From Candidatus Bathyarchaeia archaeon (lineage in GTDB: Archaea > Thermoproteota > Bathyarchaeia > Bathyarchaeales > Bathycorpusculaceae), in NCBI GenBank assembly GCA_049515895.1, contig JBEKTQ010000007.1, forward strand, positions 32,001 through 96,000: a stretch of DNA of 64,000 nucleotides. Reading direction: 5' to 3'. Both the position numbers and the translations under genes were made by a program. This document shows positions 1-64,000 of the stretch, in pieces. Within the stretch, counting starts at the first letter, position 1. Every line of letters begins with the position of its first letter. The notes below the pieces were generated by a model, which had not been told where the DNA came from, did not search any database, and saw only the letters and a list, made by a program, of their open reading frames with translations.

Positions 1-18
1 CAAAGCAGGAAACATTTT

Positions 19-477
19 TTGAAAGAAACCTTAACCACAAATCAAGGAGCCAGGGTCTCGGACGATCAAAACTCCCTGAACATTAGCAACAATGGACCAG
101 TAATGCTTCAGGATGTCCACTTGATCGAAAAACTGGCACGCTTCAACTGAGAGCGCATCCCTGGACGAATCGTACACTCCAAAGGAGCAGGCGCAGGAGG
201 CTATTTCGAAGTAACCAGAGACGTAACCAGGTACACCAAAGCAAAGTTCCTGTCCGAAGTCGGCAAACGAACAGAAGTTTTCGCGAGATTTTCCAGTGTG
301 GGCGGAGAAAAAGGATCTGCCGATGCAGAGCTGGATCCCAGAGGATTTGCAATCAAATTCTACACAGAAGACGGCAACTGTGACCTCGTCGGAAACAACA
401 CGCCAGTGTTCTTTATCCGCACCCCCTTGAAGTTTCCAGACTTCAGCCACACGCAGAAACGCAGTCTCGTTTCGTAG
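19..477 (+). pseudogene. katE: Monofunctional heme catalase, N-terminal fragment with an in-frame stop
   Basis: Manual translation: [113 protein letters not shown] at 148-150 replaces the Arg of FNRERIP. Ends at TAG 475-477 after about 150 codons. Confidence 0.93.
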
Positions 478-492
478 CATTTGCCTCAAAAA

Positions 493-1614
493 TTAGTTCC
501 TGCAAATTTCTAGTATCTGCTTTATTGTCTGCACGAGCTTTTGGTTATCTTGCTTTGAACGCACTGTGATTCTGAAGTAGCTATCGTCCATGCCGACGAA
601 GGTACAGCAGTCTCGAATAAGCATGCGCTCCTTGGCCAACTCCTCTTTGAGTTTGGTTGAAGTGATTTTGCGGTTTTGTATCCTTACGAGCAAAAAGTTT
701 GTCACAGATGGGTAAACGTGTAAGCCTTCGATTCCGCTAAGGCTTTTGGCGAGCATCTCTCTTTCTTTAGCAATCGTTATCTTAGTATTCTCGATGAATT
801 CCTTGTCCGCAAATGCCGCAAGGGTGGCGCAGCTTGCAAGGCTATTAATGCTCCATGGCACCCTAACATTCTCAAGCTTTTCAACCACGTTTGGCGCTGC
901 TACGCCATAGCCTAGTCGTATGCCTGCCATGCCGTAAAATTTCGTGACCGATCTAATCACAAAAAGGTTCTCGTATTCTTTAACCATACCCGCCAGGGTG
1001 GTTTCTTGCCCTGTTTCGGCGAACTCGATATAGTTCTCGTCGATGCTGAAGATTACGTCTTTCTTGCGACAGAAGTCCACCAGATCCAACACGGATTCTT
1101 TGCTGTACAGAGTTCCCGATGGGCTATGTGGGTTGCAGATGCAGAGTATTTTAGTTTCGGGTGTGATTGCTTTTTTGATTTTTTCGTTTTCTAATGCAAA
1201 GTTCTCTGGTAATTGGAGAAACATTGCTTCGCCTCCTACGCGCAGCGCAGCCTTTTCATATTCACTAAATGAAGGCACCGGTATGAGCGCTTTAAACCCG
1301 CGCGGCAGAATCTCGGTGATGGCGTAGATAAGTTCGATTGAGCCGTTGCCTAAAATGATATTTTCTTCCTCAACTCCGTGCCCAATGTATTTGGCTATTT
1401 CTTTCTTGAACTCCAGTGGGTTAGGGTCAGGATAAAACTTGATTAACTTGGCGTATTGTTTGACAGCTTCGACGGCTTTTGGTGAGGGTCCGAGGAAGTT
1501 GATGGGTCCGCTGAACTCAAGGACTTCTTCAAGCGGCACATTGTATTTTCGGCTGAAACCCCAGATGTCTCCACCGTGACTGACGAACCTGCGTTCCCTA
1601 CATTGCCCCGACAG
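493..1614 (-). CDS. cobD: Threonine-phosphate decarboxylase CobD / HisC-like PLP enzyme
   Basis: GNGSIELI, CNPHSPSG, DENY, RSVTKFYGMAGIRLGY motifs. The frame stays open 25 codons upstream of 1539, includes HGGDIW, and reaches a CTG at 1614 behind GGAGG. Cobamide genes nearby favour CobD over HisC. Confidence 0.75.
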   Translation of the reverse strand: MSGQCRERRFVSHGGDIWGFSRKYNVPLEEVLEFSGPINFLGPSPKAVEAVKQYAKLIKFYPDPNPLEFKKEIAKYIGHGVEEENIILGNGSIELIYAITEILPRGFKALIPVPSFSEYEKAALRVGGEAMFLQLPENFALENEKIKKAITPETKILCICNPHSPSGTLYSKESVLDLVDFCRKKDVIFSIDENYIEFAETGQETTLAGMVKEYENLFVIRSVTKFYGMAGIRLGYGVAAPNVVEKLENVRVPWSINSLASCATLAAFADKEFIENTKITIAKEREMLAKSLSGIEGLHVYPSVTNFLLVRIQNRKITSTKLKEELAKERMLIRDCCTFVGMDDSYFRITVRSKQDNQKLVQTIKQILEICRN

Positions 1615-2152
1615 TGTTTTCTTCCTCCATCAACCTGACTATTTCTTTTTCAACTTGAATTTGAGCATTAAAGTGAGCGTTATACAAGTTGACAACCTTG
1701 TAAAGCCAGTAAATTCCGCCGACACCCAAAGTGACAATTGTAATCAAAACATAAGTTTTTATCGGTATCGTTTGCGGCATAAACATTCGTTCGGGAAAAG
1801 CAGCAGCAAGAAATGCGTCTTGATTCCGCTCGTGCACCAGCAAATCCTTGGACAACAAGTAAGTGATGACAAACGCCGGAACAACCAGAATGATGCTGGC
1901 CGCCCACGCCTTGGAGCTTCTCTGTGCTAAACCCTCGCTTAACGCTGGAGCTTGCTTGCCTTTGCTCTTCAGGAAATCGGCAACCTGCTTTTGGAGGTCT
2001 GCTTCACGGTTAAAATGCCTGTTCCTTCCCTCAACCAGGCGGTGAAACATTGGGAAAAACGCCACGCCGAAAGTTACGATTGCCGACAGGAACCACATGG
2101 AAAACCACATTTTCCTGTTTGCGTAGACTTTGCTTTGCAGTGCGGTTTCCAT
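1598..2152 (-). CDS. DUF4234-like membrane protein
   Basis: Repeated hydrophobic units (LSAIVTFGVAFFPMF; ITIVTLGVGGIYWLYK..N.H). ATG 2152 is the probable start. Confidence 0.65.
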   Translation of the reverse strand: METALQSKVYANRKMWFSMWFLSAIVTFGVAFFPMFHRLVEGRNRHFNREADLQKQVADFLKSKGKQAPALSEGLAQRSSKAWAASIILVVPAFVITYLLSKDLLVHERNQDAFLAAAFPERMFMPQTIPIKTYVLITIVTLGVGGIYWLYKVVNLYNAHFNAQIQVEKEIVRLMEEENTVGAM

Positions 2153-2248
2153 ATTGGGTAACTTTCCATTTGGCTGCTTACAAGCTTGGAGCACCCAAAC
2201 TTTATAAGTTCTTCCATTGGCATCTAAGAATAAATTGAGCGAGGGGAA

Positions 2249-2932
2249 ATGCTGCTTTCCATAATAATTCCCGTTTACAACGAGGAATTAACGATAGGCG
2301 ACATAATTGACCGCGTAAAAGCAGTTGCCCAACAAGTAGGATTAGAAACTGAACTGATTGTTGTGGATGACCATTCTTATGACCATTCACTTGAAGTCGC
2401 TAGCAAACGCGGGGTCAAGCTGTATTCTTTAAAACAGCATTCAGGGAAAGGTTTCGCTTTGCGTGCAGGTTTCGCTAAGACGAACGGCGACGTAATAGTC
2501 ACTATTGACTCTGACGGTTCGCATCGGCCCGAAGAGTTGCCCGAAGTTTTAGCGCCAATCCTGAAGGGTCACGCTGATTTGGTGATCGGTTCCAGGTACC
2601 TGAACCATAAGCATGTTGCTGCAAGGCGATTGAACGCTTTCGGCGTGCGACTATTCAACTACTCCATTCAGCTCCTAACAGGCGTTGCCATAACTGATTC
2701 TCAATCAGGCTACCGCGCGATGAAACAGGAAGTTTTGAAAAGCCAAAAGCTAAAGTCAGGCGAATATGAAATAGAATCGGAAATGCTTGTGAAAACAGCC
2801 AAGAAAGAATTCAGAATCGCCGAGGTGCCGATCAGTTTTGAGCAACGAACCTACGGCAGGTCAGGCGTGGACCCATTGTTTGACGGCTTCAAGATCTTTC
2901 TTTCGATATTCTCAGCTTATGTGAAGGGTTAA
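2249..2932 (+). CDS. GT2 glycosyltransferase, polyprenol-phosphate mannose synthase-like
   Basis: IIIPVYNEE, VDDHS.D, GKG.A, IDSDGSH, GSR, DSQSGYR motifs. Confidence 0.9.
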   Translation: MLLSIIIPVYNEELTIGDIIDRVKAVAQQVGLETELIVVDDHSYDHSLEVASKRGVKLYSLKQHSGKGFALRAGFAKTNGDVIVTIDSDGSHRPEELPEVLAPILKGHADLVIGSRYLNHKHVAARRLNAFGVRLFNYSIQLLTGVAITDSQSGYRAMKQEVLKSQKLKSGEYEIESEMLVKTAKKEFRIAEVPISFEQRTYGRSGVDPLFDGFKIFLSIFSAYVKG

Positions 2933-2937
2933 GCAGG

Positions 2938-3942
2938 TTGGCTGACAACGAGTTTCCCAAAGTTTCAATCATTGTCGCAGCCTACAACAACGAGCAAACA
3001 ATTGAGGAATGCCTCAAATCTATTTTGGCGCTTGATTACCCCTCAGGCTCAGTTGAAATCATAGTGATGGATGGCGCGTCAAAAGACGCTACAGTGAGAA
3101 AAGTGCAGCAGTATCCTGTTAAAGTGGTTTCAATCCGTTTAAACGCGCCTGCCGCCTACAATTACGCCATGAAAAACGTCGCAACAAACCAGATTTTAGG
3201 TTTCATTGACTCTGACGCGAAGGTTGACCGGCTGTGGCTTCGAAAAATGGTTCCCCGCCTATTGGAGCCGAAGGTTGCTGGGGTCAGCGGCAGCATCGAA
3301 ACCTGGAACGCCGAAAACCCGTGGGCAAAGTGCATCGGGTACGAACTCAAAAACCGCTACAACCGAATAGGCAAATACACAAGCCGCATCGCCACCATGA
3401 ACCTGCTTCTGAAAAAAGCAGTTATCGAGGAGGCCGGTGGATGGGATGAGGGCTTGCCCAGCCAGTACGACACAGACTTGGGCTTTCGATTAAGTGCTAA
3501 AGGCTACAGGATCGCTTACGAGCCCAGTGCAGTTTGCTTCCACTACCACAGGCCGACGCTGAAGGCTTACTACAGACAACAGTTGCAGTACGGAAAGAAC
3601 ACTTTAAAACTGTATTTTAAGCATGGCGACTTGGCGAAGGGTGATGAAATCACAGATTTCGGAATGAACGTCCAACCAGTGCTTCTTTTGACGGTCATCG
3701 TCTTTTTCTTCATCGGAATCATCCCCGCAGTCAGGCTTCTCTGGCTTGGCTCAGGCTTGATATTAGCCTCCATGCTGATCTACTTTGTTTACAGCGCCGC
3801 CAAGATTGCCGCTAAATTCCACAATCGGGCTGCTTTGCGGCTGGTTGTACTTTATTTTGTGAGGGCTCTGGCTTGGTTTGTTGGCGCATTGGTAACCACC
3901 CTTAACTTTCTGCGCGGCAAGGGGAGAAAAGCCCATGCGTAG
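2938..3942 (+). CDS. GT2 glycosyltransferase with C-terminal TM helices
   Basis: VSIIVAAYN, DGAS.D, FIDSD, GGWDE, QQLQYG motifs and a hydrophobic tail. Confidence 0.88.
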   Translation: MADNEFPKVSIIVAAYNNEQTIEECLKSILALDYPSGSVEIIVMDGASKDATVRKVQQYPVKVVSIRLNAPAAYNYAMKNVATNQILGFIDSDAKVDRLWLRKMVPRLLEPKVAGVSGSIETWNAENPWAKCIGYELKNRYNRIGKYTSRIATMNLLLKKAVIEEAGGWDEGLPSQYDTDLGFRLSAKGYRIAYEPSAVCFHYHRPTLKAYYRQQLQYGKNTLKLYFKHGDLAKGDEITDFGMNVQPVLLLTVIVFFFIGIIPAVRLLWLGSGLILASMLIYFVYSAAKIAAKFHNRAALRLVVLYFVRALAWFVGALVTTLNFLRGKGRKAHA

Positions 3943-5128
3943 CGTGTGCTTTATCTCGCCTGAGTATTGGCCTCTGTCGGGTGGAACTGGCGCCTACGTT
4001 TACTACTTATCCAACGAGCTCATGAAGAACGGCTACAGAATCTTCGTCGTTACGGGTTCCGACCAGCAGCTGGATATACAGGTAAACGAGCAGTTGAAAG
4101 TGTTTTTCCTAAAAATCCCCAAAACACCCATTGTCAAATCGTTCATACTTGCTGCCGACAGTTACCGTAAATTAAACAGCCAACGCGACCATATCAGGGT
4201 AGACGTTACCCATGCGAACTTGCCTCTGACGCCTAACTTTGCTGTGCCCCCCAACTTTGGAAAACGCCTGGTGTGCACGGTGCACTCTACGTGGAAAGGC
4301 GAAGCCCAAGCCATCCGTGGCGAACCCTACAGCCGACTCAACGCCAACGAGAAGTTCATGGTGAGTTTCAACTGGTTTCTGCGGATTTTTGAGGAGAAAA
4401 TGCTGGAACAGGCCGACAAAATCATCGCTGTAAGTCACTTCACAAAACGGGAACTGCTTGAATACTACAAAGTGCCGGCAAGCAAGATTAGAGTTATACA
4501 TAACGGCGTTGACACGCGCAAGTTCCAGCCCGCCATGGACAAAATCAAGATCAAGCAAGAGCTCGGGTTTAACTCAGATGACTTAGCCATACTATCCGTT
4601 GGCAGGCTCTACGCACGCAAAGGGTTATTCACGCTCATCGAAAGCATGCCAGCCGTTGTTAAGCAGTTCAAAAACGCGAAGTTCATAGTCTCAGGGAAGG
4701 GGCAAAGCGACGAGATGAATAAACTCATCGCCTACGCAGAGAAAGTCGGCGTAAAAGACAACTTGGTCTTTACGGGCTACTACCCCGACAAGAAACTGCC
4801 TAAACTCTACCAAGCCGCAGATGTGTTCGCCTTCTCAACTTTCTACGAGCACCATCCCTTCGCCGTTTTAGAAGCGCTTTCAACAGGTCTGCCAGTAGTG
4901 ACAACGCGGGTAGGCGGAATTCCTGAAACCATCGAAAATGGCAAAAACGGCTTCCTAGTCCAGCCGTTTAACCCAGCACAGTTCGCCGACAAGATACTTT
5001 ACCTGCTTGATCATCCAGCAAAGGCTCAGGAAATGGGGGTACTTGCCCGAAAAACAATCCTTGAACGTTTCGACTGGCGCATAGTCGTCAAAGACGCCAT
5101 TAAAGTCTACGACGAAACGCTAAGCTAA
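3935..5128 (+). CDS. GT4 glycosyltransferase
   Basis: GGTG, HNGVD, VGRL..RKG, E..PFAVLEALSTGLPVV motifs. Confidence 0.92.
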   Translation: MRSVCFISPEYWPLSGGTGAYVYYLSNELMKNGYRIFVVTGSDQQLDIQVNEQLKVFFLKIPKTPIVKSFILAADSYRKLNSQRDHIRVDVTHANLPLTPNFAVPPNFGKRLVCTVHSTWKGEAQAIRGEPYSRLNANEKFMVSFNWFLRIFEEKMLEQADKIIAVSHFTKRELLEYYKVPASKIRVIHNGVDTRKFQPAMDKIKIKQELGFNSDDLAILSVGRLYARKGLFTLIESMPAVVKQFKNAKFIVSGKGQSDEMNKLIAYAEKVGVKDNLVFTGYYPDKKLPKLYQAADVFAFSTFYEHHPFAVLEALSTGLPVVTTRVGGIPETIENGKNGFLVQPFNPAQFADKILYLLDHPAKAQEMGVLARKTILERFDWRIVVKDAIKVYDETLS

Positions 5129-6099
5129 GCGACTTGCATGGACTCACGCCTGTAAGCCATCGTAACCTTTTGGAACAGCTTAACCACATCCAGCGAGCAG
5201 AACAGCAGCTTAGTTAAGTATTCATGTTGATAAATCTCCATTTGAGCTTTCACAGGCAAATCAATTCTCGGCGGCTCAAACCTGCGCGTTACCTCGTTTA
5301 CCTGCACCCCCTGCACAATGATTGCGTTTTCTTTAAAGCCTACTTTTTTGGCAATGTAACCCAGGTACGTTTCTTCCCATTTTAGCTGCATGATTTTGGC
5401 GGCGGTTACATCGATGGATAGTGCGTCGTTGCTGCTAAGGATCAGGTTCATCTTGACCGGTTTGCCTTTTGTGGGTCCGTTGCCTTCAATTGCAATCCTC
5501 GCATCCATCACGGTCAGCTGAGGCTTCAAAACAGTGTACAGTCGGTAGAAGACTTCTGGCAGGTATGGGTGCAGGTAAATGCGCCTGTTGCTGGGGACGC
5601 AGCCGAACAGGTTTTTTATGGCGCCGCTGTACATGGCAAACTCATGCGTTTTCATTAGCGGCAAATCCACCACTGCGTCAGCCTCCAGAACTGTTTTTGG
5701 CAGAAACAACCACTTGAGCGAATTGCTGCTATCAGAAAATTTTACTTTGATGACTTTGTCTTCTGACAGGTTAATTACGCTGCCGCCCGCCTGCTTGACA
5801 GCTGCTTCTATCCCAGTTTTTTCGAACGCGGAGTTGCAAGGATAATTATACCCGTTGGATTCGCCGACAACAACTTCGCTGTTGCCGTCACGTAGCAATC
5901 CGACCAATTCGCCCAGCAACTGCGGGCATGTCACTACACCTGGCACGTACTGGGGATGGCTCATGTTGGGTTTCACATAAATCTTCTTTTTTCCACGTAG
6001 TCCCGAGTCTGCGATAGCTCGCCTCAAAATGTCGCTAATGTTGCCATCAGTTCGGAAGATATTAACTGTTTTTTGCGGTGGCTCAGGCGTCTTTGACAC
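5125..6099 (-). CDS. DUF362 family protein
   Basis: VKPN, V.T.P, LP.MKTH...SGAIKNLFG, EGNGP motifs. Confidence 0.85.
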   Translation of the reverse strand: MSKTPEPPQKTVNIFRTDGNISDILRRAIADSGLRGKKKIYVKPNMSHPQYVPGVVTCPQLLGELVGLLRDGNSEVVVGESNGYNYPCNSAFEKTGIEAAVKQAGGSVINLSEDKVIKVKFSDSSNSLKWLFLPKTVLEADAVVDLPLMKTHEFAMYSGAIKNLFGCVPSNRRIYLHPYLPEVFYRLYTVLKPQLTVMDARIAIEGNGPTKGKPVKMNLILSSNDALSIDVTAAKIMQLKWEETYLGYIAKKVGFKENAIIVQGVQVNEVTRRFEPPRIDLPVKAQMEIYQHEYLTKLLFCSLDVVKLFQKVTMAYRRESMQVA

Positions 6100-7567
6100 C
6101 TTCCGCTTGTTTTCCCATTATGCAGCCTGGGTCTGAATTCAACATGTCGCCGTTATGGTACGCTGCTGAACGTGCCCTACATCCTCCGCAAACGTATTTG
6201 TAGCTGCATTTTCCGCAAGCGCCTTTAAGGTTGCCCCTGTTCCTTAGGGCTTTGAAGAGGGGTGCGTTTAACCAGATGTCTTGGAACTTTTCAGTTTTCA
6301 GGTTGCCGACGTTCACAGGCAAAAAAACGCATGGATGAACATCTCCTTGAGGCGAAAGTGAACAGTACAATCTGCCCGCTCCGCAACCGCCGATGAAATC
6401 CGCCAGCGGCACTGCCTTCTTAGTCACTTTGACAGTTTGCATGTGCGCCATAGACATGGTTACTTCACCCGTGCCTTCTGGTCCCTGGCACTGAAGACCG
6501 ACGCGGGCTAGCTGCGGTGCGGTGGTGAGAATGGTTGTTTTGCATCCCTTGGACATTCTTGCCATTAGATACCGCATCAGTTTTTCGCGTTCTTCAGCCG
6601 TTAAGTCATCTTCATAATGGGCTTTGCCTCTGCCCGTTGGGATGAAGTTGAAGTAAGTGAACCGTTCAGCTCCAACTTCTTCGGCTAAATCGATTATTTT
6701 AGGAAATTCTTCGAAGTTGTTTTTGGTCGCCGTCGAAGCTATGCACACGCACAAGTCCGCTTCGACGCAATTTTTCAGCCCAGTCACCGCTCTGTCAAAC
6801 GCGCCAGCTACACCGCGGAAGGTATCATGCGTCTTCGCTGATGCCCCGTCAATACTGATGTCGAGGTAGTTGACTTTGGCTTGCTTTAGTTTCTGCACGT
6901 TTTCCTTGGTTAGCAGGGTGCCGTTCGTAGCTACCGACACATAGAGTCCACGGTCAGCCGCGTGCCGTGCAACTTCAAAAAAATCTTTCCGTGTCAGGGG
7001 TTCGCCTCCCGAAAAAGCCAGTGCTGTTACCCCAGCGTCTGCAAGCTGGTCAACCACCGCCTCGGCTTGCTCAGTTGTCAGTTCTTTATCGTTGACGGCG
7101 CCGCTGTTTGAATAGCAGTGCTTGCAGTTGAGGTTACATTTGTGGGTGAAGTCCCAAACAATCAAGAAAGGTGCGCAAAGGGAAATCGGCTTTTTGATCC
7201 CCATTTCGCCGAAGCTTCTAGTCAAATTCAAAACCGCGCGCCTTGCATACGGATCAGCAAGAAGCTTCTCAACTTTTTCACGCTTAATGTTGAGGCTTCG
7301 TCGCAGGAACTCAACCCAAAAACCGATAATCTGCGAGTAGAGGGCGCTGCATTTTGGGCAGTCACATTCACTTTTTCCCGCGTACGAATCCAAAGCTGCT
7401 TCAAGAACAGTTCTGCCGCAAGCGGAACATTTCCTAAGCGACAGCTTAAGCATACGCTTGGTCATCGGCAGTGTTATCACTGCATTCCAGAAGCTATCGT
7501 GGCTAAGTAGGCTCATCCGAGGCAGGTCTCCTAAAACAGGCATCAAATCAAGGGGAACCCGCATCAC
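6083..7567 (-). CDS. Radical SAM/SPASM protein, resembling the GMGT-synthase (Gms) family
   Basis: CNLNCKHC, SGGEP, TTAPQ, FIGGCGAGRLY, PCVFLP, C..C.Y...CGGCRAR..DPGC and an N-terminal Cys cluster. Radical SAM/SPASM is secure; the Gms assignment is tentative. Confidence 0.85.
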   Translation of the reverse strand: MMRVPLDLMPVLGDLPRMSLLSHDSFWNAVITLPMTKRMLKLSLRKCSACGRTVLEAALDSYAGKSECDCPKCSALYSQIIGFWVEFLRRSLNIKREKVEKLLADPYARRAVLNLTRSFGEMGIKKPISLCAPFLIVWDFTHKCNLNCKHCYSNSGAVNDKELTTEQAEAVVDQLADAGVTALAFSGGEPLTRKDFFEVARHAADRGLYVSVATNGTLLTKENVQKLKQAKVNYLDISIDGASAKTHDTFRGVAGAFDRAVTGLKNCVEADLCVCIASTATKNNFEEFPKIIDLAEEVGAERFTYFNFIPTGRGKAHYEDDLTAEEREKLMRYLMARMSKGCKTTILTTAPQLARVGLQCQGPEGTGEVTMSMAHMQTVKVTKKAVPLADFIGGCGAGRLYCSLSPQGDVHPCVFLPVNVGNLKTEKFQDIWLNAPLFKALRNRGNLKGACGKCSYKYVCGGCRARSAAYHNGDMLNSDPGCIMGKQAEGVKDA

Positions 7568-7820
7568 TTTTAAAGGTTACCGACAACCCCGTAGAGTTCT
7601 ACGACTACGCAATGAAGTGCAACGGATTAGCAGGGGAGACAAGAAACACAAGAATATACGCGTTAAAACCAATGTCAAGACTATGCAACCTACTTAACCC
7701 AATGGAAGTTAAAGAAGCACTTTATAACCGCAAATGACAAAAAAGCACTAAAAAGAATTGATACATATTGAGCGATGATGGATGCGGTGACTATAAAGGA
7801 TTCAAGAAATTAAAGTAGAA

Positions 7821-7846
7821 CTTAGTTCTATCCCTTAGTTCTATCC
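7821..7846. repeat. Exact 13-bp tandem duplication CTTAGTTCTATCC x2
   Basis: Read directly at 7821-7833 and 7834-7846. Confidence 0.9.
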
Positions 7847-7885
7847 ATCTTTTTAGGCAACTAATGAAATAAACCCATTGAAGAA

Positions 7886-7953
7886 TGCGGTCATGTGATG
7901 AACCTTCGGGTGACATATCCACCTGAATGGGGGTTCAAATCCCAGCTTCCGCA
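7886..7953 (+). ncRNA. Candidate structured RNA, copy 1 (kink-turn-like hairpin plus tRNA-like T-arm)
   Basis: TGCGG/CCGCA closing stem, GTGATGA-ACC-TTCG-GGT-GA-CAT, CTGA, GGG-TTCAAAT-CCC. Similar to 39295-39371. Confidence 0.55.
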
Positions 7954-7991
7954 AAAGGTTGACGACATCGGCGCGCGCTAGGATAAAAAAC

Positions 7992-9802
7992 ATGAAAAGA
8001 CTACAAGTCATAATACTCGCATTTCTAATCTCATTATTAATCTGTGCATTCGTGAGTATGCAAACAAAAGCTGCTACACCTACGCCTACCCCAAGACCTA
8101 CGGCAACCCCCAGACCTACGGCAACCCCAACGCCTAAACCAACGCCAACACCAACGCCAACTCCTAAACCAACGCCAACACCAACGCCAACTCCTAAACC
8201 AACGCCAACACCAACGCCAACTCCTAAACCAACGCCAACACCAACGCCAACTCCACTCCTAAACCAACGCCAACACCAACGCCAACTCCTACTCCTACTC
8301 CAACGCCAACTCCAACTCCAACGCCAACACCAACGCCAACTCCTACTCCTACTCCTACTCCAACGCCAACTCCTACTCCAACGCCAACGCCAACTCCAAC
8401 GCCAGCTCCTACTCCAACTCCAACGCCTACTCCAACTCCAACGCCAACTCCAACGCCAACTCCAACGCCAGCTCCTACTCCTACTCCAACGCCAACTCCA
8501 ACGCCAACTCCTACTCCTACTCCTACTCCAACGCCAACTCCTACTCCAACGCCAACGCCAACTCCAACGCCAGCTCCTACTCCTACTCCAACGCCTACTC
8601 CAACTCCTACTCCAACTCCAACGCCAACTCCAACGCCAGCTCCTACTCCAACTCCAACGCCTACTCCAACTCCAACGCCAACTCCTACTCCTACTCCAAC
8701 GCCAACTCCAACGCCAACTCCAACGCCAACTCCTACTCCTACTCCAACGCCAACTCCTACTCCAACGCCAACGCCAACTCCAACGCCAGCTCCTACTCCT
8801 ACTCCAACGCCTACTCCAACTCCTACTCCAACTCCAACACCAACTCCAACGCCAACTCCTACTCCTACTCCAACGCCAACTCCAACTCCTACTCCTACTC
8901 CAACGCCAACTCCAACGCCAACTCCTACTCCTACTCCAACGCCAACGCCTAAACCGACTTCAACTTCAACTCCAACTCCAACGCCTAAACCAACTCCAAC
9001 GCCAACTCCAACTCCTACTCCTACTCCAACGCCAACGCCTAAACCGACTTCAACTTCAACTCCAACTCCAACGCCTAAACCGACTTCAACTTCAACTCCA
9101 ACTCCAACGCCTAAACCGACTTCAACTTCAACTCCAACTCCAACGCCTAAACCAACTCCAACGCCAACTCCAACTCCTACTCCAACTCCTACTCCAACTC
9201 CAACGCCAACACCAACACCAACCCCAACTCAAACACCAACGCCGACGCCTGCACCGACGCCAACACCAACATTGATGCCCACTCCAACACCAACGCCAAC
9301 GCCAACACCAGCAAAAGCGTTACCGACTGCAACGCCTTCAGCACCACTTGTCAAGGCAACGACAGATGATGGGGTAATAGTTGACCTTGCAATCAGCGGA
9401 AACATAACCAGTTCACAGATGTCTGACGTTACCATCGCGACAAACCCTTCCGTCAAGACAACAACAATATCTTTCACCGTAACAGGCGAAAGCGGAACCA
9501 CTGGCTTCAGCAACCTAACCATCCCAATAAGTGCAGTATCTGATGGAACCACGCCAACAATCTACATTGACGGTCTGCACGCTTCAAACCAAGGCTTCAC
9601 ACAGGACGCCAACAACTACTGTATATGGTACACAACCAGTTTCAGCACACATCAAGTAACAATACAATTCGCAATACCACCGACGTCGAAAGCCGCATCA
9701 TTAGAACCTTCGCTCGCTGTGGGCATAACCGTCCCCGAAATCAGTTTAATCTTCACGGTAATAGCCGTCAGACGTTTGACACGAAAACCAGAAGACGCGT
9801 AA
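7992..9802 (+). pseudogene. Secreted Pro-Thr-repeat surface protein with a C-terminal anchor, broken by a 1-nt frameshift near 8255
   Basis: Signal peptide, then (PT)n. ACTCCA^CTCCT lacks one A. The shifted frame keeps encoding PT and joins ORF 9272..9802 (beta-rich domain, VPEI, hydrophobic segment, RR..RK). Confidence 0.8.
8072..9310 (+). repeat. About 1.2 kb of hexamer (CCN ACN) Pro-Thr coding repeat with higher-order duplications
   Basis: CCAACG, CCAACT, CCTACT and CCAACA units read directly. Confidence 0.95.
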
Positions 9803-9956
9803 GCGAGCGAAAACAACACACATATCAAGTCTAACACAAAGCCCTGTTTAACAACCAAATTTTGCGGTTCGCTCTGCTCGCTTCGCTCGCCACCGCTCAC
9901 ACCAACAAACCCAATTAGGAAAATAAAGAGAGAACATCAGAAAAATGCAGATAGCC

Positions 9957-10574
9957 CTAAAGCTTGCTTTTCATGATTTTTTCCGCTATTTCCAAGTCTT
10001 TGAACGTGTTTATGTTGAGTAATACCTCGAGTTCTTGCGTGATTAAGGCGTTTGTTTCTATCTTTGCTTCAGTTTGGCTTTTGGCGCCGTTAATGATGTT
10101 TACCCCTGACACGGCGTACCACTCGCCCTTGTACTCGTCGGTAGAGTCAACCGAGAGCCCTAAAGCTTCACGGGCTGAAATCGGCACGAAAACCGCGTAG
10201 AAGTCTTTCCCGCAAGCCTCAAACTGGCTGACTATTTTGTCGAGAAACTTGCCAGTGACAGCTGGAGAATCCGCTGGAACCGTTAAAATGGGACCCTGCA
10301 AATTGGCTTGGCGGACTGCCTGCTTCAAATCGTTGTGGTAACCCTTAGCGTCCGTCCGCACAACCTTCCAACCCATGCTTTGGCAGTGCTTCTCCGTTTC
10401 ACGCGTGTTGGGACTCGTTACCACGTAAAACTCCGAAATCTTCTCCGCACTCTCAACTGCCCCTGCAACCCAATCAAGTAGCGGCTTACCCATAAAATGC
10501 AGAAGCGGCTTTTCTACCGGCAATCCGATGCGCTTGCCTTTGCCCCCAGCCATAATCAACGCAGGAACTTTCAT
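9957..10574 (-). CDS. cobY: CobY-like NTP transferase, copy 1
   Basis: ALIMAGGKGKR..EKPL, PAD.P, G.NII, NINT..DL; overlaps cobS. Confidence 0.8.
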   Translation of the reverse strand: MKVPALIMAGGKGKRIGLPVEKPLLHFMGKPLLDWVAGAVESAEKISEFYVVTSPNTRETEKHCQSMGWKVVRTDAKGYHNDLKQAVRQANLQGPILTVPADSPAVTGKFLDKIVSQFEACGKDFYAVFVPISAREALGLSVDSTDEYKGEWYAVSGVNIINGAKSQTEAKIETNALITQELEVLLNINTFKDLEIAEKIMKSKL

Positions 10575-11401
10575 AGCAGAATCAACACGCCTGCAAACAA
10601 AATAAGCATAACTGCCCGCGAAACCTCGTTTGTCGCGCCAATCACGTCGCCGGAAACCCCACCAAAGATGTTTTCTGCAACCTTCTCCATCACCATGGCC
10701 ACTGGGATGCTGACCAGAACTAGCCCGACGGCGATTAAACCCAAGTAGGGTCTGCCTGTCAAAGCGAAGAAGGGGTAAACAATCAGAATGGAAATTGCGT
10801 ACGCGATTATGTTGAGTTTGGTTTTCGCTTTTTGTAGGAAAATCGAGCCTAACCCTTTATGTGTGGGTTTGCCAACCCAGACGATGGTGACCATAGATAG
10901 CTTTGCTGAGATTTCGGCGGCGAGGATGGCTCCGAAAGCGTAAAGCGGGTTAATCAAGAACAAGCCTACAAACGCGACGAACTCGACAATCAGCGCTAAC
11001 AAGGCCCCCCAGTAGGTCACGGTCCACGCGTGCGCGACCATTTTACGGTCTTGCAAGTTTCTTAAGCCAAAGGCGTTTCCTAAATCGATTAAGCCGTCGA
11101 AATGTTGTAGCCCTGTAATGACGAGTAAAAAAGCTATGGTCATCGCGGCAACCGCAAGCTTTGAAAGCAGGTCAACTGGCAAGGCAACAAACGGGTTAAC
11201 TAAACCAAGCAGGAAATGGATGATGATGTTTGCTCCGAGAAAGTAGGCTCCCGCAAGAACGCCGATTAAGCCGCCGATTATGGGAAAGAGGTAAACGTGC
11301 TCTGCCGTCGTAAAAATGAAATCTTCTTTTCCGCCCACTGGGATAATCGTTAGGAAAGACAGCAAATCCCTAAAAGTTTTTATAGCTTTCTCAGGCGACA
11401 T
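10571..11401 (-). CDS. cobS: Cobamide synthase CobS-like membrane protein, copy 1
   Basis: SFLTIIP, FPIIG, TGLQHFDGLID, FGGVSGDVIGA.NE. Confidence 0.82.
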   Translation of the reverse strand: MSPEKAIKTFRDLLSFLTIIPVGGKEDFIFTTAEHVYLFPIIGGLIGVLAGAYFLGANIIIHFLLGLVNPFVALPVDLLSKLAVAAMTIAFLLVITGLQHFDGLIDLGNAFGLRNLQDRKMVAHAWTVTYWGALLALIVEFVAFVGLFLINPLYAFGAILAAEISAKLSMVTIVWVGKPTHKGLGSIFLQKAKTKLNIIAYAISILIVYPFFALTGRPYLGLIAVGLVLVSIPVAMVMEKVAENIFGGVSGDVIGATNEVSRAVMLILFAGVLILL

Positions 11402-11448
11402 ATACCCTACACTAATTGAATCGGGATATAGACTTTGTCGTGGTAGTT

Positions 11449-12378
11449 ATGGGGGAACTCAAAGGGAAGAAGATACTTGTAACGGGCGGAGCAGGCTTCA
11501 TCGGATTCCACTTGTGCAGGCGTCTTACAGATTTAACTTCTAACTTGACGATTTACGATGACTTGTCAAGCGGCAAAATGGATAACGTTAAAGACGTTGG
11601 AAAAGTAAAGTTGGTTAAAGGAAACATCCTTGACCAAAAAAAGCTGCTTTCAACGGAAAAGGCTGATTTAATTTATCACTTAGCCGCCCAGGTTGTTGTC
11701 CCCTACAGCATGGAGAACCCGCTGATAGATTTCGAGACCAACGCAAAAGGAACCCTGCAAGTACTCGAAAAAGCCCGCAAAGACGACGCCAAACTTGTTT
11801 TCGCCTCCAGCGCCGCAGTCTACGGCAACCCGACTCAGCTGCCAACAAAGGAAGATTACGGTTTCCACCCGGTCTCCTGTTACGGCTTATCCAAGGTGGT
11901 CGGCGAAGAATATTGTGGAATGTACAGGGACCAATACGGGTTAGACGTGACCGTCGTAAGGTTCGCTAACGTTTACGGGTTAAGATGCCACGGGGTCATC
12001 CACGACTTCTTAGACAAAATAGCCAAGAACCCAAACAAACTTGAAATAATCGGCACTGGGTTGCAGTCACGCGATTTGGTGCATATTTCAGATGTAGTTG
12101 ACGCGCTCTTGACGGTGGGCTCGGAAGAATTCACAAATGGCGAAACCTACAATATCGGTTTTGGAACAACGACAAAAATAATTGACCTTGCCAACCTTAT
12201 CCTTCAAATTCTTAACTTGCAAAACAAAACTGTCATTACAACTACTGGAGTCTCTTGGCAAGGCGACATCAACACGATTTGGTTCGACATTTCCAAAACT
12301 AGAAAAGAGCTCCATTGGAACCCTAAAGTAAGCCTTGAAGACAGCATTAAAGAAGTCATCGCTGACAGGAAACTTTAA
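11449..12378 (+). CDS. NAD-dependent NDP-sugar epimerase/dehydratase (GalE-like)
   Basis: VTGGAGFIG, SSAAVYG, YGLSK, RFANVYG. ATG 11449 is the probable start. Confidence 0.9.
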   Translation: MGELKGKKILVTGGAGFIGFHLCRRLTDLTSNLTIYDDLSSGKMDNVKDVGKVKLVKGNILDQKKLLSTEKADLIYHLAAQVVVPYSMENPLIDFETNAKGTLQVLEKARKDDAKLVFASSAAVYGNPTQLPTKEDYGFHPVSCYGLSKVVGEEYCGMYRDQYGLDVTVVRFANVYGLRCHGVIHDFLDKIAKNPNKLEIIGTGLQSRDLVHISDVVDALLTVGSEEFTNGETYNIGFGTTTKIIDLANLILQILNLQNKTVITTTGVSWQGDINTIWFDISKTRKELHWNPKVSLEDSIKEVIADRKL

Positions 12379-13265
12379 TGGCTGCTCCAGCCCCAGCCAG
12401 AGGACTAATCGCTCTTCTGCGACTTCCATACTGGCTGATGACTGGCGGCTTATCAGTACTAACAGCATTCGCCATCACAAAAAGCCCCCTAAGCCTGAGC
12501 GCGCAGACAGTTCTGCTGATTTTCTTTTCAATGGCTTTCATAACATCCGCCGGCTTCGCAGTAAACGACTACTTTGATAGAGAAAGCGACGCCGTGATCA
12601 AGCCAAAACGCCCCATACCTTCCGGCGCCCTGACTCTCAGACAGGTCGTGGTGGTTTCAAGCGTGCTTTTTGCAGCGGGTTTAGTCATGGCTTTCTTCAT
12701 CAACTGGTTAAGCTTCGCGATCATCGCTGTTGACTCCGCTTTGTTGCTGGTTTATTCGACGGTTGTGAAGCGTAAGTCAGGGTTTGCAGCAAACGTTCTA
12801 GTTGGAATTTTAACAGGCACCGCTTTTATGTATGGGGAAGCAACAATTTCTATTCCTCCAGCTGTAAGCATCGTTTCACTCAGCCTCTACCCGATAGCTT
12901 TGGGCACAGTAGGCGGCAACGTGCTTCGCGATGTCCTAAGCCTTGACGGGGATTCAAAAACGGGGTACCCGACGCTTCCTCAGAAAATCGGCATAAGCGA
13001 TTCAGCCAAGGTGGCCGCTGGGTTTTTCCTTTTGACTGGCTTGTTTGCGCCTCTTCCCTTTTTAGTGGGCAACTTCAACTTGTACTATCTTTTACCTATT
13101 CTTGTTTGGAGTTGTCTTCTGATTTACTCTTCAGTTCGCCTCGTAATGGCGTCTTCAAATGTTTTAAATGTGCGGAAGTATGAACGGGTTGTCACTATGT
13201 CAATGATTCTGCTTCCGTTAGCGTTGATTCTTCAAGCGCTATCCCACATAATCGGAGGGCTATAG
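12378..13265 (+). CDS. UbiA prenyltransferase, DGGGP-synthase-like
   Basis: NDYFDRESD..IKPKRPIPSG, GD...GYPTLP, multiple TM segments. Confidence 0.85.
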   Translation: MAAPAPARGLIALLRLPYWLMTGGLSVLTAFAITKSPLSLSAQTVLLIFFSMAFITSAGFAVNDYFDRESDAVIKPKRPIPSGALTLRQVVVVSSVLFAAGLVMAFFINWLSFAIIAVDSALLLVYSTVVKRKSGFAANVLVGILTGTAFMYGEATISIPPAVSIVSLSLYPIALGTVGGNVLRDVLSLDGDSKTGYPTLPQKIGISDSAKVAAGFFLLTGLFAPLPFLVGNFNLYYLLPILVWSCLLIYSSVRLVMASSNVLNVRKYERVVTMSMILLPLALILQALSHIIGGL

Positions 13266-14738
13266 GCGAGCGAAACAAAAAGTATTTGCCCAGAATGCCA
13301 GAAGAAAATAGACGCTAAATTAACCCAAGCTAACAGCAAAATAAAAATTACCAAACAATGCCCAGAACACGGCGATTTCGAAGCCACTCATTGGCAAAGC
13401 TTACCTGTTTTCAGCCACATGCAAACTTACGACCAATTCCAGTACCTCGGCGACTTAAACGCTCCCAAAAACCCTGAAGGCTGCCCATACGCCTGCGAAA
13501 CCTGCACTAAACACGCCTCAGGCACAGTCATCGGGGTAATCGACGTTACGAAACGCTGCAACCTCAAATGCGCCGTATGCTTCTCAACGTTTCCAGAGCA
13601 GGAAACCGACTACGAACCAACCAAAGAACACCTCATAAAAATGCTGGAATTCGTAAGCAAAGCTAACCCCAAGCCGCCAGCCATCTTGTTCTCAGGCGGA
13701 GAACCCCTTGAACGAGAAGACATGCCTGAAATCATCGGCGTCGCCCACAAACTAAAGTTCATGACAATTCTTGCAACCAATGGGACACATTTGGTTGATA
13801 CTCCGGGGTTGGCAAAGAAGCTGAAAGACAAAGGCTTAAACATCGTTTATTTATCGTTTGATAGCTTCCATGACGATTTTAACAAGAAGATTAGAGGAAA
13901 AGCACTATTAGAAGAAAAACTCAAGGCTATCGACGTTTGCCGCAAATACGACATGGAAATCATATTAGTTAACACTTTGATGAAGAGTTTGAACGATAAG
14001 GAAGTCGGCGACATGATACGATTCGCCGCCAAAAATACCGACATAGTTCGAGGCTTGATCTTCCAACCAATCGCTTTCACTGGCAGAGCCACCGAGAACC
14101 CCTTCCGTGAAAACTTCCGCGAGTGGTCCTTTGCAGAAGACGTTGAGAAACAAACATACGGTGAAATAAAAACCACTGATTTATTCCCTATGTCCGTTAT
14201 GACTTCGCCAATCAAGATAATGCGCAAATTTATGCAGAAACCATGGCCCCTTTTCTCTTGCAGCCCCCAATGCGGTATCGTGAATTGGATTTACGTTTCT
14301 AAAGAGGGCAAAATGTTCCCAATCAACCGTTTTGTCAACTTTGAACGCTTCTTTTCTACAATTCGAAAAACCGCTGAGTCCGCTGAGTCTAAAGGCAAGT
14401 TCTCGCTTCTTTCTTCACTATTTATGGCGTCCATGCTTTCCATGAACATGTTGTTGGTAACCCAAGAAGTAGGAATGCTGACTCTGATGAGCTCGATTAT
14501 GCGCATGCATCTTTCGCCCTCTTACCAGTCGCTAGGCAAAATCCGCAGAAGAATCTTTCTGCTAGGGTGCATGGCGTTTATGGATTCATACAACTTCGAC
14601 GTCAACCGCGTAAGACGATGTGTAGTCCACTATATCACGCCTGACTTGAAAATCATACCTTTTTGCGCTTACAACAACATCCATCGAGTGGCTATCGAAA
14701 AAGAGTACGCCGCAAAACACAAGAAATCTCAAACTTAG
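13266..14738 (+). CDS. tes: Tetraether lipid synthase Tes (GDGT-MAS / MJ0619 family radical SAM); start codon unresolved
   Basis: Frame open from 13266: ASETKSICPECQKKID..ITKQCPEHGDF, GCPYACETCTKH, CNLKCAVC, SGGEP, CMAFMD.YNFD..RV.RC..HY.TPD.KIIPFC.YN. Confidence 0.88.
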   Translation, partial: ASETKSICPECQKKIDAKLTQANSKIKITKQCPEHGDFEATHWQSLPVFSHMQTYDQFQYLGDLNAPKNPEGCPYACETCTKHASGTVIGVIDVTKRCNLKCAVCFSTFPEQETDYEPTKEHLIKMLEFVSKANPKPPAILFSGGEPLEREDMPEIIGVAHKLKFMTILATNGTHLVDTPGLAKKLKDKGLNIVYLSFDSFHDDFNKKIRGKALLEEKLKAIDVCRKYDMEIILVNTLMKSLNDKEVGDMIRFAAKNTDIVRGLIFQPIAFTGRATENPFRENFREWSFAEDVEKQTYGEIKTTDLFPMSVMTSPIKIMRKFMQKPWPLFSCSPQCGIVNWIYVSKEGKMFPINRFVNFERFFSTIRKTAESAESKGKFSLLSSLFMASMLSMNMLLVTQEVGMLTLMSSIMRMHLSPSYQSLGKIRRRIFLLGCMAFMDSYNFDVNRVRRCVVHYITPDLKIIPFCAYNNIHRVAIEKEYAAKHKKSQT

Positions 14739-15256
14739 TTTATAACTTGAATCGGCAAGACGCAATAGTCATAAGTAAACTGGTACGCGCCGCCATCAGG
14801 ATTGAACTTGTACAGTTCAAAAACAACCCAGTAGCTGCCGACCTGATTTTCCGTGACGGTGATTGACTTCTCCCAACTTTGGCCATTTTTTAGGGTCATA
14901 TCGTAGGTTCCAGTTGGCTGAACGTTAACCGGAGAAGAATTAAGATTGTTGGTTATTTTCACCAAAACTTGGTATTGCACGGTCCATCCCACGTTATTGA
15001 CAACAGTGAGCGGCGCACTAAATGTGCTATTCTGGTTAGCAATCAAAATCTGCGGGTAATCAACCGCTTTGTTTTGCGAATCAAGCAGGTAAATCGTGCT
15101 GTAACCTTCGGGCGCGGGTTTATAGAGCAAATAATACCCTGCCAGCAACGATGCAATAATAATTAAGGCAAGGGCGATTGCAACTATGTAGCCTTTGTCA
15201 TCGTTTATGCCTATTTTCTCTCCAATGTTTTTGGCACGTTCTAACTGTATCCGCAT
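14735..15256 (-). CDS. DUF1616-like membrane-anchored protein
   Basis: One TM, E.YS.IYLL......DYP, Ig-like C-terminus with VFELY. Confidence 0.7.
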   Translation of the reverse strand: MRIQLERAKNIGEKIGINDDKGYIVAIALALIIIASLLAGYYLLYKPAPEGYSTIYLLDSQNKAVDYPQILIANQNSTFSAPLTVVNNVGWTVQYQVLVKITNNLNSSPVNVQPTGTYDMTLKNGQSWEKSITVTENQVGSYWVVFELYKFNPDGGAYQFTYDYCVLPIQVIN

Positions 15257-15935
15257 CTAGAAATCCCTTGAATATTGTGCTAAATATTTCAATACCCGAC
15301 TTAAATGGTTTAAGCTTAGTCTTCCCGTATTTGCGGGGTTTGTATGTAGTGGGGATTTCAACCATGTTATATCCAACCTTGGCGAATTGCACCAGCATTT
15401 CAGTGGCAAAAGCCATGTCACCTTCTACTAGAGGAACGTTGTCGATGGCTTCGTGTGATATTGCTCGGAATCCTGATTGCGTGTCGCTGAGCAGTTGACT
15501 GTAAAAGAAGTCGTAGACCATGGTTATTATTTTGTTTCCGATGAAATTTTTAAATCCCATGGCTTTTTTCGGGTCGAACATCCGCGTGGCTAAAACCATG
15601 TCTGCGTCCTTCTCAACCATTCTCTCAAGCAAGCGGTTGATGTGTTTTACCTCGTAGGTTCCGTCACCGTCAACCATGACGATAATGTTTCCCTTTGCAT
15701 TTTTCATGCCCGTTCTGAGAGCGATTCCGTAGCCGCGTCTCGGCTCAATAATGAGCTTGCAAAAACTCGTGTCCTTAACGATTTCTATTGTCCCATCTGT
15801 GGAGTTGCCGTCAACGACAATTATCTCCTTCGGGTACGCCAGTTCCTTCTCGATGGTTGTCACTGCCTCAAGAATGTTTCCCGCTTCGTTAAGCGTTGGA
15901 ATAACGACCGAAACCATTTCAACTTTTGATGTCAT
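15198..15935 (-). CDS. GT2 glycosyltransferase (DPM1-like)
   Basis: VVIPTLNE, VDG.S.DGT, GYG.A, DGDGTY, DTQSGFR. Confidence 0.9.
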   Translation of the reverse strand: MTSKVEMVSVVIPTLNEAGNILEAVTTIEKELAYPKEIIVVDGNSTDGTIEIVKDTSFCKLIIEPRRGYGIALRTGMKNAKGNIIVMVDGDGTYEVKHINRLLERMVEKDADMVLATRMFDPKKAMGFKNFIGNKIITMVYDFFYSQLLSDTQSGFRAISHEAIDNVPLVEGDMAFATEMLVQFAKVGYNMVEIPTTYKPRKYGKTKLKPFKSGIEIFSTIFKGFLDADTVRTCQKHWRENRHKR

Positions 15936-15978
15936 GGCAAACTCCCATCGTGAAGGCTATAGTGTCTTCGCATCAAGG

Positions 15979-17136
15979 TTAAATAAGCTCTTCGTATATT
16001 TCCACGAGAGTTTCAACGTTTCTGTCCCAGCTATACTTTTCTTCAACCGCAGCCCGAAGCTCCCCTATGCCACAGGATAAATCAGCATCCGAATATTCTA
16101 AGATTGCTTTAGCCATGAGCTCCGGTTGATTGGGCGGCACCAACTTACCGAAATCTTCCATTAGAATCTCCTTTATTCCCCCGACGTTTGTAGCTATAAT
16201 CGGCAAGCCACAAGCCATCGCTTCAAGCGCAACCAAAGGCAAACCTTCACCAGATTTTGATGGCAACAAAAAGAAGTCAGCCGCATTATAACAGGAAGGC
16301 AAATCCCCATCGCTGACGAAGCCGGCAAGCCGAAAGTTTTTTTCTATCCCTAACTGACAAATTCTGGTTTGAACGTCGTTTTGATCGGGTCCTTTCCCCA
16401 CAACAAGGAAAACAAGGTTTGGATTCTTCTTGACCGCGATGTTTGCGCTTTCAATCAACGTGTCGATCCCGTTCTTGTAAACAAGCCTCCTCACAGTCAA
16501 GGCCACGACCGCGTTATTTGGAATCCCAAATTTGAATCGCATTTCCTCCCGTTTTCCCGGAAGATGCCTAAAATGAACCAGGTCAACGCCGTTATGCAGA
16601 ACTCTGATTTTGTCTGGTTTTGCACCCAAACTGAGGACATACTCTCTGGTTGCGTTACTCACCGTGATTATTCTGTCTGCTTCTTTAAGCGTCTCCGTTC
16701 CAACTGTCAGGTCGTTTAGGCGCTCGACTTTGTCAAACATGCTGTCGTACTGAATGAACGTGTTGTGCTGAGTTAAAAAAAAGGGCTTTCCATACCTTTT
16801 GGCAAGTTTGGCAGCAATAAGCGACGTAAGGTAGGGGTGACCATGCGCGTGAACTATATCGCTTGCCTTCACGGCTCTAAGGAAAGTTTCAAGGCTTGTG
16901 GGCGTTGGGATCGAGTAGGGTATACCCAGGCGAAAGCCTGTGTTTAAAGATTCATAGCATTCAACGTTTATGCCTTCGACTGAATAGGTTTTAGGGGTGT
17001 CGATGCGGTTGGTGACAACTGTGGGCTTGAAATTCTTCATCATTAGCCGCTTGCTCTGTTCATAAACAACCTTTTCTATCCCGCCGACATGGGGTAGAAA
17101 AGTATGCGTAACGATGCACAGCCTTGTTTGAACCAT
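15979..17136 (-). CDS. GT4 glycosyltransferase
   Basis: P.VGGIE, HNGVD, EGLPLVALEAMACGLP. ATG 17136 is the probable start. Confidence 0.9.
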   Translation of the reverse strand: MVQTRLCIVTHTFLPHVGGIEKVVYEQSKRLMMKNFKPTVVTNRIDTPKTYSVEGINVECYESLNTGFRLGIPYSIPTPTSLETFLRAVKASDIVHAHGHPYLTSLIAAKLAKRYGKPFFLTQHNTFIQYDSMFDKVERLNDLTVGTETLKEADRIITVSNATREYVLSLGAKPDKIRVLHNGVDLVHFRHLPGKREEMRFKFGIPNNAVVALTVRRLVYKNGIDTLIESANIAVKKNPNLVFLVVGKGPDQNDVQTRICQLGIEKNFRLAGFVSDGDLPSCYNAADFFLLPSKSGEGLPLVALEAMACGLPIIATNVGGIKEILMEDFGKLVPPNQPELMAKAILEYSDADLSCGIGELRAAVEEKYSWDRNVETLVEIYEELI

Positions 17137-17561
17137 GGAAACCCAACAGCGTAAACTCCTCAATCGACAAGCAATTATAAGCCTTCTGGTAAATTTACAC
17201 ACAGGCGCTCACAGGTGGAACAGTTCAAATGCACTCTCTAAGTGGAAATCGCGGCTATTGAGCGTAAAATTTTTTTGAGCGCCTCGTATTCATCGAAACC
17301 AAAATACTTATATGAAGAGGTTGGATAAACCAACCAAACACGGGCGGATAATTTGCTGAAAATCGAGAAAAGACCGCTTATTCCACTCAATCTTCTACCA
17401 ATCGGCATATTATCTGGATATTTAACGACCAAAACCACGTTTTCCTGTTCACACGTTTCTGAGCTTATTTTGCCTAAATCGTTTGCAAGTCACGTTCACT
17501 TTGAACCAGTTGAGAAATCAACGGTTAAGGGTGAAGGACAATTACGGAGGATATAACCAGA

Positions 17562-18248
17562 ATGAAAGTTGTTGCTTCATGGAGCGGAGGCAAAGACAGC
17601 TGCTACGCATACTACTTGGCAACCCAGCAAGGCTACGAAGTAGTCAACATCTTAACCATGATGATGAGCAAGGAGAAATCAAACTTCCATATGATACCCG
17701 TCGGCATCTTGGATGCCCAATCAGATGCCATAGACATTCCGATAATCAAACAGCAAGCTACCCCAAAAACGTACGAAGACGACTTCAAAGTTGCATTGCA
17801 ACGGTTCAAAGCTGAAGGCGTTGAAGGCTTAGTAACAGGAGACATTTACGAGGTAGCGGGGCATGAGCAGGGTTGGCTGGGCAGAGTGCTCAAAGAAGTC
17901 GGCTTAAAACCGATAAAACCGCTCTGGATGCTTGATACAAAACAGATTTACCTTGACTACCTAAAAACGGGCTTCAAAGCAACCGTAGTCCGCACCAACC
18001 TGCAGAAGCTGGGCGTGGAGTGGCTTGGAAGAGTTTTAGACAGAAAATTCTACGACGACATCCTCAAGCTCGGGAACGTTGATCCATGCGGAGAAGGCGG
18101 CGAATACCACACTGTCATCACGGATGGACCCACTTTTAAGAAAAAGATTGAAATCCTAGAAACGCAAAAACACAAGCTAGACGGTGGCTTCGGATGTCTC
18201 GAAATCAAAAGGTTCGAAGTCAAGCCGAAAGGCAAGGGTAAAACGTAG
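17562..18248 (+). CDS. DUF71/COG2102 PP-loop ATPase (diphthine-ammonia ligase family), probably the B12-salvage subgroup
   Basis: SWSGGKDS, TGDI, DPCGEGGEYHT; first gene of the cobT-cobS-cobY operon. Confidence 0.85.
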   Translation: MKVVASWSGGKDSCYAYYLATQQGYEVVNILTMMMSKEKSNFHMIPVGILDAQSDAIDIPIIKQQATPKTYEDDFKVALQRFKAEGVEGLVTGDIYEVAGHEQGWLGRVLKEVGLKPIKPLWMLDTKQIYLDYLKTGFKATVVRTNLQKLGVEWLGRVLDRKFYDDILKLGNVDPCGEGGEYHTVITDGPTFKKKIEILETQKHKLDGGFGCLEIKRFEVKPKGKGKT

Positions 18249-18249
18249 A

Positions 18250-19350
18250 ATGGATCAAGCACTTGACGTAATAATCGCTAATAATGAATTGAAAGCGCGA
18301 GCTTTTTTGGAAGAAGTTGCGGGGAAAAACCCTCTTTTCATTTGTGCAATAGCAACAACTGAAACCGGCAAAATCGCAGGTATATCTGCGGCTGGCGCCA
18401 ATCCCGAATTCACAGATTACACTCCGCCTGCAGATGCTGAACTACTTCTGTTAGGTAAGTGCAAATCTATTAATGGTGTTCCTATTACTCCTGATGGAAT
18501 TCCTACGCCTGGTCTAATCACAAGGTCAGCTTTGCAGTTGGCTGACATTTCCGTGTTGATTGCAAGCGGCGGGTTAAAGGTGAAGCCGCAGATTCCTTTT
18601 TTAGATTTAGGTGGAAGCCCAGGTAGGGACATTCGTAGCGGCAATGCAGTTGACAATGTTGCAGAAGTTATTGAACGTGCAAAGATTGCTGGGCAAAACT
18701 TGGCTAAAGCCACAGATTACCTTGTGATTGGCGAGAGCATTCCGGGAGGGACAACAACAGCCCTTGGCGTGCTGTCAGCACTTGGCGTGAAAGCGGAGGG
18801 AAAAGTAAGCAGCACGTTGCCGCAGAATCCTCACATTCTAAAAGCTGAAACGGTCAGGGCGGGCTTGGCGGCTGCAGGTGAAAGTTTCGGCAGCTTAGCA
18901 AAAGACCCAATTAAGGCTATTTCGTGCCTTGGCGACCCGATGATGGCTGCCTTCACAGGCTTAGTCGTTGGTGCGGCGGGGCAGGTTCCAGTATTGATGG
19001 CCGGCGGAACGCAGATGAGCGCTATCTTGGCCCTGATTAACGCTTTGAAGCCCGATGTTCTATGCAATGTGGCTGTGGGGACGACTCGGTGGGTTGCGAA
19101 AGACAAGTCATCCGATCTCAAAGGTATAGTGAAGCAGTTCTGCGATGTGCCGATTTTGGCAGCGAACCTGAACTTTGGATGTTCCCGTTTCCCGGGTTTA
19201 CAGATCTACGAGACTGGTCTTGTGAAGGAGGGGGTCGGCGCGGGAGGAGCTTCGATCGCAGCGATGGCGAAGACCGGCGGCGCAGTGACGGCTGACCTAT
19301 TGCTTAAAGAGATAGAGCGCAATTATGCTTTGCTGATGGGTTTGAAGTGA
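18250..19350 (+). CDS. cobT: Archaeal CobT (NaMN:base phosphoribosyltransferase)
   Basis: GISAAG, TPPADAE, PTPG.IT, GESIPGGTTTA, GDPM, AGGTQM, VKEGVGAGG. Confidence 0.88.
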   Translation: MDQALDVIIANNELKARAFLEEVAGKNPLFICAIATTETGKIAGISAAGANPEFTDYTPPADAELLLLGKCKSINGVPITPDGIPTPGLITRSALQLADISVLIASGGLKVKPQIPFLDLGGSPGRDIRSGNAVDNVAEVIERAKIAGQNLAKATDYLVIGESIPGGTTTALGVLSALGVKAEGKVSSTLPQNPHILKAETVRAGLAAAGESFGSLAKDPIKAISCLGDPMMAAFTGLVVGAAGQVPVLMAGGTQMSAILALINALKPDVLCNVAVGTTRWVAKDKSSDLKGIVKQFCDVPILAANLNFGCSRFPGLQIYETGLVKEGVGAGGASIAAMAKTGGAVTADLLLKEIERNYALLMGLK

Positions 19351-19351
19351 G

Positions 19352-20125
19352 ATGGTTATTAAAGAGCTCAAAAATCTGCTGTCTTTCCTCACAATCTTTC
19401 CCGTAGCAATGGACAAGGATATGCTTACTGACTGCGCCAAAGGCATGTGGGCTTTCCCTTTGATTGGCGCCTTCATTGGTTTGCTTGCTGGAGTGTTCGG
19501 TTGGGTAGCTTACCAATTTGTGCCCGGAATTGTTGTTGGTGGTTTAGTCTTAGCGGTGCTTCTGCTGATAACTGGGCTCCACCATACTGATGGTCTACTT
19601 GATTTCGGCGACGGAGTTATGGCTCACGGCACACCTGAGCATAAAATTGATGTTATGCACGATCAACTAACAGGCGCTGGAGGCTTGTCCATGGGCATCA
19701 TGACCATGCTGATTAGTGCCTTAGCCATCGGGCAGGTCACTGGTAATGGTCAGTTCGAAATTCCTTTGATAATCGGAGGCATAACAGCTGTGGAGGCTTC
19801 AGCTAAACTTTCCATGGTTGTTATGGGTTGGGCAGGAAAATCCGTTCGCCAAGGCATGAACTCGCCTTTTCTGGAAGCCATGAGAGGAAGTAAAGGCGAC
19901 TTACGTTTGATTGTCGCGTTCGTGCTTTGTTTCGCGGTTACTTTGCCTCTGCTGCGTTGGGCAGGCGCTTTCGTTGTCTTGGCCGGCGTAATTACCAGCT
20001 TGGTGATGGTTGTCGTAGCTCACAGGCATTTTAAGGGAGTTACAGGCGACGTATTCGGAGCCACCAACGAGATAACTCGAATGATCTGTTTAATTGTTTT
20101 ACTGGCGGTGGTCACTTGGGCATAA
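19352..20125 (+). CDS. cobS: Cobamide synthase CobS, copy 2
   Basis: SFLTIFP, TGLHHTDGLLDFGDG, MHD...GA.G, GVTGDVFGA.NE. Confidence 0.9.
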   Translation: MVIKELKNLLSFLTIFPVAMDKDMLTDCAKGMWAFPLIGAFIGLLAGVFGWVAYQFVPGIVVGGLVLAVLLLITGLHHTDGLLDFGDGVMAHGTPEHKIDVMHDQLTGAGGLSMGIMTMLISALAIGQVTGNGQFEIPLIIGGITAVEASAKLSMVVMGWAGKSVRQGMNSPFLEAMRGSKGDLRLIVAFVLCFAVTLPLLRWAGAFVVLAGVITSLVMVVVAHRHFKGVTGDVFGATNEITRMICLIVLLAVVTWA

Positions 20126-20733
20126 CCGCGCTTGTAATGGCTGGCGGAAAAGGAACCCGAATGCTAATCCGCGAAGAAAAACCCTTAATAAAAGTCTGCG
20201 GAAAACCAGTTATCGACTACGTGATTGCAGCATTAAAAACCGCCAAAAAAATCGACGGCATTATCGTCGCCACAAGCGCTTGTACGCCTAAGACCGCCAA
20301 ATACTTGAACAGCTTCCTAGTCAGAGTGGTTGAAACACCCGGGACAGACTATGTTTCCGACATGGGCTACGCCAGTCAAAACCTCAAACTCGACGTTTTT
20401 TTGGCGATCGCAGCAGACCTACCTCTTGTCACTGGCGAAGTGCTAGATACCATAGTTGAACGTTATGAGAGCTGCGGTAAACCAGCCTTGACCGTGGCTG
20501 TTCCCCTTAAAACGAAACAACGGCTCGGAATGAGCGTGGAGTACTCGTTCAAAATGGACGGAAGAGACGTGGTCCCCGTCGGCATCAACGTCATTGACGG
20601 ACGGAGCCGTTACGGCGACGAATGGCTCGACCAAGACATCTACCTGCTAAACCTAGACGAGCTCGCAGTCAACATCAACACAGTGCATGAGCTGAAACTC
20701 GCCGAAAACTTATTAGCTAATCGGAAGCGATAA
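20116..20733 (+). CDS. cobY: Adenosylcobinamide-phosphate guanylyltransferase CobY, copy 2
   Basis: MAGGKGTRM..EKPL, ADLPL, PVGIN, NINT. Confidence 0.85.
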   Translation: MGITALVMAGGKGTRMLIREEKPLIKVCGKPVIDYVIAALKTAKKIDGIIVATSACTPKTAKYLNSFLVRVVETPGTDYVSDMGYASQNLKLDVFLAIAADLPLVTGEVLDTIVERYESCGKPALTVAVPLKTKQRLGMSVEYSFKMDGRDVVPVGINVIDGRSRYGDEWLDQDIYLLNLDELAVNINTVHELKLAENLLANRKR

Positions 20734-21603
20734 TTTTTTCTGCTTGGTATCTAGGACTTCTTTAAGTGTTTCTTTCATTTTTCTTGCGTCAACATCCAAA
20801 TTAGGTGACTCGCATATCATTGTCGGATGCATTTTGAAGTCGACGATGACCTCGGCTAGCAAGCGGAAGTCCGGACCAAACCTTTCTTCATCGAGTGTGT
20901 GGTGTTTTTTTTCGCCTTGGGCGGTAAACTCAATTTTTGAGAAGTGACAGTGCATGCTTCGCATAGCTTCAGAGTCAAGCTTTTCTTCGACTTTTTCGGC
21001 GATCTCCCTGAAGTCCCCGGATTTCTTTAGGCTCCCTTGGTGAAGAGCGTGTAGGTGAGCCCAATCAACCACGAGTTGAGTGCCTTCTATTTCTTGGCAC
21101 AGCGTCAGGATTTCATCCAAGCTGCCCACTTGGAACTTTCTTCCCATGGTTTCAGGGCCAAGCTTAACGTGAAGTCCAAGGCTTCGCATTTCGGTGCTGA
21201 CCTCTTTAAGAGCGTTCAGGCAGGTTTTGAAGGCGAAGTCTTTTTCGAAGCGACCGTAAAATCCAGTGTGGAATACCATAACGTAAGCTCCCATCCAGTC
21301 GGCTGCGGTTGCGGACGCGATAAGCCGTCGTTTGCTTGCTTCCACAATCTCCCGTTTGCCTGACAAGTTAATGTAGTATGAGCCGTGAAGGCTAAGTTGC
21401 ACATCGTTTTCTTTGGCGGCGACACCCAACTTTTCCGCATGCTCCTTTGTGATCTGCGGCTTTGGCCCCCAACGGACTGCCTCGTACTCCAAGGCATCTA
21501 ATCCTTCTTCACGTAGCAACCGCGGAACGTCAGGCAAATCAGCTCCCAAAAGCCTGAACATCGGCGGAACACCTGCGGGTCCAAAACGAGTACGCTCAGC
21601 CAT
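20713..21603 (-). CDS. nfo: Archaeal endonuclease IV (AP endonuclease 2, TIM barrel)
   Basis: RFGPAG.P, HGSYYINL, H.G, PETMG, DWAH, H.HFSKIE, ICESP. Confidence 0.88.
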   Translation of the reverse strand: MAERTRFGPAGVPPMFRLLGADLPDVPRLLREEGLDALEYEAVRWGPKPQITKEHAEKLGVAAKENDVQLSLHGSYYINLSGKREIVEASKRRLIASATAADWMGAYVMVFHTGFYGRFEKDFAFKTCLNALKEVSTEMRSLGLHVKLGPETMGRKFQVGSLDEILTLCQEIEGTQLVVDWAHLHALHQGSLKKSGDFREIAEKVEEKLDSEAMRSMHCHFSKIEFTAQGEKKHHTLDEERFGPDFRLLAEVIVDFKMHPTMICESPNLDVDARKMKETLKEVLDTKQKKLSLPIS

Positions 21604-21684
21604 CAAATCCCATCTTTCTATTTTGGTTGTCAAACATTAAAGTTTCCACTCCTTAAAACTTCCGACGATTGTTTGAGCTAAGCG

Positions 21685-22467
21685 TTAGAGCAGATGGACT
21701 ATTGTCGGGATAATTACATACAGGCGAACGTATATGGCCGCGACTGTTATTCCAATGGTTATTGCCAGCAGGGCATAGTCTCCTTTGTGGAGTTTTAGAG
21801 AGTAGAGATTGGTGCGTTTCTTGGTGGCTCCCCACGCTCGGCTCTCCATCGCCTCAGCCAACTCGAGGCTCCTTCGAATTGCGCTGACAATGAGCGGGAT
21901 AAGGACGGGTACGTAATTTCTAATTCTCTTCAACAAGCCGCCTTTCTCCAGCTCTAGCCCCCTTGCTTTTTGAGCATCCATAATTGTTTGCGCTTCTTCT
22001 GCAAGCACAGGGACGAATCGCACTGCTGTGGTGAAGGCAAAGGCGAATTCGTAGGGTACGTGGGATTCTTCCAGCGCCAAGCCTAGGTGATCGGGTGAGG
22101 TGGTTAAGAAGAAAACTGAGAAGGATTCCACAAGGACCACGAAGCGCAGAGTTAATGCGACTGCGTTCTCAACAGCGGGGGGCGTTACCTTGTAGCCTGC
22201 GTAGAAAAATGATGTTCCAACGTTAACTGCGAAAATGATAGCTGCCAAAAAAGCGGCCCCTCGCAAGGAGCGGAGCCATTGCCGCTGCACGTGAGCCAGC
22301 AAGACGAAGGGAAGCTGCAATACGAATAGGAAAAGCAGAGGGATGACTTGGGAGAAGATGATTGCGACGGCGAAGATTGATATGACGTAGATGAATTTTA
22401 TCCTCGGGTCTAAATTGTGGATTGGAGAGTAAACTTTTCGGAACTTTAACCCGTCGAAGATGCTCAT
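21685..22467 (-). CDS. ecfT: ECF transporter T component
   Basis: LDPR.K, RFVP, AQKARG, AMESR. Confidence 0.92.
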   Translation of the reverse strand: MSIFDGLKFRKVYSPIHNLDPRIKFIYVISIFAVAIIFSQVIPLLFLFVLQLPFVLLAHVQRQWLRSLRGAAFLAAIIFAVNVGTSFFYAGYKVTPPAVENAVALTLRFVVLVESFSVFFLTTSPDHLGLALEESHVPYEFAFAFTTAVRFVPVLAEEAQTIMDAQKARGLELEKGGLLKRIRNYVPVLIPLIVSAIRRSLELAEAMESRAWGATKKRTNLYSLKLHKGDYALLAITIGITVAAIYVRLYVIIPTIVHLL

Positions 22468-23288
22468 TGCCGTTTGCTCTCCGTGGCTTTTAGGATTATT
22501 TTTTCTGCTTCGTAAATGTCAATGACGTTTTTTGGGAAACCCAGTGGTGATAGCTTTGCGAAGACCTGCGCTATCTGAGGAAGAACAATCGAAGATTCCG
22601 CTAGAACCTGCGGGTTTGTTAGGATGTCTTTTCCCGTGCCTTCAGCAACGATTTTTCCCTCCTTCATCAAAACAACCCGAGGGTTACATTCAGCCACGAA
22701 CTCCACGTCATGCGTGACAATCACCACAGTTTTACCCTGCGCCTGCATTTGCATGATAAACTGGGTCAGTTTCTCTTTTTGCTCATGGTCCTGCCCGATG
22801 GTGGGTTCATCCAAGATAAGCATCTGTGGGTTCCATGCCAAAACCGACGCCAACGCGACCCGCTTCCGCTCGCCTCCGCTTAAGAGAAAAGGTGAGATCT
22901 TACGGTACTGGCTGAGCGATAGTAGCTCCAGAGCCCACGTTACTCGCTTCTCGACCACGTCTGGGTTGAACCCGAAGTTCTTGAGGGCAAAAGCGATTTC
23001 CTCTTCGACAGTTTCGCTGAAAAGTTGATGGTCAGGGTTCTGGAAAACAAAACCCACGTTTCGGGCGAGCGTTGCAACGCTTGTTTTGGTTGTTTCAACG
23101 CCGTCCACAAGAACCTTTCCCGATGAAGGTTTCAAAAGTCCGTTAAAATGCTTGACGAAGGTTGATTTTCCGGCTCCGTTTTGCCCCATTATCGCCAGGA
23201 ACTCGCCGTCTTTTACGGTTAACGAGACGCCTTTGAGCGCTTCGACCTTGTTAGCATAGGAGAAGCGGACATCTTGTGCCTCAATCAT
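22464..23288 (-). CDS. ecfA2: ECF transporter ATPase
   Basis: GQNGAGKST, FQNPDHQ, LSGGE, LDEPT. Confidence 0.92.
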   Translation of the reverse strand: MIEAQDVRFSYANKVEALKGVSLTVKDGEFLAIMGQNGAGKSTFVKHFNGLLKPSSGKVLVDGVETTKTSVATLARNVGFVFQNPDHQLFSETVEEEIAFALKNFGFNPDVVEKRVTWALELLSLSQYRKISPFLLSGGERKRVALASVLAWNPQMLILDEPTIGQDHEQKEKLTQFIMQMQAQGKTVVIVTHDVEFVAECNPRVVLMKEGKIVAEGTGKDILTNPQVLAESSIVLPQIAQVFAKLSPLGFPKNVIDIYEAEKIILKATESKRQ

Positions 23289-24136
23289 TTGGTTCCAAGC
23301 ATCTCCAATAGTTGGTCAGCTAACTCCACAGAAGACAAGGGCATATTTTTGCCAATGTTTAAGCCGTCTTTTTTGAGCAATTGATAAAGCAACGTTGCCT
23401 TGGGTATTCCGACGCCGATAAGGCGGGTTTCTTCCGTGCTGAGGATTTCTCTCGGGTTGCCTTCGAAACGCACTTTTCCCTCATCCATAACAATTAGGTG
23501 ATTCGTGTACTTCGCCGTCAAGTCCAGCCTGTGCTCTACGAGAATCACCGTTATTCCCTGTTTTCTGTTTAAATCGTAAATAACATCAAAAATTCTTTCG
23601 GCGCTTAAGGGGTCAAGGAAAGATGTGGGTTCATCCAGTACGATGATTTCGGGTTCCATAGCTAAAACGGCTGCAATCGCTACCCGCTGCTGCTGTCCCC
23701 CAGAAATTTCATGAGGAGACCGTTCACGCAAATCGTAGATGCCCGTTTGGTTTAGTGCCCAATCCACTTTTTTTCTAATTTCTTCTCTGGGAACCCCAAA
23801 GTTTTCCAACCCAAAAGCCACGTCCTTCTCGACTGACAGGGCGAAAAGCTGGTTTTCTGGGTTCTGAAAAACTAAGCCCACATGCTTAGCCATCTCATAT
23901 GTGTGGCGTTTTAGAACGTCTTCGCCTGCAACCGTGATTTCGCCCTGCAGGTCGCCTTGATAAAAATGCGGGACAAGCCCATTGAAGCATCGGCACAAAG
24001 TTGTTTTTCCGCAGCCGCTTGGACCCGTGATTAACACGAACTCACCTTTTTCCACTTTGATTGAGACGTCGGCGATTGACGGTTTTGCTGCGCCTGGATA
24101 TGTGTAAGTGAGATTTTTGGTTTCGATTATAGCCAT
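23285..24136 (-). CDS. ecfA1: ECF transporter ATPase
   Basis: GPSGCGKTT, FQNPENQ, SGGQQQR, LDEPT. Confidence 0.92.
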   Translation of the reverse strand: MAIIETKNLTYTYPGAAKPSIADVSIKVEKGEFVLITGPSGCGKTTLCRCFNGLVPHFYQGDLQGEITVAGEDVLKRHTYEMAKHVGLVFQNPENQLFALSVEKDVAFGLENFGVPREEIRKKVDWALNQTGIYDLRERSPHEISGGQQQRVAIAAVLAMEPEIIVLDEPTSFLDPLSAERIFDVIYDLNRKQGITVILVEHRLDLTAKYTNHLIVMDEGKVRFEGNPREILSTEETRLIGVGIPKATLLYQLLKKDGLNIGKNMPLSSVELADQLLEMLGTK

Positions 24137-24185
24137 TTTTTGTGCCTGCTATCTTAAGCGTGAGACTTTGCTCATTTAAGCGTAG

Positions 24186-25184
24186 CTACCCAACTTTGGC
24201 TATTTTCTGTCTTAGAAGAATCAGACATTGTTTTAGTGTTGGCTCTATTTCTCCTGTGCCGCTCACTCCGGCTGCCATCGCGTGTCCTCCGCCGACTCCG
24301 TGCAGGAATTCGCCAAGAGGAGCTGCGATATCTTTTCCCAAGTTGATGCCTGTCTCCTCGGTGAACTGGCGTGTGCAGCGCAAGCTTATCTCGATTTTTC
24401 CGTTTTTCAACCCTGCCACAGCTGAAGCGTGGGCGCCTAAATCGACCAGCGATTTTGCTGCTGCTGCTTGGTAGGCGCTGACATGCGAGACGGCGATTAT
24501 CCAGCCGTTGATCCTTGCGATTTTGGCTCTTTTGCAAGCCTTAAGCTTAGCTAGCCTTTCTGAAGTGTCGATGGGCAGGGAAAACTCTTGCAGCGTCGCC
24601 TGCACATCTATACCCTCGCCCACCAGTTTAGCCACGATTCCAAAGGTTGATGCGCTTGCCAAAGAGAAATGCCGCGTGTCGAAGGCTATGCCCACAAACA
24701 ACGCTTTTGCTTCGTTGAAGTCAGGCTTGGTTTTCGCTTGTTTGAAAAGTCTGTAGACTATTTCGCAGTTGGCGGCTGCTTTCTGGTCAATGACGCAGAG
24801 TTTGCAGATTTCAGTGGTTGAAGGGCTTGGGTAGTGGTGGTCAACTATTATTTTCGGTGCAGGCGACCTTCTTATGGTTTCAGCCACTATGTCAAGCTGG
24901 TCAATCGTGTTTAAATCCAGAAAAACAATCACATCCGCCGATTCAATGTTCGGCTTCAAGTTGACTGTTATCGGCATACGTTCCAGAATCAGCTTAGACG
25001 GTTTGTTGACGCCTTGGGGGCAACCGATTTCAAACACGACGTCTGGCATGAACCGTTTGAGCAAGCCCTGCAAAGCGTAGGCTGAGCAGATTGCGTCAGC
25101 GTCAGCACTGCGGTGACACAGCAAAAGAACAAAAGATGCCTTATTTTCCTTGAGTACTTGCAGAAGATTTTGGAATTCGTTCAT
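24186..25184 (-). CDS. DHH/DHHA1 phosphoesterase
   Basis: H..AD.D, VDHH, DT..F, GGGH..AAG. Confidence 0.9.
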   Translation of the reverse strand: MNEFQNLLQVLKENKASFVLLLCHRSADADAICSAYALQGLLKRFMPDVVFEIGCPQGVNKPSKLILERMPITVNLKPNIESADVIVFLDLNTIDQLDIVAETIRRSPAPKIIVDHHYPSPSTTEICKLCVIDQKAAANCEIVYRLFKQAKTKPDFNEAKALFVGIAFDTRHFSLASASTFGIVAKLVGEGIDVQATLQEFSLPIDTSERLAKLKACKRAKIARINGWIIAVSHVSAYQAAAAKSLVDLGAHASAVAGLKNGKIEISLRCTRQFTEETGINLGKDIAAPLGEFLHGVGGGHAMAAGVSGTGEIEPTLKQCLILLRQKIAKVG

Positions 25185-25468
25185 TTTAGCTTTCTCAAAA
25201 AGTTTTCAACAGCCTTATGTGCGGTCTTTGTCGCTTCTTTGACCAGCACCTGGGCATCTACGTCTTTAGCTTCAGGCGAGAGAACGAGGTTGATTTCTAC
25301 AGAAACCTTCAGCGGTTTTGAAGCTTCCGCTTCCACGCTGATATCTAATATGTCAACCATCTTAGAAGAAACTTTGACTAGAACGCATTTTCTAGCGGCG
25401 TCCTCCGCCCTCGCGCACAAGTTTTCTATTTGCTCAGTGGATAGCTCTGGTATCCCCAGCTCATCCAA
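25181..25468 (-). CDS. DUF3194-like protein
   Basis: 95 aa between prefoldin beta and DHH; LS.EQIE.L...AE.AAR. Confidence 0.65.
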   Translation of the reverse strand: MDELGIPELSTEQIENLCARAEDAARKCVLVKVSSKMVDILDISVEAEASKPLKVSVEINLVLSPEAKDVDAQVLVKEATKTAHKAVENFLRKLK

Positions 25469-25478
25469 AGGGGTTCAC

Positions 25479-25853
25479 CTAAGATGTAGGTGGCTGATTA
25501 ACTGGGTTCAGGTCTTCTTGAAGTTTTGTCTGCGACTCCTTTATTTGGCTGCGCATTCGCTCCTCTTGCCTTGCCAAAACCGTGCTTCTTGTTTCCAGAA
25601 GTTCTTTGCGTTCAACAAGGTCTTCTGTCACTTTTGGCTTCTCAGCTTTAACCAGCAAGGAACCCACTGCCTTGTAAATAACTGCTGTGTCAGCTGTTTT
25701 CTGCAGTTCCGTTATTGTCTGATCTACTTCTGATTTTTCCATTTCAACCTGCTGTTTCTGCGCTAAAATCGACTGTAGCGTTTGTTGTAGCTGCTGCAGT
25801 CTAAGAAGCCTTTCTTGAACGTTAGGCGGTAATCTTGAAAGTTCATCACTCAA
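25479..25853 (-). CDS. pfdB: Prefoldin beta subunit
   Basis: LPP.VQ..L..LQQLQQ, IYKAVG.LLVK, coiled coils. Confidence 0.95.
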   Translation of the reverse strand: MSDELSRLPPNVQERLLRLQQLQQTLQSILAQKQQVEMEKSEVDQTITELQKTADTAVIYKAVGSLLVKAEKPKVTEDLVERKELLETRSTVLARQEERMRSQIKESQTKLQEDLNPVNQPPTS

Positions 25854-25933
25854 ATTTCATCCTTCCGTACCCAGCAATAAGAGAAGCCCTTAATTAAGTA
25901 TTTCCAACAGGCATAGCCGTTCCGGAAGACATG

Positions 25934-27259
25934 CTAAATCCCTGTTTGGTTCCAGTAGTAAACATGCTGGTAACCCACGTTCGTAACTGGGTACTGCGGG
26001 TCAGCGTATACTATGTCCAAGCTCACTCTGTACTGTGACAAAAGAGCGCTTGTGCCTATTGCTATCTGCATGGTCTTGCCATCAGTCAGCCAGAAACCCC
26101 AAATCGTATCGTTCGGGTTACGCATTCCCCACCCGTAGTTTTCAGGCAAAACCAGCACGGCATCTGGACCGCTTAAATCAGGAAATTGCTTCTGGTGTAT
26201 GTCGTTCCAGAAGCTTTGCATAGCGATCAACTGGTCATTTGTCAATGCGCCATAGATACTTCCGTTATCATACGGGTAGTTAAAAACTGCAATGTATTTT
26301 GCCCCTGCCTCGTATGAGGTCAGCATTTGATCGTAAATTTGCGATCCGCTGTCCAGATAGTAAGGTTCATCGTCGTACTTCCAAGTGATCATTGCACCCC
26401 ACTCTTTGCCTTGCATTCTTGCGGCTCCCTTCACAAGAGCAATTTGCTCAGCTACGCTGCAGTTCCAACCTAACTCAGCGAACATAACATTGTATCCACC
26501 CAAGTAATCATACCAGTAAAGGGCATAGTCAGAAGTGAATGTTGTGACAGTAGCGTTTTTCAAAAGACTAAGTCCATTGTCTCCTTCAAGGATATCTTGT
26601 GTGAAAAAGTTGGCTTCTAAATCATAGTTTGGAGGGCTTGTTTTGTTATTCATGAAGCCAAGCATCTTATAATAAATCTGATTCAGGTCGTAGATTGGTT
26701 TTATATATCTTTGGTAAGCCTCAGTTTTAGTATAGTTGCCTGTTGTAAAATTGCTACTTAGAAACTGCGGCTGCCAATGACTAAACCAATATGACCAGTT
26801 GCCATCTAGTTGAATGCCCCCTGGCTCGTCGTTGTAATACATTCCCAAGAATTTGTTGCCCCACTTTGTCTTCCATTGCTGCGTAACGTTTAATGATTGA
26901 TTCCAAAACCAGTAGCGGCTGGTGTCAAAAGGTTGTTGGATGCCGACGTTTATAATTACGCTTAACCCGTTAGCGACTGCGTAATCGCAGATTTCATTGA
27001 CCGCTGTTTCGTTTTGGGTAATTGCGTTTCTTCCTGAGTCCAGTATGAAGAGGTTCGTGTAGCCTTTCACTTTGTCAATGAGGATTTTGGCTTCCAGTGT
27101 GGTGTTTCCCCCGAAGGCTACCCCAACATAAACGTTGTTCGGATTAGCCTTAGGTTGGCTTTCAATCGAGTAAGTTGTGTAGGCCCCTACTGAAACAGCC
27201 AATATCACGATTAGGAAAGCAGGAATCAAGTATTTGCTAACTCGCTTTAGGCTGCTCAT
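25934..27259 (-). CDS. Membrane-anchored extracellular protein, paralog of 36900..38045
   Basis: N-terminal TM; VKGYTNLF, YNDEPGG.QLD, TSDYALY, AELGWN, GAA, WG..ITW.Y, GAKYI, LP.NYG.G.R. Confidence 0.8.
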   Translation of the reverse strand: MSSLKRVSKYLIPAFLIVILAVSVGAYTTYSIESQPKANPNNVYVGVAFGGNTTLEAKILIDKVKGYTNLFILDSGRNAITQNETAVNEICDYAVANGLSVIINVGIQQPFDTSRYWFWNQSLNVTQQWKTKWGNKFLGMYYNDEPGGIQLDGNWSYWFSHWQPQFLSSNFTTGNYTKTEAYQRYIKPIYDLNQIYYKMLGFMNNKTSPPNYDLEANFFTQDILEGDNGLSLLKNATVTTFTSDYALYWYDYLGGYNVMFAELGWNCSVAEQIALVKGAARMQGKEWGAMITWKYDDEPYYLDSGSQIYDQMLTSYEAGAKYIAVFNYPYDNGSIYGALTNDQLIAMQSFWNDIHQKQFPDLSGPDAVLVLPENYGWGMRNPNDTIWGFWLTDGKTMQIAIGTSALLSQYRVSLDIVYADPQYPVTNVGYQHVYYWNQTGI

Positions 27260-27441
27260 TGTTAGACCTGCACGAGAATGTTAACTTGTTCCATCCTTAA
27301 TGTCTTACTGTAAAACCTCTCTTTCTGTTAACGGATAGGCAGGAAACAGTTTTTCATATCCGAGTAAACATTTAAGGTTTTCTTGTGAAGTATTTTAAGG
27401 AGTCCAATCATTAACCAACACAGGAAAGGAAGGGAAAGAAA

Positions 27442-27813
27442 TTGGAAAGGGCAAATGTTACAAAGGAAGAAATCCAGCAGCAAGACACTCGTTTCTTGGC
27501 AGTTTATGTTGAATCAAAGAATTCCTGTATGGTAATGTTGAGCGAAAGAGAAGACAAGCTTGGAACATTAGCGATAGCTGTTCCCAAACCCAAAGAAGGC
27601 GTTGGCGCTGTCACGTCCTCTGTGCTTCTCGGCGACAAAAACATTATTTCGGCGCGGATGTTTGCTGAGTATGTTGCTTCTAAGAAGGGAAAAATTGCCC
27701 TTGTTTCAGTTTACCTTGAGAAAGTGGGCGAAATTCAGGCCCAGGGATTCTTCAATAAGCTTATTGACAAGCTCATTAAAAGCGAAAACCAAAAGGAGCC
27801 TACTGCAACCTGA
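27442..27813 (+). CDS. Putative proteasome assembly chaperone PAC3/PAC4-like protein
   Basis: 123 aa with LGTLAIAVP...SSVLLGD...AR..AE..A....IALVSV, recalled as PAC4-like. Confidence 0.5.
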   Translation: MERANVTKEEIQQQDTRFLAVYVESKNSCMVMLSEREDKLGTLAIAVPKPKEGVGAVTSSVLLGDKNIISARMFAEYVASKKGKIALVSVYLEKVGEIQAQGFFNKLIDKLIKSENQKEPTAT

Positions 27814-27839
27814 TAAAAACGCAGGCTGGAAAGCTTGCC

Positions 27840-28352
27840 GTGAAACAGGGAAATCCCATGATTTACCAATTGGCAACCGCCGATATTCCAGCAATCCTAA
27901 GCGTGGTAAACAGCGCCGCAATCGCCTATAAAGGGAAAATCCCAAGTGACGCATGGAAAGAGCCTTACATGCCAGAGCAAGAGCTTGAAGAAGAGATCCG
28001 CAGTGGCGTGAAATTTTACGGCTGCAAAGACAACGACGTTTTAATGGCAGTTATGGGAATCCAACGTGTGCGGGATGTAACTTTGATTAGGCATGCTTAT
28101 GTGCTGCCGGCCATGCAGCGTAGAGGCTTGGGGCAAAAATTGTTGGAGCATTTGATGGGTTTGGCTGCGACACGTCAGGTTTATGTTGGGACATGGGAGA
28201 CTGCAAGCTGGGCTGTGAAATTTTATGAGAAAAACAGGTTTCAACTCGTGCCATCTGCGGAAAAGAACAGGTTGCTAAGGACTTACTGGAGAATTTCGGA
28301 GCGGCAGGTTGAAACGTCAGTAGTGCTCAAACTTAAAAGGCAACTTAGATGA
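27840..28352 (+). CDS. GNAT acetyltransferase
   Basis: YVLP..QRRGLG..LL, A..FYEK..F. Confidence 0.88.
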   Translation: MKQGNPMIYQLATADIPAILSVVNSAAIAYKGKIPSDAWKEPYMPEQELEEEIRSGVKFYGCKDNDVLMAVMGIQRVRDVTLIRHAYVLPAMQRRGLGQKLLEHLMGLAATRQVYVGTWETASWAVKFYEKNRFQLVPSAEKNRLLRTYWRISERQVETSVVLKLKRQLR

Positions 28353-29440
28353 AAGAAACCTTATTGCTCAAAGTTGACTCTCAAAATCCAGATGCTTCCA
28401 AAATACAGGTTGCTGCGAAATTCATCCGCAAAGGCGGGTTAGTAGCTTTTCCCACCGAGACTGTCTATGGTTTAGGCGCAGATGCTCTGAATGCTGATGC
28501 TGTTTTATCGCTTTTCGAAGCTAAAAAGCGGCCTTTAGATAATCCTCCAATCGTTCACATCGCAGACCCTAAGGAAATCTACAGGCTGGTTGAAGAAGTG
28601 CCGAAAAAAGCAGAGTTATTGATGAAACGATTTTGGCCAGGTCCGTTGACGCTGGTTTTTAAGCGTTCAAGCGTCGTCCCTAGCGTGACCGTTGCAGGTT
28701 TAGAAACAGTTGCAGTTCGAATGCCTAAGCATAAAGTGGCTTTAGCGTTGATAAGGCAAAGCGGTTGCCCAATTGCTGCTCCAAGCGCAAACCTTGCGGG
28801 GAAACCCAGCCCTACAACCGCTCAGCATGTTTTTGAGGATTTAAATGGCCGCATCGACGTTATCTTGGACGGTGGCGCCACAGACATCGGGGTTGAATCA
28901 ACTGTTGTGGACTTGAGCGTTGATCCGCCTATGGTTCTTCGGCCAGGCGGAACGTCTTTTGAAGCGTTAAGGCAGGTTTTGGGTGACCTGAGACTTCACC
29001 CTTTCGTTCTTGCTGAGGCTGAGTTGCCCCTGGAAAAGACGCGTTCTCCGGGAATGAGGCATAAGCACTATGCACCTAAAGCGGAAGTAATACTCGTGGA
29101 AGGAAACGTTCCGGAAGTGATTGCCAAGGTCAAGGAGCTGTCTGAATTTTACAGGCTTAAAGGGGTAAAGGTCGGCGTCTTAGCCACTGACGAAACGCAA
29201 ACCAACTACAGGGCCGACGTGATTAAATCGTTAGGAAGCCGCTTTAACTTGGCCGTTGTAGCCCAGAGCCTTTTCCGCTTATTGAGAGAAATTGATGCGG
29301 AAAATGTCGGCGTCATAATTGCTGAAAGTGTTTCTTCTGAAGGGCTCGGATTAGCCGTCATGAACAGGCTTCGCAAAGCGTCAGGCTACCACATCGTCAA
29401 AGCAAACTCAGCTCAAGATTCAAGCGGAACGCAAGCTTAG
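28349..29440 (+). CDS. sua5: Threonylcarbamoyl-AMP synthase Sua5
   Basis: FPTETVYGL, K.RP.DNP, PSAN.AG, SPGM...HYAP, MNRL.KA. Confidence 0.96.
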   Translation: MKETLLLKVDSQNPDASKIQVAAKFIRKGGLVAFPTETVYGLGADALNADAVLSLFEAKKRPLDNPPIVHIADPKEIYRLVEEVPKKAELLMKRFWPGPLTLVFKRSSVVPSVTVAGLETVAVRMPKHKVALALIRQSGCPIAAPSANLAGKPSPTTAQHVFEDLNGRIDVILDGGATDIGVESTVVDLSVDPPMVLRPGGTSFEALRQVLGDLRLHPFVLAEAELPLEKTRSPGMRHKHYAPKAEVILVEGNVPEVIAKVKELSEFYRLKGVKVGVLATDETQTNYRADVIKSLGSRFNLAVVAQSLFRLLREIDAENVGVIIAESVSSEGLGLAVMNRLRKASGYHIVKANSAQDSSGTQA

Positions 29441-29731
29441 CAGCGACGAATTTGGCTGTGATGCCAGCGGCTGGCGCAACTAAACCCGTATTCTATTTTT
29501 TGGACTTTCCACGTATCAGCAGTTGCAACCCTTGAAGTAAAAAAGTTAATCTGAAAATGCCCTCAGAGCCCTTATGGAAAAACGATTATATAACTTAATC
29601 ACGACGAGAAACAAGTATTATTTATCGCTCTTGGCTCTCTGCACGGGCTGCGCCCGGGATTCTCTCCGAGTGAAGCAGTACATCAACGACGAGGGAAGTA
29701 ACCCCCAAAGATTTTTCCAACAGCCACACAT

Positions 29732-30331
29732 TCAATTTGCCAGTTGATACACATTTGCATTTGTTAGTTCATAAGCAGCTGTTGTAGTTCCATTTGAAAA
29801 CAATGAGGCAAAAGCGTTGGAAGTATCTTTAACTGAGAATGTTATGGTGAAGTTTTGAGGATTTCCTATGGGCATAATGTCAACGTATTTGTCTTGCATC
29901 CCAGATTGACCTTTAGTTTCAGAAAGAAAAGTAGCTGTTGTTCCGTTATGGGTTTGACCATCTGATTCTGAAGCCCAGTTAGGGGCGGTTATATTGTTTG
30001 ACCCATAATTCGAAAACCATGTTATATTCGCATTCTCAGTTGTGAGGACAAGCTGAAGAGATGTATCCATCTTGCCTGTATTTTCCCAACTTAAATCGAT
30101 TATCAGGGGTGTATTCGAATTCACATGAGTATATGTGCTTGGCATTATTGTGGTATAAATCGGACCATAGGGATTAAAATCCCACACCATGGGAACATAC
30201 GCATACCCTGTCATACCGTAATCAATTATTGGTCTTGACTCCCAAACAAAAACTGTCATAGCGATTAAAACTACAGCAATTATTACTGCAAAGGTCAAAA
30301 CAACTGTTCTCTTAGGAAGTGCTTTCATCAT
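29732..30331 (-). CDS. Hypothetical membrane-anchored secreted protein
   Basis: N-terminal TM, Asn/Thr-rich, several sequons. Confidence 0.65.
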   Translation of the reverse strand: MMKALPKRTVVLTFAVIIAVVLIAMTVFVWESRPIIDYGMTGYAYVPMVWDFNPYGPIYTTIMPSTYTHVNSNTPLIIDLSWENTGKMDTSLQLVLTTENANITWFSNYGSNNITAPNWASESDGQTHNGTTATFLSETKGQSGMQDKYVDIMPIGNPQNFTITFSVKDTSNAFASLFSNGTTTAAYELTNANVYQLAN

Positions 30332-30491
30332 TATCTCTACTACGTTGAGTAAGGTTGTTCTTAATTCTAACTAATAGAACACAGCTAAAACCTTCACAAT
30401 CTTTCCAACATTTGACATCTCAGCTTGTAAGTGAATGGCAAAACATAAATCACGCCTGCTTTGATACTCAATTTATGCGAAGGTAATTTGC

Positions 30492-30983
30492 ATGATAACC
30501 AGAGTAGCTGAGATGACTCTTGCCGGGCTTGCTCTGATTTCTTTGTTGTTTTTTGGCAGCTTTGCCTTGCTTTATCAAATTGCCACTCAATTATGTGAAT
30601 CCATCTTCATTGATTATAGTTGGCTTCTCAACAATATTCGGATTAGCGTTTGGGCTATTTTCTGGACGCTGGTTTACAAAGACCAGCTGAAAAGCTTAAC
30701 AACAAAAGGTGAATGGTTAGGGAAAGAATCAAAAAAATATTTATTTGCCACCATCGCTGGGCTTATGGTATTCCTGCTTGTTTCTTTCTCAGGGATCCTT
30801 CTCAATGCAGGCTCATCCCGCGGGTTTTTCGCAGTAGGCGAATTTTTCTTTGTTATTTCAGCAACCTTCACTTTGTACGTTGAAAGGATGATTCTTATTG
30901 GCAGATGGGAGAGGCAAACTAAAAGAACCATATGGGCGGATTGGAATCACTTTTTTGGAAGACTCTATGTCTCTTTTAGTTGA
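30492..30983 (+). CDS. Hypothetical membrane protein
   Basis: 163 aa with about four hydrophobic segments. Confidence 0.55.
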   Translation: MITRVAEMTLAGLALISLLFFGSFALLYQIATQLCESIFIDYSWLLNNIRISVWAIFWTLVYKDQLKSLTTKGEWLGKESKKYLFATIAGLMVFLLVSFSGILLNAGSSRGFFAVGEFFFVISATFTLYVERMILIGRWERQTKRTIWADWNHFFGRLYVSFS

Positions 30984-31016
30984 TCCAAAATAGTTAGTTT
31001 TCGTTTATCTCTAAAG

Positions 31017-32369
31017 TTAGTGCTGTTGACTTGTGGACTTAGTTTTCAATCTCCTTCTAAACATTAAGAAAACCGCTACGGCAACTACAGCGACGACAAT
31101 CAATCCGCCTACTATGATGAAAAGTGTGTTAGACGAAGTAGGCGAGCCAATTGCATAGAAATTGCCGTCCTGAGACCCAATATAGACTACGCCATTAAAG
31201 ATAGCTGGCGAAGAGTTTATCTGGTTTTGAGTAGGAAAAACCCACACTTGAGACCCCGTCGTGGCGTTAAGGGCATAAACATCCTCATAACCCCCCACAT
31301 AAACCACCCCTTCTGCAACAGCGGCAGAGGACAAAATGCGAGGAATATTGGCTTTCCATATTTGCGTGCCCGTTGAAGCGTTAAGAGCATACATGACGCC
31401 ATCCACCGAACCCACATAAACTACTCCATTAACTACTGCGGGAGAAGCTTGAACCCCATAATAGTAGCCTCCTGCATACAAGTTGGTTGGGTAGGTGTAG
31501 AAACTCCATACTTTGGCACCCGTTGATGCGTTAAGAGCGTAAATGTTGCCACCTACGGAGCCCACATAAACAATTCCTTCACTAACGGAAGGCGAAGACG
31601 TTACTCGGTTGCCCGTTGTGTAGAGGGGTTGGATGCTTGTTGTGTAGTTCCAAATTTTGGCGCCTGTTAAGGCATTAAGCGCATAAACGTTGCCATCGTC
31701 TGAGCCCACATAAACAACTCCGTTTACGACCGCAGGTGAAGACTCAATCTCGCCTCCAGAAGTGTAGTTCCACAATTTAGTGCCCGTTGAAGCGTTGAGA
31801 GCGTAAACATTGCTGTCGAGTGAGCCTATGTAAACTACACCGTTGACCATGTCTGGTGAAGAATCAATCCTGTCGCCAATTGGGTAGCTCCATATTTTGG
31901 CGCCTGTTGAAGCGTTAAAGGCACAAACGTTGTTGCCTGCACCGATATACAGCACGTTTCCAGACACAGCAGGAGACGAATACACTGCGCTGTTGATTGA
32001 ATAATTCCATATTTTGACGCCTATATAGGCGTTAAAAGCATAAATAACGCCGCTGTTGCCGTTATTATAAAGTGGATTTGCGCTGTTATTCCAATTAGAC
32101 CCAACATATACTACTCCGTTAACAATGGCTGCGGAGGAACCGATTTGGCTGCCATCAAAATGTCCTTCAACGTAGCTCCAAAGCTTAACAGGTTGTACGG
32201 GTCCAGTGTTATTTGTAGCACCTGTATGTGCAGAGTTATTAAGGAACATCGACCAATCTCCAGAAGACTGCTTAGCATCCACTTTTGGCGCTAAAGCTAA
32301 AAACATTGATAAACACAAAATAGCAATAAACGCAAACGCTAATGTTCCTAGGTTTCTTTTCTTTTTCAT
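31017..32369 (-). CDS. Secreted PQQ-type (BamB-like) beta-propeller protein with a C-terminal anchor
   Basis: About 7-8 repeats of SSPAV.NGVVYVGS.DG.VYALNA.TG..IW; signal peptide; TM plus RRR. Confidence 0.92.
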   Translation of the reverse strand: MKKKRNLGTLAFAFIAILCLSMFLALAPKVDAKQSSGDWSMFLNNSAHTGATNNTGPVQPVKLWSYVEGHFDGSQIGSSAAIVNGVVYVGSNWNNSANPLYNNGNSGVIYAFNAYIGVKIWNYSINSAVYSSPAVSGNVLYIGAGNNVCAFNASTGAKIWSYPIGDRIDSSPDMVNGVVYIGSLDSNVYALNASTGTKLWNYTSGGEIESSPAVVNGVVYVGSDDGNVYALNALTGAKIWNYTTSIQPLYTTGNRVTSSPSVSEGIVYVGSVGGNIYALNASTGAKVWSFYTYPTNLYAGGYYYGVQASPAVVNGVVYVGSVDGVMYALNASTGTQIWKANIPRILSSAAVAEGVVYVGGYEDVYALNATTGSQVWVFPTQNQINSSPAIFNGVVYIGSQDGNFYAIGSPTSSNTLFIIVGGLIVVAVVAVAVFLMFRRRLKTKSTSQQH

Positions 32370-32640
32370 TCGTTTTCCAATTTGCTATGGCTGTTGAAGC
32401 GATAAAAGAGTTATCGTCAAGGATTCTTGACTAAAGGTTTCTTGACAAAGCTTGACCATTGAGTTTCTGGATAGGAAGAATCATTTTTTTTGATTTTTTG
32501 GCTTGAAAAATGGTTCATCATGGACTTTGATTCAATAACGAAGGAAGTTTCTCCATGGTTTTTTTGGTGTTGATTAGTAATCCCAAGCAATCCACAATTA
32601 TATAACATGTTTCCTGCTTCTTCTGCCAAGGTTTATCAAT

Positions 32641-33051
32641 TTGGATATTAGGCTTCAAGTTTTCGAGTATTATACGGATGACAATAGTGGGCGAAAAAAC
32701 TTTCGCTTCGCTGTTGTTAACAGTATTAAGTCCAAGAGTTATCCTCAGAATTTTGTTTGCATGCTACCTTCACAATTCGGAAAAGGAAAAGTAGATAGTG
32801 CGTTCCTTAAGTTATTCGGAGACAGAAGCTGGGAACAAGCCAAATCCTTGTTGAAAGCCGCTCGGGAGCAGGAAGATGATTCTGAAATTAAAGCAGAAAT
32901 TGAGAGAAGACTCAAACTACTTGAGCCTAAAGGAGCTAATCAAATAAAGTGCAGTAGCTGCGGAAAACTCTTTCAGCCCAGACGAATAAAAAGGTTCAAG
33001 AACAATTTTTGCGGAGAATGCATGAAGAAAAAGTTTGGAGACCGAGTATAG
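32641..33051 (+). CDS. Hypothetical protein with a C-terminal Zn ribbon
   Basis: CSSCGK..FCGEC. Confidence 0.7.
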   Translation: MDIRLQVFEYYTDDNSGRKNFRFAVVNSIKSKSYPQNFVCMLPSQFGKGKVDSAFLKLFGDRSWEQAKSLLKAAREQEDDSEIKAEIERRLKLLEPKGANQIKCSSCGKLFQPRRIKRFKNNFCGECMKKKFGDRV

Positions 33052-33152
33052 AGTAGGCTTCTATGCTTTAAGCTGATATAATCAAATGGATATGTTTTTC
33101 ACTACACACATATCGTTAATTCTGATTTCAAATTAGTAATAAGACGATTGGT

Positions 33153-33428
33153 ATGAGGCGTTCTAAAATAGAAATGTACGTTGACATCCTTACAGTTCTG
33201 ACCAATAGAGGACCACTAAATCTAACACACGTCAGTTATCAAGCAAATGTTAACTGCTCTATCCTAAAAGAGCGCCTTGACTTTCTCATTAAACAAGGTT
33301 TAGTAGAAGAAGGCGCAGTAAGGAAACAGCGTGTAGTTTACGGTGTTACACAACGTGGAATGACCGTTCTGAAATCCTTTAAAGAACTAAAACAGGTGCT
33401 ACCCATGGTAGAGGAAGAGGAAGCATGA
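33153..33428 (+). CDS. Winged-helix regulator (HTH_45-like)
   Basis: MRRSK.E...DIL, ANVN...L...L.FL...GL, T.RG. Confidence 0.88.
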   Translation: MRRSKIEMYVDILTVLTNRGPLNLTHVSYQANVNCSILKERLDFLIKQGLVEEGAVRKQRVVYGVTQRGMTVLKSFKELKQVLPMVEEEEA

Positions 33429-33543
33429 AACCAAGCAGCAATACCCTACTGAACATCCTACCCGTTTCATTTTATGCAACTTTTTTAATGCTCAAAAGTC
33501 TTAAATCTACAAGTTACAGAATAAAATTATTCAGGGTTTTGTA

Positions 33544-33891
33544 TTGGACCCACAAGAAGTTGCTGTCGCTTTAGAAAAGACTTACGTGCTTGTTGTACGA
33601 GTGGTTAATTTTCAAAGAAATAAACCAATCAAGAATGTTAACGTTAAAGTTTTCATATTGGAAAAGGCACCAATAACGCTCCAACAATGGGCTGAAAATC
33701 TCAAAAATGGAGCCCCATTTAAAAAGTTGATACTCTCGATGAATACCGACAATGATGGTAACGTAACTGCTGAACTTGCAGAGGGCTCTTATGAAGTGAA
33801 AGTCGAAAAATACGGTTTAAATAAACCCTTTGAATTAACGCAAAATGACAGAGTTCTCTTTATTGAACCGAAAAAGCATTGGTGGCAATAA
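33544..33891 (+). CDS. Hypothetical protein, possible transthyretin/Cna-B-like fold
   Basis: PI.NV.V.V..TD.DG.V...L.EG.Y.V.VEKYG. Confidence 0.6.
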   Translation: MDPQEVAVALEKTYVLVVRVVNFQRNKPIKNVNVKVFILEKAPITLQQWAENLKNGAPFKKLILSMNTDNDGNVTAELAEGSYEVKVEKYGLNKPFELTQNDRVLFIEPKKHWWQ

Positions 33892-34343
33892 GTCTTGAAT
33901 CTGCACAGGGTAGAATAGCCTAAAGAGAAAAAGGTGGTCGTAGTATTCTCAATTACATTTTTTTCCATAATAGGATAAATCGCCTTTGAAACCTTCGATT
34001 AAATTTCCTACTGCAGCTTGAGATTGTAAGAAAGAATCTATATATGCCGTATCACTTAAGAATTCGACCAATGGTTCAATAACCTCTTCAAATGATAATT
34101 TCTTCTTGCCTTGAACCTTTTCGGGTAAATATTGTTTAAAACTAAGATGGAAGAGGGAAAATTCTATTCAATAACAGAAATGAGCCACATGTTAGTTGGA
34201 ATCCGACTTTTTGAGGAAGATAAATGATATTGGATTGAAGCCGACTTGAAGTAGTATATTTCTTGGTGGTTCTTGTCGTATGTGTTGCCCTATTTTTCGG
34301 TCTGTTCGTGAGTATAGGAGTTACTGACGCTGTAATCTTAACT

Positions 34344-34721
34344 TTAATCGTTGCTTTCATTACGGTTCTCTTTGGCTACATTTTGTTCGTCAGAAGTGGT
34401 TGTTTCGTCATTCAGATCAACTTCGTTCTTTTCCCTAACGCAACCGCTGGGTCTGTAAACTAAAACCAATTCCTCGCATACTCTGCCTTCGAGCTTGCCC
34501 AATTCTGTACACATTCTGCTTTTGACTTCATCCTCTGGCACGGTACAAGTTCTAATAGTGGCTTTCTCTAATCTTAACAAGGTGCCATCATTCTTTTCAA
34601 TATACGTTTTGATTTTAACTTCGCCAATTCTTTCTCCTGCTTCCTGCCCCATAAATAATCTTCCTTTCTCGACTTTCTCTTCCATTTCTTTGGGCCTTCC
34701 CCAAACCCTTTGGACCCACAT
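34344..34721 (-). CDS. Hypothetical protein
   Basis: 125-aa ORF with an upstream TATA-like element. Confidence 0.45.
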   Translation of the reverse strand: MWVQRVWGRPKEMEEKVEKGRLFMGQEAGERIGEVKIKTYIEKNDGTLLRLEKATIRTCTVPEDEVKSRMCTELGKLEGRVCEELVLVYRPSGCVREKNEVDLNDETTTSDEQNVAKENRNESND

Positions 34722-34960
34722 ATCCTATTATTAACTAATAATAAGAAAGGTAAGCCTATTAGTTTAACGCGAAAAGTGAGTTTTGAAAGAGAACTTCCTT
34801 GTTAAGAAAAGGCATGTTCTTCAAGACATTTTGGAATTAGTTCATGAATTTTATGTGGCAACCGTAAGTATCTTGTATAAGACTGACTGGCTAGGGGTTG
34901 TAGGTTTTTCATACTTCTTTTTTGATTGTTAAATGTTGTGTCAAGATGTGACAACATAAG

Positions 34961-34989
34961 GTAATATACTGTACAGTATAGTATATTAC
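34961..34989. promoter_or_regulatory. Inverted repeat (candidate operator) upstream of a small Zn-ribbon gene
   Basis: GTAATATACTGTAC-A-GTATAGTATATTAC; 14-bp arms, one mismatch. Confidence 0.6.
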
Positions 34990-35007
34990 GATAAGAGATA
35001 ATCTAAA

Positions 35008-35133
35008 GTGACTGAATGCCCTTGCTGTCATAAAGAAGTTTCAAAACCTCAAACGCTTTTACAGAACAGCTATTTCGTCATCGAAGCCTATACTTGTAAT
35101 GAATGTAAGGGCAAATTCAAGATAATAAAATAA
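35008..35133 (+). CDS. 41-aa Zn-ribbon microprotein (not in the ORF track)
   Basis: MTECPCCHKEVSKPQTLLQNSYFVIEAYTCNECKGKFKIIK*. Confidence 0.7.
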   Translation: MTECPCCHKEVSKPQTLLQNSYFVIEAYTCNECKGKFKIIK

Positions 35134-35141
35134 CTTCTGTT

Positions 35142-35354
35142 CTACGGCTTAAAAATAATCAAGTAATCCTTGTTCTCTTCAAGAGAGAACTTTCTATTTT
35201 TCAGTAATAACTCAATTTCTTCGCGGTCATAATCGCCTTTAATCTGTAATTGGTGACTGTCAGGGGTTCTTTGTTTGATGAGAACGAAAGTGGGTTGTAT
35301 TAAATGCTCTGTACCTAATTCCTTCAATAGAGCAACAGCTTCTTTCCTATCCAA
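35142..35354 (-). CDS. Small hypothetical protein
   Basis: MDRKEAVALLKEL..LIIFKP; GAGGGG RBS-like element upstream. Confidence 0.7.
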   Translation of the reverse strand: MDRKEAVALLKELGTEHLIQPTFVLIKQRTPDSHQLQIKGDYDREEIELLLKNRKFSLEENKDYLIIFKP

Positions 35355-35605
35355 CAGGTTACCCCTCAGTCGATCGACTTATGAACGTACAAGACTAATA
35401 ACGCTTTGCTATGTACTTTACAGTAACTTAGTTCAAGTTTTCATTGATGATAAGTCTTAAATCTGAATAGCGTAGAAATAGCCTATCATGGAATAACAAT
35501 CGAAGGCGAAAACAAATGGAAAACACTAATACAAAACGCTGCAAAAACAGCTTAAGGGGTAATTATGTTTTGATTTTTTCGGTTTTTCTGTTTAGTCGCT
35601 AATCT

Positions 35606-35794
35606 TTAAGTTTTTTCGATTAATTGACTCGCTTCAAAGACACAGATTATATCGGTGCTTTGCTTTATGCTGTCACAGTCAATCAGGTGTGCTGTTCCGT
35701 CTGGGCAGTAGACTTTGTCACCTTTTAAAGTTTTTTTGTATCGTACACTGCATTCCTTAAGCATGATACAGCCATCGCAATCTCTTGAAAGCAT
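35606..35794 (-). CDS. Small Cys-rich protein
   Basis: CDGC..C..YCPDG..H; GAGGTG RBS upstream. Confidence 0.65.
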   Translation of the reverse strand: MLSRDCDGCIMLKECSVRYKKTLKGDKVYCPDGTAHLIDCDSIKQSTDIICVFEASQLIEKT

Positions 35795-36324
35795 TCTTTT
35801 TTCACCTCTACTTATGTTCGGAAGCAGAGAGTATCCGTGGGGGAGCTAATATAGCTTCTCTTAATAATCTATATATAAATTAACACATAAACAAGTGTCC
35901 CACGAAACTTAACACCGCGGTTTACACCGAAAACCTATCCAACAAGTTACTCCTCACTCCACTTGTGAACGTACAAGACTAATAGCTTGGATACAATAGA
36001 CCAAAATCGATAGGTAATGAATAATAGTTAAGTTTCCAGAGTAATCAAAATAAATAAGAAAAAGCATTGTCATCAAGGCTTTTTGGACTTAGTTCATGGA
36101 TTTAAATGTGATTTCAAACTAAAATTTGCGTAGCTCTATTTCATGGCTAAAAAGTGTGAGAAGATATCTAAGTGACATTTAAAACAACATTACACCTGCA
36201 AGATAACACAGATTCCTTCAGGTTAACGCTCTATTTTTTGGTGGAAAAATGGATTTATTAGTGACTTAGACTTTCGAGACAACCCTTAAACCTGCAAATC
36301 TAATAATATTATTTTGGGATTGGT

Positions 36325-36837
36325 ATGGAAGACGAAGTGGTGATCGTAGAAGTTAAACCCAAGATGTTTAATATTACAAACGAACCGGGCAAAAGCACCT
36401 TCAGGCTTTGTTACAAAAAAGAACTTTATGAAGTTAATCAACCAATAACCAAAAAACCAGAATACTTAGCTATCAGAGCCCCAGCAGGCGTCTGGATAGA
36501 GATGCTGTTTGCGATTGACCAAGTCAAATCAAACTTTCAAAAAGGACAAATTGTTCCCCAAGGATGTCCAATGAAAGTTAGCATCCCGCTTAGAATGAAG
36601 GATAGAACGTCAACATGGCACAAAATCTGGTACACATCCTTCAGAACTTTGCTAACTCACAGTTCATCTGAAGAGTTTGGCGAGGAGAAATCAAAGCCTA
36701 TCACACAAGTAATCATTGAAGATGACCGGATTCTCTGCAACGGATATGAATGCAAGCATTTCAGCTACTGCAAGTACTTTAACCATTCACCGAGTGCTGT
36801 TATAAGTACTGTACCTAAAACAGATTATTCAAGTTAA
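36325..36837 (+). CDS. Hypothetical protein with a C-terminal Cys cluster
   Basis: 170 aa; C-x4-C-x5-C. Confidence 0.6.
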   Translation: MEDEVVIVEVKPKMFNITNEPGKSTFRLCYKKELYEVNQPITKKPEYLAIRAPAGVWIEMLFAIDQVKSNFQKGQIVPQGCPMKVSIPLRMKDRTSTWHKIWYTSFRTLLTHSSSEEFGEEKSKPITQVIIEDDRILCNGYECKHFSYCKYFNHSPSAVISTVPKTDYSS

Positions 36838-36899
36838 ATAATATGGTAGGTGCCACGCTATTCTTTTATTGTTGCCCTGCTATTTGAATTCTGATATAG

Positions 36900-38045
36900 A
36901 TGAAAAGGCTGTATGTGTACGCATTAGCCCTTCTGCTTGTTGTCTTGTTGCTTGGTTTGGTTATAGAATTTTACATTACAAATCACGCGGCGACAGCTTC
37001 TCCGAATGTTTCTGTTGGCATTGACGCTGCTTTCTCAGGCGTAGCAAACGTTGAGGAACTTGTTAACGAGGTTAAATCATACACGAACTTTTTTGTCATC
37101 GGCAGCACTGTAATCACCTATAACATGTCCGAACTCAATCAGACTTGCCAGTACCTCAATGATAGCGGACTCTGCTTTGCGCCTTTCATGCACATTAATC
37201 CTGAAGCTTTCAATCAGACGCAGTGGGTAATTCAAGCCCAGCAGAATTGGGGAAGCCATTTCTGGGGTTTGTTCCCTTATGATGAGGCTGGAGGTGCACA
37301 AATAGATAAGGCAAGATCTTCAGTTGAAAATGGCAACATATCCCTTATGCTTGTACAAGAAGCTGCCAACTATACAGATGCGGCTGATAAATTCGTGTCA
37401 AACTTAAGCGGTGATTTGGCACCGTTCAAGTTTAACGATGTTCCCTTGATGACCTCTGATTATGCTCTCTATGAATTTGATTACAGAGCAGGCTACAATG
37501 TAGTCTTAGCTGAGCTCGGGTATAACTTGAGCAAGCCACTACAAGTAGCGCTATGCAGGGGAGCAGCCACAATGCACAACGATGATTGGGGCGTCATAAT
37601 AACTTGGACTTACGGACAACCGCCCTATTTAGAAAACGGAAGCCAACTTTTCGACGACATGGTATACGCTTACCAAAGTGGAGCAAAATACATACTCGTA
37701 TTTGACAGCAACCTAAATTACACTCAAAATGTTCTGCAACAAGGACAACTCGATGCTATGAAGCAATTCTGGAATTACATAAAGGCAAATCCGAGAGAAG
37801 AAAACAATGTTCAGGACAGAGTAGCTTTTGTGCTTCCAGCAAATTACGGATACGGTTTTCGAGGACCAAACGACACTATTTGGGGTTTATGGTCTGCAGA
37901 CAACCTCTCAGCAAACATATGGAACAACGTCACCAGTTTGTTCGAGCAATACAAAACAAATATTGATGTAATCTACGAAGACGATCTACAATTCAGCATA
38001 AGCAATTACAGCAAACTAATATTTTGGAACGGGACAGTAATTTAA
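36900..38045 (+). CDS. Membrane-anchored extracellular protein, paralog of 25934..27259
   Basis: VKSYTNFF, YDEAGG.QID, TSDYALY, AELGYN, GAA, WG.IITW.Y, GAKYI, LP.NYGYG.R. Confidence 0.8.
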   Translation: MKRLYVYALALLLVVLLLGLVIEFYITNHAATASPNVSVGIDAAFSGVANVEELVNEVKSYTNFFVIGSTVITYNMSELNQTCQYLNDSGLCFAPFMHINPEAFNQTQWVIQAQQNWGSHFWGLFPYDEAGGAQIDKARSSVENGNISLMLVQEAANYTDAADKFVSNLSGDLAPFKFNDVPLMTSDYALYEFDYRAGYNVVLAELGYNLSKPLQVALCRGAATMHNDDWGVIITWTYGQPPYLENGSQLFDDMVYAYQSGAKYILVFDSNLNYTQNVLQQGQLDAMKQFWNYIKANPREENNVQDRVAFVLPANYGYGFRGPNDTIWGLWSADNLSANIWNNVTSLFEQYKTNIDVIYEDDLQFSISNYSKLIFWNGTVI

Positions 38046-38223
38046 AAAAATTATTTCCATTAAATGAATAGCTTAGCTTTATAGCAATATTCTTTGATTG
38101 CTGTTTGACGCTATTTCTCTCGCTAAGCTGGAGCCTTCGACCTTGTTGAGGTGAAATGAAACTTGAAAAATCGCAGTTTTTGCTATAGCTCTGCTATTGA
38201 AACCCAAAAGGAATTAAACAGAC

Positions 38224-38391
38224 TCAAGGAATTTCTGTTTTATTGTCACGTAGAGCTAACCAGCGTTTAAACTCTAGTCCAGTACACTTGCCTTTCCTCA
38301 GCCAGTTGTCACCGTACTTCTCGTTCAGCCTTTCATCGTAGGACCTAAAAGTTTCTGATTCAGTTACTTCTATGCTATTTCTTTTCTTCAA
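38224..38391 (-). CDS. 55-aa hypothetical protein (not in the ORF track)
   Basis: MKKRNSIEVTESETFRSYDERLNEKYGDNWLRKGKCTGLEFKRWLALRDNKTEIP*. Confidence 0.4.
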   Translation of the reverse strand: MKKRNSIEVTESETFRSYDERLNEKYGDNWLRKGKCTGLEFKRWLALRDNKTEIP

Positions 38392-38540
38392 TTATTAATA
38401 GCTCCAGTTTGACTCTTATACATGTCTCCGCTTAAAGTTAAGCCTAACTGCTAACATCGAAAAGGAGGGTCAGTGACTTTCAAACGAGGCACGCTAAACC
38501 TCCAAATCACACTCAGAATTTTTCCGAAATTATGGTGATT

Positions 38541-38753
38541 TTACAAACGATTTTGAGGAATCCAAAAGAATGGTGAATTTGTCTGTTGAACCACTTCCAG
38601 CTTTCCGCCACACATAGGGCATTCTAAGGGTGATTTCTTCTGAAAATATATTAGTTCCACCCAACATGTGTAGCAAAAGTAAATCTGACATTTTAGGCAC
38701 CACTTAAAGCCTCCTCCAATCATCCTACCGCAATCATCACAAGGTTTGTTAAA
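38541..38753 (-). CDS. Small RING-like protein with four CxxC pairs; start unresolved
   Basis: The frame extends 10 codons upstream of 38723: FNKPCDDCGRMIGGGFKWCLKCQIYFCYTCW..ECPMCGG. Confidence 0.65.
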   Translation of the reverse strand, partial: FNKPCDDCGRMIGGGFKWCLKCQIYFCYTCWVELIYFQKKSPLECPMCGGKLEVVQQTNSPFFWIPQNRL

Positions 38754-39294
38754 TCAACCATAATTAGCGTTCTTCCATGTGATGCATGAGTTAGTGTTTG
38801 TCTTATCGGAGACGCTACAATCTCCTTATAGTTAAAGGGAGGCAGTACCCTTTGGGCGAAACATAATGGAGGGCAAAGTAACTTGGATAAGTGATAAGCG
38901 CAGACACCCCGAAAGATACAAAGAAGAAAACGAAACCTACCCGCAAGCGTTAATCAATGTAGAGAATGGGCTCAAATGTATTCCGTCAAGGTTATCAAAG
39001 TAGAGGATTTACCTGAATTTTGCTCCCCTATTTCTGGCAATAAGCTAATCGAATTTTGTGACGAACTATGCAAGCAACGAAGCTCTGAAAAAGCATGCCT
39101 AAAACTGGAGCAATTGAAAGGAAGAGATTCCCGAAAACGTTTTAGATTTTAAAGCCACCTAAGCCGCGACAAGGCTAATTCATCTAAAGCCCACTCAGAC
39201 TCAAAGGTTATACCGGGTTTTTGAATATCTTTACAATGTTTTAGTCAACTGAAAGAATTTTTCCAAAGGAAAGAAATTGTAAAATTGAACTTAC

Positions 39295-39371
39295 TTAACG
39301 TGTGATTAACCAAAAAAAGGAGGAAGCGGGTGACATCTCCACTGGTAGGTGGTTCAAATCCAACACCTTGC
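39295..39371 (+). ncRNA. Candidate structured RNA, copy 2
   Basis: TGTGATTAACC-N17-GGTGACATCTCCACTGGTA-GGTGG-TTCAAAT-CCAAC-ACCTTGC; aligns with 7886-7953. Confidence 0.5.
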
Positions 39372-39608
39372 TTTCTTTCCTTTGAGTTCCTGAAAAAATC
39401 TAACCTGTAAGTCAAACGAACTCTTTGAGCATCACAATAAATTCTTAAACCGTGCTTCTTGCGAAGCGCAGCAGACAGCTTTTTAAAAACTTCCCTTTAT
39501 CGATTACTCACTATATAAAAAGACAGATAACTATCACGAAAAATTTATATTTAAATATCTGATTGTTGAATTCCGTTTGTATTAAAAGAATAAAACTTGG
39601 TGAAAATT

Positions 39609-41285
39609 ATGTCTCAAGGTGGAGGAACAGTTCCAATTCTGGTACTTAGAGAAGGAACCGGCCGAACAACTGGCCGCGAAGCACAAAAAAACAACATAAT
39701 GGCTGCAAAAATAGTGGCTGAATCAGTGAAAAGTACGCTTGGTCCCTGCGGCATGGATAAAATGCTCGTTAACAGCATGGGCGACGTCGCCATAACTAAT
39801 GATGGTGCAACAATAATGAAGGAGCTAGACATTCAGCATCCCGCAGCAAAAATGCTTGTTGAAGTTGCCAAAGCTCAAGACAATGAGGTCGGCGACGGAA
39901 CAACGACAGCGGTAATTCTGGCTGGAGAGTTGCTTTCAAAGGCTGAAGGCTTGCTTGACAAAAACGTGCATCCGACAGTTATAATTGAAGGTTACAAGAA
40001 GGCAAGTGAGAAAGCCCAAGAAATTTTGGATCAAATAGCCGTTCCTATTTCGATAGATGATGAAAAAACCCTGAAGGATGTGGCAATCACATCCCTGGCT
40101 AGCAAAGGCATTAATGTTGCTGAAGAGCACTTTGCAAAAATTATCGTTGAGGCAGTTAAACAAGTTTCTGAAAAAATCGACGGAAAATACAAAGCTGACA
40201 TTGACCTTGTAAAAGTCGTCAAGAAACACGGCAAAAGCCTAGACGATACAGAGCTTGTCAGAGGAATGGTTATCGACAAGGAAGTTGCAAGCTCACAGAT
40301 GCCCAAGGTGATCGACGGCGCCAAAATCGCCCTGTTAGATGCAAAGCTGGAGATTGAGAAAACAGAGTTCGATGCTAAAATCAACATTGAAAGCCCCGAC
40401 CAAATGCAGCTTTTCCTCGACGAAGAAGAACGCATGCTCAAAGAAATGGTTACGTCAATTACGAAATCCGGTGCAAACGTTGTCTTCTGCGAAAAAGGCA
40501 TTGACGACATGGTACTGCACTTCCTCAGCAAAGGCGGAGTCTTAGCAGTTAAAAGCGTTAGTAGCAGCGACATAGAAAAACTATCCAAAGCAACAGGCGC
40601 CACGATAGTTGCAAGCGTGAAAGACCTCAAAGCTGATGTTCTCGGCAAAGCAAAACGCGTTGAAGAGGTCAAAATCGGCGATGACAAACTCATCTATGTC
40701 CGGGACGCTAAGAACCCCAAAGCTGTAACAATAGTCATCCGAGGCGCATCCAACCATGTCATCGACGAAGCAGAACGTTCACTGCACGACGGCTTATGCG
40801 TTGTGCGTAACGCGATTGAAGACGGCAAAATCGTTGCAGGCGGCGGAGCACCCGAAGCAGAACTAGCCAAAGGCTTGCGCGCATACGCAGTTAAGGTCGG
40901 CGGACGCGAACAACTCGCGGTAGAAGCCTACGCGGAAGCAATCGAATCAATCCCGCTTACGTTGGCAGAGAACGCAGGATTAGACCCCATAGATATCATG
41001 GTAGCACTTAGGGCGCAACATGAGAAGCCAGACGGAAAGTACTTCGGCATCGAAGTTACAACAGGCAAAATCAAAAACATGCTAAACCTGCTAGTAATTG
41101 AGCCACTAAGGGTGAAGCTACAAGTCATAAAATCAGCCACCGAAGCTGCAAACATGATACTCAAAATCGACGACCTAATCAGCGTCAAAGGCGGCGGAAA
41201 AATGCCTCCGATGCCTCCAGGCGGAATGGGCGGCGGTATGGGTGGAATGGGTGGCATGGGCGGTATGGGCGGAATGCCCTACTAA
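39609..41285 (+). CDS. ths: Thermosome subunit (group II chaperonin)
   Basis: TLGP.GMDKML, TNDGATI, GDGTTT, GGGAPE, GGM tail; TATA TTTATATTTA near 39544. Confidence 0.97.
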
Positions 41286-41292
41286 AACCCAA

Positions 41293-41320
41293 CTTTCTTT
41301 TTTCTTTTTAAATTTTTTAG
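41293..41320 (+). terminator. Oligo-T terminator after the thermosome gene
   Basis: CTTTCTTTTTCTTTTTAAATTTTTT follows the stop codon. Confidence 0.6.
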
Positions 41321-41420
41321 ACCAATTGTTGCGGTTGCTTTTTAATCTGTTATGCATTCTTAAACTGTAAACTTATATTCAAAACGGCTCAACATTATTC
41401 GGTGTCCTGGAGGCTTACAC

Positions 41421-42155
41421 ATGAAGCATGTTAAGATAACAGCGTTTGATTGCCCTGATGCATGGTTCAAAGCCTTAAAAAGCATATGGACTGAAGGAGA
41501 CGATTTCCAAGTTGGCTATGGCTCAGAGGAAACCATGACGAAGAAACTCAATTTAACCCTGGAGGTCAACCATCCCGAGAATCGTCCCCTTGTCAGTGAC
41601 AAGGCTCCATGTGACATGAAGTATGTCCAGTGGTACGCTTTGACATATTTGTGGTGCGGTGAAGGCAAGCAAGATGAAACCTACACGTACGGTAGCAGGT
41701 TACGGGAGCCCGTTGACCAAGTTGAAGAAGCCATCAACCGTTACGTGAAAGAGCAGCGAGACAGGCAAATAACAATGGTCGTAAGATTGCCTGACGATAT
41801 CAAATTGTTCTGTCCAGGCACGACTGAGCGCCACGAACCCCCCTGCCTAAGCCTGATTGACACGGAAATTCTCAACGGAAAAATGCACCTGACTTGCTAC
41901 TTCCGTAGCTGGGATGCCTACGCAGGGTTACCTGCAAACATTGCTGGACTGCAATTGTTCAATGAAGCCTTCGTGTCAGAGATTAACGAGCGGGGAAATC
42001 TTTGTTTGACAACGGGTAAACTGATTTTTCACTCCAAAAACTGCCATATCTACAAAAGGCAGTTCAACCTTATTAAGGAACTCTTTGAGCCCAAGGAAGC
42101 TTCAAGGACTGATCGAATGGCAAAAACCTTCAATGCCTGTGAAAAAGAAGAATAA
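41421..42155 (+). CDS. thyA: Archaeal thymidylate synthase family protein
   Basis: YTYGSRL, PPCL, FRSWD...G.PAN, HIY. Confidence 0.8.
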   Translation: MKHVKITAFDCPDAWFKALKSIWTEGDDFQVGYGSEETMTKKLNLTLEVNHPENRPLVSDKAPCDMKYVQWYALTYLWCGEGKQDETYTYGSRLREPVDQVEEAINRYVKEQRDRQITMVVRLPDDIKLFCPGTTERHEPPCLSLIDTEILNGKMHLTCYFRSWDAYAGLPANIAGLQLFNEAFVSEINERGNLCLTTGKLIFHSKNCHIYKRQFNLIKELFEPKEASRTDRMAKTFNACEKEE

Positions 42156-42162
42156 GCAACTG

Positions 42163-43539
42163 CTAAAGGTCCCGTTTTACCGGATAGCCAAGGTTTGTCC
42201 AAGCGTTCATGCCCCCAAGAACATTGCTGATGTTTCTGAAGTCTCCCCTTTCAAGTAAACTTGCTGCAATGCTGGAGCGGTTGCCTACGGAGCAAGTGAC
42301 TGCGATGGGCTTATCCCTGGGCAGGAAACCTGCTTTTTCTGGCAGGTCAGCGAAGAAAATTCGCGTTGCACCTTCCACAACGCCTTCCTCTTTCCACTCG
42401 TTTGGTTCACGAACATCCAAAAGAGCAACTTCACCCATGTCCAGTTTGTCTTTAAGTTCAAGAACAGACATTGTCCTCGTGCTGCTAAGGGGTTTGCCAG
42501 TTTCCTGCCACTCATTCATTCCTCCACATAGGTAACCGCACACGTTATCAAACCCGAGCCTGCGCAATCTCGGGGCAGCAATATCAATGTCGCTTGGTCG
42601 CTCATGAACGAAGATGAGGTATTGGTTGGTATCCAAGAGCCAGCCTGGGTAAACGCTCGTTCCGCCGAGCCACATGCTTAGCGAGTTGGGAATATGTGCG
42701 CCCGAATAAGCGTTGGGCTGCCGCGTGTCCATAACCATAACAAGAGGTTCTTGCATTTCATCCTCAAACTCCTGAAGCGAAAAAGGCTTGGGATACGACA
42801 GCTTACTCAGAAGAGGCGGACCATTCTGGTTGTATTCTTCCATTTTGCGGAAGTAACTCGGCACAACTAGCTCTTCACCCGTCGATTTCAGTACGAATTC
42901 TTCCTTGCTTAGACGTAAATACGGGTTGGTTTTCTTCTCGTAGCCGATGGCTGTTGACTCCTGCCCGCTTATACTCCGCCCGCAAATACTTCCTGCTCCA
43001 TGCCCAGGGTAAACAAGAACACCATCCTCAAGCGGCAGCAATTTCTCGTATAGGCTAACGTAAAGTTTTTCTGCTTGCCTTGGCTGGGCGGTTTTGCCGT
43101 AGAGGTCGGTTCTTCCGACTGAGCCAGCGAAAAGTGTGTCGCCGCTGAAAACCATCTCTATCTCGTTGCTGTCTGGCGAATAGGCAAGGTAACATATGGA
43201 TTCGTTTGTGTGCCCAGGCGTATGCAGCGCTTCGATCTTGACTTTGCCAACGTTTAAGGTGTCGCCGTCGGAGAGGTTGTGCTCTCCATACTTGAACTGC
43301 AGTGCGTTGCTGTGCCCGATTTCCGCCTCAGTCATATTTTGAAGTTCGAGCGAGCCTGTCACGTAATCTTCGTTTCTGTGGGTTTCAAGAATATACTTGA
43401 GTTTGGCGCATTCCTTTTGAGCAAGCTCAATATAGACGTCGCAGTCGCGCCTCGGGTCAATGACAGCTGCTTCGCCTTCGTCTGATAGGTAGTAGCTGTT
43501 ATGCGCTAAACCTTCCGACTTGATTATTTGCAGCTTCGT
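42163..43539 (-). CDS. MBL-fold hydrolase with two rhodanese domains
   Basis: The frame extends 59 codons upstream of 43362 to an ACG: (M)KLQIIKSEGLAHNSYY..IDPRRD..ETHRNEDY. Also TPGHT, GDTLF, PGHGAGS.CG, CSVGNRS. Confidence 0.88.
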   Translation of the reverse strand, partial: TKLQIIKSEGLAHNSYYLSDEGEAAVIDPRRDCDVYIELAQKECAKLKYILETHRNEDYVTGSLELQNMTEAEIGHSNALQFKYGEHNLSDGDTLNVGKVKIEALHTPGHTNESICYLAYSPDSNEIEMVFSGDTLFAGSVGRTDLYGKTAQPRQAEKLYVSLYEKLLPLEDGVLVYPGHGAGSICGRSISGQESTAIGYEKKTNPYLRLSKEEFVLKSTGEELVVPSYFRKMEEYNQNGPPLLSKLSYPKPFSLQEFEDEMQEPLVMVMDTRQPNAYSGAHIPNSLSMWLGGTSVYPGWLLDTNQYLIFVHERPSDIDIAAPRLRRLGFDNVCGYLCGGMNEWQETGKPLSSTRTMSVLELKDKLDMGEVALLDVREPNEWKEEGVVEGATRIFFADLPEKAGFLPRDKPIAVTCSVGNRSSIAASLLERGDFRNISNVLGGMNAWTNLGYPVKRDL

Positions 43540-43557
43540 ATGATTCGCCCACTGAGC

Positions 43558-44772
43558 TTATTGTTGCCAGTCTAACAGGCGCTTCTCGCCCTGCAGCATT
43601 TGGATGTCAGTTACATCTTGCACTACTTCCATCGTACCAAGGTACTTTCCCTCTCGATCGCGCACTGCGAAAAACCTGATGTGTACCATGCGTCCTGCCA
43701 TGTTAATCCAGAATTCAGCCACGCTCTTTTTTCCAGCCTTGAAAGATTCCACTATCCCGTTTACGGTGTCGATGCTTTGTGCTGGGTGGCAGTTTTGCAC
43801 TTTTCTGCCGATAATAGCTTTCGTACGCACAAAAATGATTTTCTCAGGCTTGTTAAAGTACCGAACAGTATCATGCTCATCGATGAACGTAATTTCAACA
43901 GGCAGCGCGTTAAGCAAACTGTCGAGCTGTTCTTTGGTTAGGTTGCCATTTTCAAACTGCATGATGCCAGTGGGCGTTGGCACCTGCGCTTCCTCAACGC
44001 GCTCTTTGGGCGCAAGCACTAGCTCAGGCGGTGTGAAGCAGCAGTAGCCGATGGCGTCGAATTCCTTGCGAACCTCAACCCATTCCTGCCGTGTCATAAC
44101 GCTTAGCGACGCTGGGAAAAGAATGTTGTTTTCTTTGTAGAAGTGGCTCGGCAAAAGGTTCCCCAATGTTTTCGCTGTCTCCCACAGGTCATTTTTGAAA
44201 GCTGCGTAGCCAGCTTCATTAAGCTCTACCATGAGCGCTTGAAGCTTCTTTTTCTGCTTCCTTATGTCGTCGTGTTCCATCCACATCACGGCTGGAGGCT
44301 CAACAATCCCGTGTTTTTCAAGCATGGGGAAAAGCACGTTTTCTTCCCTGAGATAGTGCTTTTCTGAATCAGCGAAGTCGCTGGCTAAATGTTCAACCTG
44401 ATGAATATCCTCGCTCACGTAACGCACGTCGTTAACTTTCAGTATCTTATTGGCCAGAACAACGAGGTCTTCAGCCATCTTGGTCATTATCTTATGCTCC
44501 TCCATGAGGATGCTGATAGGCTGGCTGGGTTTGAGGTTAAGGTTTTGTTTCTCGATTTGCTCCCTGAAAATAGCCATGTGGACGTCGCATAGTTTTCGCA
44601 TGTCCTCTCTTTTCAAGCCTTCTTTAACGAGTTCCTCCTCGATCTTGGCGATTTCCAAAGAATCTGTTCCTTCAAAGACAGTTCGGAATTTCTCCTTAAC
44701 TTGCTCGGGGGGCACTCCAGCGTGCAACTGCCGTATTGCCTCTTTAATCTGTGTTTTCTTATCTTCCGACAA
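43558..44772 (-). CDS. DUF438-hemerythrin-PAS protein
   Basis: LCDVH, EEH, HYLREE..LFP, MW.EHD, H..KE..ILFP, CHP in the PAS domain. Confidence 0.9.
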   Translation of the reverse strand: MSEDKKTQIKEAIRQLHAGVPPEQVKEKFRTVFEGTDSLEIAKIEEELVKEGLKREDMRKLCDVHMAIFREQIEKQNLNLKPSQPISILMEEHKIMTKMAEDLVVLANKILKVNDVRYVSEDIHQVEHLASDFADSEKHYLREENVLFPMLEKHGIVEPPAVMWMEHDDIRKQKKKLQALMVELNEAGYAAFKNDLWETAKTLGNLLPSHFYKENNILFPASLSVMTRQEWVEVRKEFDAIGYCCFTPPELVLAPKERVEEAQVPTPTGIMQFENGNLTKEQLDSLLNALPVEITFIDEHDTVRYFNKPEKIIFVRTKAIIGRKVQNCHPAQSIDTVNGIVESFKAGKKSVAEFWINMAGRMVHIRFFAVRDREGKYLGTMEVVQDVTDIQMLQGEKRLLDWQQ

Positions 44773-44881
44773 AAGCCGTTACCTCTGCAAATATATCAAA
44801 AAGCTAAGGATTTATTCCTTTCCAAAAAGGATCGAGCAAGGTTTTAAAGGTCACTTTTAACTAGAATGATTAGGGAAATCA

Positions 44882-45397
44882 ATGGGTTACTTTGAGAAGT
44901 GGAAAGTGCTTGAGGACCTTATGCGAGAGCTTCGGAGAAAAGGCCTCGAGACTCCTCCAAATGTTATTAACGATTTAAGAAGCGCTAAGATGATGATCAA
45001 AATCGCTGAGGCGGAAGAAAGCCGGGGTGATGTCGTTTTGAAGCTGGAGGAAATCCTCGGCAGCGTCGAATTAGACCTTATGGCAGAAGCACAAACTGTC
45101 CTTAGCGCCGAAGAAGTTGATGAGTGGCTCAGACGCCTTGACGAAGCCAGTTTGACAACATGCGAAATAAAAGGTGAAAGGGAAACCACCTTGATCACAG
45201 GGATTCCAAGAGACCAGAAATGGATAAGAGTAGAGCCCATACCCAACTTGCCTCCAGAGAAGCTTACAGTGATAGCTAAGGAAAACAGCCTTTCAGTGAA
45301 CCTGCAAAAGGACGGCCGGCTAGTAGTTTACGGTCAACAGGAAAGCATCAAGGCATTTCTTAAGAAAATGACGGAGGAGGCGCAGTCAAAAGAATAA
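44882..45397 (+). CDS. DUF2096-like protein
   Basis: W.VL.DL..ELR..G...P.....DLR.AK; G.PR...W.RV. Confidence 0.7.
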   Translation: MGYFEKWKVLEDLMRELRRKGLETPPNVINDLRSAKMMIKIAEAEESRGDVVLKLEEILGSVELDLMAEAQTVLSAEEVDEWLRRLDEASLTTCEIKGERETTLITGIPRDQKWIRVEPIPNLPPEKLTVIAKENSLSVNLQKDGRLVVYGQQESIKAFLKKMTEEAQSKE

Positions 45398-45465
45398 AAC
45401 TGCCAGATAGTCAGCGATCGATTTAGTGTTTTTGTTTCGATATGTTTTTTACGTAAAGTTCGCTA

Positions 45466-46728
45466 GTGTGCATCACTGTGACCATTGTGGTGAAGCTTAA
45501 GGGATTCCAAAAATTAACATTGACCGACAAAGCCCTGCAAACATGGCTTGAGACACTGCAAATTGGCAAGCCTAAGTCCGAATTAGTGTCTTTGCAGGAT
45601 GCGTCAGGGCGTATTTTAGCTGAAGACCTAGTCGCTCAGGAAAGTTTGCCGCGGTTTGACAAGTCAGCCATGGATGGGTACGCGCTGAACTCTGGGGATT
45701 CAGCCGGTGCTTCACAATCTAAGCCCTCAGTTTTCCAGTTAACCGACAGCCCTGAGCTGGGACCCAAGCAAGCCAAGCAGGTTTGGACTGGAAACCCAAT
45801 TCCGAAAGGCGCCGATGCCGTTATCATGCTTGAAAACACCCAGAAAAAAGAAGGCAAACTTGAGGTTTGGAGTCGTCTTGTTCCAGGCGAAAACGTCGCC
45901 AAAATCGGTGAAGACCTTAAAAAAGGCACTCTTGTGGTTAAGGGTGGCGCTCGCTTGAACCCCTACCACATAGGCTTGGCTGCTGCCTTGGGTTATCGCC
46001 AACTGAAAGTGGCCGCCAAACCGAAGATAGGCATAGTCGCTACAGGAAACGAGCTTGCAGAGGCAGGAAAGAAGCTTAGCGGCAGCATGATTTTCGATTC
46101 AAACAAAGTTATGATTTCAACCATGTGCTCAGAACTCGGCACAGAAACAACCGACTTTGGCATCGCAAGAGACGACGTGGATGAAATAGCCGAAAAAATC
46201 CGCGAGGCGCTTAAAACGCAGGACGCTGTTGTTACCACCGGCGGCACGAGCGTTGGCGGATTAGACTTGGTGCCTGATGCTGTCAACAAGCTTGGAAAGC
46301 CAGGAGTAGTTATTCACGGCGTCGCACTTAGACCTGCGATGCCAACGGCACTAGCCATGCTCGAAAGTAAACCCGTTTTGATTTTGTCCGGTAACCCCGT
46401 TGCGGCAATTGTCGGTTTTGAAGTATTCGGGCGGCCGATGGTTTGTAGGCTGCTCGGCATGAGTGAAACGGAGCCAAGACCCATGTTGAAAGCTGTTCTG
46501 TCAAGAAGAGTTGCGAGTGCCTTGGGAAGAAAAACCTACGTTCGAGTCCGAGTGACCTTGAAGGAAGGCGAGTTTTACGCTGAGCCGGTCAGCGCGAAGG
46601 GTTCGGGTTCAATTTCCACCATGACGCAGAGTAATGGTTTCGTAGTTGTACCTGAAAATCGCGAAGGTGTAAGCGAAGGCGAAACTGTTATCGTGCACAT
46701 GTTTGGCGCCTTGGAGGCTGAGTCCTGA
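45466..46728 (+). CDS. moeA: Molybdopterin molybdenumtransferase MoeA
   Basis: P.FD.SAMDGYA, TG..IP.GADAV, TGGTSVG..D, L.GNP. Confidence 0.93.
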   Translation: MCITVTIVVKLKGFQKLTLTDKALQTWLETLQIGKPKSELVSLQDASGRILAEDLVAQESLPRFDKSAMDGYALNSGDSAGASQSKPSVFQLTDSPELGPKQAKQVWTGNPIPKGADAVIMLENTQKKEGKLEVWSRLVPGENVAKIGEDLKKGTLVVKGGARLNPYHIGLAAALGYRQLKVAAKPKIGIVATGNELAEAGKKLSGSMIFDSNKVMISTMCSELGTETTDFGIARDDVDEIAEKIREALKTQDAVVTTGGTSVGGLDLVPDAVNKLGKPGVVIHGVALRPAMPTALAMLESKPVLILSGNPVAAIVGFEVFGRPMVCRLLGMSETEPRPMLKAVLSRRVASALGRKTYVRVRVTLKEGEFYAEPVSAKGSGSISTMTQSNGFVVVPENREGVSEGETVIVHMFGALEAES

Positions 46729-47979
46729 GTGTTTAGGAAACTTATGACCTTTGAAGAAGCCCAAAGAGCCATTGCATCCCAGTTTAAGCCCCCAGCTTTG
46801 GGCGAAGAAGAAGCGGTGCTTCTTGAAGCTTATAATCGCGTCCTATCCGAAGACGTGGTTTCAGCCCTTGATATTCCACCGTTCAGCCGCTCTACCATGG
46901 ACGGGTACGCTGTGAAAGCCGAGGACACTTTCGGGGCTGACGAAAACCAGCCAGCAATCCTCAAAGTTGCAGGCGTTGTAAGCGTTGGGGAGCAGCCTCA
47001 AGTTAAGGTTGGTAAGAGTGAAGCGGTTGAAATTGTCACTGGAGCGCCGATTCCTGACGGCGCCGACGCAGTGGTTATGATTGAGGACACCGAACGGGAA
47101 GACAGCGAACTACACGTTTTCAGCCCCGTCACTCCGAACGAGAATATCATGAAACGCGGCTCAGACATAAAAATGGGCGAGTCCGTGCTCAAGAAGGGGC
47201 AGCTTTTGGGTTCTTCAGAGATTGGTGTTTTGGCAGCTTTGGGTTTGACGAAGGTTAAAGTCTCAAAGGTTCCCATGGTTGCCGTTTTATCGACAGGCGG
47301 CGAAGTAACCGAGCCGGGGAAGCCTTTGCCTCCGGGAAAAATTTACGATATCAACGCTTACAGCATCAGTACAGCAGTGGTGGAAAGCGGCGGCAAACCC
47401 GTTTATTTCGGCGTCGTAACGGACGACAAAGAGGCTTTGTCTAAGGCTTTACATGCGGCATTAGCTTCTGCTGACATGGTAATCACTTCAGGCGGCGTCT
47501 CTGTGGGTCCGCGGGATTATACTCCGCAAATCGTGGATTCGCTGGGAAAACCGGGCATTGTAGTTTACGGCATCGCCGTCAAGCCGGGCAAACCGACCAC
47601 TGTTGGGTTCGTCGGGGATAAACCTGTTTTTTCTCTGCCGGGTCATCCCACGTCAGCGTTACTGATTTTTTATTTGCTGGCTAGACCCTTGATCCAGCAG
47701 TTGGCTGGCCGACCAGTTGCCGCGATGAAAACGGTTCGCGCCGCTGCTGGATCACGAATGTTTAGCGCTAAAGGAAGGCGAACGTTCGTTATGGTTAGGT
47801 TGATGTTTGATAAAAGCTGCCGTTTGATCGCTGAGCCAGTTGAATCTGGCGCTTCGGGAGCAATCACTACGCTGGCGAAGGCAGACGGGTTCGTTGAGAT
47901 TCCTGAAAATGAGCAGTTTGTCGATGCAGACGAAGATGTCGCGGTCTTTCTTTTTCGTAGCGTACCTGGTAAAGCTTAG
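46729..47979 (+). CDS. moeA: Molybdopterin molybdenumtransferase MoeA, paralog
   Basis: PPF.RS.MDGYAV, SGG.SVG..D, KPGKP, LPGHP. Confidence 0.93.
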   Translation: MFRKLMTFEEAQRAIASQFKPPALGEEEAVLLEAYNRVLSEDVVSALDIPPFSRSTMDGYAVKAEDTFGADENQPAILKVAGVVSVGEQPQVKVGKSEAVEIVTGAPIPDGADAVVMIEDTEREDSELHVFSPVTPNENIMKRGSDIKMGESVLKKGQLLGSSEIGVLAALGLTKVKVSKVPMVAVLSTGGEVTEPGKPLPPGKIYDINAYSISTAVVESGGKPVYFGVVTDDKEALSKALHAALASADMVITSGGVSVGPRDYTPQIVDSLGKPGIVVYGIAVKPGKPTTVGFVGDKPVFSLPGHPTSALLIFYLLARPLIQQLAGRPVAAMKTVRAAAGSRMFSAKGRRTFVMVRLMFDKSCRLIAEPVESGASGAITTLAKADGFVEIPENEQFVDADEDVAVFLFRSVPGKA

Positions 47980-48172
47980 GGTCTAGGAAGGCTTTCGTTT
48001 TCTTTACATAAAGCCGTATTTGTTCAGAACTTTTCTTGCCGTTTTAGAAATTCTTGTTTCTTCTAATTGTTCATGCAAATAAGCAAGAAACGCTTGAATT
48101 AAAACAGCCTTTGTGGTTAATCCAAAAGTTATTTAACAGTCAAAAGGCCACTGGGTTCAAGAAACTTTGGCT

Positions 48173-48556
48173 CTAAGGTTTTCTTCTTATCAACAGGAGA
48201 TAGATGGCGAAAACCCAAGTAAGCACCAGGTAGCCAACCATGGATAAGCCTATCAATGCGTTGCTGAATCCTGCCACAACCAACGTGTAGAGGGTGAAGG
48301 TTGAAGCGGCTACGAACAGGATGAATATTAGCCACGGAGCCCAACCCCGTTTTGTGAAGACCCCGTAAGCCACTATTAGGCTTAGGATTCCCAACAGCCC
48401 AAGCTGTGGCGCATAGCTTGCGAAAGGAAGCGAAACCAAAAGGATTATTCCACTGAGTGCGTAGAAAGCTAATGCTATCAGCTCGATGCGGTTAAGGTCT
48501 TTCAGTCTAGACGCTAAAGCTAAAGACATTTTTGTGCTCGCCTTTACCTTATGCAT
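48173..48556 (-). CDS. Small four-TM membrane protein
   Basis: Four hydrophobic segments. Confidence 0.65.
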   Translation of the reverse strand: MHKVKASTKMSLALASRLKDLNRIELIALAFYALSGIILLVSLPFASYAPQLGLLGILSLIVAYGVFTKRGWAPWLIFILFVAASTFTLYTLVVAGFSNALIGLSMVGYLVLTWVFAIYLLLIRRKP

Positions 48557-48598
48557 TAAGGGTATAACTAATAAGTTTTTGCGGTAACGAACAAGGAG

Positions 48599-49543
48599 CT
48601 AACTGGCTTTTTCCCTCTGCAAATAACCTCTCCGCCTAACCACGAAGACACTTCCCAGTCCAGCGACAGCAACAATGAGCAAAACCACGAACAGGTCAAA
48701 TCCAAAGTTCGAGTCCGATGACGTTTGGGAAGGCGGTGTTACATGCGCTTTGGTCTCTACAGGTGCAGGCATTCCGCTTGGGAAGATGCTGAAAGCCAAA
48801 GGGTTCACGAGTGGGTGGTTATCTTGGATTAAACGCTCGTAGCTGGAGTTGTAGCTGTAGGGCGTATCCCATACTCCTGTTGAACCCAACTGCGAAGCCT
48901 TCGGGTACCTTGCTGTGTATTCTGCCCAGTAGTTACCGTCAACTGTTTCGCCGCCGCCTATCTCCAAGCTTACGCCGCCTGCCAAGTTGTTGTGTATTAT
49001 CGTGTTGCAGCTGCTGCCGAAATGCATATAGACTGCTGGGTCCCCGCTGATGGTGCAGCATGAGACGTTGTTGCCTCCGCATGCCCAGAAGAAGACCCCG
49101 CCTTGTAAGCCGTTTATGGTGTTTGCGATGTAGTCATTGCAGATTGTGTCATTGCCGCCTCCGCTAGCGTCTATGCTGAAATCGAAGTTTATTATTGCCA
49201 GATTCTTGATGGTGACGTTCCAGATTTCGTCTGGTCCCGGTATTCTTGTCACGTTGTTTGAGAGGTCGATTCCTGCGCTTCTCAGGGTTCCGTCCCCATT
49301 TAAGGCGTAACCCGCGCCGTTAATGACTATGTTACTCCGATGCACCACGATGACACCTGAAAAGTTGCCTGTCAAAGTGTAAACGTTTCCGTTGCGGGCA
49401 AGAGGCACATCTGACGGCTGAACGCTTCCATCGGAATTGATGCCGATGACGTTTGTAGAGGTTTGGGCTTGGGCGAAAAGATTCGGCAGGCTTGAGAAGC
49501 TGAGGAGGAACAGGATTAGGAGAGCGCAACAGGTTTTCCGCAT
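48599..49543 (-). CDS. Secreted right-handed beta-helix (NosD/CASH-like) protein with a C-terminal anchor
   Basis: Signal peptide, I..DGSV, NIVINGAGY.L.G, GNYW..Y, D.HPL, TM plus RRR. Confidence 0.8.
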   Translation of the reverse strand: MRKTCCALLILFLLSFSSLPNLFAQAQTSTNVIGINSDGSVQPSDVPLARNGNVYTLTGNFSGVIVVHRSNIVINGAGYALNGDGTLRSAGIDLSNNVTRIPGPDEIWNVTIKNLAIINFDFSIDASGGGNDTICNDYIANTINGLQGGVFFWACGGNNVSCCTISGDPAVYMHFGSSCNTIIHNNLAGGVSLEIGGGETVDGNYWAEYTARYPKASQLGSTGVWDTPYSYNSSYERLIQDNHPLVNPLAFSIFPSGMPAPVETKAHVTPPSQTSSDSNFGFDLFVVLLIVAVAGLGSVFVVRRRGYLQREKAS

Positions 49544-49713
49544 ATTTCCACGCAATGCAGTATTGCGTACGATCATATTACTCTCCCCGAGGAACGAAGT
49601 GTTCTCCTAAAAGAACAGGCTTGCCTCCACAATCAGGGCTTGGTAGCGGGGGAGAGCGAAAAAGTTTAGAACCCGTCTTGATGCAGATACATTCAGAAGA
49701 GGATTGAAGTTTC

Positions 49714-50613
49714 ATGAGTTATCTTGAGTTGTTCGCGTCTCAAACCAACGTTTTCAGCGGCGTCCAGAAAACCTTTGATGAGGCGAAATACATACTTTTC
49801 GGCGTGCCTTTTGACGCCACCAGCTCCTACCGTGACGGGGCAAGGTTTGCTCCAGCCGCAATCAGGCAGGCGTCCCAGAACATTGAAACCTACAGTTTCC
49901 GCAGCGGAATCGACGTTGAAGATTTAGCGTTGCATGACGCAGGCGACTTGGGGGCATCGATGGAAGCAGCGAAGACAGTGGACATGACCCGTCTTGTGGT
50001 CGACGAAATTTTGGTGGCTGGCAAGGTTCCCGTGGCTTTAGGCGGGGAACACACGATTACGCTCGGGGCAGCCAAAGGTTTAGGCGCCAAGGCGGCAAAA
50101 ACAGCAATCGTAAGCTTCGACGCGCATTTGGATTTGCGCTGCGAGTTCTTAGGCTCAACCCTTTCCCACACCACGTTTATGCAGCTCATTTGCGAGGAAG
50201 TTAAGCCCGCGAAGATTGTTGAGGTTGGCACCCGCAGCGCTTGCAAGGAAGAATTGGCTTACGCGAAGAAGGCGGGTGTCGATTTTTTCACCTCTCAAGA
50301 AATCCTCAAGCAAGGCTCATTGCTCATAGGCGAGCAGCTTAAAGAGAAGCTTCTGCCCTACGAAAACCTGTACTTGACCGTGGATATGGATGTGCTTGAC
50401 CCTGCATTTGCCCCGGCAGTGCAGAACCCCGAACCCGAAGGAATTAGCACAACCCAGTTGATTGACCTTGCCTGTGCCTTATGCGACAAACGGGTACTCG
50501 GCTTTGACGTAGTCGAGATTGTGCCGATCTACGACCTGGGAATCTTAGCGATTGCAGCGGCCAAAGTTGTCTTTGAAATGCTTTGCCAACTGGAAAAAAA
50601 CCGTAGACTTTAG
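49714..50613 (+). CDS. speB: Agmatinase
   Basis: G.PFD.T.S..G.RFAP, GGEH.IT, DAH.D, D.D..DP. Confidence 0.92.
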   Translation: MSYLELFASQTNVFSGVQKTFDEAKYILFGVPFDATSSYRDGARFAPAAIRQASQNIETYSFRSGIDVEDLALHDAGDLGASMEAAKTVDMTRLVVDEILVAGKVPVALGGEHTITLGAAKGLGAKAAKTAIVSFDAHLDLRCEFLGSTLSHTTFMQLICEEVKPAKIVEVGTRSACKEELAYAKKAGVDFFTSQEILKQGSLLIGEQLKEKLLPYENLYLTVDMDVLDPAFAPAVQNPEPEGISTTQLIDLACALCDKRVLGFDVVEIVPIYDLGILAIAAAKVVFEMLCQLEKNRRL

Positions 50614-50623
50614 TCCCTTACCA

Positions 50624-51328
50624 ATGCAATTGCGAAGCCGTCTTTGCATACTGCGGGAGTTAAAGAAGAAAAATCTGAAGATGAACGAAATCGCTCGTCG
50701 ACTTGACGTTACCCCGACAGAAGCTTTCAGGCAGCTGGAGCGACTTAGCACCGCTATGTTGGTTCAGAGGCAACCTGACGGCACCTTCGTGCTTGCCGAG
50801 TACGGCAAAATAGTGCTTCAGATTTCCACTTCCCTGGCTTTTCTCTCTAAGTACAAAGAGTATTTTTCAACGCATGATTTGATGAGGCTTCCTATCCAAT
50901 TCGTGAACAGACTGGGCGAGCTTGCAGGTGCAAAGTTGGAAATGGACACAATTGAGAGCTTGAATAAGGGTGCGAAATGGTTTAGTGAAGCCAAACCGTA
51001 CGCGTGGGGAATAGGCGAAGGCACCATTCCAGAGCACATGATTCCTGTGATGAATCAGCAGGTTCAACGGGGAATTCAGGTCAAAATGCTTATCCCAACG
51101 GAACTTTTGCCTGCCGTAAGTCAGCCTGGAACAACGAAAAATGTGGAAGCACGAGGCTTATCTGACCTCTCTGGAATAGTCGCCTTTAAAGAAGAGATGG
51201 CTGGCATATGCTTCCGCCAACTTGGAGGGAGAATTGACTATGCGGGCTTTTTCGGCAGCGACCCCGTCTTCCGCAATTGGGTTAAAGACCTGTTCCTGTA
51301 TTATTGGGGCAAAGCAAAAAGAGTATAA
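50624..51328 (+). CDS. ArsR-like HTH plus DUF1724-type regulator, possibly N-terminally clipped
   Basis: SRL.IL.EL..IAR.LD.T..EA.RQL.RL, HD...LP, W..DLF.YYW. Confidence 0.8.
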   Translation: MQLRSRLCILRELKKKNLKMNEIARRLDVTPTEAFRQLERLSTAMLVQRQPDGTFVLAEYGKIVLQISTSLAFLSKYKEYFSTHDLMRLPIQFVNRLGELAGAKLEMDTIESLNKGAKWFSEAKPYAWGIGEGTIPEHMIPVMNQQVQRGIQVKMLIPTELLPAVSQPGTTKNVEARGLSDLSGIVAFKEEMAGICFRQLGGRIDYAGFFGSDPVFRNWVKDLFLYYWGKAKRV

Positions 51329-51619
51329 ACCAAGCGTACATAAATTCTCAAAAATTCAAATGGTCAACGTAACAATTTGGTTTACGCCGTTCTACCAAAA
51401 AAAGTCTTGGAAATTGAAACTGCCGTCAGATTTTCAAGCTTGCTAAACTTGCTGAAGTTTCAACAAAGCTTGTTTTCAAAAAGCAATCTGACTCTTCAGT
51501 GATCAGTAAACTTGTTTGAAATGTTGCAGCAAAAGCAGTTTTTGAAACGGTAAATCAATTTGAACGATTAAGAAAATCCTGCATATCTCTGTCTGTTTAC
51601 AACGCAAAACAATTTTCTA

Positions 51620-51904
51620 TCAGCGCGGTTCAAGTGCTACTTCGAACGCTTGGTGATAAATGCGCTCGTCATCGCCAAGTTGCCGTTTTATCAAACTTGC
51701 ATTCAATTTTGGAATCGTTATGCGCCCATCCTTGTTCATCTTTACGTAAAAGGTTTCATCGACTCCGTAGGCAAACAAACGCAGGTGCCCTCTCAGAAGT
51801 TGCGTTGATTCTAACTTGAACTCCCATCTGATGAGCGTAGGAATCTGAATACGATTTCCCCTCCCTATCATTGCCTTAAAGGTTACCGAACTTGTTAATG
51901 GCAT
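51620..51904 (-). CDS. Tandem AbrB/SpoVT-like DNA-binding protein
   Basis: GNRIQIP and DGRITIP swapped-hairpin motifs. Confidence 0.75.
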   Translation of the reverse strand: MPLTSSVTFKAMIGRGNRIQIPTLIRWEFKLESTQLLRGHLRLFAYGVDETFYVKMNKDGRITIPKLNASLIKRQLGDDERIYHQAFEVALEPR

Positions 51905-51930
51905 AAAACTTTCCCAATCACTTAAAGCCT

Positions 51931-51990
51931 TATTAAACCAATATTAACCAATACTAACCGTTTTTAACCGATACTAACCGTAGCCTAACT
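51931..51990. repeat. Six degenerate 10-bp tandem repeats upstream of the AbrB-like gene
   Basis: tattaaacca, atattaacca, atactaaccg, tttttaaccg, atactaaccg, tagcctaact. Confidence 0.8.
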
Positions 51991-52112
51991 TTAATTTAAG
52001 ACTTGTTCCAAAAAAGCAACCCAAACCAGCTTGTCCAAAAAATGGAGTAAAAGTCGCCACATCCAAGTCTTATATTTTATAGGCTATACTTAGTATGCTG
52101 AAGGACGCTTGA

Positions 52113-52694
52113 TTGGCTAAAGAATCAGCATTAACAATCTTCACAATCGGGCACTCGATTAGAACACTCGAAGAATTCGTAGAGTTGCTCAAAACTTATG
52201 GCGTAACACTGGTCGTGGACGTGCGCACAATACCCCGAAGCAGACACAACCCACAGTTCAACAAAGAAACCCTACCCAACACGCTCAAAAAACACGACAT
52301 AAAATACATTCACATGCCAGAAATCGGCGGCTTACGCCGACCCAAACATGACTCCGTCAACCTCGCTTGGGAAAACATGGGTTTCCGCGGCTACGCAGAC
52401 TACATGCAAACCAAAGAGTTCACTGACAACCTCCTAAAAATCGTCGCGCTGGCACGAGAAAACTGTTTGGCGCTGATGTGTGCTGAAGCCTTACCCTGGC
52501 GCTGCCACCGAAGCCTCATCTCCGACGCACTCATCGTTCGGCGCGTTAACGTGAAACATATCATAAGTGCAAGCAGCTGTATCAATCATGAACTTTGCGA
52601 GATGGCGCAGGTAGAAGGGACAAAAATAACCTATCCCTTGTTCACGAAAGAAACTCCTCAGCGAACATTAGGCGATTTCGGGTCCAAAGTCTAA
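52113..52694 (+). CDS. DUF488 family protein
   Basis: TIGHS, DVR..P.SR..PQF, MCAE..PWRCHR. Confidence 0.92.
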   Translation: MAKESALTIFTIGHSIRTLEEFVELLKTYGVTLVVDVRTIPRSRHNPQFNKETLPNTLKKHDIKYIHMPEIGGLRRPKHDSVNLAWENMGFRGYADYMQTKEFTDNLLKIVALARENCLALMCAEALPWRCHRSLISDALIVRRVNVKHIISASSCINHELCEMAQVEGTKITYPLFTKETPQRTLGDFGSKV

Positions 52695-52702
52695 TTATCT
52701 TA

Positions 52703-54046
52703 TCATTCTTTTTGGAGTTTAGCTATGAAGAATCCGTTGCAGTGGTGGATGTGCGGGTAAAGCCTTTGGCACTGAGTGAGCCCGCGCAGTCCTGGTAGTC
52801 CCAGTTCGGGCTTGATTTCTGCTATGTTAAATTCTGTGTGGTCTTTCAAGAACCGTTCAACTATCGTTTCGTTTTCTTCAACCGTTATGCTGCAGGTTGA
52901 ATAGATCAAGACTCCGCCAGCCGCTACTTTTTCCGCGCAGTTATTGATCATTTGCCATTGAATATCGGCCATCTTGCTGATTGATTTCGGGGTGATGCGC
53001 CATTTAGCTGAGGGTTGCTTGGCGAAGATGCCTGTGCCCGTGCATGGGGGATCCAAAACTATTGTGTTCGCTTCGTTAGCTAAAGGCAGGGTGGCGCATG
53101 CATCGGCGATTATCGGTTCAGCGATTTTGGTTCCCATGCGGCTTATTTCCCGTTTCCACGTTCGCATCCTTCGCGCTGAAAAATCCACTGAGTAGATGGC
53201 GCCGTTGTTTTGCATTAGCTGGGCTAGATAGGTGGTTTTGGCACCTGGAGCAGCGCAAACGTCGAAAACGATGCTGCCCTGCTTGGGGTCGGCGGCTTGT
53301 GTGGCGAAGCAGCTTGCTTTATCCTGGATATAGAATAACCCTTCTTTGTAGCTTGATAAACTGTTTAGCGGCTGTTTGGCTTCTGAGACTTTATACGTGT
53401 ATTTTAGCGCCAGCGGCTCCAATTTTACGCCTTCAGATCCCAGTTTTTGTACTATAGCTTCTTCGGTTGCTGCCAAAGTGTTAACTCGGATGTAGGTGAG
53501 CGGCGGATTCATGCTTCCCTGCAAAAACGCTATTGCCTCGTTGCGTCCCATAAGGTTGAAGCAGTACTTGACGAACCATGACGGGTGAAAAGTTTCCAAG
53601 CTAACCCGCTCCTCATCGCTTGCAGCCTCAAGGATAGGTTCGAGTTGGCGTGTGAGCAGAAAACCTAGGAATCGCTCAACTTCCCGCAAGGTTTCCCACC
53701 CAAGGATTGCTCTGCCCATGCTGGCGATGTGCTGTGCTTCTTGAAGGTTGATTTTTCCCCAGTTCTTCGCGATTCGGGTCTGGTAAACGTAGAGCCGAAG
53801 AAAGGATTGGACGCCGAGGTTGTAGTCGCCGATTTTTTTGGGGTCCACAATCGTGTTGACGAGTTTATCTATGAGGTTTCGGCGCCTCGTGGTTTCAACG
53901 ACGAGTCCGTAAGCGTACCGTATGGCGTTCGGGTCTTTTGTGTCAAGCTGCTTTATGGTTTTTGCCAATGCTAAGTGCTCGCTTAGTTTCTGCATTTCCA
54001 TCCAGCTCAGGGTTTCAATGGCGACTGTCCAAGCATCCTTCAACAA
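52703..54046 (-). CDS. RsmB/NOL1/NOP2 RNA m5C methyltransferase
   Basis: QD.AS, CAAPG.KT, D.PC.G.G, YSTCS...ENE, GFFIA. Confidence 0.93.
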   Translation of the reverse strand: MLKDAWTVAIETLSWMEMQKLSEHLALAKTIKQLDTKDPNAIRYAYGLVVETTRRRNLIDKLVNTIVDPKKIGDYNLGVQSFLRLYVYQTRIAKNWGKINLQEAQHIASMGRAILGWETLREVERFLGFLLTRQLEPILEAASDEERVSLETFHPSWFVKYCFNLMGRNEAIAFLQGSMNPPLTYIRVNTLAATEEAIVQKLGSEGVKLEPLALKYTYKVSEAKQPLNSLSSYKEGLFYIQDKASCFATQAADPKQGSIVFDVCAAPGAKTTYLAQLMQNNGAIYSVDFSARRMRTWKREISRMGTKIAEPIIADACATLPLANEANTIVLDPPCTGTGIFAKQPSAKWRITPKSISKMADIQWQMINNCAEKVAAGGVLIYSTCSITVEENETIVERFLKDHTEFNIAEIKPELGLPGLRGLTQCQRLYPHIHHCNGFFIAKLQKE

Positions 54047-54418
54047 ATTTCTTCACGAATAGAACAAGATGGGGCCGCCTCTAAATAAGAATTCAACTGT
54101 GATTTCTCTAATTCTGCTGCAGTTTCCTTTTTGAATTCGCGCGCAAAGTAGCCTTCTTTTCGGTCTTTGAATTCTTTGGTATTTTCGCCTTTTTTCTTTT
54201 TTGCACCTGACTAAACCTTGGATTCAAGCCCTAAACCAGAAAAACACCCCGAAGCAAGCTCTGACAAACTATGCGGGACCTAGTATTTGAGACAAAAAAC
54301 GACATAATTTGGTCCAATTGTTTTCGGGAGAAAAGCGGGGCGAGTGAGTGTGTAACTTAAAATCTGCACACAGCGGTTTATGCGCCCTTCTCTTTATCCT
54401 TGGTTCGAGCGAGGATTG

Positions 54419-54571
54419 ATGGGTCAAACGCGCAAAATCACCACGAAAACGAGAGCCGGTCAATACATGTGCCCGGAATGCGGTAAGGTCTTCGGTGACA
54501 AAAAATCAGTTGACAGCCACATTTTCAGGAATCATGAACCCAGCATGAACGATGTTTGGAAACTTGCATAG
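54419..54571 (+). CDS. 50-aa C2H2 zinc-finger protein
   Basis: YMCPECGKVFGDKKSVDSHIFRNH; GAGGA upstream. Confidence 0.75.
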   Translation: MGQTRKITTKTRAGQYMCPECGKVFGDKKSVDSHIFRNHEPSMNDVWKLA

Positions 54572-54684
54572 CCGCAAACCGTTTTTCCCGCTTTTTTCAT
54601 CTATAGCTTAACGGGCAAAAAGTTGTTTTGTAGTCACTAAAGATTTTAGTCTCTATTGTACCATAGAGAGGCAAGGAGAATGGG

Positions 54685-57420
54685 ATAGCGCGCACACTCT
54701 TAGACTACTGCATCACTGAACAAGCTAAACCTCTTCCCAAACAAGAGGCCAAGACGAAAGCAGCGCCTCTGCCTGAAGTTACAAGCGACGTGGAAGTCAA
54801 ACACAAAAAGAAATCCCGCACCTTTCCGCCTGTAGCGCCCATGAATCTTCCAGCATCCTACTTTGTATCTGCGTCCTACGATGGCCGCCTAAAGAAAGCC
54901 GTCATCAAACTTTACGAGCCAGAATCTGAGCAACTCTACTTCTGGTATGACAACACTGGGCACAAACCCTACTGCCTAACCAACTTGTCAAAGGCTGACC
55001 TAGAAAAAATCGAACGCGTCGTTAAACATGAGGGCTTTGATCATATCGAAACATGCAAGAAAATGGATCCTTTCCTAGATCAAGAAATTGAAGTATCAAA
55101 AATCGTCACAAACGACCCGTTAGCCATCGGAGGCAAACCGTACGGTACCATAAGAGAAATTATTCCTGCGGATTTTCCGAAAGTCTCTGAATTTCCAGTT
55201 GCAAAGGAAGATATCAAGGTCTGGGAGTCAAGCATAAAATATTATCAATCATACATTTACGACCGCCAGTTCCTGCCTGGGATGATTTACGAGGTCAAAG
55301 ACGGCGCTCTTGTTGAAAAAGTGGTTGAAGAAGCCACAAATAGTTTGAATATGATACGGGCATTATTCAAGGATTGTTCTGAAGAAGAACGCAGTTACGC
55401 GGAAATGTGGGCAAAACTGCTTGAGTACCCAGCGCCAAAGTTCCGCAGGGCAGCTATAGACATTGAAGTTCTATCTTCGATAGCGACAAGAATGCCTAAC
55501 CCGGATGAAGCCGAGGGACAAGTGATCGCAGTATCGGTGTACAGTTCAGACGGCGAAAAAAGAGTTCTCGTTCTAAAACGAGAAGGCGTAAGAGAAGGCA
55601 TCAAGCACCTCACAGAAGATTTCGAGGTGGAATATTGCGAGACAGAGGAGGAACTGCTCAAAAAAACCTTCGAGGTTCTTTGGGATTACCCCTTCATCTT
55701 GACTTTTAACGGTGATGACTTCGACTTACGCTACCTTAGTAACCGAGCGTTGAAAAAAGGAATAAAGCCAAATGAAATCCCGATTGTGGTCGGGGATAGG
55801 GTTTGCTTACTTAAATATGGGGTCCATATTGACCTCTACAAGTTCTTCTTTAATCGTTCCGTGCAAATTTACGCCTATGGCAACCGCTACAAAGACGTGA
55901 GCCTTGACGACGTAGGTAATGCTCTTTTAGGGGAGCAAAAAATTCATTTAGAAAAAACCTTCGGGGACCTGAACTACTATGAACTTGCCGGCTACTGCCT
56001 GCGAGACTCTGAAATCACCTATAAACTAACCAGTTTTGACAACGATTCTGCCATGAAGCTAATTCTTGTTCTGGCTCGAATTGCGAGCATGCCTATGGAG
56101 GATGTCAGCCGCCAAGGAGTGAGCCGATGGATACGCAACTTTATGCATAGGGAACACCGCAAACGCAACATTTTGATTCCTAATGCAGAAGACATCCTGA
56201 CTAAGAAAGGCAAGACATCCACCACCGCAGTCATTAAAGGCAAAAAATACAAGGGCGCCATAGTTGTTGAGCCAACTCCAGGTGTTCACTTTAACGTTGC
56301 AGTAATGGACTTTCCTAGTCTGTATCCTTCAATCATCAAGGTTTGGAATTTAGGTTACCAATCTATCCGTTGCAACCATCCCGGGTGCAAGGGACATAGC
56401 ATCCCCGACACTCAGCATTGGGTCTGCACTGAAAAACGGGCACTCGAAAGCCTGCTTATTGGTTCGCTTAGAGATTTACGTGTAAAATGGTACAAAACTA
56501 GAGCCAAAGAAAAAACTTTGGCTCCTGAACTTAGGAGCTGGTACGGGATCACTCAGGGAGCCCTCAAAGTCATCTTAAACGCAAGTTACGGAGTTTTCGG
56601 CGCCGACAGCTTCGACCTGTATTGCCCACCTGTTGCAGAAGCGACAGCAGCCATCGGTAGATACTCGATTACCCAAATACTCAAACATGCCGAGTCGGTA
56701 GGCATAAAGGTTGTCTACGGCGACACGGACAGTCTCTTCCTCAAAAACCCCACTAGAGAACAGATCGAGGATGTCGTCAGCTTTACAGAACATGAATTGC
56801 ACATGGGCATAGACGTTGACAAAGTCTACCGGTATGCCGTTTTCAGCGCACGGAAAAAAAATTACCTCGGGGTCCTAGAAGATGGCGCAGTTGACGTTAA
56901 AGGCTTAACAGGCAAGAAAAAACACATTCCCATCTTTATCAAAGACGCATTCAACAAAATGAAAGAAAAACTTGCAAAAGTCAAAAACCCTGAGGGCTTC
57001 GAAAAAGCCAAAAAGGAAATAGCGGAAATAATCCGTGAGCGTTACCAACGGCTTAAACGAAGAGAATGGTCTGACATCAATGAGCTTGCGTTCCACATGG
57101 TTTTGGGTGATGAACTGTCTAGTTATACGAAAACTACCCCCCAACATGTTAAAGCTGCGCGGATCCTGCAGAAAACCGGCAAGGAACTGAGGGCAGGCGA
57201 TCTGATTAGTTTTGTAAAGGTGCTTAAATCGTCTTCCCGCGGCTTCTTAGATGACGTCAACTCTGGTGTAAAACCGGTGGAGTTAACTTCCAAGAATGAG
57301 GTGGACGTTGATAAGTACATCGCTTATTTGCAGTCTACTTTTGATCAGGTTCTTGATGCGTTGGGCTTGAGTTTTGAAGAAATTATCGGGTTAACAAAGC
57401 TTGAAAGTTTCTTGGCCTAA
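54685..57420 (+). CDS. polB: Family B DNA polymerase (PolB1 type), no intein
   Basis: DIEV, FNGDDFD, DFPSLYPSII, K..LNASYG, YGDTDS, KKNY. Frame open from 54667; probable ATA start at 54685. Confidence 0.93.
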   Translation: MARTLLDYCITEQAKPLPKQEAKTKAAPLPEVTSDVEVKHKKKSRTFPPVAPMNLPASYFVSASYDGRLKKAVIKLYEPESEQLYFWYDNTGHKPYCLTNLSKADLEKIERVVKHEGFDHIETCKKMDPFLDQEIEVSKIVTNDPLAIGGKPYGTIREIIPADFPKVSEFPVAKEDIKVWESSIKYYQSYIYDRQFLPGMIYEVKDGALVEKVVEEATNSLNMIRALFKDCSEEERSYAEMWAKLLEYPAPKFRRAAIDIEVLSSIATRMPNPDEAEGQVIAVSVYSSDGEKRVLVLKREGVREGIKHLTEDFEVEYCETEEELLKKTFEVLWDYPFILTFNGDDFDLRYLSNRALKKGIKPNEIPIVVGDRVCLLKYGVHIDLYKFFFNRSVQIYAYGNRYKDVSLDDVGNALLGEQKIHLEKTFGDLNYYELAGYCLRDSEITYKLTSFDNDSAMKLILVLARIASMPMEDVSRQGVSRWIRNFMHREHRKRNILIPNAEDILTKKGKTSTTAVIKGKKYKGAIVVEPTPGVHFNVAVMDFPSLYPSIIKVWNLGYQSIRCNHPGCKGHSIPDTQHWVCTEKRALESLLIGSLRDLRVKWYKTRAKEKTLAPELRSWYGITQGALKVILNASYGVFGADSFDLYCPPVAEATAAIGRYSITQILKHAESVGIKVVYGDTDSLFLKNPTREQIEDVVSFTEHELHMGIDVDKVYRYAVFSARKKNYLGVLEDGAVDVKGLTGKKKHIPIFIKDAFNKMKEKLAKVKNPEGFEKAKKEIAEIIRERYQRLKRREWSDINELAFHMVLGDELSSYTKTTPQHVKAARILQKTGKELRAGDLISFVKVLKSSSRGFLDDVNSGVKPVELTSKNEVDVDKYIAYLQSTFDQVLDALGLSFEEIIGLTKLESFLA

Positions 57421-58293
57421 TCAATATAGTTGGCTAGCAACCGCTAGCACAGTAAAAACTGCAACGATTAAAGCTATTATTCTGACGACTTGTTTCTCAG
57501 CTAAGGGGCGATGATAAGTTATCAGTGTGATGAGGCTCCTTCTGTGGTCAGAGCAGAGTTTGCTTCCATCAAAAGAAACCTTGGCTTTTTGCCTTGTGAA
57601 GAAGATTGCGAGAAGTATCAATGATGAATTGAAGATGTAGGGCAAAATCGCTACAAGCAAACTTAGCTTCAAGTCTGAGATTAAGGCAAATGATGCTATT
57701 GTCATTCCTATTGCGAAGGAGCCTGAATTTCCTACGAAGATTTTTCCTTGAAAATTAAAGTACGCAAGCACCAACCAGAACAGTAAGGGGCCAACCATTA
57801 GAATATAGGACGACGATAGGGCCATTAACCCAATTATGACTATTGCCGGGCATATTGTTTCTAAGCCGTTCAACCCGCCAAGCATGTTCACAGCGTTGGT
57901 AACTATCATGACAATGATTGGAATAATGATGTAAAAGTAGATTGAGCCCAGATGAAGTGTCGCAATGTACGGCAACAACAAAGTTGTTCTTGCGCCTGTC
58001 TCTTTGGCGTAGTATATAAGTGGTAAAGCGGCGATTAGAGGCATGAAAGCTTTGTAACGCCATTTAAGGTCTATCCAATCATCAAGCAACCCCATGAAGC
58101 CGCCGAAAAGGATGCATGCAGCCAATATTAATGGGGCTGAGATGGGTGCTGAGACGTTCGCTGGGCTCTTTATTAATCCCGAGAAGTAGAGAAGAAAAAG
58201 GTAAACTGTTGCGAATAGGACGTATAATACGCCTATGCCGTTGGGAACAAGGCGTTGTCCGGGTTTGTGTTGATCTGGAACTTTTGGAAACAC
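57421..58293 (-). CDS. aglH: UDP-GlcNAc:dolichyl-phosphate GlcNAc-1-P transferase (AglH/Alg7-like)
   Basis: D.HKP...VP, GLLDD, NAVNMLGGLNGLE, K.FVGN.GS; adjacent to aglB. Confidence 0.8.
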   Translation of the reverse strand: MFPKVPDQHKPGQRLVPNGIGVLYVLFATVYLFLLYFSGLIKSPANVSAPISAPLILAACILFGGFMGLLDDWIDLKWRYKAFMPLIAALPLIYYAKETGARTTLLLPYIATLHLGSIYFYIIIPIIVMIVTNAVNMLGGLNGLETICPAIVIIGLMALSSSYILMVGPLLFWLVLAYFNFQGKIFVGNSGSFAIGMTIASFALISDLKLSLLVAILPYIFNSSLILLAIFFTRQKAKVSFDGSKLCSDHRRSLITLITYHRPLAEKQVVRIIALIVAVFTVLAVASQLY

Positions 58294-58320
58294 AGGGCCG
58301 CTTCCTTACTGTTACGCCCG

Positions 58321-60651
58321 TTAGCCTTTGGTGACGCCTGTGCCTATTGTGCCTGTCGCTGCGTAGTATGCTCCGTAGTTTACTTGGTAGATGGCAACTA
58401 AAGGTACTAGTCCGCCGTACTGGTTAGGTGCAGTGTTTATGCCCGCAATCTCTACAGGTGTGAAGTATGTTGGCAGTGTAGCTTTCCAACTCGGCGCGAT
58501 GCTGAATCCTGCACTTGTCAAAGCTTGGCAGTATTGTGATGCGGCGCTGTACATTATTTCGTTTATGGTGCAGTTTTCCCCTTGCGAATTCCATGACCAC
58601 GCTCCCGTTGTGTTGCTGTAGCTGCCGAATGATGTTTCATCCTTCCATTCTGTTAATCCTTTGGTTGTGCCCATATAGCTATCGTTTATGTACATTTGCT
58701 CGTATGTTCCTGAGATTCTTGCCATCCACACGAATTTGCCTTCGTCTCCGTATCCAGCGGGGGTAGCTGTGTATGTTGTTGAGCTTCCGCTGCTTGACTG
58801 CTGAACCGCCAGAACGACGAAAACGAGGATGTAGTTGACGCGGCCAGGATTATTGTAATCCTCATAGTGATTTAGCATCATCAAAGATTGATTTTCAGTA
58901 CCCATCATGATTAAACCTACGTTAGCGATTTGTGTGGCGTTGTATGTTGTGTTATCGCAAAGCGAAGTAACATTTGCAATATCACTCAGCCAGTCGCCGT
59001 AGTCCCACCATGATACAACAACGCTATTTGCTGGTGCGTTATTATTAAGCCAACTCAACGCAGAAGTCCATGCACTAACCGGCTGAGTTAGGCTTGTACC
59101 GCCTATGGGGAGGCTGGATGCACTGAGAGCTGTCGGAATAAAAGACTGATTGATTGATCTCGGGACTCCTCCGGTTTGCGGTGAGAAAGCTACCTCAGTT
59201 ACGAGAATCAGGAATATCAGGAAGATTGCCACTCCGCTGTATTCTTTACTAACACGCGCAAGTTTCCGTTTGGTTTTTGCAAGGCTGTGAGGCGATTCCT
59301 TGAGTAAAGTGTAAAATGGTTTTAGTATGCTCAAAATACCTACTGCGGCTATGATGGCGAAAGCCGGAGCGAATATTGCAAGCAAACGAATCATCGATGC
59401 GGCAAAGAAAAGCGCTGTTACCGCAAAAACTATGAAGAATACGTTTTTGGTCGTGGGGTTCCTAAGAATAAAGTACAATCCGACTAGGAAGAATAGTATT
59501 CCGACGCCCAGTTCAAGGTAAACGTTCCCCCAAGCAGTAAGTTGCTGTTCAGCTACTGAATTGATGATGGGTGAAGAAGCCCTGATGAAGGGATCCAGCA
59601 CCGTTACGAATTTTCCGGTGATTCCGCTACCATTGATAAGTCCAGTTGCAGATAAACCAGCGAACCCTCCCACAATCACAACTAACGCGGTAATCGCGAG
59701 GGTGAGCTTGCTTCTCAAAGATATGTTATTACGTAAGAGCTCTGCACTGAGAAGTATCACGAATCCACCGGCGACTGGAAGAACTGCGCCTGAAGTCAGG
59801 TAGCTCAGCCCTAGGTAGGGAACCTTTGTCGCAATCAACAATGCTAAACCGAAGGTTATGCTGTAACTGACGAGAAGCCGTTGGCTGTATCGTCTGAGCA
59901 GAAGCAAGACAAACATGAACAGAACCGTGGCGTCAATCATGTAGTAGGCTCCTCCCCAGCCTGCAATGAAATAGGCTAAGGTTGCAGCTGAACCTATGGA
60001 GTACAAGATGGAAGCACGCAGGGATCTGTTGTTGTCAATTGACCTCAGGAAAAAGAAAACAAACAGTATCAACCCAATCGTGCCTGGAACCTGAGTGTCG
60101 AAGAACCCTAACGAAGTTCTTTCAATGATTGATGGTTCCAAAGCAATGAAAAGTGCAGAAAACAAGCCAACTGCCCTTCCGCCGATGTCCTTGCCAAGCA
60201 AATACATTACGTAAACCGAAATTACACCAATTACAGGCGGAATTAACGCGCAAAGTGTCATCATATTAACGTTTGCGCCCAACGCGTGGATAACGTCGTA
60301 AGCGACTGCTCCTGTTATGGGTATCGAAGGCAGGGCAGTAGCCATGTTGAGGCCAAAGGGATACCATAATTGATGGTTTATCCAGTGCGTAGGCCAGTAG
60401 GGTGAGAGTAAACCGTGGTTTACCATGTACTGTGTTACAGTAAACTGGTAGTAGGGGTCAAACTCGTTGAGTGTTGTTGTTCCCGCTGAAAGGTTTTCCC
60501 AGCGTAGTGGCAAAATACGGATAATGAACGAAACAAACAGTATTAGTGCTAGCGCAGAATATGCAATTATTGTGCCGTGACTTACTTCAATGCGTAGTCT
60601 GCTAAAAGGTGCTAGCCTTTTACTTAGTCGGTCTTTAATTCCTTCTCCCAC
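58321..60651 (-). CDS. aglB: Oligosaccharyltransferase AglB/STT3
   Basis: EFDPYY, G.FD, SVAEQ, SWWDYG, DNTT.N. Confidence 0.95.
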   Translation of the reverse strand: MGEGIKDRLSKRLAPFSRLRIEVSHGTIIAYSALALILFVSFIIRILPLRWENLSAGTTTLNEFDPYYQFTVTQYMVNHGLLSPYWPTHWINHQLWYPFGLNMATALPSIPITGAVAYDVIHALGANVNMMTLCALIPPVIGVISVYVMYLLGKDIGGRAVGLFSALFIALEPSIIERTSLGFFDTQVPGTIGLILFVFFFLRSIDNNRSLRASILYSIGSAATLAYFIAGWGGAYYMIDATVLFMFVLLLLRRYSQRLLVSYSITFGLALLIATKVPYLGLSYLTSGAVLPVAGGFVILLSAELLRNNISLRSKLTLAITALVVIVGGFAGLSATGLINGSGITGKFVTVLDPFIRASSPIINSVAEQQLTAWGNVYLELGVGILFFLVGLYFILRNPTTKNVFFIVFAVTALFFAASMIRLLAIFAPAFAIIAAVGILSILKPFYTLLKESPHSLAKTKRKLARVSKEYSGVAIFLIFLILVTEVAFSPQTGGVPRSINQSFIPTALSASSLPIGGTSLTQPVSAWTSALSWLNNNAPANSVVVSWWDYGDWLSDIANVTSLCDNTTYNATQIANVGLIMMGTENQSLMMLNHYEDYNNPGRVNYILVFVVLAVQQSSSGSSTTYTATPAGYGDEGKFVWMARISGTYEQMYINDSYMGTTKGLTEWKDETSFGSYSNTTGAWSWNSQGENCTINEIMYSAASQYCQALTSAGFSIAPSWKATLPTYFTPVEIAGINTAPNQYGGLVPLVAIYQVNYGAYYAATGTIGTGVTKG

Positions 60652-60993
60652 TTTAAGCCATCCTTGTCTTAGCGATTAGTTGTTCGACAGTTAATTCTTT
60701 ACTTATACACATTGGAGGTTTATTTATGGCTTTCCAAAAATGTGTCAACATGGATTGTCGATCGCCGCAGGTTAAAGGATTCAGCAAATTAGACAAATGA
60801 TCAGATTATACTGGATTTTCCTTGGAAAAGAACTTGAAACTGCCACCAAGATTGTGGAAGATTGGCTGTGGTAACCAAAAGGCAACCGGCAAAATCCTTG
60901 TGTCCGCTTGGGCGAAACCCGTTTTAGACTGGTGCGGCATTTTTGGTCAGGCGGATTGTTCTTGTCCCAATTAAGAATTTGTTATCCCAGTTG

Positions 60994-61164
60994 TCAGCGC
61001 CGGTTTATGGGTTTTACTTCAACATCTATAGGTAACAACGAAAGTTTTCGGTTGCATTTTGGGCATTTTCCACCGTTTTGAGAAATAATCTCATCTGGCG
61101 GTTTTAGCTCAACACCTTCATATAAAACATGATTGCAACCATGGCAGGTAACACGTTGCGGCAT
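60994..61164 (-). CDS. 56-aa Zn-ribbon protein (not in the ORF track)
   Basis: MPQRVTCHGCNHVLYEGVELKPPDEIISQNGGKCPKCNRKLSLLPIDVEVKPINRR*. Confidence 0.8.
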   Translation of the reverse strand: MPQRVTCHGCNHVLYEGVELKPPDEIISQNGGKCPKCNRKLSLLPIDVEVKPINRR

Positions 61165-61313
61165 CCAAGTTCCCCGATTATTACACTGTCATGGATTATT
61201 TATTGGTTACTAAAAGACGACAATTGCGCTGGTCAAGGATTTGGTGCTTGTGTTGCAAACCTTTATTTCAAGAACGAATACTTTGTGACGTTAAAGCTGC
61301 GGGTTAAACTGTC

Positions 61314-63380
61314 ATGGGAAAGTATACGTTGATTATCACTGAGAAGCCTGATGCCGCCAAGAGAATAGCTGCAGCTTTGGATGAAAAAGGAAACGGAAAA
61401 AGAAACGTTGACGGCGCGGTACCGTACTATCAGGCTTACCGGAACGGGGATTTAGTTATTGTTCCAGCCCTTGGGCATCTGTACACTGTGGCAGAAAAGA
61501 AGAAACTTCAACGTGACTTTCCAGTTTTTGATTATGAATGGGTTCCGCGATACTTGGCTGAAAAAAACGCGTCCAGAATTCGGGTTTGGCTGAAAGCTAT
61601 ATCTAAACTGGCGGAAAATGCTGAAGTGTTCGTTGATGCATGCGACTACGACATTGAAGGCAGCCTCATTGGCTATTGCATACTCCGATACGCTTGCGGC
61701 GGCAAAGAGCAAACTGCCAAACGTATGAAATATTCCACGCTTACAAACGAGGAGCTGCAGGAATCGTACTGTCACCTTCTTCCGCATTTGGATTTCGCTC
61801 TCGTTCAAGCGGGGTTGGCTAGACATGAAATCGATTGGCTTTACGGCATCAACCTTTCAAGAGCATTAACGTCGGCTGTGAAAAAGACCAGCGGTCATTA
61901 CGCCATGCTAAGCACTGGACGAGTGCAAGGGCCAACGCTCAAGTTGGTTGAAGATCGAGAAAAAACGATTGGGTGTTTTGTGCCTACACCGTATTGGACC
62001 CTAACTGCAAGAATAATTGTCGGCGAAGTTGCGTTTGAAGCTGAATACGAAAAAATTCTTGAGAGCATGCAAGAAGCTGAGCAAGTGATGGCTGAATGCA
62101 AAACCGCTAGGAAGGGCGTAGTGGAATCGGTGGCGATGAAAGAGTTTGCCTTACACTCGCCTTTCCCCTTTGACTTGGGGACACTGCAAAGTGAAGCGTA
62201 CCGGCTCTTCAGGTATACGCCGATGCGCACTTCAAGCATCGCTCAGCACCTTTACTTAGATGCTTTAATCTCTTACCCCCGAACAAGTAGCCAAAAACTT
62301 CCGCCGTCGATAGGCTACAAAACGATACTTGGAAAACTGGCAAAAATGTCCGTTTACGCAAAACAGGCTTGTGAACTGATTTCTCAGCCATCTTTAAGGC
62401 CTAATGAGGGACCAAGATTCGATTCCGCGCACCCAGCTATTTACCCTACTGGAGATTCGCTCGGAAAACCCCTTGAGGTCGCTGAACGAAATATTTTTGA
62501 CCTTATAGTGCGCAGGTTTTTGGCTGCTTTGGGTGAACCACCCCTTAGGCAAAGCGTAAAGGTAACGGTTGGAGTCAGCGGAAATAAGTTTAATTTGAGC
62601 GGTGTGCGAACGATTAGGGAAGGTTGGATTCGGCTTTATGAACCCTATGCCCAAATAAAAGATGTTTTATTGCCACCATTAAAAGAAGGTCAATCAGTGA
62701 CTGTTAAGCGGCTGGTTCTTAAAAGCGATTTTACTAAGCCGCCGCCAAGGTATAACCCTCGCAGTTTGCTATTAGAAATGGAGAAAGAGAACATTGGAAC
62801 CAAGGCTACAAGGGCAGCAACCATTCAAACGATACAGGACCGCAAATACGTGTGCGGAACAGGGAGCCTTGCTGTTTCGCAGCTTGGCTTTGAAGTCGTT
62901 GAAATCCTGACGACTTATTGCCCAACCGTTGTTTCGTCCGAACTGACGAGAAGCCTTGAGCGGGAAATGGCTAATATTCAAGAAGGTAAAGAAACGAAAG
63001 AAGCGGTGTTGCGAAACGCTGTTTCCCTGCTGGAGCCGGTTATGTCAGAGCTCAAGGCGAAGGAATCCGTAATCGGTCAACGATTAAGCGAAACGTTAAA
63101 GAAAAATCGACTCGAAGAAAGGACAGTTGGGGCTTGCCCAAAATGTGCTAGCGGGAAACTGGTTATTTTGCGCTCCCAAAAAACTGGCAAACGATTTGTC
63201 GGTTGCACAAACTATTTCGTAGGCAAATGCAGCGTCACTTTTCCGCTTCCTCAAAAAGGTGCAATAAAGGCTTTAAGAAAACCCTGCAAAAGCTGTGGAT
63301 TACCGATGATAAGTGTATGGCTAAGAGGAAAGCAGTCTTGGACGCTATGCTTAAACCCTGATTGCCACGAAAAGAGATGA
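61314..63380 (+). CDS. topA: DNA topoisomerase IA
   Basis: EKP..A, GHL, D.D.EG, GRVQ.PTL, ISYPRT, AH.AI.PT, IGT.ATR, C-terminal Zn ribbons. Confidence 0.96.
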   Translation: MGKYTLIITEKPDAAKRIAAALDEKGNGKRNVDGAVPYYQAYRNGDLVIVPALGHLYTVAEKKKLQRDFPVFDYEWVPRYLAEKNASRIRVWLKAISKLAENAEVFVDACDYDIEGSLIGYCILRYACGGKEQTAKRMKYSTLTNEELQESYCHLLPHLDFALVQAGLARHEIDWLYGINLSRALTSAVKKTSGHYAMLSTGRVQGPTLKLVEDREKTIGCFVPTPYWTLTARIIVGEVAFEAEYEKILESMQEAEQVMAECKTARKGVVESVAMKEFALHSPFPFDLGTLQSEAYRLFRYTPMRTSSIAQHLYLDALISYPRTSSQKLPPSIGYKTILGKLAKMSVYAKQACELISQPSLRPNEGPRFDSAHPAIYPTGDSLGKPLEVAERNIFDLIVRRFLAALGEPPLRQSVKVTVGVSGNKFNLSGVRTIREGWIRLYEPYAQIKDVLLPPLKEGQSVTVKRLVLKSDFTKPPPRYNPRSLLLEMEKENIGTKATRAATIQTIQDRKYVCGTGSLAVSQLGFEVVEILTTYCPTVVSSELTRSLEREMANIQEGKETKEAVLRNAVSLLEPVMSELKAKESVIGQRLSETLKKNRLEERTVGACPKCASGKLVILRSQKTGKRFVGCTNYFVGKCSVTFPLPQKGAIKALRKPCKSCGLPMISVWLRGKQSWTLCLNPDCHEKR

Positions 63381-63386
63381 CAAAGC

Positions 63387-63611
63387 ATGAAATGTAAGAT
63401 TTGCGGTAGAGATGCGGAAGAGGGCGGTTTTTGCGTTTTGCATTTTAGTGCTTATCAAAATATTTTGGAGAAATTTGAGGTATGGCGAAAAGCTTCCGGA
63501 TTAGGGTGGATGGATTATCTGGTTGAGATTCAGAAAAATTCATTAACTGGAGTATGGGCTAAAGAGGTGGTAGAGCAACTAATTAAGGATGAGAATGGAA
63601 ATGTCAAGTAA
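63387..63611 (+). CDS. Small Zn-binding protein downstream of topA
   Basis: CKICGR..FC.LH; N..TG.W..EV. Confidence 0.75.
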   Translation: MKCKICGRDAEEGGFCVLHFSAYQNILEKFEVWRKASGLGWMDYLVEIQKNSLTGVWAKEVVEQLIKDENGNVK

Positions 63612-64000
63612 ACTAAAGAAGCGGTCTTCCGACGTGTCCTTTTCGTTGAGTCGCTGGTTCCAAAGAATCTCAACAACAACCCCCACAGCACTCATACTAA
63701 CTATTGTAGGGGTTGGTTACGCAATTTTCCTTTTCGGCGGCGGCCTGTACACTCTCATCACACACCCCGCCCCAGCTTATTTAGGCAACACAGTAATCTA
63801 TTTCCTGTACCCGAGCATCAGCGGGCAATTCATTTCCGATACTATTATAGCCTGCATACTGTACGCTTTTGGCTTCGCCGGCTTATTCGCAATTTACCAG
63901 AGCACTAGAAGCGCCTACAAGCCAAGACAAGCCTACATGTTACTTATTATAGGCGTAACATTTTTGCTTCTGTCATACATATTCTTGGAAGGCGCAATCT
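63601..64000 (+). CDS. OST3/OST6/OSTC-like membrane protein, running off the window end
   Basis: MSSKLKK..FLFGGGLYTLITHP..FLYPSISGQFISDTIIACILYAFGFAGL..; three TMs; no stop before 64000. Confidence 0.65.
   Translation, partial: MSSKLKKRSSDVSFSLSRWFQRISTTTPTALILTIVGVGYAIFLFGGGLYTLITHPAPAYLGNTVIYFLYPSISGQFISDTIIACILYAFGFAGLFAIYQSTRSAYKPRQAYMLLIIGVTFLLLSYIFLEGAI

Follow-up and report, generated by a model that had tools for sequence, protein, structure and literature searches.

A conserved gene island with divergent second copies of ether-lipid enzymes in one order of Bathyarchaeia

Genes at the locus

We analysed a window of 64,000 nucleotides from a Candidatus Bathyarchaeia archaeon (GCA_049515895.1 JBEKTQ010000007.1:32001-96000), calling gene content from open reading frames (ORFs) and from matches to Pfam and NCBIfam profiles. 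A sequence-only reading of positions 2,249 to 17,136 had listed three GT2 and two GT4 glycosyltransferase genes, a DUF362 gene, a radical SAM/SPASM gene, an epimerase-ubiA-tes series and a DUF1616 gene, and all of these are present where it had placed them. Together with their neighbours, the features are as follows.

493-1539, minus strand: 'amt', CobD-like PLP enzyme of the threonine-phosphate decarboxylase type, second copy (TIGR01140)
1598-2194, minus strand: 'dufTM', small membrane protein (weak DUF4234/DUF6693 matches)
2249-2932, plus strand: GT2a, accessory block, polyprenyl-phosphate hexosyltransferase-like (PF00535)
2938-3942, plus strand: GT2b, accessory block (PF00535/PF13641)
3935-5128, plus strand: GT4a, accessory block (PF00534 and PF13439)
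5125-6099, minus strand: DUF362 protein, co-transcribed with the radical SAM/SPASM gene (PF04015, 159 bits)
6083-7567, minus strand: radical SAM/SPASM protein with a six-helix N-terminal domain, Gms-like candidate (PF04055 and PF13186)
7568-9956, plus strand: genome-specific insert of 2.4 kb, Pro-Thr-repeat surface protein (repeat analysis, synteny)
9957-10574, minus strand: CobYl, CobY-like nucleotidyltransferase (PF12804)
10571-11401, minus strand: CobSl, CobS-like membrane transferase (TIGR00317)
11416-12378, plus strand: GalE-like NDP-hexose 4-epimerase, an SDR protein (PF01370)
12378-13265, plus strand: UbiA2, second DGGGP-synthase-like prenyltransferase (PRK12882, 6m31)
13266-14738, plus strand: Tes2, second radical SAM protein of the tetraether-synthase family (NF045702, 7tol)
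14735-15256, minus strand: DUF1616-like single-pass membrane protein, 173 aa (PF07760, 50.7 bits)
15198-15935, minus strand: GT2c, core, Dol-P-hexose-synthase-like (AglJ, 5mlz)
15979-17202, minus strand: GT4b, core (PF00534 and PF13439)
18184-20733, plus strand: CobT-CobS-CobY operon of canonical type, flanking the island (TIGR00303, TIGR00317, TIGR00454)

The DUF362 and radical SAM/SPASM genes overlap by 17 nt. The epimerase, UbiA2 and Tes2 genes lie head to tail on one strand, the first two overlapping by 1 nt. Divergent from the epimerase gene is the CobSl/CobYl pair (9957-11401, minus strand), which the sequence-only reading did not mention; the insert and the missing start codon of tes2 are likewise additions to it. 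The insert encodes a signal peptide, a Pro-Thr repeat, a globular domain and a C-terminal membrane anchor; its repeat has a 6-nt period, occurs 184 times and contains a break in the reading frame. Relatives lack any gene between the radical SAM/SPASM and CobY-like genes, and the insert is found in this genome only.

Second copies of two core-lipid enzymes

Judged by its sequence, the Tes-like protein is a true member of the Tes family, as first proposed. Its full open frame of 490 codons scores 456.6 bits against NF045702, above the cut-off of 450, and aligns with residues 72-505 of 7tol, the solved GDGT-MAS structure, at E 3.6e-96. Among 28 Tes2 and 21 canonical Tes sequences, cysteines are invariant at columns 8, 11, 32, 77, 80, 98, 102, 105, 336 and 452 (49 of 49) and retained at columns 73 and 467 in 48 of 49; we take these to be the ligands of the zinc ribbon, the radical SAM cluster and the auxiliary clusters. 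The N-terminal zinc ribbon (PF23545) is also matched in the Tes2 orthologue of genome G090, of genus g30. On the strength of the conserved cysteines and the alignment with 7tol, Tes2 looks catalytically competent.

The same genome carries a canonical Tes on contig C1, scoring 660.7 bits, to which Tes2 is about 38-40% identical. In a quick tree of the 28 and 21 sequences, all 28 Tes2 and all 21 canonical Tes of the class formed separate clades (SH-aLRT 100 for the split, joint branch ~1.8), and 14 residue differences are fixed between them.

UbiA2 shows the same kind of paralogy. It is DGGGP-synthase-like by sequence, again in agreement with the initial call: its best solved relative is 6m31 (E 2e-29), and it keeps the first Asp motif, NDxxDxxxD, and the RPxPSG loop. 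Its scores are nevertheless below both DGGGPS cut-offs (169.8 versus 296 bits for PRK12882; 167.7 versus 269 for PRK12884), and in 28 of 28 orthologues the second Asp motif reads RDxxSxxGD, with Ser in place of one Asp; the canonical UbiA of this genome has KGIVDVQGD. Both features count against the glycolipid reading that we set out below. Four UbiA-family genes occur in the genome, among them the canonical DGGGPS-type copy on contig C23 (261 bits against a cut-off of 269, compared with 170 for the window copy), to which UbiA2 is 33% identical. Thus the ubiA and tes genes of the window are second, divergent copies, with the housekeeping copies on C23 and C1. We read UbiA2 as an old and fast-evolving paralogue of DGGGP synthase, and Tes2 as one of tetraether synthase.

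In this genome, tes2 has no usable canonical start codon at the expected position, either in the frame itself or in the contigs of two runs. The tes2 frame continues that of ubiA, beginning at 13266 right behind its TAG, and the codon at the start position is GCG, reproduced without difference in the contigs of both runs (both possibly from the source sample). The first canonical start, at 13419, would remove the N-terminal zinc ribbon; from that ATG the NF045702 score is only 394.4 bits and profile positions 1-64 are lost. The tes2 genes of relatives begin with ATG, GTG or TTG, at a codon that adjoins or overlaps the ubiA2 stop: one of these three stands at the GCG position in 33 of 35 close loci (35 examined out of 80 fetched), and a canonical start lies there or at most 8 codons away in 27 of 27 further loci. 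Counting both sets, 60 of 62 relatives have their start codon at this position or beside it. In this genome, therefore, tes2 may be expressed poorly, or it may have been inactivated recently.

The radical SAM/SPASM protein was compared with Gms, the tetraether cross-linking enzyme, by its published architecture (Li et al. 2024, in excerpt). It is 494 aa long from the listed GTG and about 475 aa from the likely start, and its best NCBIfam match is AhbD (307 bits, cut-off 500). The AF2 model (pLDDT 83.7) predicts N-terminal helices at 4-13, 15-24, 35-43, 56-72, 77-85 and 87-103 and a beta-hairpin at 351-361 before the SPASM domain, where pLDDT is low (45-57). The N-terminal domain contains a CxxC...CxxC motif. 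By architecture only, this protein is a Gms-like candidate; a firmer call of Gms is not supported. The family is widespread in the class (121 of 301 genomes, with or without Tes2), and the gene is non-adjacent in 7 of 22 loci of family f1.

These results bear on the claim that the locus is the main pathway for bulk tetraethers, which DGGGPS and Tes would build, Gms would cross-link and the glycosyltransferases would decorate. The company of Tes, DGGGPS-like and SPASM radical SAM families with five glycosyltransferases speaks for it, as does the Gms architecture as far as the published excerpts describe it. It has to contend, however, with a canonical Tes and a DGGGPS-type UbiA encoded on other contigs with much higher scores, with a Tes-family match in 210 of the 263 sampled class genomes that are without Tes2, with the missing start codon of tes2, and with a radical SAM/SPASM family distributed regardless of Tes2. 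We consider this claim very improbable.

Conservation of the island and its cobamide-type genes

Of 300 genomes sampled from the class, 37 have a Tes2 orthologue (45-91% identity), and 33 of these 37 also have a second Tes match. A sample of 400 genomes from the whole phylum yielded Tes2 in 22, all belonging to a single order and to just two of its families: f1 has it in 18 of 25 genomes and f5 in 4 of 6, while none of the other 369 carries it.

Co-localisation had been named beforehand as a test, and it proved to be conserved. An eight-gene core, in the order CobY-like, CobS-like / GalE-like SDR, UbiA2, Tes2 / DUF1616-like, GT2, GT4, is present in all 27 related loci examined (27 genomes, 28-92% protein identity), with CobYl/CobSl divergent from SDR-UbiA2-Tes2, which is convergent with the last block. 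Five of the 27 miss one core gene or the DUF1616/GT2/GT4 trio. Among 22 f1 loci, CobSl, UbiA2 and Tes2 are present in every one, and the SDR, the CobY-like gene and the trio in 21 each; in five g30 loci, the SDR, UbiA2 and Tes2 are always present, GT4b and the DUF1616 gene in four, and GT2c in three. Because the core order recurs in 27 related loci, the grouping is more than chance, though synteny among kin of two families represents few independent events.

We read the core as the centre of a conserved island for lipid tailoring, which in the sampled genomes is limited to a single order of Bathyarchaeia. The island spans at least about 32 kb and includes arrays of B12-radical-SAM genes: just upstream of the window are seven of these, with CbiB2 and a SAM methyltransferase. 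Most of these upstream genes are kept in G090 at 43-63% identity; the island of that genome gave no DUF362 match. Of 30 Tes2 genomes of family f1, 28 have an orthologue of amt, 56% or more identical, as a second copy, and dufTM adjoins amt wherever the fetched stretch covers both, in f1 loci and in g30.

CobSl scores 112.6 bits against TIGR00317, above the cut-off of 110 (146.6 for the canonical-type CobS nearby), while CobYl falls below its cut-offs (TIGR00454, 124.2 versus 174.7; NF045495, 99.7 versus 250), as does the canonical-type CobY at 20116-20733 (158.2 and 124.4 bits). The two island proteins are 34% and 35% identical to the CobS at 19352-20125 and to that CobY, respectively, and both keep the catalytic motifs. 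CobT of the flanking operon scores 388.5 bits (TIGR00303, cut-off 240). For amt, TIGR01140 gives 265.5 bits with the listed ORF and 277.5 with the open frame (cut-off 290.55), compared with 305 bits for the canonical CobD on contig C21.

CobY activates its substrate by NMP transfer, and CobS forms a phosphodiester in the membrane. By analogy, the CobD-like, CobY-like and CobS-like genes could act within the lipid pathway in a Kennedy-type head-group route, in which the decarboxylase would yield an amino-alcohol phosphate, CobYl would convert it to an NDP-alcohol, and CobSl would attach this to the lipid, or to the sugar on it, through a phosphodiester. The chemistry would fit, the catalytic motifs are intact, and the linkage to Tes2 is close: CobSl-type genes (E <= 1e-40) occur in 36 of 37 Tes2 genomes, the 37th having a fragment at a contig end, and in none of the 263 others; the Tes2-linked CobSl sequences of f1 group with those of g30 in a single clade (17 sequences, support 1.0) apart from canonical CobS; and in g30 the pair lies no more than 5 kb from Tes2, whereas in G090 the other CobS is ~50 kb away. 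However, all 5 g30 genomes tested have no CobY-type gene besides the island copy (127-132 bits; next matches at most 34 bits), and the only strong CobD-type gene adjoins it, so any cobamide that these cells complete must be made with these copies. In addition, a CbiB copy flanks the island both in f1 and in G090, thereby giving it a complete loop-assembly set. Since f1 genomes without Tes2 are mostly without any CobS, co-inheritance of one island may explain the co-occurrence. We therefore regard a head-group role as improbable; as the only CobY in the sister genus makes a B12 role likelier, the CobSl/CobYl pair most likely still performs cobamide nucleotide-loop chemistry.

Sugar genes, proposed pathway and known systems

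The epimerase is a GalE-like SDR, as first read: its best solved relatives are the archaeal GalE-type proteins 3icp, 3ehe and 3aw9 (E 9e-52 to 1.6e-47), although its score against GalE TIGR01179 is 165 bits, below the cut-off of 262.3. The glycosyltransferases had been read as candidate lipid enzymes. GT4b is closest to PimB' (3oka, E 1.9e-19), a phosphatidylinositol-mannoside mannosyltransferase, that is, a glycolipid enzyme. Two of the three GT2s have AglJ and dolichyl-phosphate-hexose synthases as their best matches, below cut-off, which in part counts against that reading: against AglJ TIGR04182 (cut-off 325) GT2a scores 169.7 and GT2c 157.6 bits, and against NF041391 (cut-off 375) they score 95.4 and 107.3. 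The sole solved relative of GT2c at E <= 1e-10 is the Dol-P-Man synthase 5mlz. GT2b scores highest against MftF among the NCBIfam families (140.6 bits, cut-off 280). That GT2a and GT2c are as similar to the N-glycosylation enzyme AglJ as to any other protein counts against a glycolipid product.

The DUF1616-like protein covers only positions 153-287 of the 307 in the profile. Its AF2 model (pLDDT 89.1) predicts a single-pass protein with an Ig/CARDB-like ectodomain, the best domain-size structural match being CARDB 2kl6 (TMt 0.73), and its sequence has a near-invariant N-S-T sequon. Haloferax DUF1616 proteins are membrane glycoproteins, one of them N-glycosylated, according to excerpts of the report (PMC8241124); the glycosyltransferase part of the locus could therefore serve a glycoprotein, a further point against the glycolipid reading.

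Taken together, these observations would suit a cell-surface glycosylation module in which the GT2s would supply polyprenyl-phosphate sugars, GT4 and the epimerase would build a glycan for, e.g., the DUF1616-like protein, and UbiA2 and Tes2 would tailor a lipid carrier or anchor and not a membrane lipid. In keeping with this, the same contig encodes AglB and an AglH-like protein, but AglB lies 40 kb away and outside the conserved unit, and every glycosyltransferase match is far under the curated cut-offs. The UbiA2-Tes2 pair, moreover, mirrors two consecutive core-lipid steps, and we know of no Tes-family enzyme with a role on a glycan carrier. We consider such a module unlikely, though less so than the other alternatives.

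Our best reading, to which we give about an even chance, is a specialised pathway to an ether glycolipid that is either macrocyclic or membrane-spanning. From the family memberships, conserved metal ligands, gene coupling, synteny and distribution we infer its substrates, product and steps as follows. UbiA2 would form an ether-linked isoprenoid lipid with a dedicated acceptor or a dedicated prenyl donor, and Tes2 would join isoprenoid tail ends by radical C-C coupling into a macrocyclic or membrane-spanning core. The epimerase would provide a 4-epimerised NDP-hexose, from which GT2c and GT4b would transfer the hexose to the lipid. This route would yield a specialised, minor glycolipid and not bulk membrane, and the CobS/CobY-like pair would serve the many B12-dependent radical SAM enzymes of the island. 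The sequence-only reading is partly supported. This peat archaeon's extra, divergent lipid-enzyme copies, always packed with sugar-adding and B12-assembly genes, point to an undescribed specialised membrane lipid and not to ordinary lipid synthesis.

With Gms (METOK_RS04425, PF0647), the radical SAM/SPASM protein has in common, as far as excerpts of two reports describe it, a SPASM radical SAM protein of more than 420 aa with a six-helix N-terminus and a bridging beta-hairpin (PMC11186832, PMC11214058). Its CxxC...CxxC motif is absent from the description in those excerpts (PMC11186832, PMC11214058), its nearest named families are AhbC/AhbD, its family is common in Bathyarchaeia, and its neighbour is DUF362 and not a Gmm or Grs gene. 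The island cobamide-type genes match the loop enzymes CobY, CobS, CobD and CbiB (TIGR00454, TIGR00317, TIGR01140, TIGR00380) in family, motifs and CobS-CobY order; CobSl and CobYl differ from the canonical-type copies 8 kb away in identity, in forming their own clade and in always standing beside the Tes2 operon.

UbiA2 resembles DGGGP synthase (MJ0279, PDB 6m31; PRK12882/PRK12884) in its first Asp motif and loop, and departs from it in score and second motif. Tes2 has the family, length, zinc ribbon, radical SAM CX3CX2C motif and other conserved cysteines of Tes/GDGT-MAS (MJ0619, PDB 7tol; MA_1486; NF045702), whereas it forms its own clade, is always coupled to its own UbiA and epimerase, occurs only in part of a single order and, as far as assemblies show, always accompanies canonical Tes. 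A parallel is MA_1114 of Methanosarcina acetivorans, likewise a second Tes-family copy beside a working Tes, whose expression produced no GDGT and macrocyclic archaeol only in traces, according to excerpts of the report (PMC8941075); functional divergence of second Tes copies therefore has a precedent.

Second copies of the tetraether genes

We drew up the gene map from an ORF listing combined with Pfam and NCBIfam profile scans of the window, which corresponds to positions 32001-96000 of contig C7 in genome G000. The sequence-only reading had proposed that this locus builds tetraethers through DGGGP synthase and Tes, cross-links them through Gms (GMGT synthase) and glycosylates them; every gene it named was found. 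A CobS/CobY-like pair and a repeat-bearing insert, absent from its list, also lie inside the cluster. An Rfam scan of the window gave no family above threshold.

Genes of the cluster and its flanks (window coordinates, strand, description)
493-1539, minus: CobD-like aminotransferase-fold gene
1598-2194, minus: small membrane protein
2249-5128, plus: accessory glycosyltransferases GT2a, GT2b and GT4a
5125-6099, minus: DUF362 gene
6083-7567, minus: radical SAM/SPASM gene, overlapping the DUF362 gene by 17 nt
7568-9956, plus: Pro-Thr-repeat insert
9957-10574, minus: CobY-like gene
10571-11401, minus: CobS-like gene
11416-12378, plus: SDR epimerase
12378-13265, plus: UbiA (UbiA2)
13266-14738, plus: Tes-like gene (Tes2), open frame
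14735-15256, minus: DUF1616-like gene
15198-15935, minus: glycosyltransferase GT2c
15979-17202, minus: glycosyltransferase GT4b
17562-20733, plus: Dph6-like gene, CobT, CobS and CobY

The tetraether-glycolipid claim is partly right: the cluster is conserved and lipid-flavoured, but as a paralogous module restricted to one lineage and embedded in a larger island it is not the bulk tetraether pathway, since a canonical Tes and a DGGGPS-type gene lie elsewhere in the genome. Two genes of this genome pass the Tes model NF045702 (cut-off 450), one on contig C1 with 660.7 bits and the window's Tes2 with 456.6 bits. Four genes match Pfam UbiA, and NCBIfam names them as heme O synthase, a MenA-like protein, a canonical DGGGPS type on contig C23 and the window's UbiA2. 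For the C23 protein the PRK12884 score is 261 bits (cut-off 269), and UbiA2 falls far under both NCBIfam DGGGPS cut-offs with 170 and 168 bits. Among solved structures, Tes2 matches GDGT-MAS 7tol over residues 72-505 (E 3.6e-96), and the best relative of UbiA2 is the Methanocaldococcus DGGGP synthase 6m31 (E 2e-29).

We aligned 28 Tes2 and 21 canonical Tes sequences. Ten cysteine columns are invariant across all 49, another two hold in 48, and 14 positions are fixed differently in the two sets; Tes2 thus looks like a kind of its own that is catalytically working. A quick maximum-likelihood tree splits the 28 Tes2 from the 21 class-wide canonical sequences (SH-aLRT 100, joint branch of about 1.8), so Tes2 is not a recent duplicate inside the order, and within the same genomes it has evolved faster than canonical Tes. 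In UbiA2 the first Asp-rich motif is conserved, and the second reads RDxxSxxGD in 28 of 28 orthologues, against KGIVDVQGD in the canonical copy of the window genome.

Tes2 is confined to a narrow set of lineages in the genomes sampled. Of 300 other genomes sampled from the class, 37 match at the Tes2 level (45-91% identity): 13 of 14 from the same genus as the window, 17 from the remaining genera of its family (f1) and all 7 of genus g30, in family f5. A second Tes match is present in 33 of the 37, and the remaining four genomes are 88-95% complete. In a phylum sample of 400 genomes, searched at E <= 1e-115, Tes2 was found in 18 of 25 f1 and 4 of 6 f5 genomes, and in none of the 369 outside these two families.

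Conserved core and larger island

To compare gene order we took 20 kb around Tes2 from 27 genomes (22 f1, 5 g30) and mapped the window proteins onto them. All 22 f1 loci have the CobS-like gene, UbiA2 and Tes2; the SDR epimerase, the CobY-like gene and the DUF1616/GT2c/GT4b trio each occur in 21, with order and orientation constant save in one rearranged locus (L046). In g30 the order, on one strand, is GT4b, GT2c, DUF1616, SDR, UbiA2, Tes2; the last three are found in all five loci, GT4b and DUF1616 in four, and GT2c in three. The CobS/CobY-like pair lies 3.5-5 kb downstream in four g30 loci, and the fifth stretch ends short of it. In genus g30 a pyridine-nucleotide disulphide oxidoreductase gene (L066:3968-5398, in the g30 genome G090) sits between the Tes2 operon and the pair.

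The block formed by GT2a-GT2b-GT4a and the radical SAM/SPASM gene, with or without DUF362, is accessory: it is adjacent in 15 of the 22 f1 loci and was not in the fetched stretch in the other 7. The insert at 7568-9956, 2.4 kb between the radical SAM/SPASM and CobY-like genes, occurs in none of the related loci compared. The product would have a signal peptide, a Pro-Thr repeat (about 1.2 kb of DNA, 6-nt period, 184 copies), a globular domain and, at its C terminus, a membrane anchor. The frame is broken within the repeat, near 8230-8260, and the insert is the cause of the -0.58 spike in GC skew at 8-10 kb. Farther along, positions 32000-40000 have a GC content of 0.365-0.40, against about 0.47 elsewhere, with few long ORFs, none matching Pfam, and only short, imperfect, scattered repeats; this stretch may be foreign DNA.

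Upstream of the window, at 10-31 kb of the same contig, seven B12-binding radical SAM genes lie within 20 kb (G000:C7:10457-30613; fetched loci L184 and L185). Scattered among them are genes for an amidohydrolase, a SAM methyltransferase and a second CbiB, along with an AsnC-type regulator and two Dph6-like ATP-pyrophosphatases. A genome of the same genus, G187, has the same set. Beside its Tes2 operon, G090 carries, at 43-63% identity, the amidohydrolase, four of the B12-binding radical SAM genes, the methyltransferase, GT4a, GT2b, GT2a, the small membrane protein and the CobD-like gene, as well as the radical SAM/SPASM gene at 57%; a CbiB copy lies just past this stretch. The sharing of upstream and core genes therefore defines a conserved island of about 32 kb in G090, whose genes are spread over more than 40 kb in the window genome. 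The seven upstream radical SAM genes match generic class-B models only, all under cut-off, so any lipid role given to them is an assumption. Within 50 kb there are three Dph6-like genes (diphthine-ammonia ligase family; window 17562-18248, L184:17135-18043 and L185:4068-4808), all under the equivalog cut-off, one of them immediately preceding CobT.

The window's tes2 has an unusual start. At 13263-13268 the in-frame ubiA2 stop and the tes2 start position read TAG GCG, where the nearest relatives have TAA GTG; among relatives the ubiA2 stop abuts or overlaps an ATG, GTG or TTG. A canonical start lies at the aligned position or within eight codons of it in 27 of 27 loci, and exactly at that codon in 33 of the 35 closest loci examined out of 80 fetched, the two exceptions having ATC and GTA (L081, L114). 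Apart from this codon the 490-codon frame is intact, with up to 94% identity to those of relatives. Contigs of two runs speak against an assembly error, with 0 differences over 12900-13700; both runs may be the source sample, and contigs lose rare variants. The two frames are in phase across a single TAG, which raised a pyrrolysine read-through giving a UbiA2-Tes2 fusion. This finds no support: the genome has no anticodon CUA among its 36 tRNAs, no PylS match over cut-off and no PylD match, and the plain ubiA2 stop followed by GTG in the closest relatives counts against it. With GCG at an otherwise intact frame, tes2 in this population is therefore unconventionally started, made at low level or freshly inactivated.

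Cobamide-type, radical SAM and sugar genes

The CobS-like and CobY-like proteins keep the family motifs; their identity to the CobS and CobY encoded 8 kb downstream is 34% and 35%. Of the 37 Tes2 genomes, 36 have a match at the level of the CobS-like protein (E <= 1e-40) and the last has a fragment at a contig end; none of the 263 class genomes that lack Tes2 has such a match (best E about 2e-31). A FastTree tree of 43 CobS sequences puts the copies linked to Tes2, 13 from f1 and 4 from g30, in one clade with support 1.0. This co-occurrence and the clade first suggested a possible role in lipid head-group synthesis.

The cobamide genes of g30 bear on that role. None of the five g30 genomes has a CobY-type gene besides the island copy (127-132 bits, next matches at most 34 bits), and the only CobD-type gene at E <= 1e-60 is the one beside it; CobT is single and outside the island, and CbiB has two copies, one flanking the G090 island. 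The island genes therefore make up a full loop-assembly set, and in g30 this must be the working one if the cells complete cobamides. In the window genome CbiB, CobD, CobY and CobS have two copies each and CobT one, a nearly complete duplicate of the nucleotide-loop pathway (CbiB/CobD copies at C21:82418-84408, C7:15985-16827 and window 493-1539). Judging from these gene complements, a B12 role for the pair is likelier than a lipid head-group role; the placement of cobamide-finishing genes in an island rich in B12-binding radical SAM genes suggests cofactor supply to that array. The second CobS of genus g30 (L188, G090:C1:422000-441999) has a long branch and lies beside two AhbD/NirJ-like radical SAM/SPASM genes, away from other cobamide genes.

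For the radical SAM/SPASM protein, NCBIfam returned AhbD, NirJ and their kin, all sub-threshold, and homologues and protein atlas clusters gave generic or nameless radical SAM/SPASM labels only. The available text of Li et al. (PMC11186832) places Gms near AhbC/AhbD in a sequence network. Our AF2 model (29 sequences, pLDDT 83.7) has six N-terminal helices, a radical SAM barrel, a low-confidence beta-hairpin at 351-361 and a SPASM domain, in that order. This matches the Gms architecture as that text describes it, and the protein is a plausible candidate Gms. The full-length family is present in 121 of 301 class genomes (E <= 1e-90), at 55-91% identity within Tes2 genomes and 36-49% outside; this spread fits the many Bathyarchaeota Gms homologues counted in the available part of PMC11214058.

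The sugar genes were compared with solved proteins and profiles. The nearest solved relatives of the SDR are archaeal GalE-type UDP-hexose 4-epimerases (E 9e-52 to 1.6e-47), the sole one of GT2c at E <= 1e-10 is the Pyrococcus Dol-P-Man synthase, and the best for GT4b is PimB', which mannosylates phosphatidylinositol mannoside. In NCBIfam, GT2a and GT2c match AglJ best, at half its cut-off. An AglB (STT3) oligosaccharyltransferase and an AglH-like PF00953 gene lie side by side at 57421-60651, 40 kb off and outside the conserved unit. The DUF1616-like model (pLDDT 89.1) shows a short helix, one membrane helix and an Ig-like sandwich, for which a fold search gave generic Ig-like matches only (best of domain size CARDB 2kl6, TMt 0.73); an N-S-T sequon is near-invariant, and it is not obvious that the protein is an enzyme.

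What the island may make

A wider reading, which we regard as improbable, is that the island is a complete parallel lipid assembly line making an undescribed class of archaeal lipid, with its own core, head group and chain tailoring. UbiA2 and Tes2 would then start from a non-standard acceptor and assemble a macrocyclic or tetraether core on it. The cobamide-derived CobD-like decarboxylase, CobY-like nucleotidyltransferase and CobS-like membrane transferase would add an amino-alcohol-phosphate head group in Kennedy fashion, a route through such a trio that to our knowledge has no example in Archaea. Methylation, desaturation or cross-linking of the chains would fall to the B12-binding radical SAM array and the Gms-like enzyme. 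Such a line may be linked to the backbone-methylated (butanetriol-type) tetraethers of Bathyarchaeia, which the available part of PMC12694404 assigns to another genus.

Tes2, always found with its own DGGGPS-like UbiA, an epimerase and two glycosyltransferases, can be cloned and is a concrete candidate for a lipid specific to its lineage. Archaeal tetraethers serve as major biomarkers in sediments, and Bathyarchaeia are among the most abundant subsurface archaea, with lipids that are barely known. Metagenome counts of 'Tes homologues' mix at least two putative functional classes. Searching the literature for Tes with CobS and for two Tes copies in Bathyarchaeota, we found no report of the pairing, as judged by title and abstract. 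Published precedent for a second Tes copy is limited to Methanosarcina, where the available text of PMC8941075 describes a second Tes homologue.

Follow-up and report, generated by a model that had tools for sequence, protein, structure and literature searches.

The 64,000-nt stretch of DNA that we analysed (the window) contains two short, related motifs, both at the positions given in a preliminary description. In copy 1, an upstream 11-mer (TGTGATGAACC, 7894–7904, + strand) that contains the 'box C' GTGATGA is followed by a module core without A-run and G-box (GGGTGACATATCCAC, 7908–7922, +) and by a tRNA-derived tail (7929–7953, +), in which the T-arm-like GGGGGTTCAAATCCC precedes an acceptor 3′ strand ending in CCGC-A. 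Copy 2 has an equivalent 11-mer (TGTGATTAACC, 39301–39311, +) and a complete module (39312–39342, +) with an A-run (39312–39318, +), the G-box GGAGG (39319–39323, +) and GCGGGTGACATCTCCAC, which holds the palindrome GGTGA-CA-TCTCC (39329–39340, +); its tRNA-like tail is GGTGGTTCAAATCCAAC plus ACCTTGC (39347–39371, +). The palindrome of copy 1 is degenerate (GGTGA-CA-TATCC), with A replacing a near-invariant C. We confirmed the shared core, CGGGTGACAT(A/C)TCCAC, then 7–8 nt, then GGTTCAAATCC, and the shared upstream TGTGAT(G/T)AACC in both copies, as well as the presence of GTGATGA, CTGA and GCGG...CCGC-A in copy 1. A blastn-short comparison of copy 1 with copy 2 alone did not reach E ≤ 10.

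Each copy lies inside a strain-specific insertion, which bears out the earlier remark that both border accessory DNA. Copy 1 shares a 2.43-kb insertion (7540–9969) with a Pro/Thr-rich surface-protein ORF (7959–9275) and a 176-aa ORF; the flanks (window ≤7539 and ≥9964–9972) are only 78–115 nt apart in G004, G019, G003 and G013. Copy 2 sits 167 nt from the right end of ~10.1 kb of DNA (29405–39537) that separates the Sua5 and thermosome genes and is absent from relatives. The right part of this DNA (32–39.4 kb) has a GC content of 0.365–0.39, compared with 0.441 for the genome, and in G072, G019 and G016 a stretch of 0.7–0.9 kb, free of tRNAs and family members, separates the two flanking genes. 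We found no partner tRNA or integrase for either copy on the 189-kb contig, no tRNA gene at either insertion site in relatives and no direct repeats flanking the insertions.

To define the family, we used a profile of 43 members that all came from other genomes (alignment A3). This relatives-only profile matched the window exactly twice, at 39312–39369 (E = 6.1e-13) and at 7906–7952 (E = 1.3e-9), the match of copy 1 beginning only at profile position 20. Because the profile recognizes both copies, their likeness is far beyond chance. The motif had been presented as a two-copy feature; its own genome holds ~23 members (19 by the relatives-only profile). Of 61 related genomes, 53 contain matches (0–40 members per genome), as do 18 of the 21 genera and 10 of the 12 families in the order. 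Across the members that we compared (23 own and 43 related), the 11-mer stands upstream of the core in the two window copies alone.

In members, a conserved module comes first, and behind it lie a T-arm and 3′ acceptor strand copied from a real tRNA. The module spans ~45 nt and comprises an A-run, a G-box, TTTG and CGGGTGAyATCTCCAC with the palindrome GGnGAnnTCnCC. Each unit contains the module once, and doublets of a partial and a full module are spaced 107–110 nt apart. The '17-nt loop insert' attributed to copy 2 (AAAAAAAGGAGGAAGC) turned out to be the conserved A-run and G-box of the family, both of which have been lost from copy 1, the exception. We excluded a small ORF encoded by members on the basis of T31 variants and the use of two reading frames. 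The near-invariant positions are the symmetric positions of the palindrome, whereas its middle pair and centre vary freely; with symmetric positions near-invariant and one copy per unit, the module reads as a DNA site. Symmetric conservation is typical of protein-binding DNA, and the neighbours of members include genes for the thermosome, hybrid-cluster protein, rubrerythrin, hemerythrin, universal stress protein and nitroreductases and a thioredoxin-reductase-like gene, as might be seen if a dimeric transcription factor bound the palindrome as a promoter or operator element and controlled adjacent redox and stress genes. Such a stress regulon is extremely unlikely, however. Members are co-oriented, divergent or convergent with respect to genes 4–720 nt away, an AT-rich box belonging to the thermosome gene itself lies ~100 nt downstream of copy 2, and of 60 genomes in the genus, 59 have a thermosome orthologue that lacks a member; a regulon would also leave unexplained the exact tRNA repeats and the arrays downstream of tRNA genes described below.

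The preliminary description favoured a new tRNA-mimic small RNA or leader that contains a kink-turn, with L7Ae as its binding protein and RNase P/Z as its processing enzymes. Copy 1 does resemble archaeal box C/D sRNAs and kink-turn RNAs in its GUGAUGA, CUGA and possible tandem G.A pairs, and it folds better than its shuffles (z = −2.4). These boxes are not conserved in copy 2, which has GTGATTA and no CTGA, or in 63 aligned members; the replacement of GTGATGA by GTGATTA also removes the kink-turn G.A pair from copy 2. Unlike box C/D sRNAs, the family lacks C′/D′ boxes and guide regions, and Rfam C/D matches did not rise above noise. Copy 2 folds differently from copy 1 and no better than its shuffles (z = +1.07), and RNAalifold yielded no consensus structure for the family (−0.06 kcal/mol). 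The T-stem, described as staying partly paired, forms pairs in just 65.8% of the cells in the 43-member alignment, and covariation did not exceed that of shuffles, which equalled or beat the observed value in 461–475 of 500 trials. T-runs just past the tRNA-like 3′ end in several members and AT-rich stretches before the A-run make transcription of members conceivable, and 11–12 of 20 own members are directed at a downstream gene. Even so, a structured RNA transcribed from each copy and acting as RNA is very unlikely, given the missing consensus structure and covariation, the decayed T-stems, box C/D and G.A features private to copy 1 and a supposed loop insert that is a conserved part; nor would RNA function explain tails that vary with the neighbouring tRNA. 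Searches of the window with ARAGORN and Rfam gave no matches, and the match to tRNA fragments that was to be looked for does exist at the level of the family: its T-arm and acceptor part copies real tRNA 3′ ends, as the alternative of a tRNA-derived dispersed element had correctly supposed.

The tails differ among members and derive from Leu, Ala, Arg, Cys, Ser and Phe tRNAs. When compared with the tRNA 3′ ends of their own genome, 8 of 23 own members scored ≥17 (Cys 22, Arg 22, Leu-TAG 23, Ala 19 and 18, Leu-GAG 19 for copy 1, Ser 17 and one tie at 17), and ~5 of 23 had no tRNA-like tail whatsoever. The tail of copy 1 is nearest to tRNA-Leu(GAG) (local score 19; runner-up tRNA-Gly(TCC), 17), and at ≤1 mismatch it occurs in no tRNA of 61 genomes of the genus. 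No tRNA in the assembly matches the tail of copy 2 (best score 15, mostly T-loop), and a similar tail is found in a member from G001 (L049). Neither tail matches a present-day tRNA exactly. ARAGORN finds no Asp, Trp or Tyr tRNAs (and misses some other anticodons) in the own genome, and the parts present in members are a T-arm, a 3′ acceptor strand, a discriminator and, in some, a following CCA, which raised the idea that they are 3′ halves of split, trans-spliced tRNAs or exons of intron-rich tRNA genes missed by ARAGORN. We give this idea almost no credence: the tails duplicate tRNAs that are already complete in the genome, T-stems are often broken, one 'leader' is common to all members although acceptor strands differ, complementary 5′ halves for the copy 1 acceptor were not found among the matches listed, and copy number ranges from 0 to 40 among close relatives.

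The origin of the tails is clearest in intact units, which begin with a complete tRNA gene; next come a tyrosine integrase gene and, a few kilobases on, a same-strand member whose tail is an exact 21–31-nt repeat of the 3′ end of that tRNA. In G030, one unit (C2) has tRNA-Phe, an integrase, a Rep-like gene and a member 5.4 kb on (21-nt exact repeat including CCA). In another (C3), tRNA-Leu(CAG) and an integrase precede a member at 6 kb, which repeats 23 nt exactly, and 2 kb beyond it comes a second member. A member lies 3.6 kb from tRNA-Ala(TGC) on G016:C5 (25 + 6-nt exact repeat) and 2.9 kb from a tRNA-Cys with integrase at L092 (tail score 21). In the own genome, C8 carries tRNA-Cys (96989–97062), an integrase ORF (95771–96946) and a member (77138–77203) with a 21-nt repeat and a similar flank. 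The three unit integrases are 47–57% identical. A tRNA, an integrase and an exact-repeat member together are the signature of the far junction of an integrated element. The identity blocks begin at tRNA positions ~49–57, matching the T-stem/T-loop crossover class tabulated under the Islander scheme (PMC4383910).

We conclude that both window copies are probably attachment-site junctions from a dispersed family, belonging to mobile elements whose integration targets are the tRNA genes of this Bathyarchaeia lineage. Under the standard integration model, the ~45-nt module would be the element-side arm beside the crossover, and the identity block, or core, of the site would come from the target tRNA: its T-arm, its 3′ acceptor strand and a few bases beyond. 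Recombination by a tyrosine integrase between the T-loop region of a tRNA gene and the element site (module plus tRNA-like core) would regenerate the tRNA gene at one end of the insert, beside the integrase gene, and leave a displaced or duplicated tRNA 3′ fragment, with the module in front, to mark the opposite end. Junction geometry is not reproduced in the window, because copy 1 points into, not out of, its insertion; the window copies, which have no partner tRNA, may be relics or carried-along site copies rather than active junctions. Most likely they are recombination-site scars in peat archaea rather than a new RNA gene.

The feature is of a known kind, and only its conserved module and integrase-less, cassette-like arrays are new. 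Displaced tDNA 3′ fragments at the ends of genomic islands or integrated elements (T-stem-region class of tDNA-targeting tyrosine integrases), as described in PMC4383910, likewise go with a complete tRNA gene and integrase at one end, a same-orientation 3′ copy at the other, an identity block from the T-stem/T-loop and tandem arrays at one tRNA gene. In contrast to those fragments, one ~45-nt island-side module is conserved here and common to elements targeting at least 6 tRNAs across an archaeal order, and most members, including both window copies, are without an integrase or partner tRNA, some even without the tRNA part.

Members are often arranged in arrays. Among 81 members in six genomes, 20 of 21 neighbour pairs within 10 kb were on the same strand, with spacings of 0.1–8 kb. 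Arrays follow tRNA-Ala (own C23, L018 and L047) and tRNA-Leu (own C2 and L026), and their tails copy that tRNA. Units of 0.4–1.4 kb contain 1–3 ORFs each, of mixed orientation relative to the sites, and cargo between members is of accessory type (toxin–antitoxin pairs, nitroreductases, PadR and surface proteins). Most members have no integrase nearby, and a tRNA on the same strand lies within 20 kb upstream of only 7 of the 23 own members. Repeated integration at one tRNA gene, followed by integrase loss, could produce such same-strand arrays of short gene cassettes between junctions.

Integrons recombine their cassettes at attC sites, and their integrase-less arrays are known as CALINs. The arrays resemble CALINs in their short, variable, often single-gene units on one strand, split by a recurring recombination-type site, and in a cargo rich in toxin–antitoxin pairs and small enzymes, which is typical of cassette arrays. 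Module and T-arm mimic might accordingly be a dedicated recombination site, at which a genomic integrase acting in trans captures and shuffles single genes or small gene sets at tRNA genes and other family sites, the short integrase-less units being functional cassettes rather than decayed elements. No gene family is conserved beside the module (the largest group touches 7 of 81 members), leaving the recombination site as the only conserved piece; nitroreductase-family genes are bounded by members at four loci in four genomes, and the insertions that hold the two window copies are small and not at tRNA genes. We nevertheless consider such a system unlikely. No cassette was found at two different places, the nitroreductases are only 20–31% identical, and neither a circular cassette nor excision was observed. 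ORF orientation is mixed, and many tails and T-stems have decayed, as relics would. Unlike attC, the family conserves sequence rather than a hairpin and has no overall inverted-repeat structure, and unlike in integrons, the site includes a tRNA fragment and tRNA genes anchor the arrays. Archaeal elements are already described in PMC8371274 as losing their integrases and integrating in tandem, which also counts against it.

We searched for an empty site of an intact unit and recovered none, and we found no free circular form; IMG/VR contigs gave one true member, the remaining matches being due to chance. Among 80 loci of the associated integrase clade, 34 had a convergent tRNA, only 6 an expected-side member within the 10-kb flank and only 1 both, and at least 2 of 5 genomes with such integrase loci had no member at a plausible far end. 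Because so few loci show an expected-side member, the module is not universal for this clade.

The module can also be compared with the arms of lambda-type attP sites, which carry arm-type integrase sites, Xis and IHF sites and intrinsic bends. To our knowledge, the archaeal integrases studied so far have mostly been described with simple sites. Unlike attP arms, the family motif is found on one arm only, and its protein-binding role is putative. The symmetric palindrome and the A-tract may be protein-binding and bending sites of the recombination complex, with the zinc-ribbon-like N terminus of the integrase or an accessory factor as the candidate binder. As in attP arms, the distance from the crossover region to a conserved, partly symmetric short motif and an A-tract is fixed (7–8 nt plus the T-stem), and motif doublets recur 107–110 nt apart.

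Pairwise alignment of the two RNA-like motifs of the window, copy 1 (7886–7953) and copy 2 (39295–39371), confirmed both stretches as first described: they share the core CGGGTGACAT(A/C)TCCAC, 7–8 nt and GGTTCAAATCC, and upstream of it the 11-mer TGTGAT(G/T)AACC. The preliminary description took them for a two-copy motif and proposed a covariance model and a search of relatives; what emerged instead is a large family that extends across the order. A motif and BLAST scan of the window's own assembly (3.18 Mb in 53 contigs; the window is C7:32001–96000) identified six further clear copies, and iterated nhmmer searches brought the total to about 23 members, all intergenic. A sequence-only covariance model (R1), built from an alignment of 20 own members (A2), had matches in 53 of 61 related genomes, at 0 to 40 per genome. 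Matches were present in 37 of the 43 high-quality genomes and spread over 18 of the order's 21 genera and 10 of its 12 families. For an unbiased check, a profile was derived exclusively from members outside the own genome (43 sequences, alignment A3). It had exactly two matches in the window, at 39312–39369 (E = 6.1e-13) and 7906–7952 (E = 1.3e-9), and because relatives alone had supplied the profile, both copies are genuine family members.

In the A2 and A3 alignments, a member starts at its 5′ end with a run of 5–8 A, followed by a G-box (GGGG or GGAGG), TTTG, CGGGTGAyATCTCCAC, 7–8 variable bases, the T-arm-like GGGTTCAAATCCC and about 8 nt that resemble an acceptor 3′ strand; A follows, in some members CCA, and often a T-run. 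The near-invariant positions of the module are the symmetric ones of GGnGA-nn-TCnCC, and its centre and middle pair vary freely. Copy 1, whose profile match begins at profile position 20, lacks the A-run and G-box and carries one change at a near-invariant position of the palindrome. It is a degenerate copy, and what had been described as a 17-nt loop insert in copy 2 is a conserved part of the family, the A-run and G-box that copy 1 has lost. We also observed recurrent doublets, in which a partial module, GCGGGAGACAyCaCCAC, without a tRNA tail lies 107–110 nt upstream of a full member (own C1:31250–31430; two on G016:C5, at locus L047 765–813/656–728 and 5776–5827/5667–5740; and locus L014 1501–1661); these may reflect a two-site arm architecture.

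The elements of the kink-turn or box C/D hairpin that had been proposed, box C (RUGAUGA), box D (CUGA) and the G·A pairs, occur in copy 1 alone: copy 2 carries GTGATTA and lacks CTGA, and the set is absent from A2 and A3. Folded as single sequences, copy 1 scored well (z −2.4) and copy 2 poorly (z +1.07), with dissimilar structures. RNAalifold on A2 gave −0.06 kcal/mol and two invariant pairs. Across the T-stem and palindrome of A3, 73.4% of cells were paired versus 74.8% in shuffles, and measures of covariation were reached or exceeded in 461–475 of 500 shuffles, so that covariation did not rise above shuffles and there was no excess of pairing over shuffles or slid controls. Both approaches show no kept structure, which removes a false lead, as we found no evidence in the window for the new tRNA-mimic or kink-turn RNA that had been inferred. 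A structured small RNA or leader, as the fold of copy 1 had suggested, is very unlikely given that A2 has no consensus fold and A3 no excess of covariation. The proposed Rfam and tRNA searches were run as well. Rfam returned nothing in the window at gathering thresholds and noise only at E up to 10, its box C/D matches (E 0.18–6.7) falling far below gathering scores; ARAGORN found 0 tRNA genes in the window, and RF00005 had no match on contig C7. The cloverleaf is incomplete in the copies, which hold the T-arm and 3′ acceptor strand only. That composition is what the 3′ half of a split tRNA would offer, but we give this reading next to no credence: the T-stem is paired in just 65.8% of A3 cells, and the tails duplicate complete tRNAs that the own genome already has.

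Two other readings of the module were considered and rejected. A small ORF, with GGAGG as its Shine–Dalgarno sequence and GTG ACA TCT CCA as its start, failed because GTG is GAG or GAA in 5 of 20 own members, an in-frame TAG stands two codons upstream in the member on C26, and reading through the T-loop falls into two different frames. Judged by eye, GCGGGTG or the G-box could pair in acceptor fashion with Leu-type tails but not with Ala- or Arg-type tails, and RNAalifold shows nothing of such pairing. A search for a 5′ half with GCGGAAG gave nothing tRNA-like among the matches listed.

Comparison with a list of the own tRNAs and their flanks identified the variable 3′ part as the T-arm and acceptor 3′ strand of a genuine tRNA, which differs by member: tRNA-Leu(TAG) in members C1a and L015, tRNA-Ala in three members on C23, tRNA-Arg in C26, tRNA-Cys in C8 and tRNA-Ser(GCT) in C43. 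When scored against all 44 ARAGORN tRNAs, 8 of the 23 own tails reached at least 17, and a tRNA-like tail is absent in at least five own members. The tail of copy 1 scored 19 against Leu(GAG) and is found at ≤1 mismatch in no tRNA of 61 genomes of the genus; the best score of copy 2 was 15, mostly from the T-loop. In the own genome we noted 46 tRNA genes by ARAGORN, several with long or odd introns and none for Asp, Trp or Tyr, which may carry non-canonical introns that the program missed. A partial tRNA (Rfam model positions 8–63) lies at C23:12122–12179, just downstream of tRNA-Ala.

We mapped members, tRNAs and tyrosine-recombinase genes together in closed or nearly closed relatives and fetched ten regions. 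Five units emerged in which a tRNA gene is followed by a member whose tail repeats the 3′ end of that tRNA on the same replicon and in the same orientation, as an exact repeat of 21–31 nt in four and as a scored match in the fifth. On G030:C2, tRNA-Phe is directly followed by a convergent integrase of 391 aa, small ORFs, a Rep-like gene and, 5.4 kb downstream, a member (21 nt exact including CCA). On G030:C3, tRNA-Leu(CAG) and an integrase precede a member 6 kb on and a second one 2 kb further (23 nt exact), and on G016:C5, a member follows tRNA-Ala(TGC) at a distance of 3.6 kb (25 exact nt and 6 nt of flank). The own contig C8 carries tRNA-Cys (96989–97062), an integrase ORF (95771–96946) and a member at 77138–77203 (21 nt and a similar flank), and locus L092 has tRNA-Cys, an integrase and a member 2.9 kb on (tail score 21). 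The window copies have no such match, as there is no tRNA on contig C7. The identity blocks start at tRNA positions ~49–57. Excerpts of PMC4383910 describe a regenerated tRNA gene and a displaced 3′ fragment at opposite ends of an element, with crossover in the T-stem region, as the basis for mapping genomic islands; the order in our units and the tRNA region in which their identity blocks start follow the pattern of the tDNA-targeting island junctions in those excerpts. The compact 5.4-kb tRNA-Phe element (L043, G030:C2:138900–145200) encodes an integrase, a Rep-like protein (REP_ORF2-G2P) and four ORFs of unknown function, and could be a small integrative plasmid or a virus of Bathyarchaeia.

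An empty site for the G030:C2 unit was sought in 81 genomes, and the one match was the unit itself; the relatives searched gave no usable empty site for the own C8 island. No clear free circular form was found among IMG/VR contigs, where a longer pattern yielded L065, a true member, and two further matches of doubtful status. Ten matches to a 17-mer there fall within coding sequence, have neither A-run nor T-arm and were taken as chance.

An integrase gene occupies the interval next to the tRNA on own C8, G030:C2, G030:C3 and L092, and is absent from G016:C5 and most arrays; contig C7 had no match to PF00589. Three of the unit integrases are 47–57% identical to one another, and nearly all of their relatives are encoded in MAGs of Bathyarchaeia or Bathyarchaeota. 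The integrase N-terminus is cysteine-rich, with a weak DUF7838 match. In 34 of 80 Bathyarchaeia loci surveyed (among them L076, L082–L086, L091, L103 and L105–L107), an integrase of this one clade lies convergent to a tRNA gene and 20–90 nt after it, most often tRNA-Cys(GCA); this pairing of integrase and tRNA-Cys recurs widely across the class. Of the 80 loci, only 6 have a member on the expected side in the 10 kb of flank, and one has both such a member and a convergent tRNA. At least two of five genomes with the convergent pair lack a plausible far-end member, and a same-strand tRNA lies ≤20 kb upstream of only 7 of 23 own members. We dropped a strict link between module and integrase clade, which neither the 80-locus survey nor the far-end checks support.

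The most likely reading, which we consider quite probable, is integrase-mediated recombination at tRNA genes, with the T-stem halves as core sites and the module as an accessory site. The integrase would recombine the element's site (module plus tRNA-like core) with a tRNA gene in its T-loop region, using the T-stem halves as core binding sites. The symmetric 12-mer and A-tract would act in accessory binding and bending, a role suggested by the symmetry in their conservation, by a constant spacing and by doublets 107–110 nt apart. By analogy with island integration, the conserved module would be the element-side arm adjoining the core, and the cysteine-rich N-terminus of the integrase is a candidate binder. 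Such symmetry could also mark the operator of a regulon, which we regard as highly improbable.

Members also form arrays. Among 81 members in six genomes, 21 neighbouring pairs lie ≤10 kb apart; the two members share a strand in 20 of these and are opposed in the remaining one, and spacings run from 107 nt to 7.9 kb. Arrays lie downstream of tRNA-Ala (own C23, L018, L047) and tRNA-Leu (own C2, L026), and their tails are those of that tRNA. Between members there are 1–3 ORFs per unit, in either orientation, that encode toxin–antitoxin pairs, nitroreductases, PadR, Kelch and PQQ-repeat surface proteins and many unknowns. No protein family recurs beside the module: distantly related nitroreductases, the most numerous group, touch 7 of 81 members at 4 loci. 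Nitroreductase-family genes with mutual identity of 20–31% stand directly beside members in four genomes (own C2:186173–186682; L021 804–1355; L033 249–764; L023 109–741). Large PQQ/beta-propeller surface-type proteins, some with Big_3_5, also recur beside members (own C23:20082–22994 and C1:222047–224704; L047 2510–5428 and 6086–9079; and window 31020–32369, inside the 10-kb insertion). No conserved module-adjacent gene for a palindrome binder was found among the neighbours of the 81 members.

These arrays would also suit a dedicated integron-like cassette system for tRNA-anchored gene capture in Bathyarchaeia, with module and T-arm as its recombination site, a reading that we consider unlikely. 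Small cassettes without an integrase of their own would be inserted and shuffled at tRNA genes and existing family sites by integrases that work in trans; the cargo would be the toxin–antitoxin pairs, nitroreductases and surface proteins, shuffling would build the same-strand arrays of most genomes of the order, and both window copies would be cassette borders. The attC sites that serve the integrase IntI are imperfect inverted repeats (R″-L″...L′-R′) that form a hairpin with extrahelical bases, but RNAalifold on A2 gave the family no consensus hairpin, which argues against a site of that type. Were the cassette reading true, it would represent a gene-capture platform beyond classical integrons. 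Tandem integration with later loss of the integrase has been described for archaeal elements in excerpts of PMC8371274.

As a kind of feature, a displaced fragment left by integration into a tRNA gene is well known. What seems undescribed is a single module common, across an order, to elements that between them target six or more different tRNAs, and the abundance of integrase-less same-strand arrays; the main texts covered by a full-text literature search held no description of either. If the module turns out to be a protein-binding arm site common to integrases with different tRNA targets, it would offer a handle on archaeal integrase assembly. Its short profile serves as a marker that locates far ends and old scars of elements integrated in the genomes of Bathyarchaeia, uncultured archaea that are abundant in peat and sediment and whose mobile elements are poorly mapped.

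At both window copies this marker flagged strain-specific insertions, and both copies lie within DNA absent from relatives. In 59 of the 60 other genomes of the genus, the alignment with the thermosome orthologue begins only at window position 39538. A Sua5 orthologue lies 0.7–0.9 kb upstream of the thermosome gene in G072, G019 and G016, and 10.1 kb upstream in the own genome (29405–39537). The right part of this 10.1-kb insertion has a G+C content of 0.365–0.39 versus 0.441 for the genome, and its ORFs are unknowns except for a winged-helix and a PQQ-repeat protein. Copy 2 is located 167 nt from the right end, pointing outward. The sequences that flank copy 1 (7539 and 9964–9972) are 78–115 nt apart in four relatives (G004, G019, G003 and G013) and 2.43 kb apart here; copy 1 is located within this insertion, 345 nt from its left end, and points toward a Pro/Thr-rich surface gene. 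Both insertions occupy loci that are not tRNA genes in relatives, the Sua5/thermosome locus of seven relatives has no tRNA and no member, and neither insertion is flanked by direct repeats of ≥11 nt. The upstream 11-mer occurs in no other examined member, which makes copies 1 and 2 each other's closest relatives. Different tails behind a shared 11-mer would be expected if the left part moves together with mobile DNA while the tail mirrors a target. The junction geometry is demonstrated for the five units and not for the window copies, which we read as relics or carried-along copies of a site in mobile-derived DNA rather than as active junctions.

The sequencing runs listed as containing window sequence are all DNA runs, from peat and wetland metagenomes. 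Among short contigs from four of them over window 25000–44000, no joint bridges the island or ends at copy 2. Many joints and loose ends converge at 35144–35777 (sharpest at 35435–35486), where about 50 nt show ~8-fold summed contig depth over the surroundings in all four runs; the stretch is probably a short repeat, present in multiple copies, within the low-GC island. Beside copy 1, an ORF of 438 aa (7959–9275, + strand) has a signal-peptide-like start, no Pfam match and an extreme GC skew (−0.74 over window 8–9 kb). Its Pro/Thr-rich part matches many places in the own genome and in relatives, which identifies it as one of a repetitive surface-protein family.
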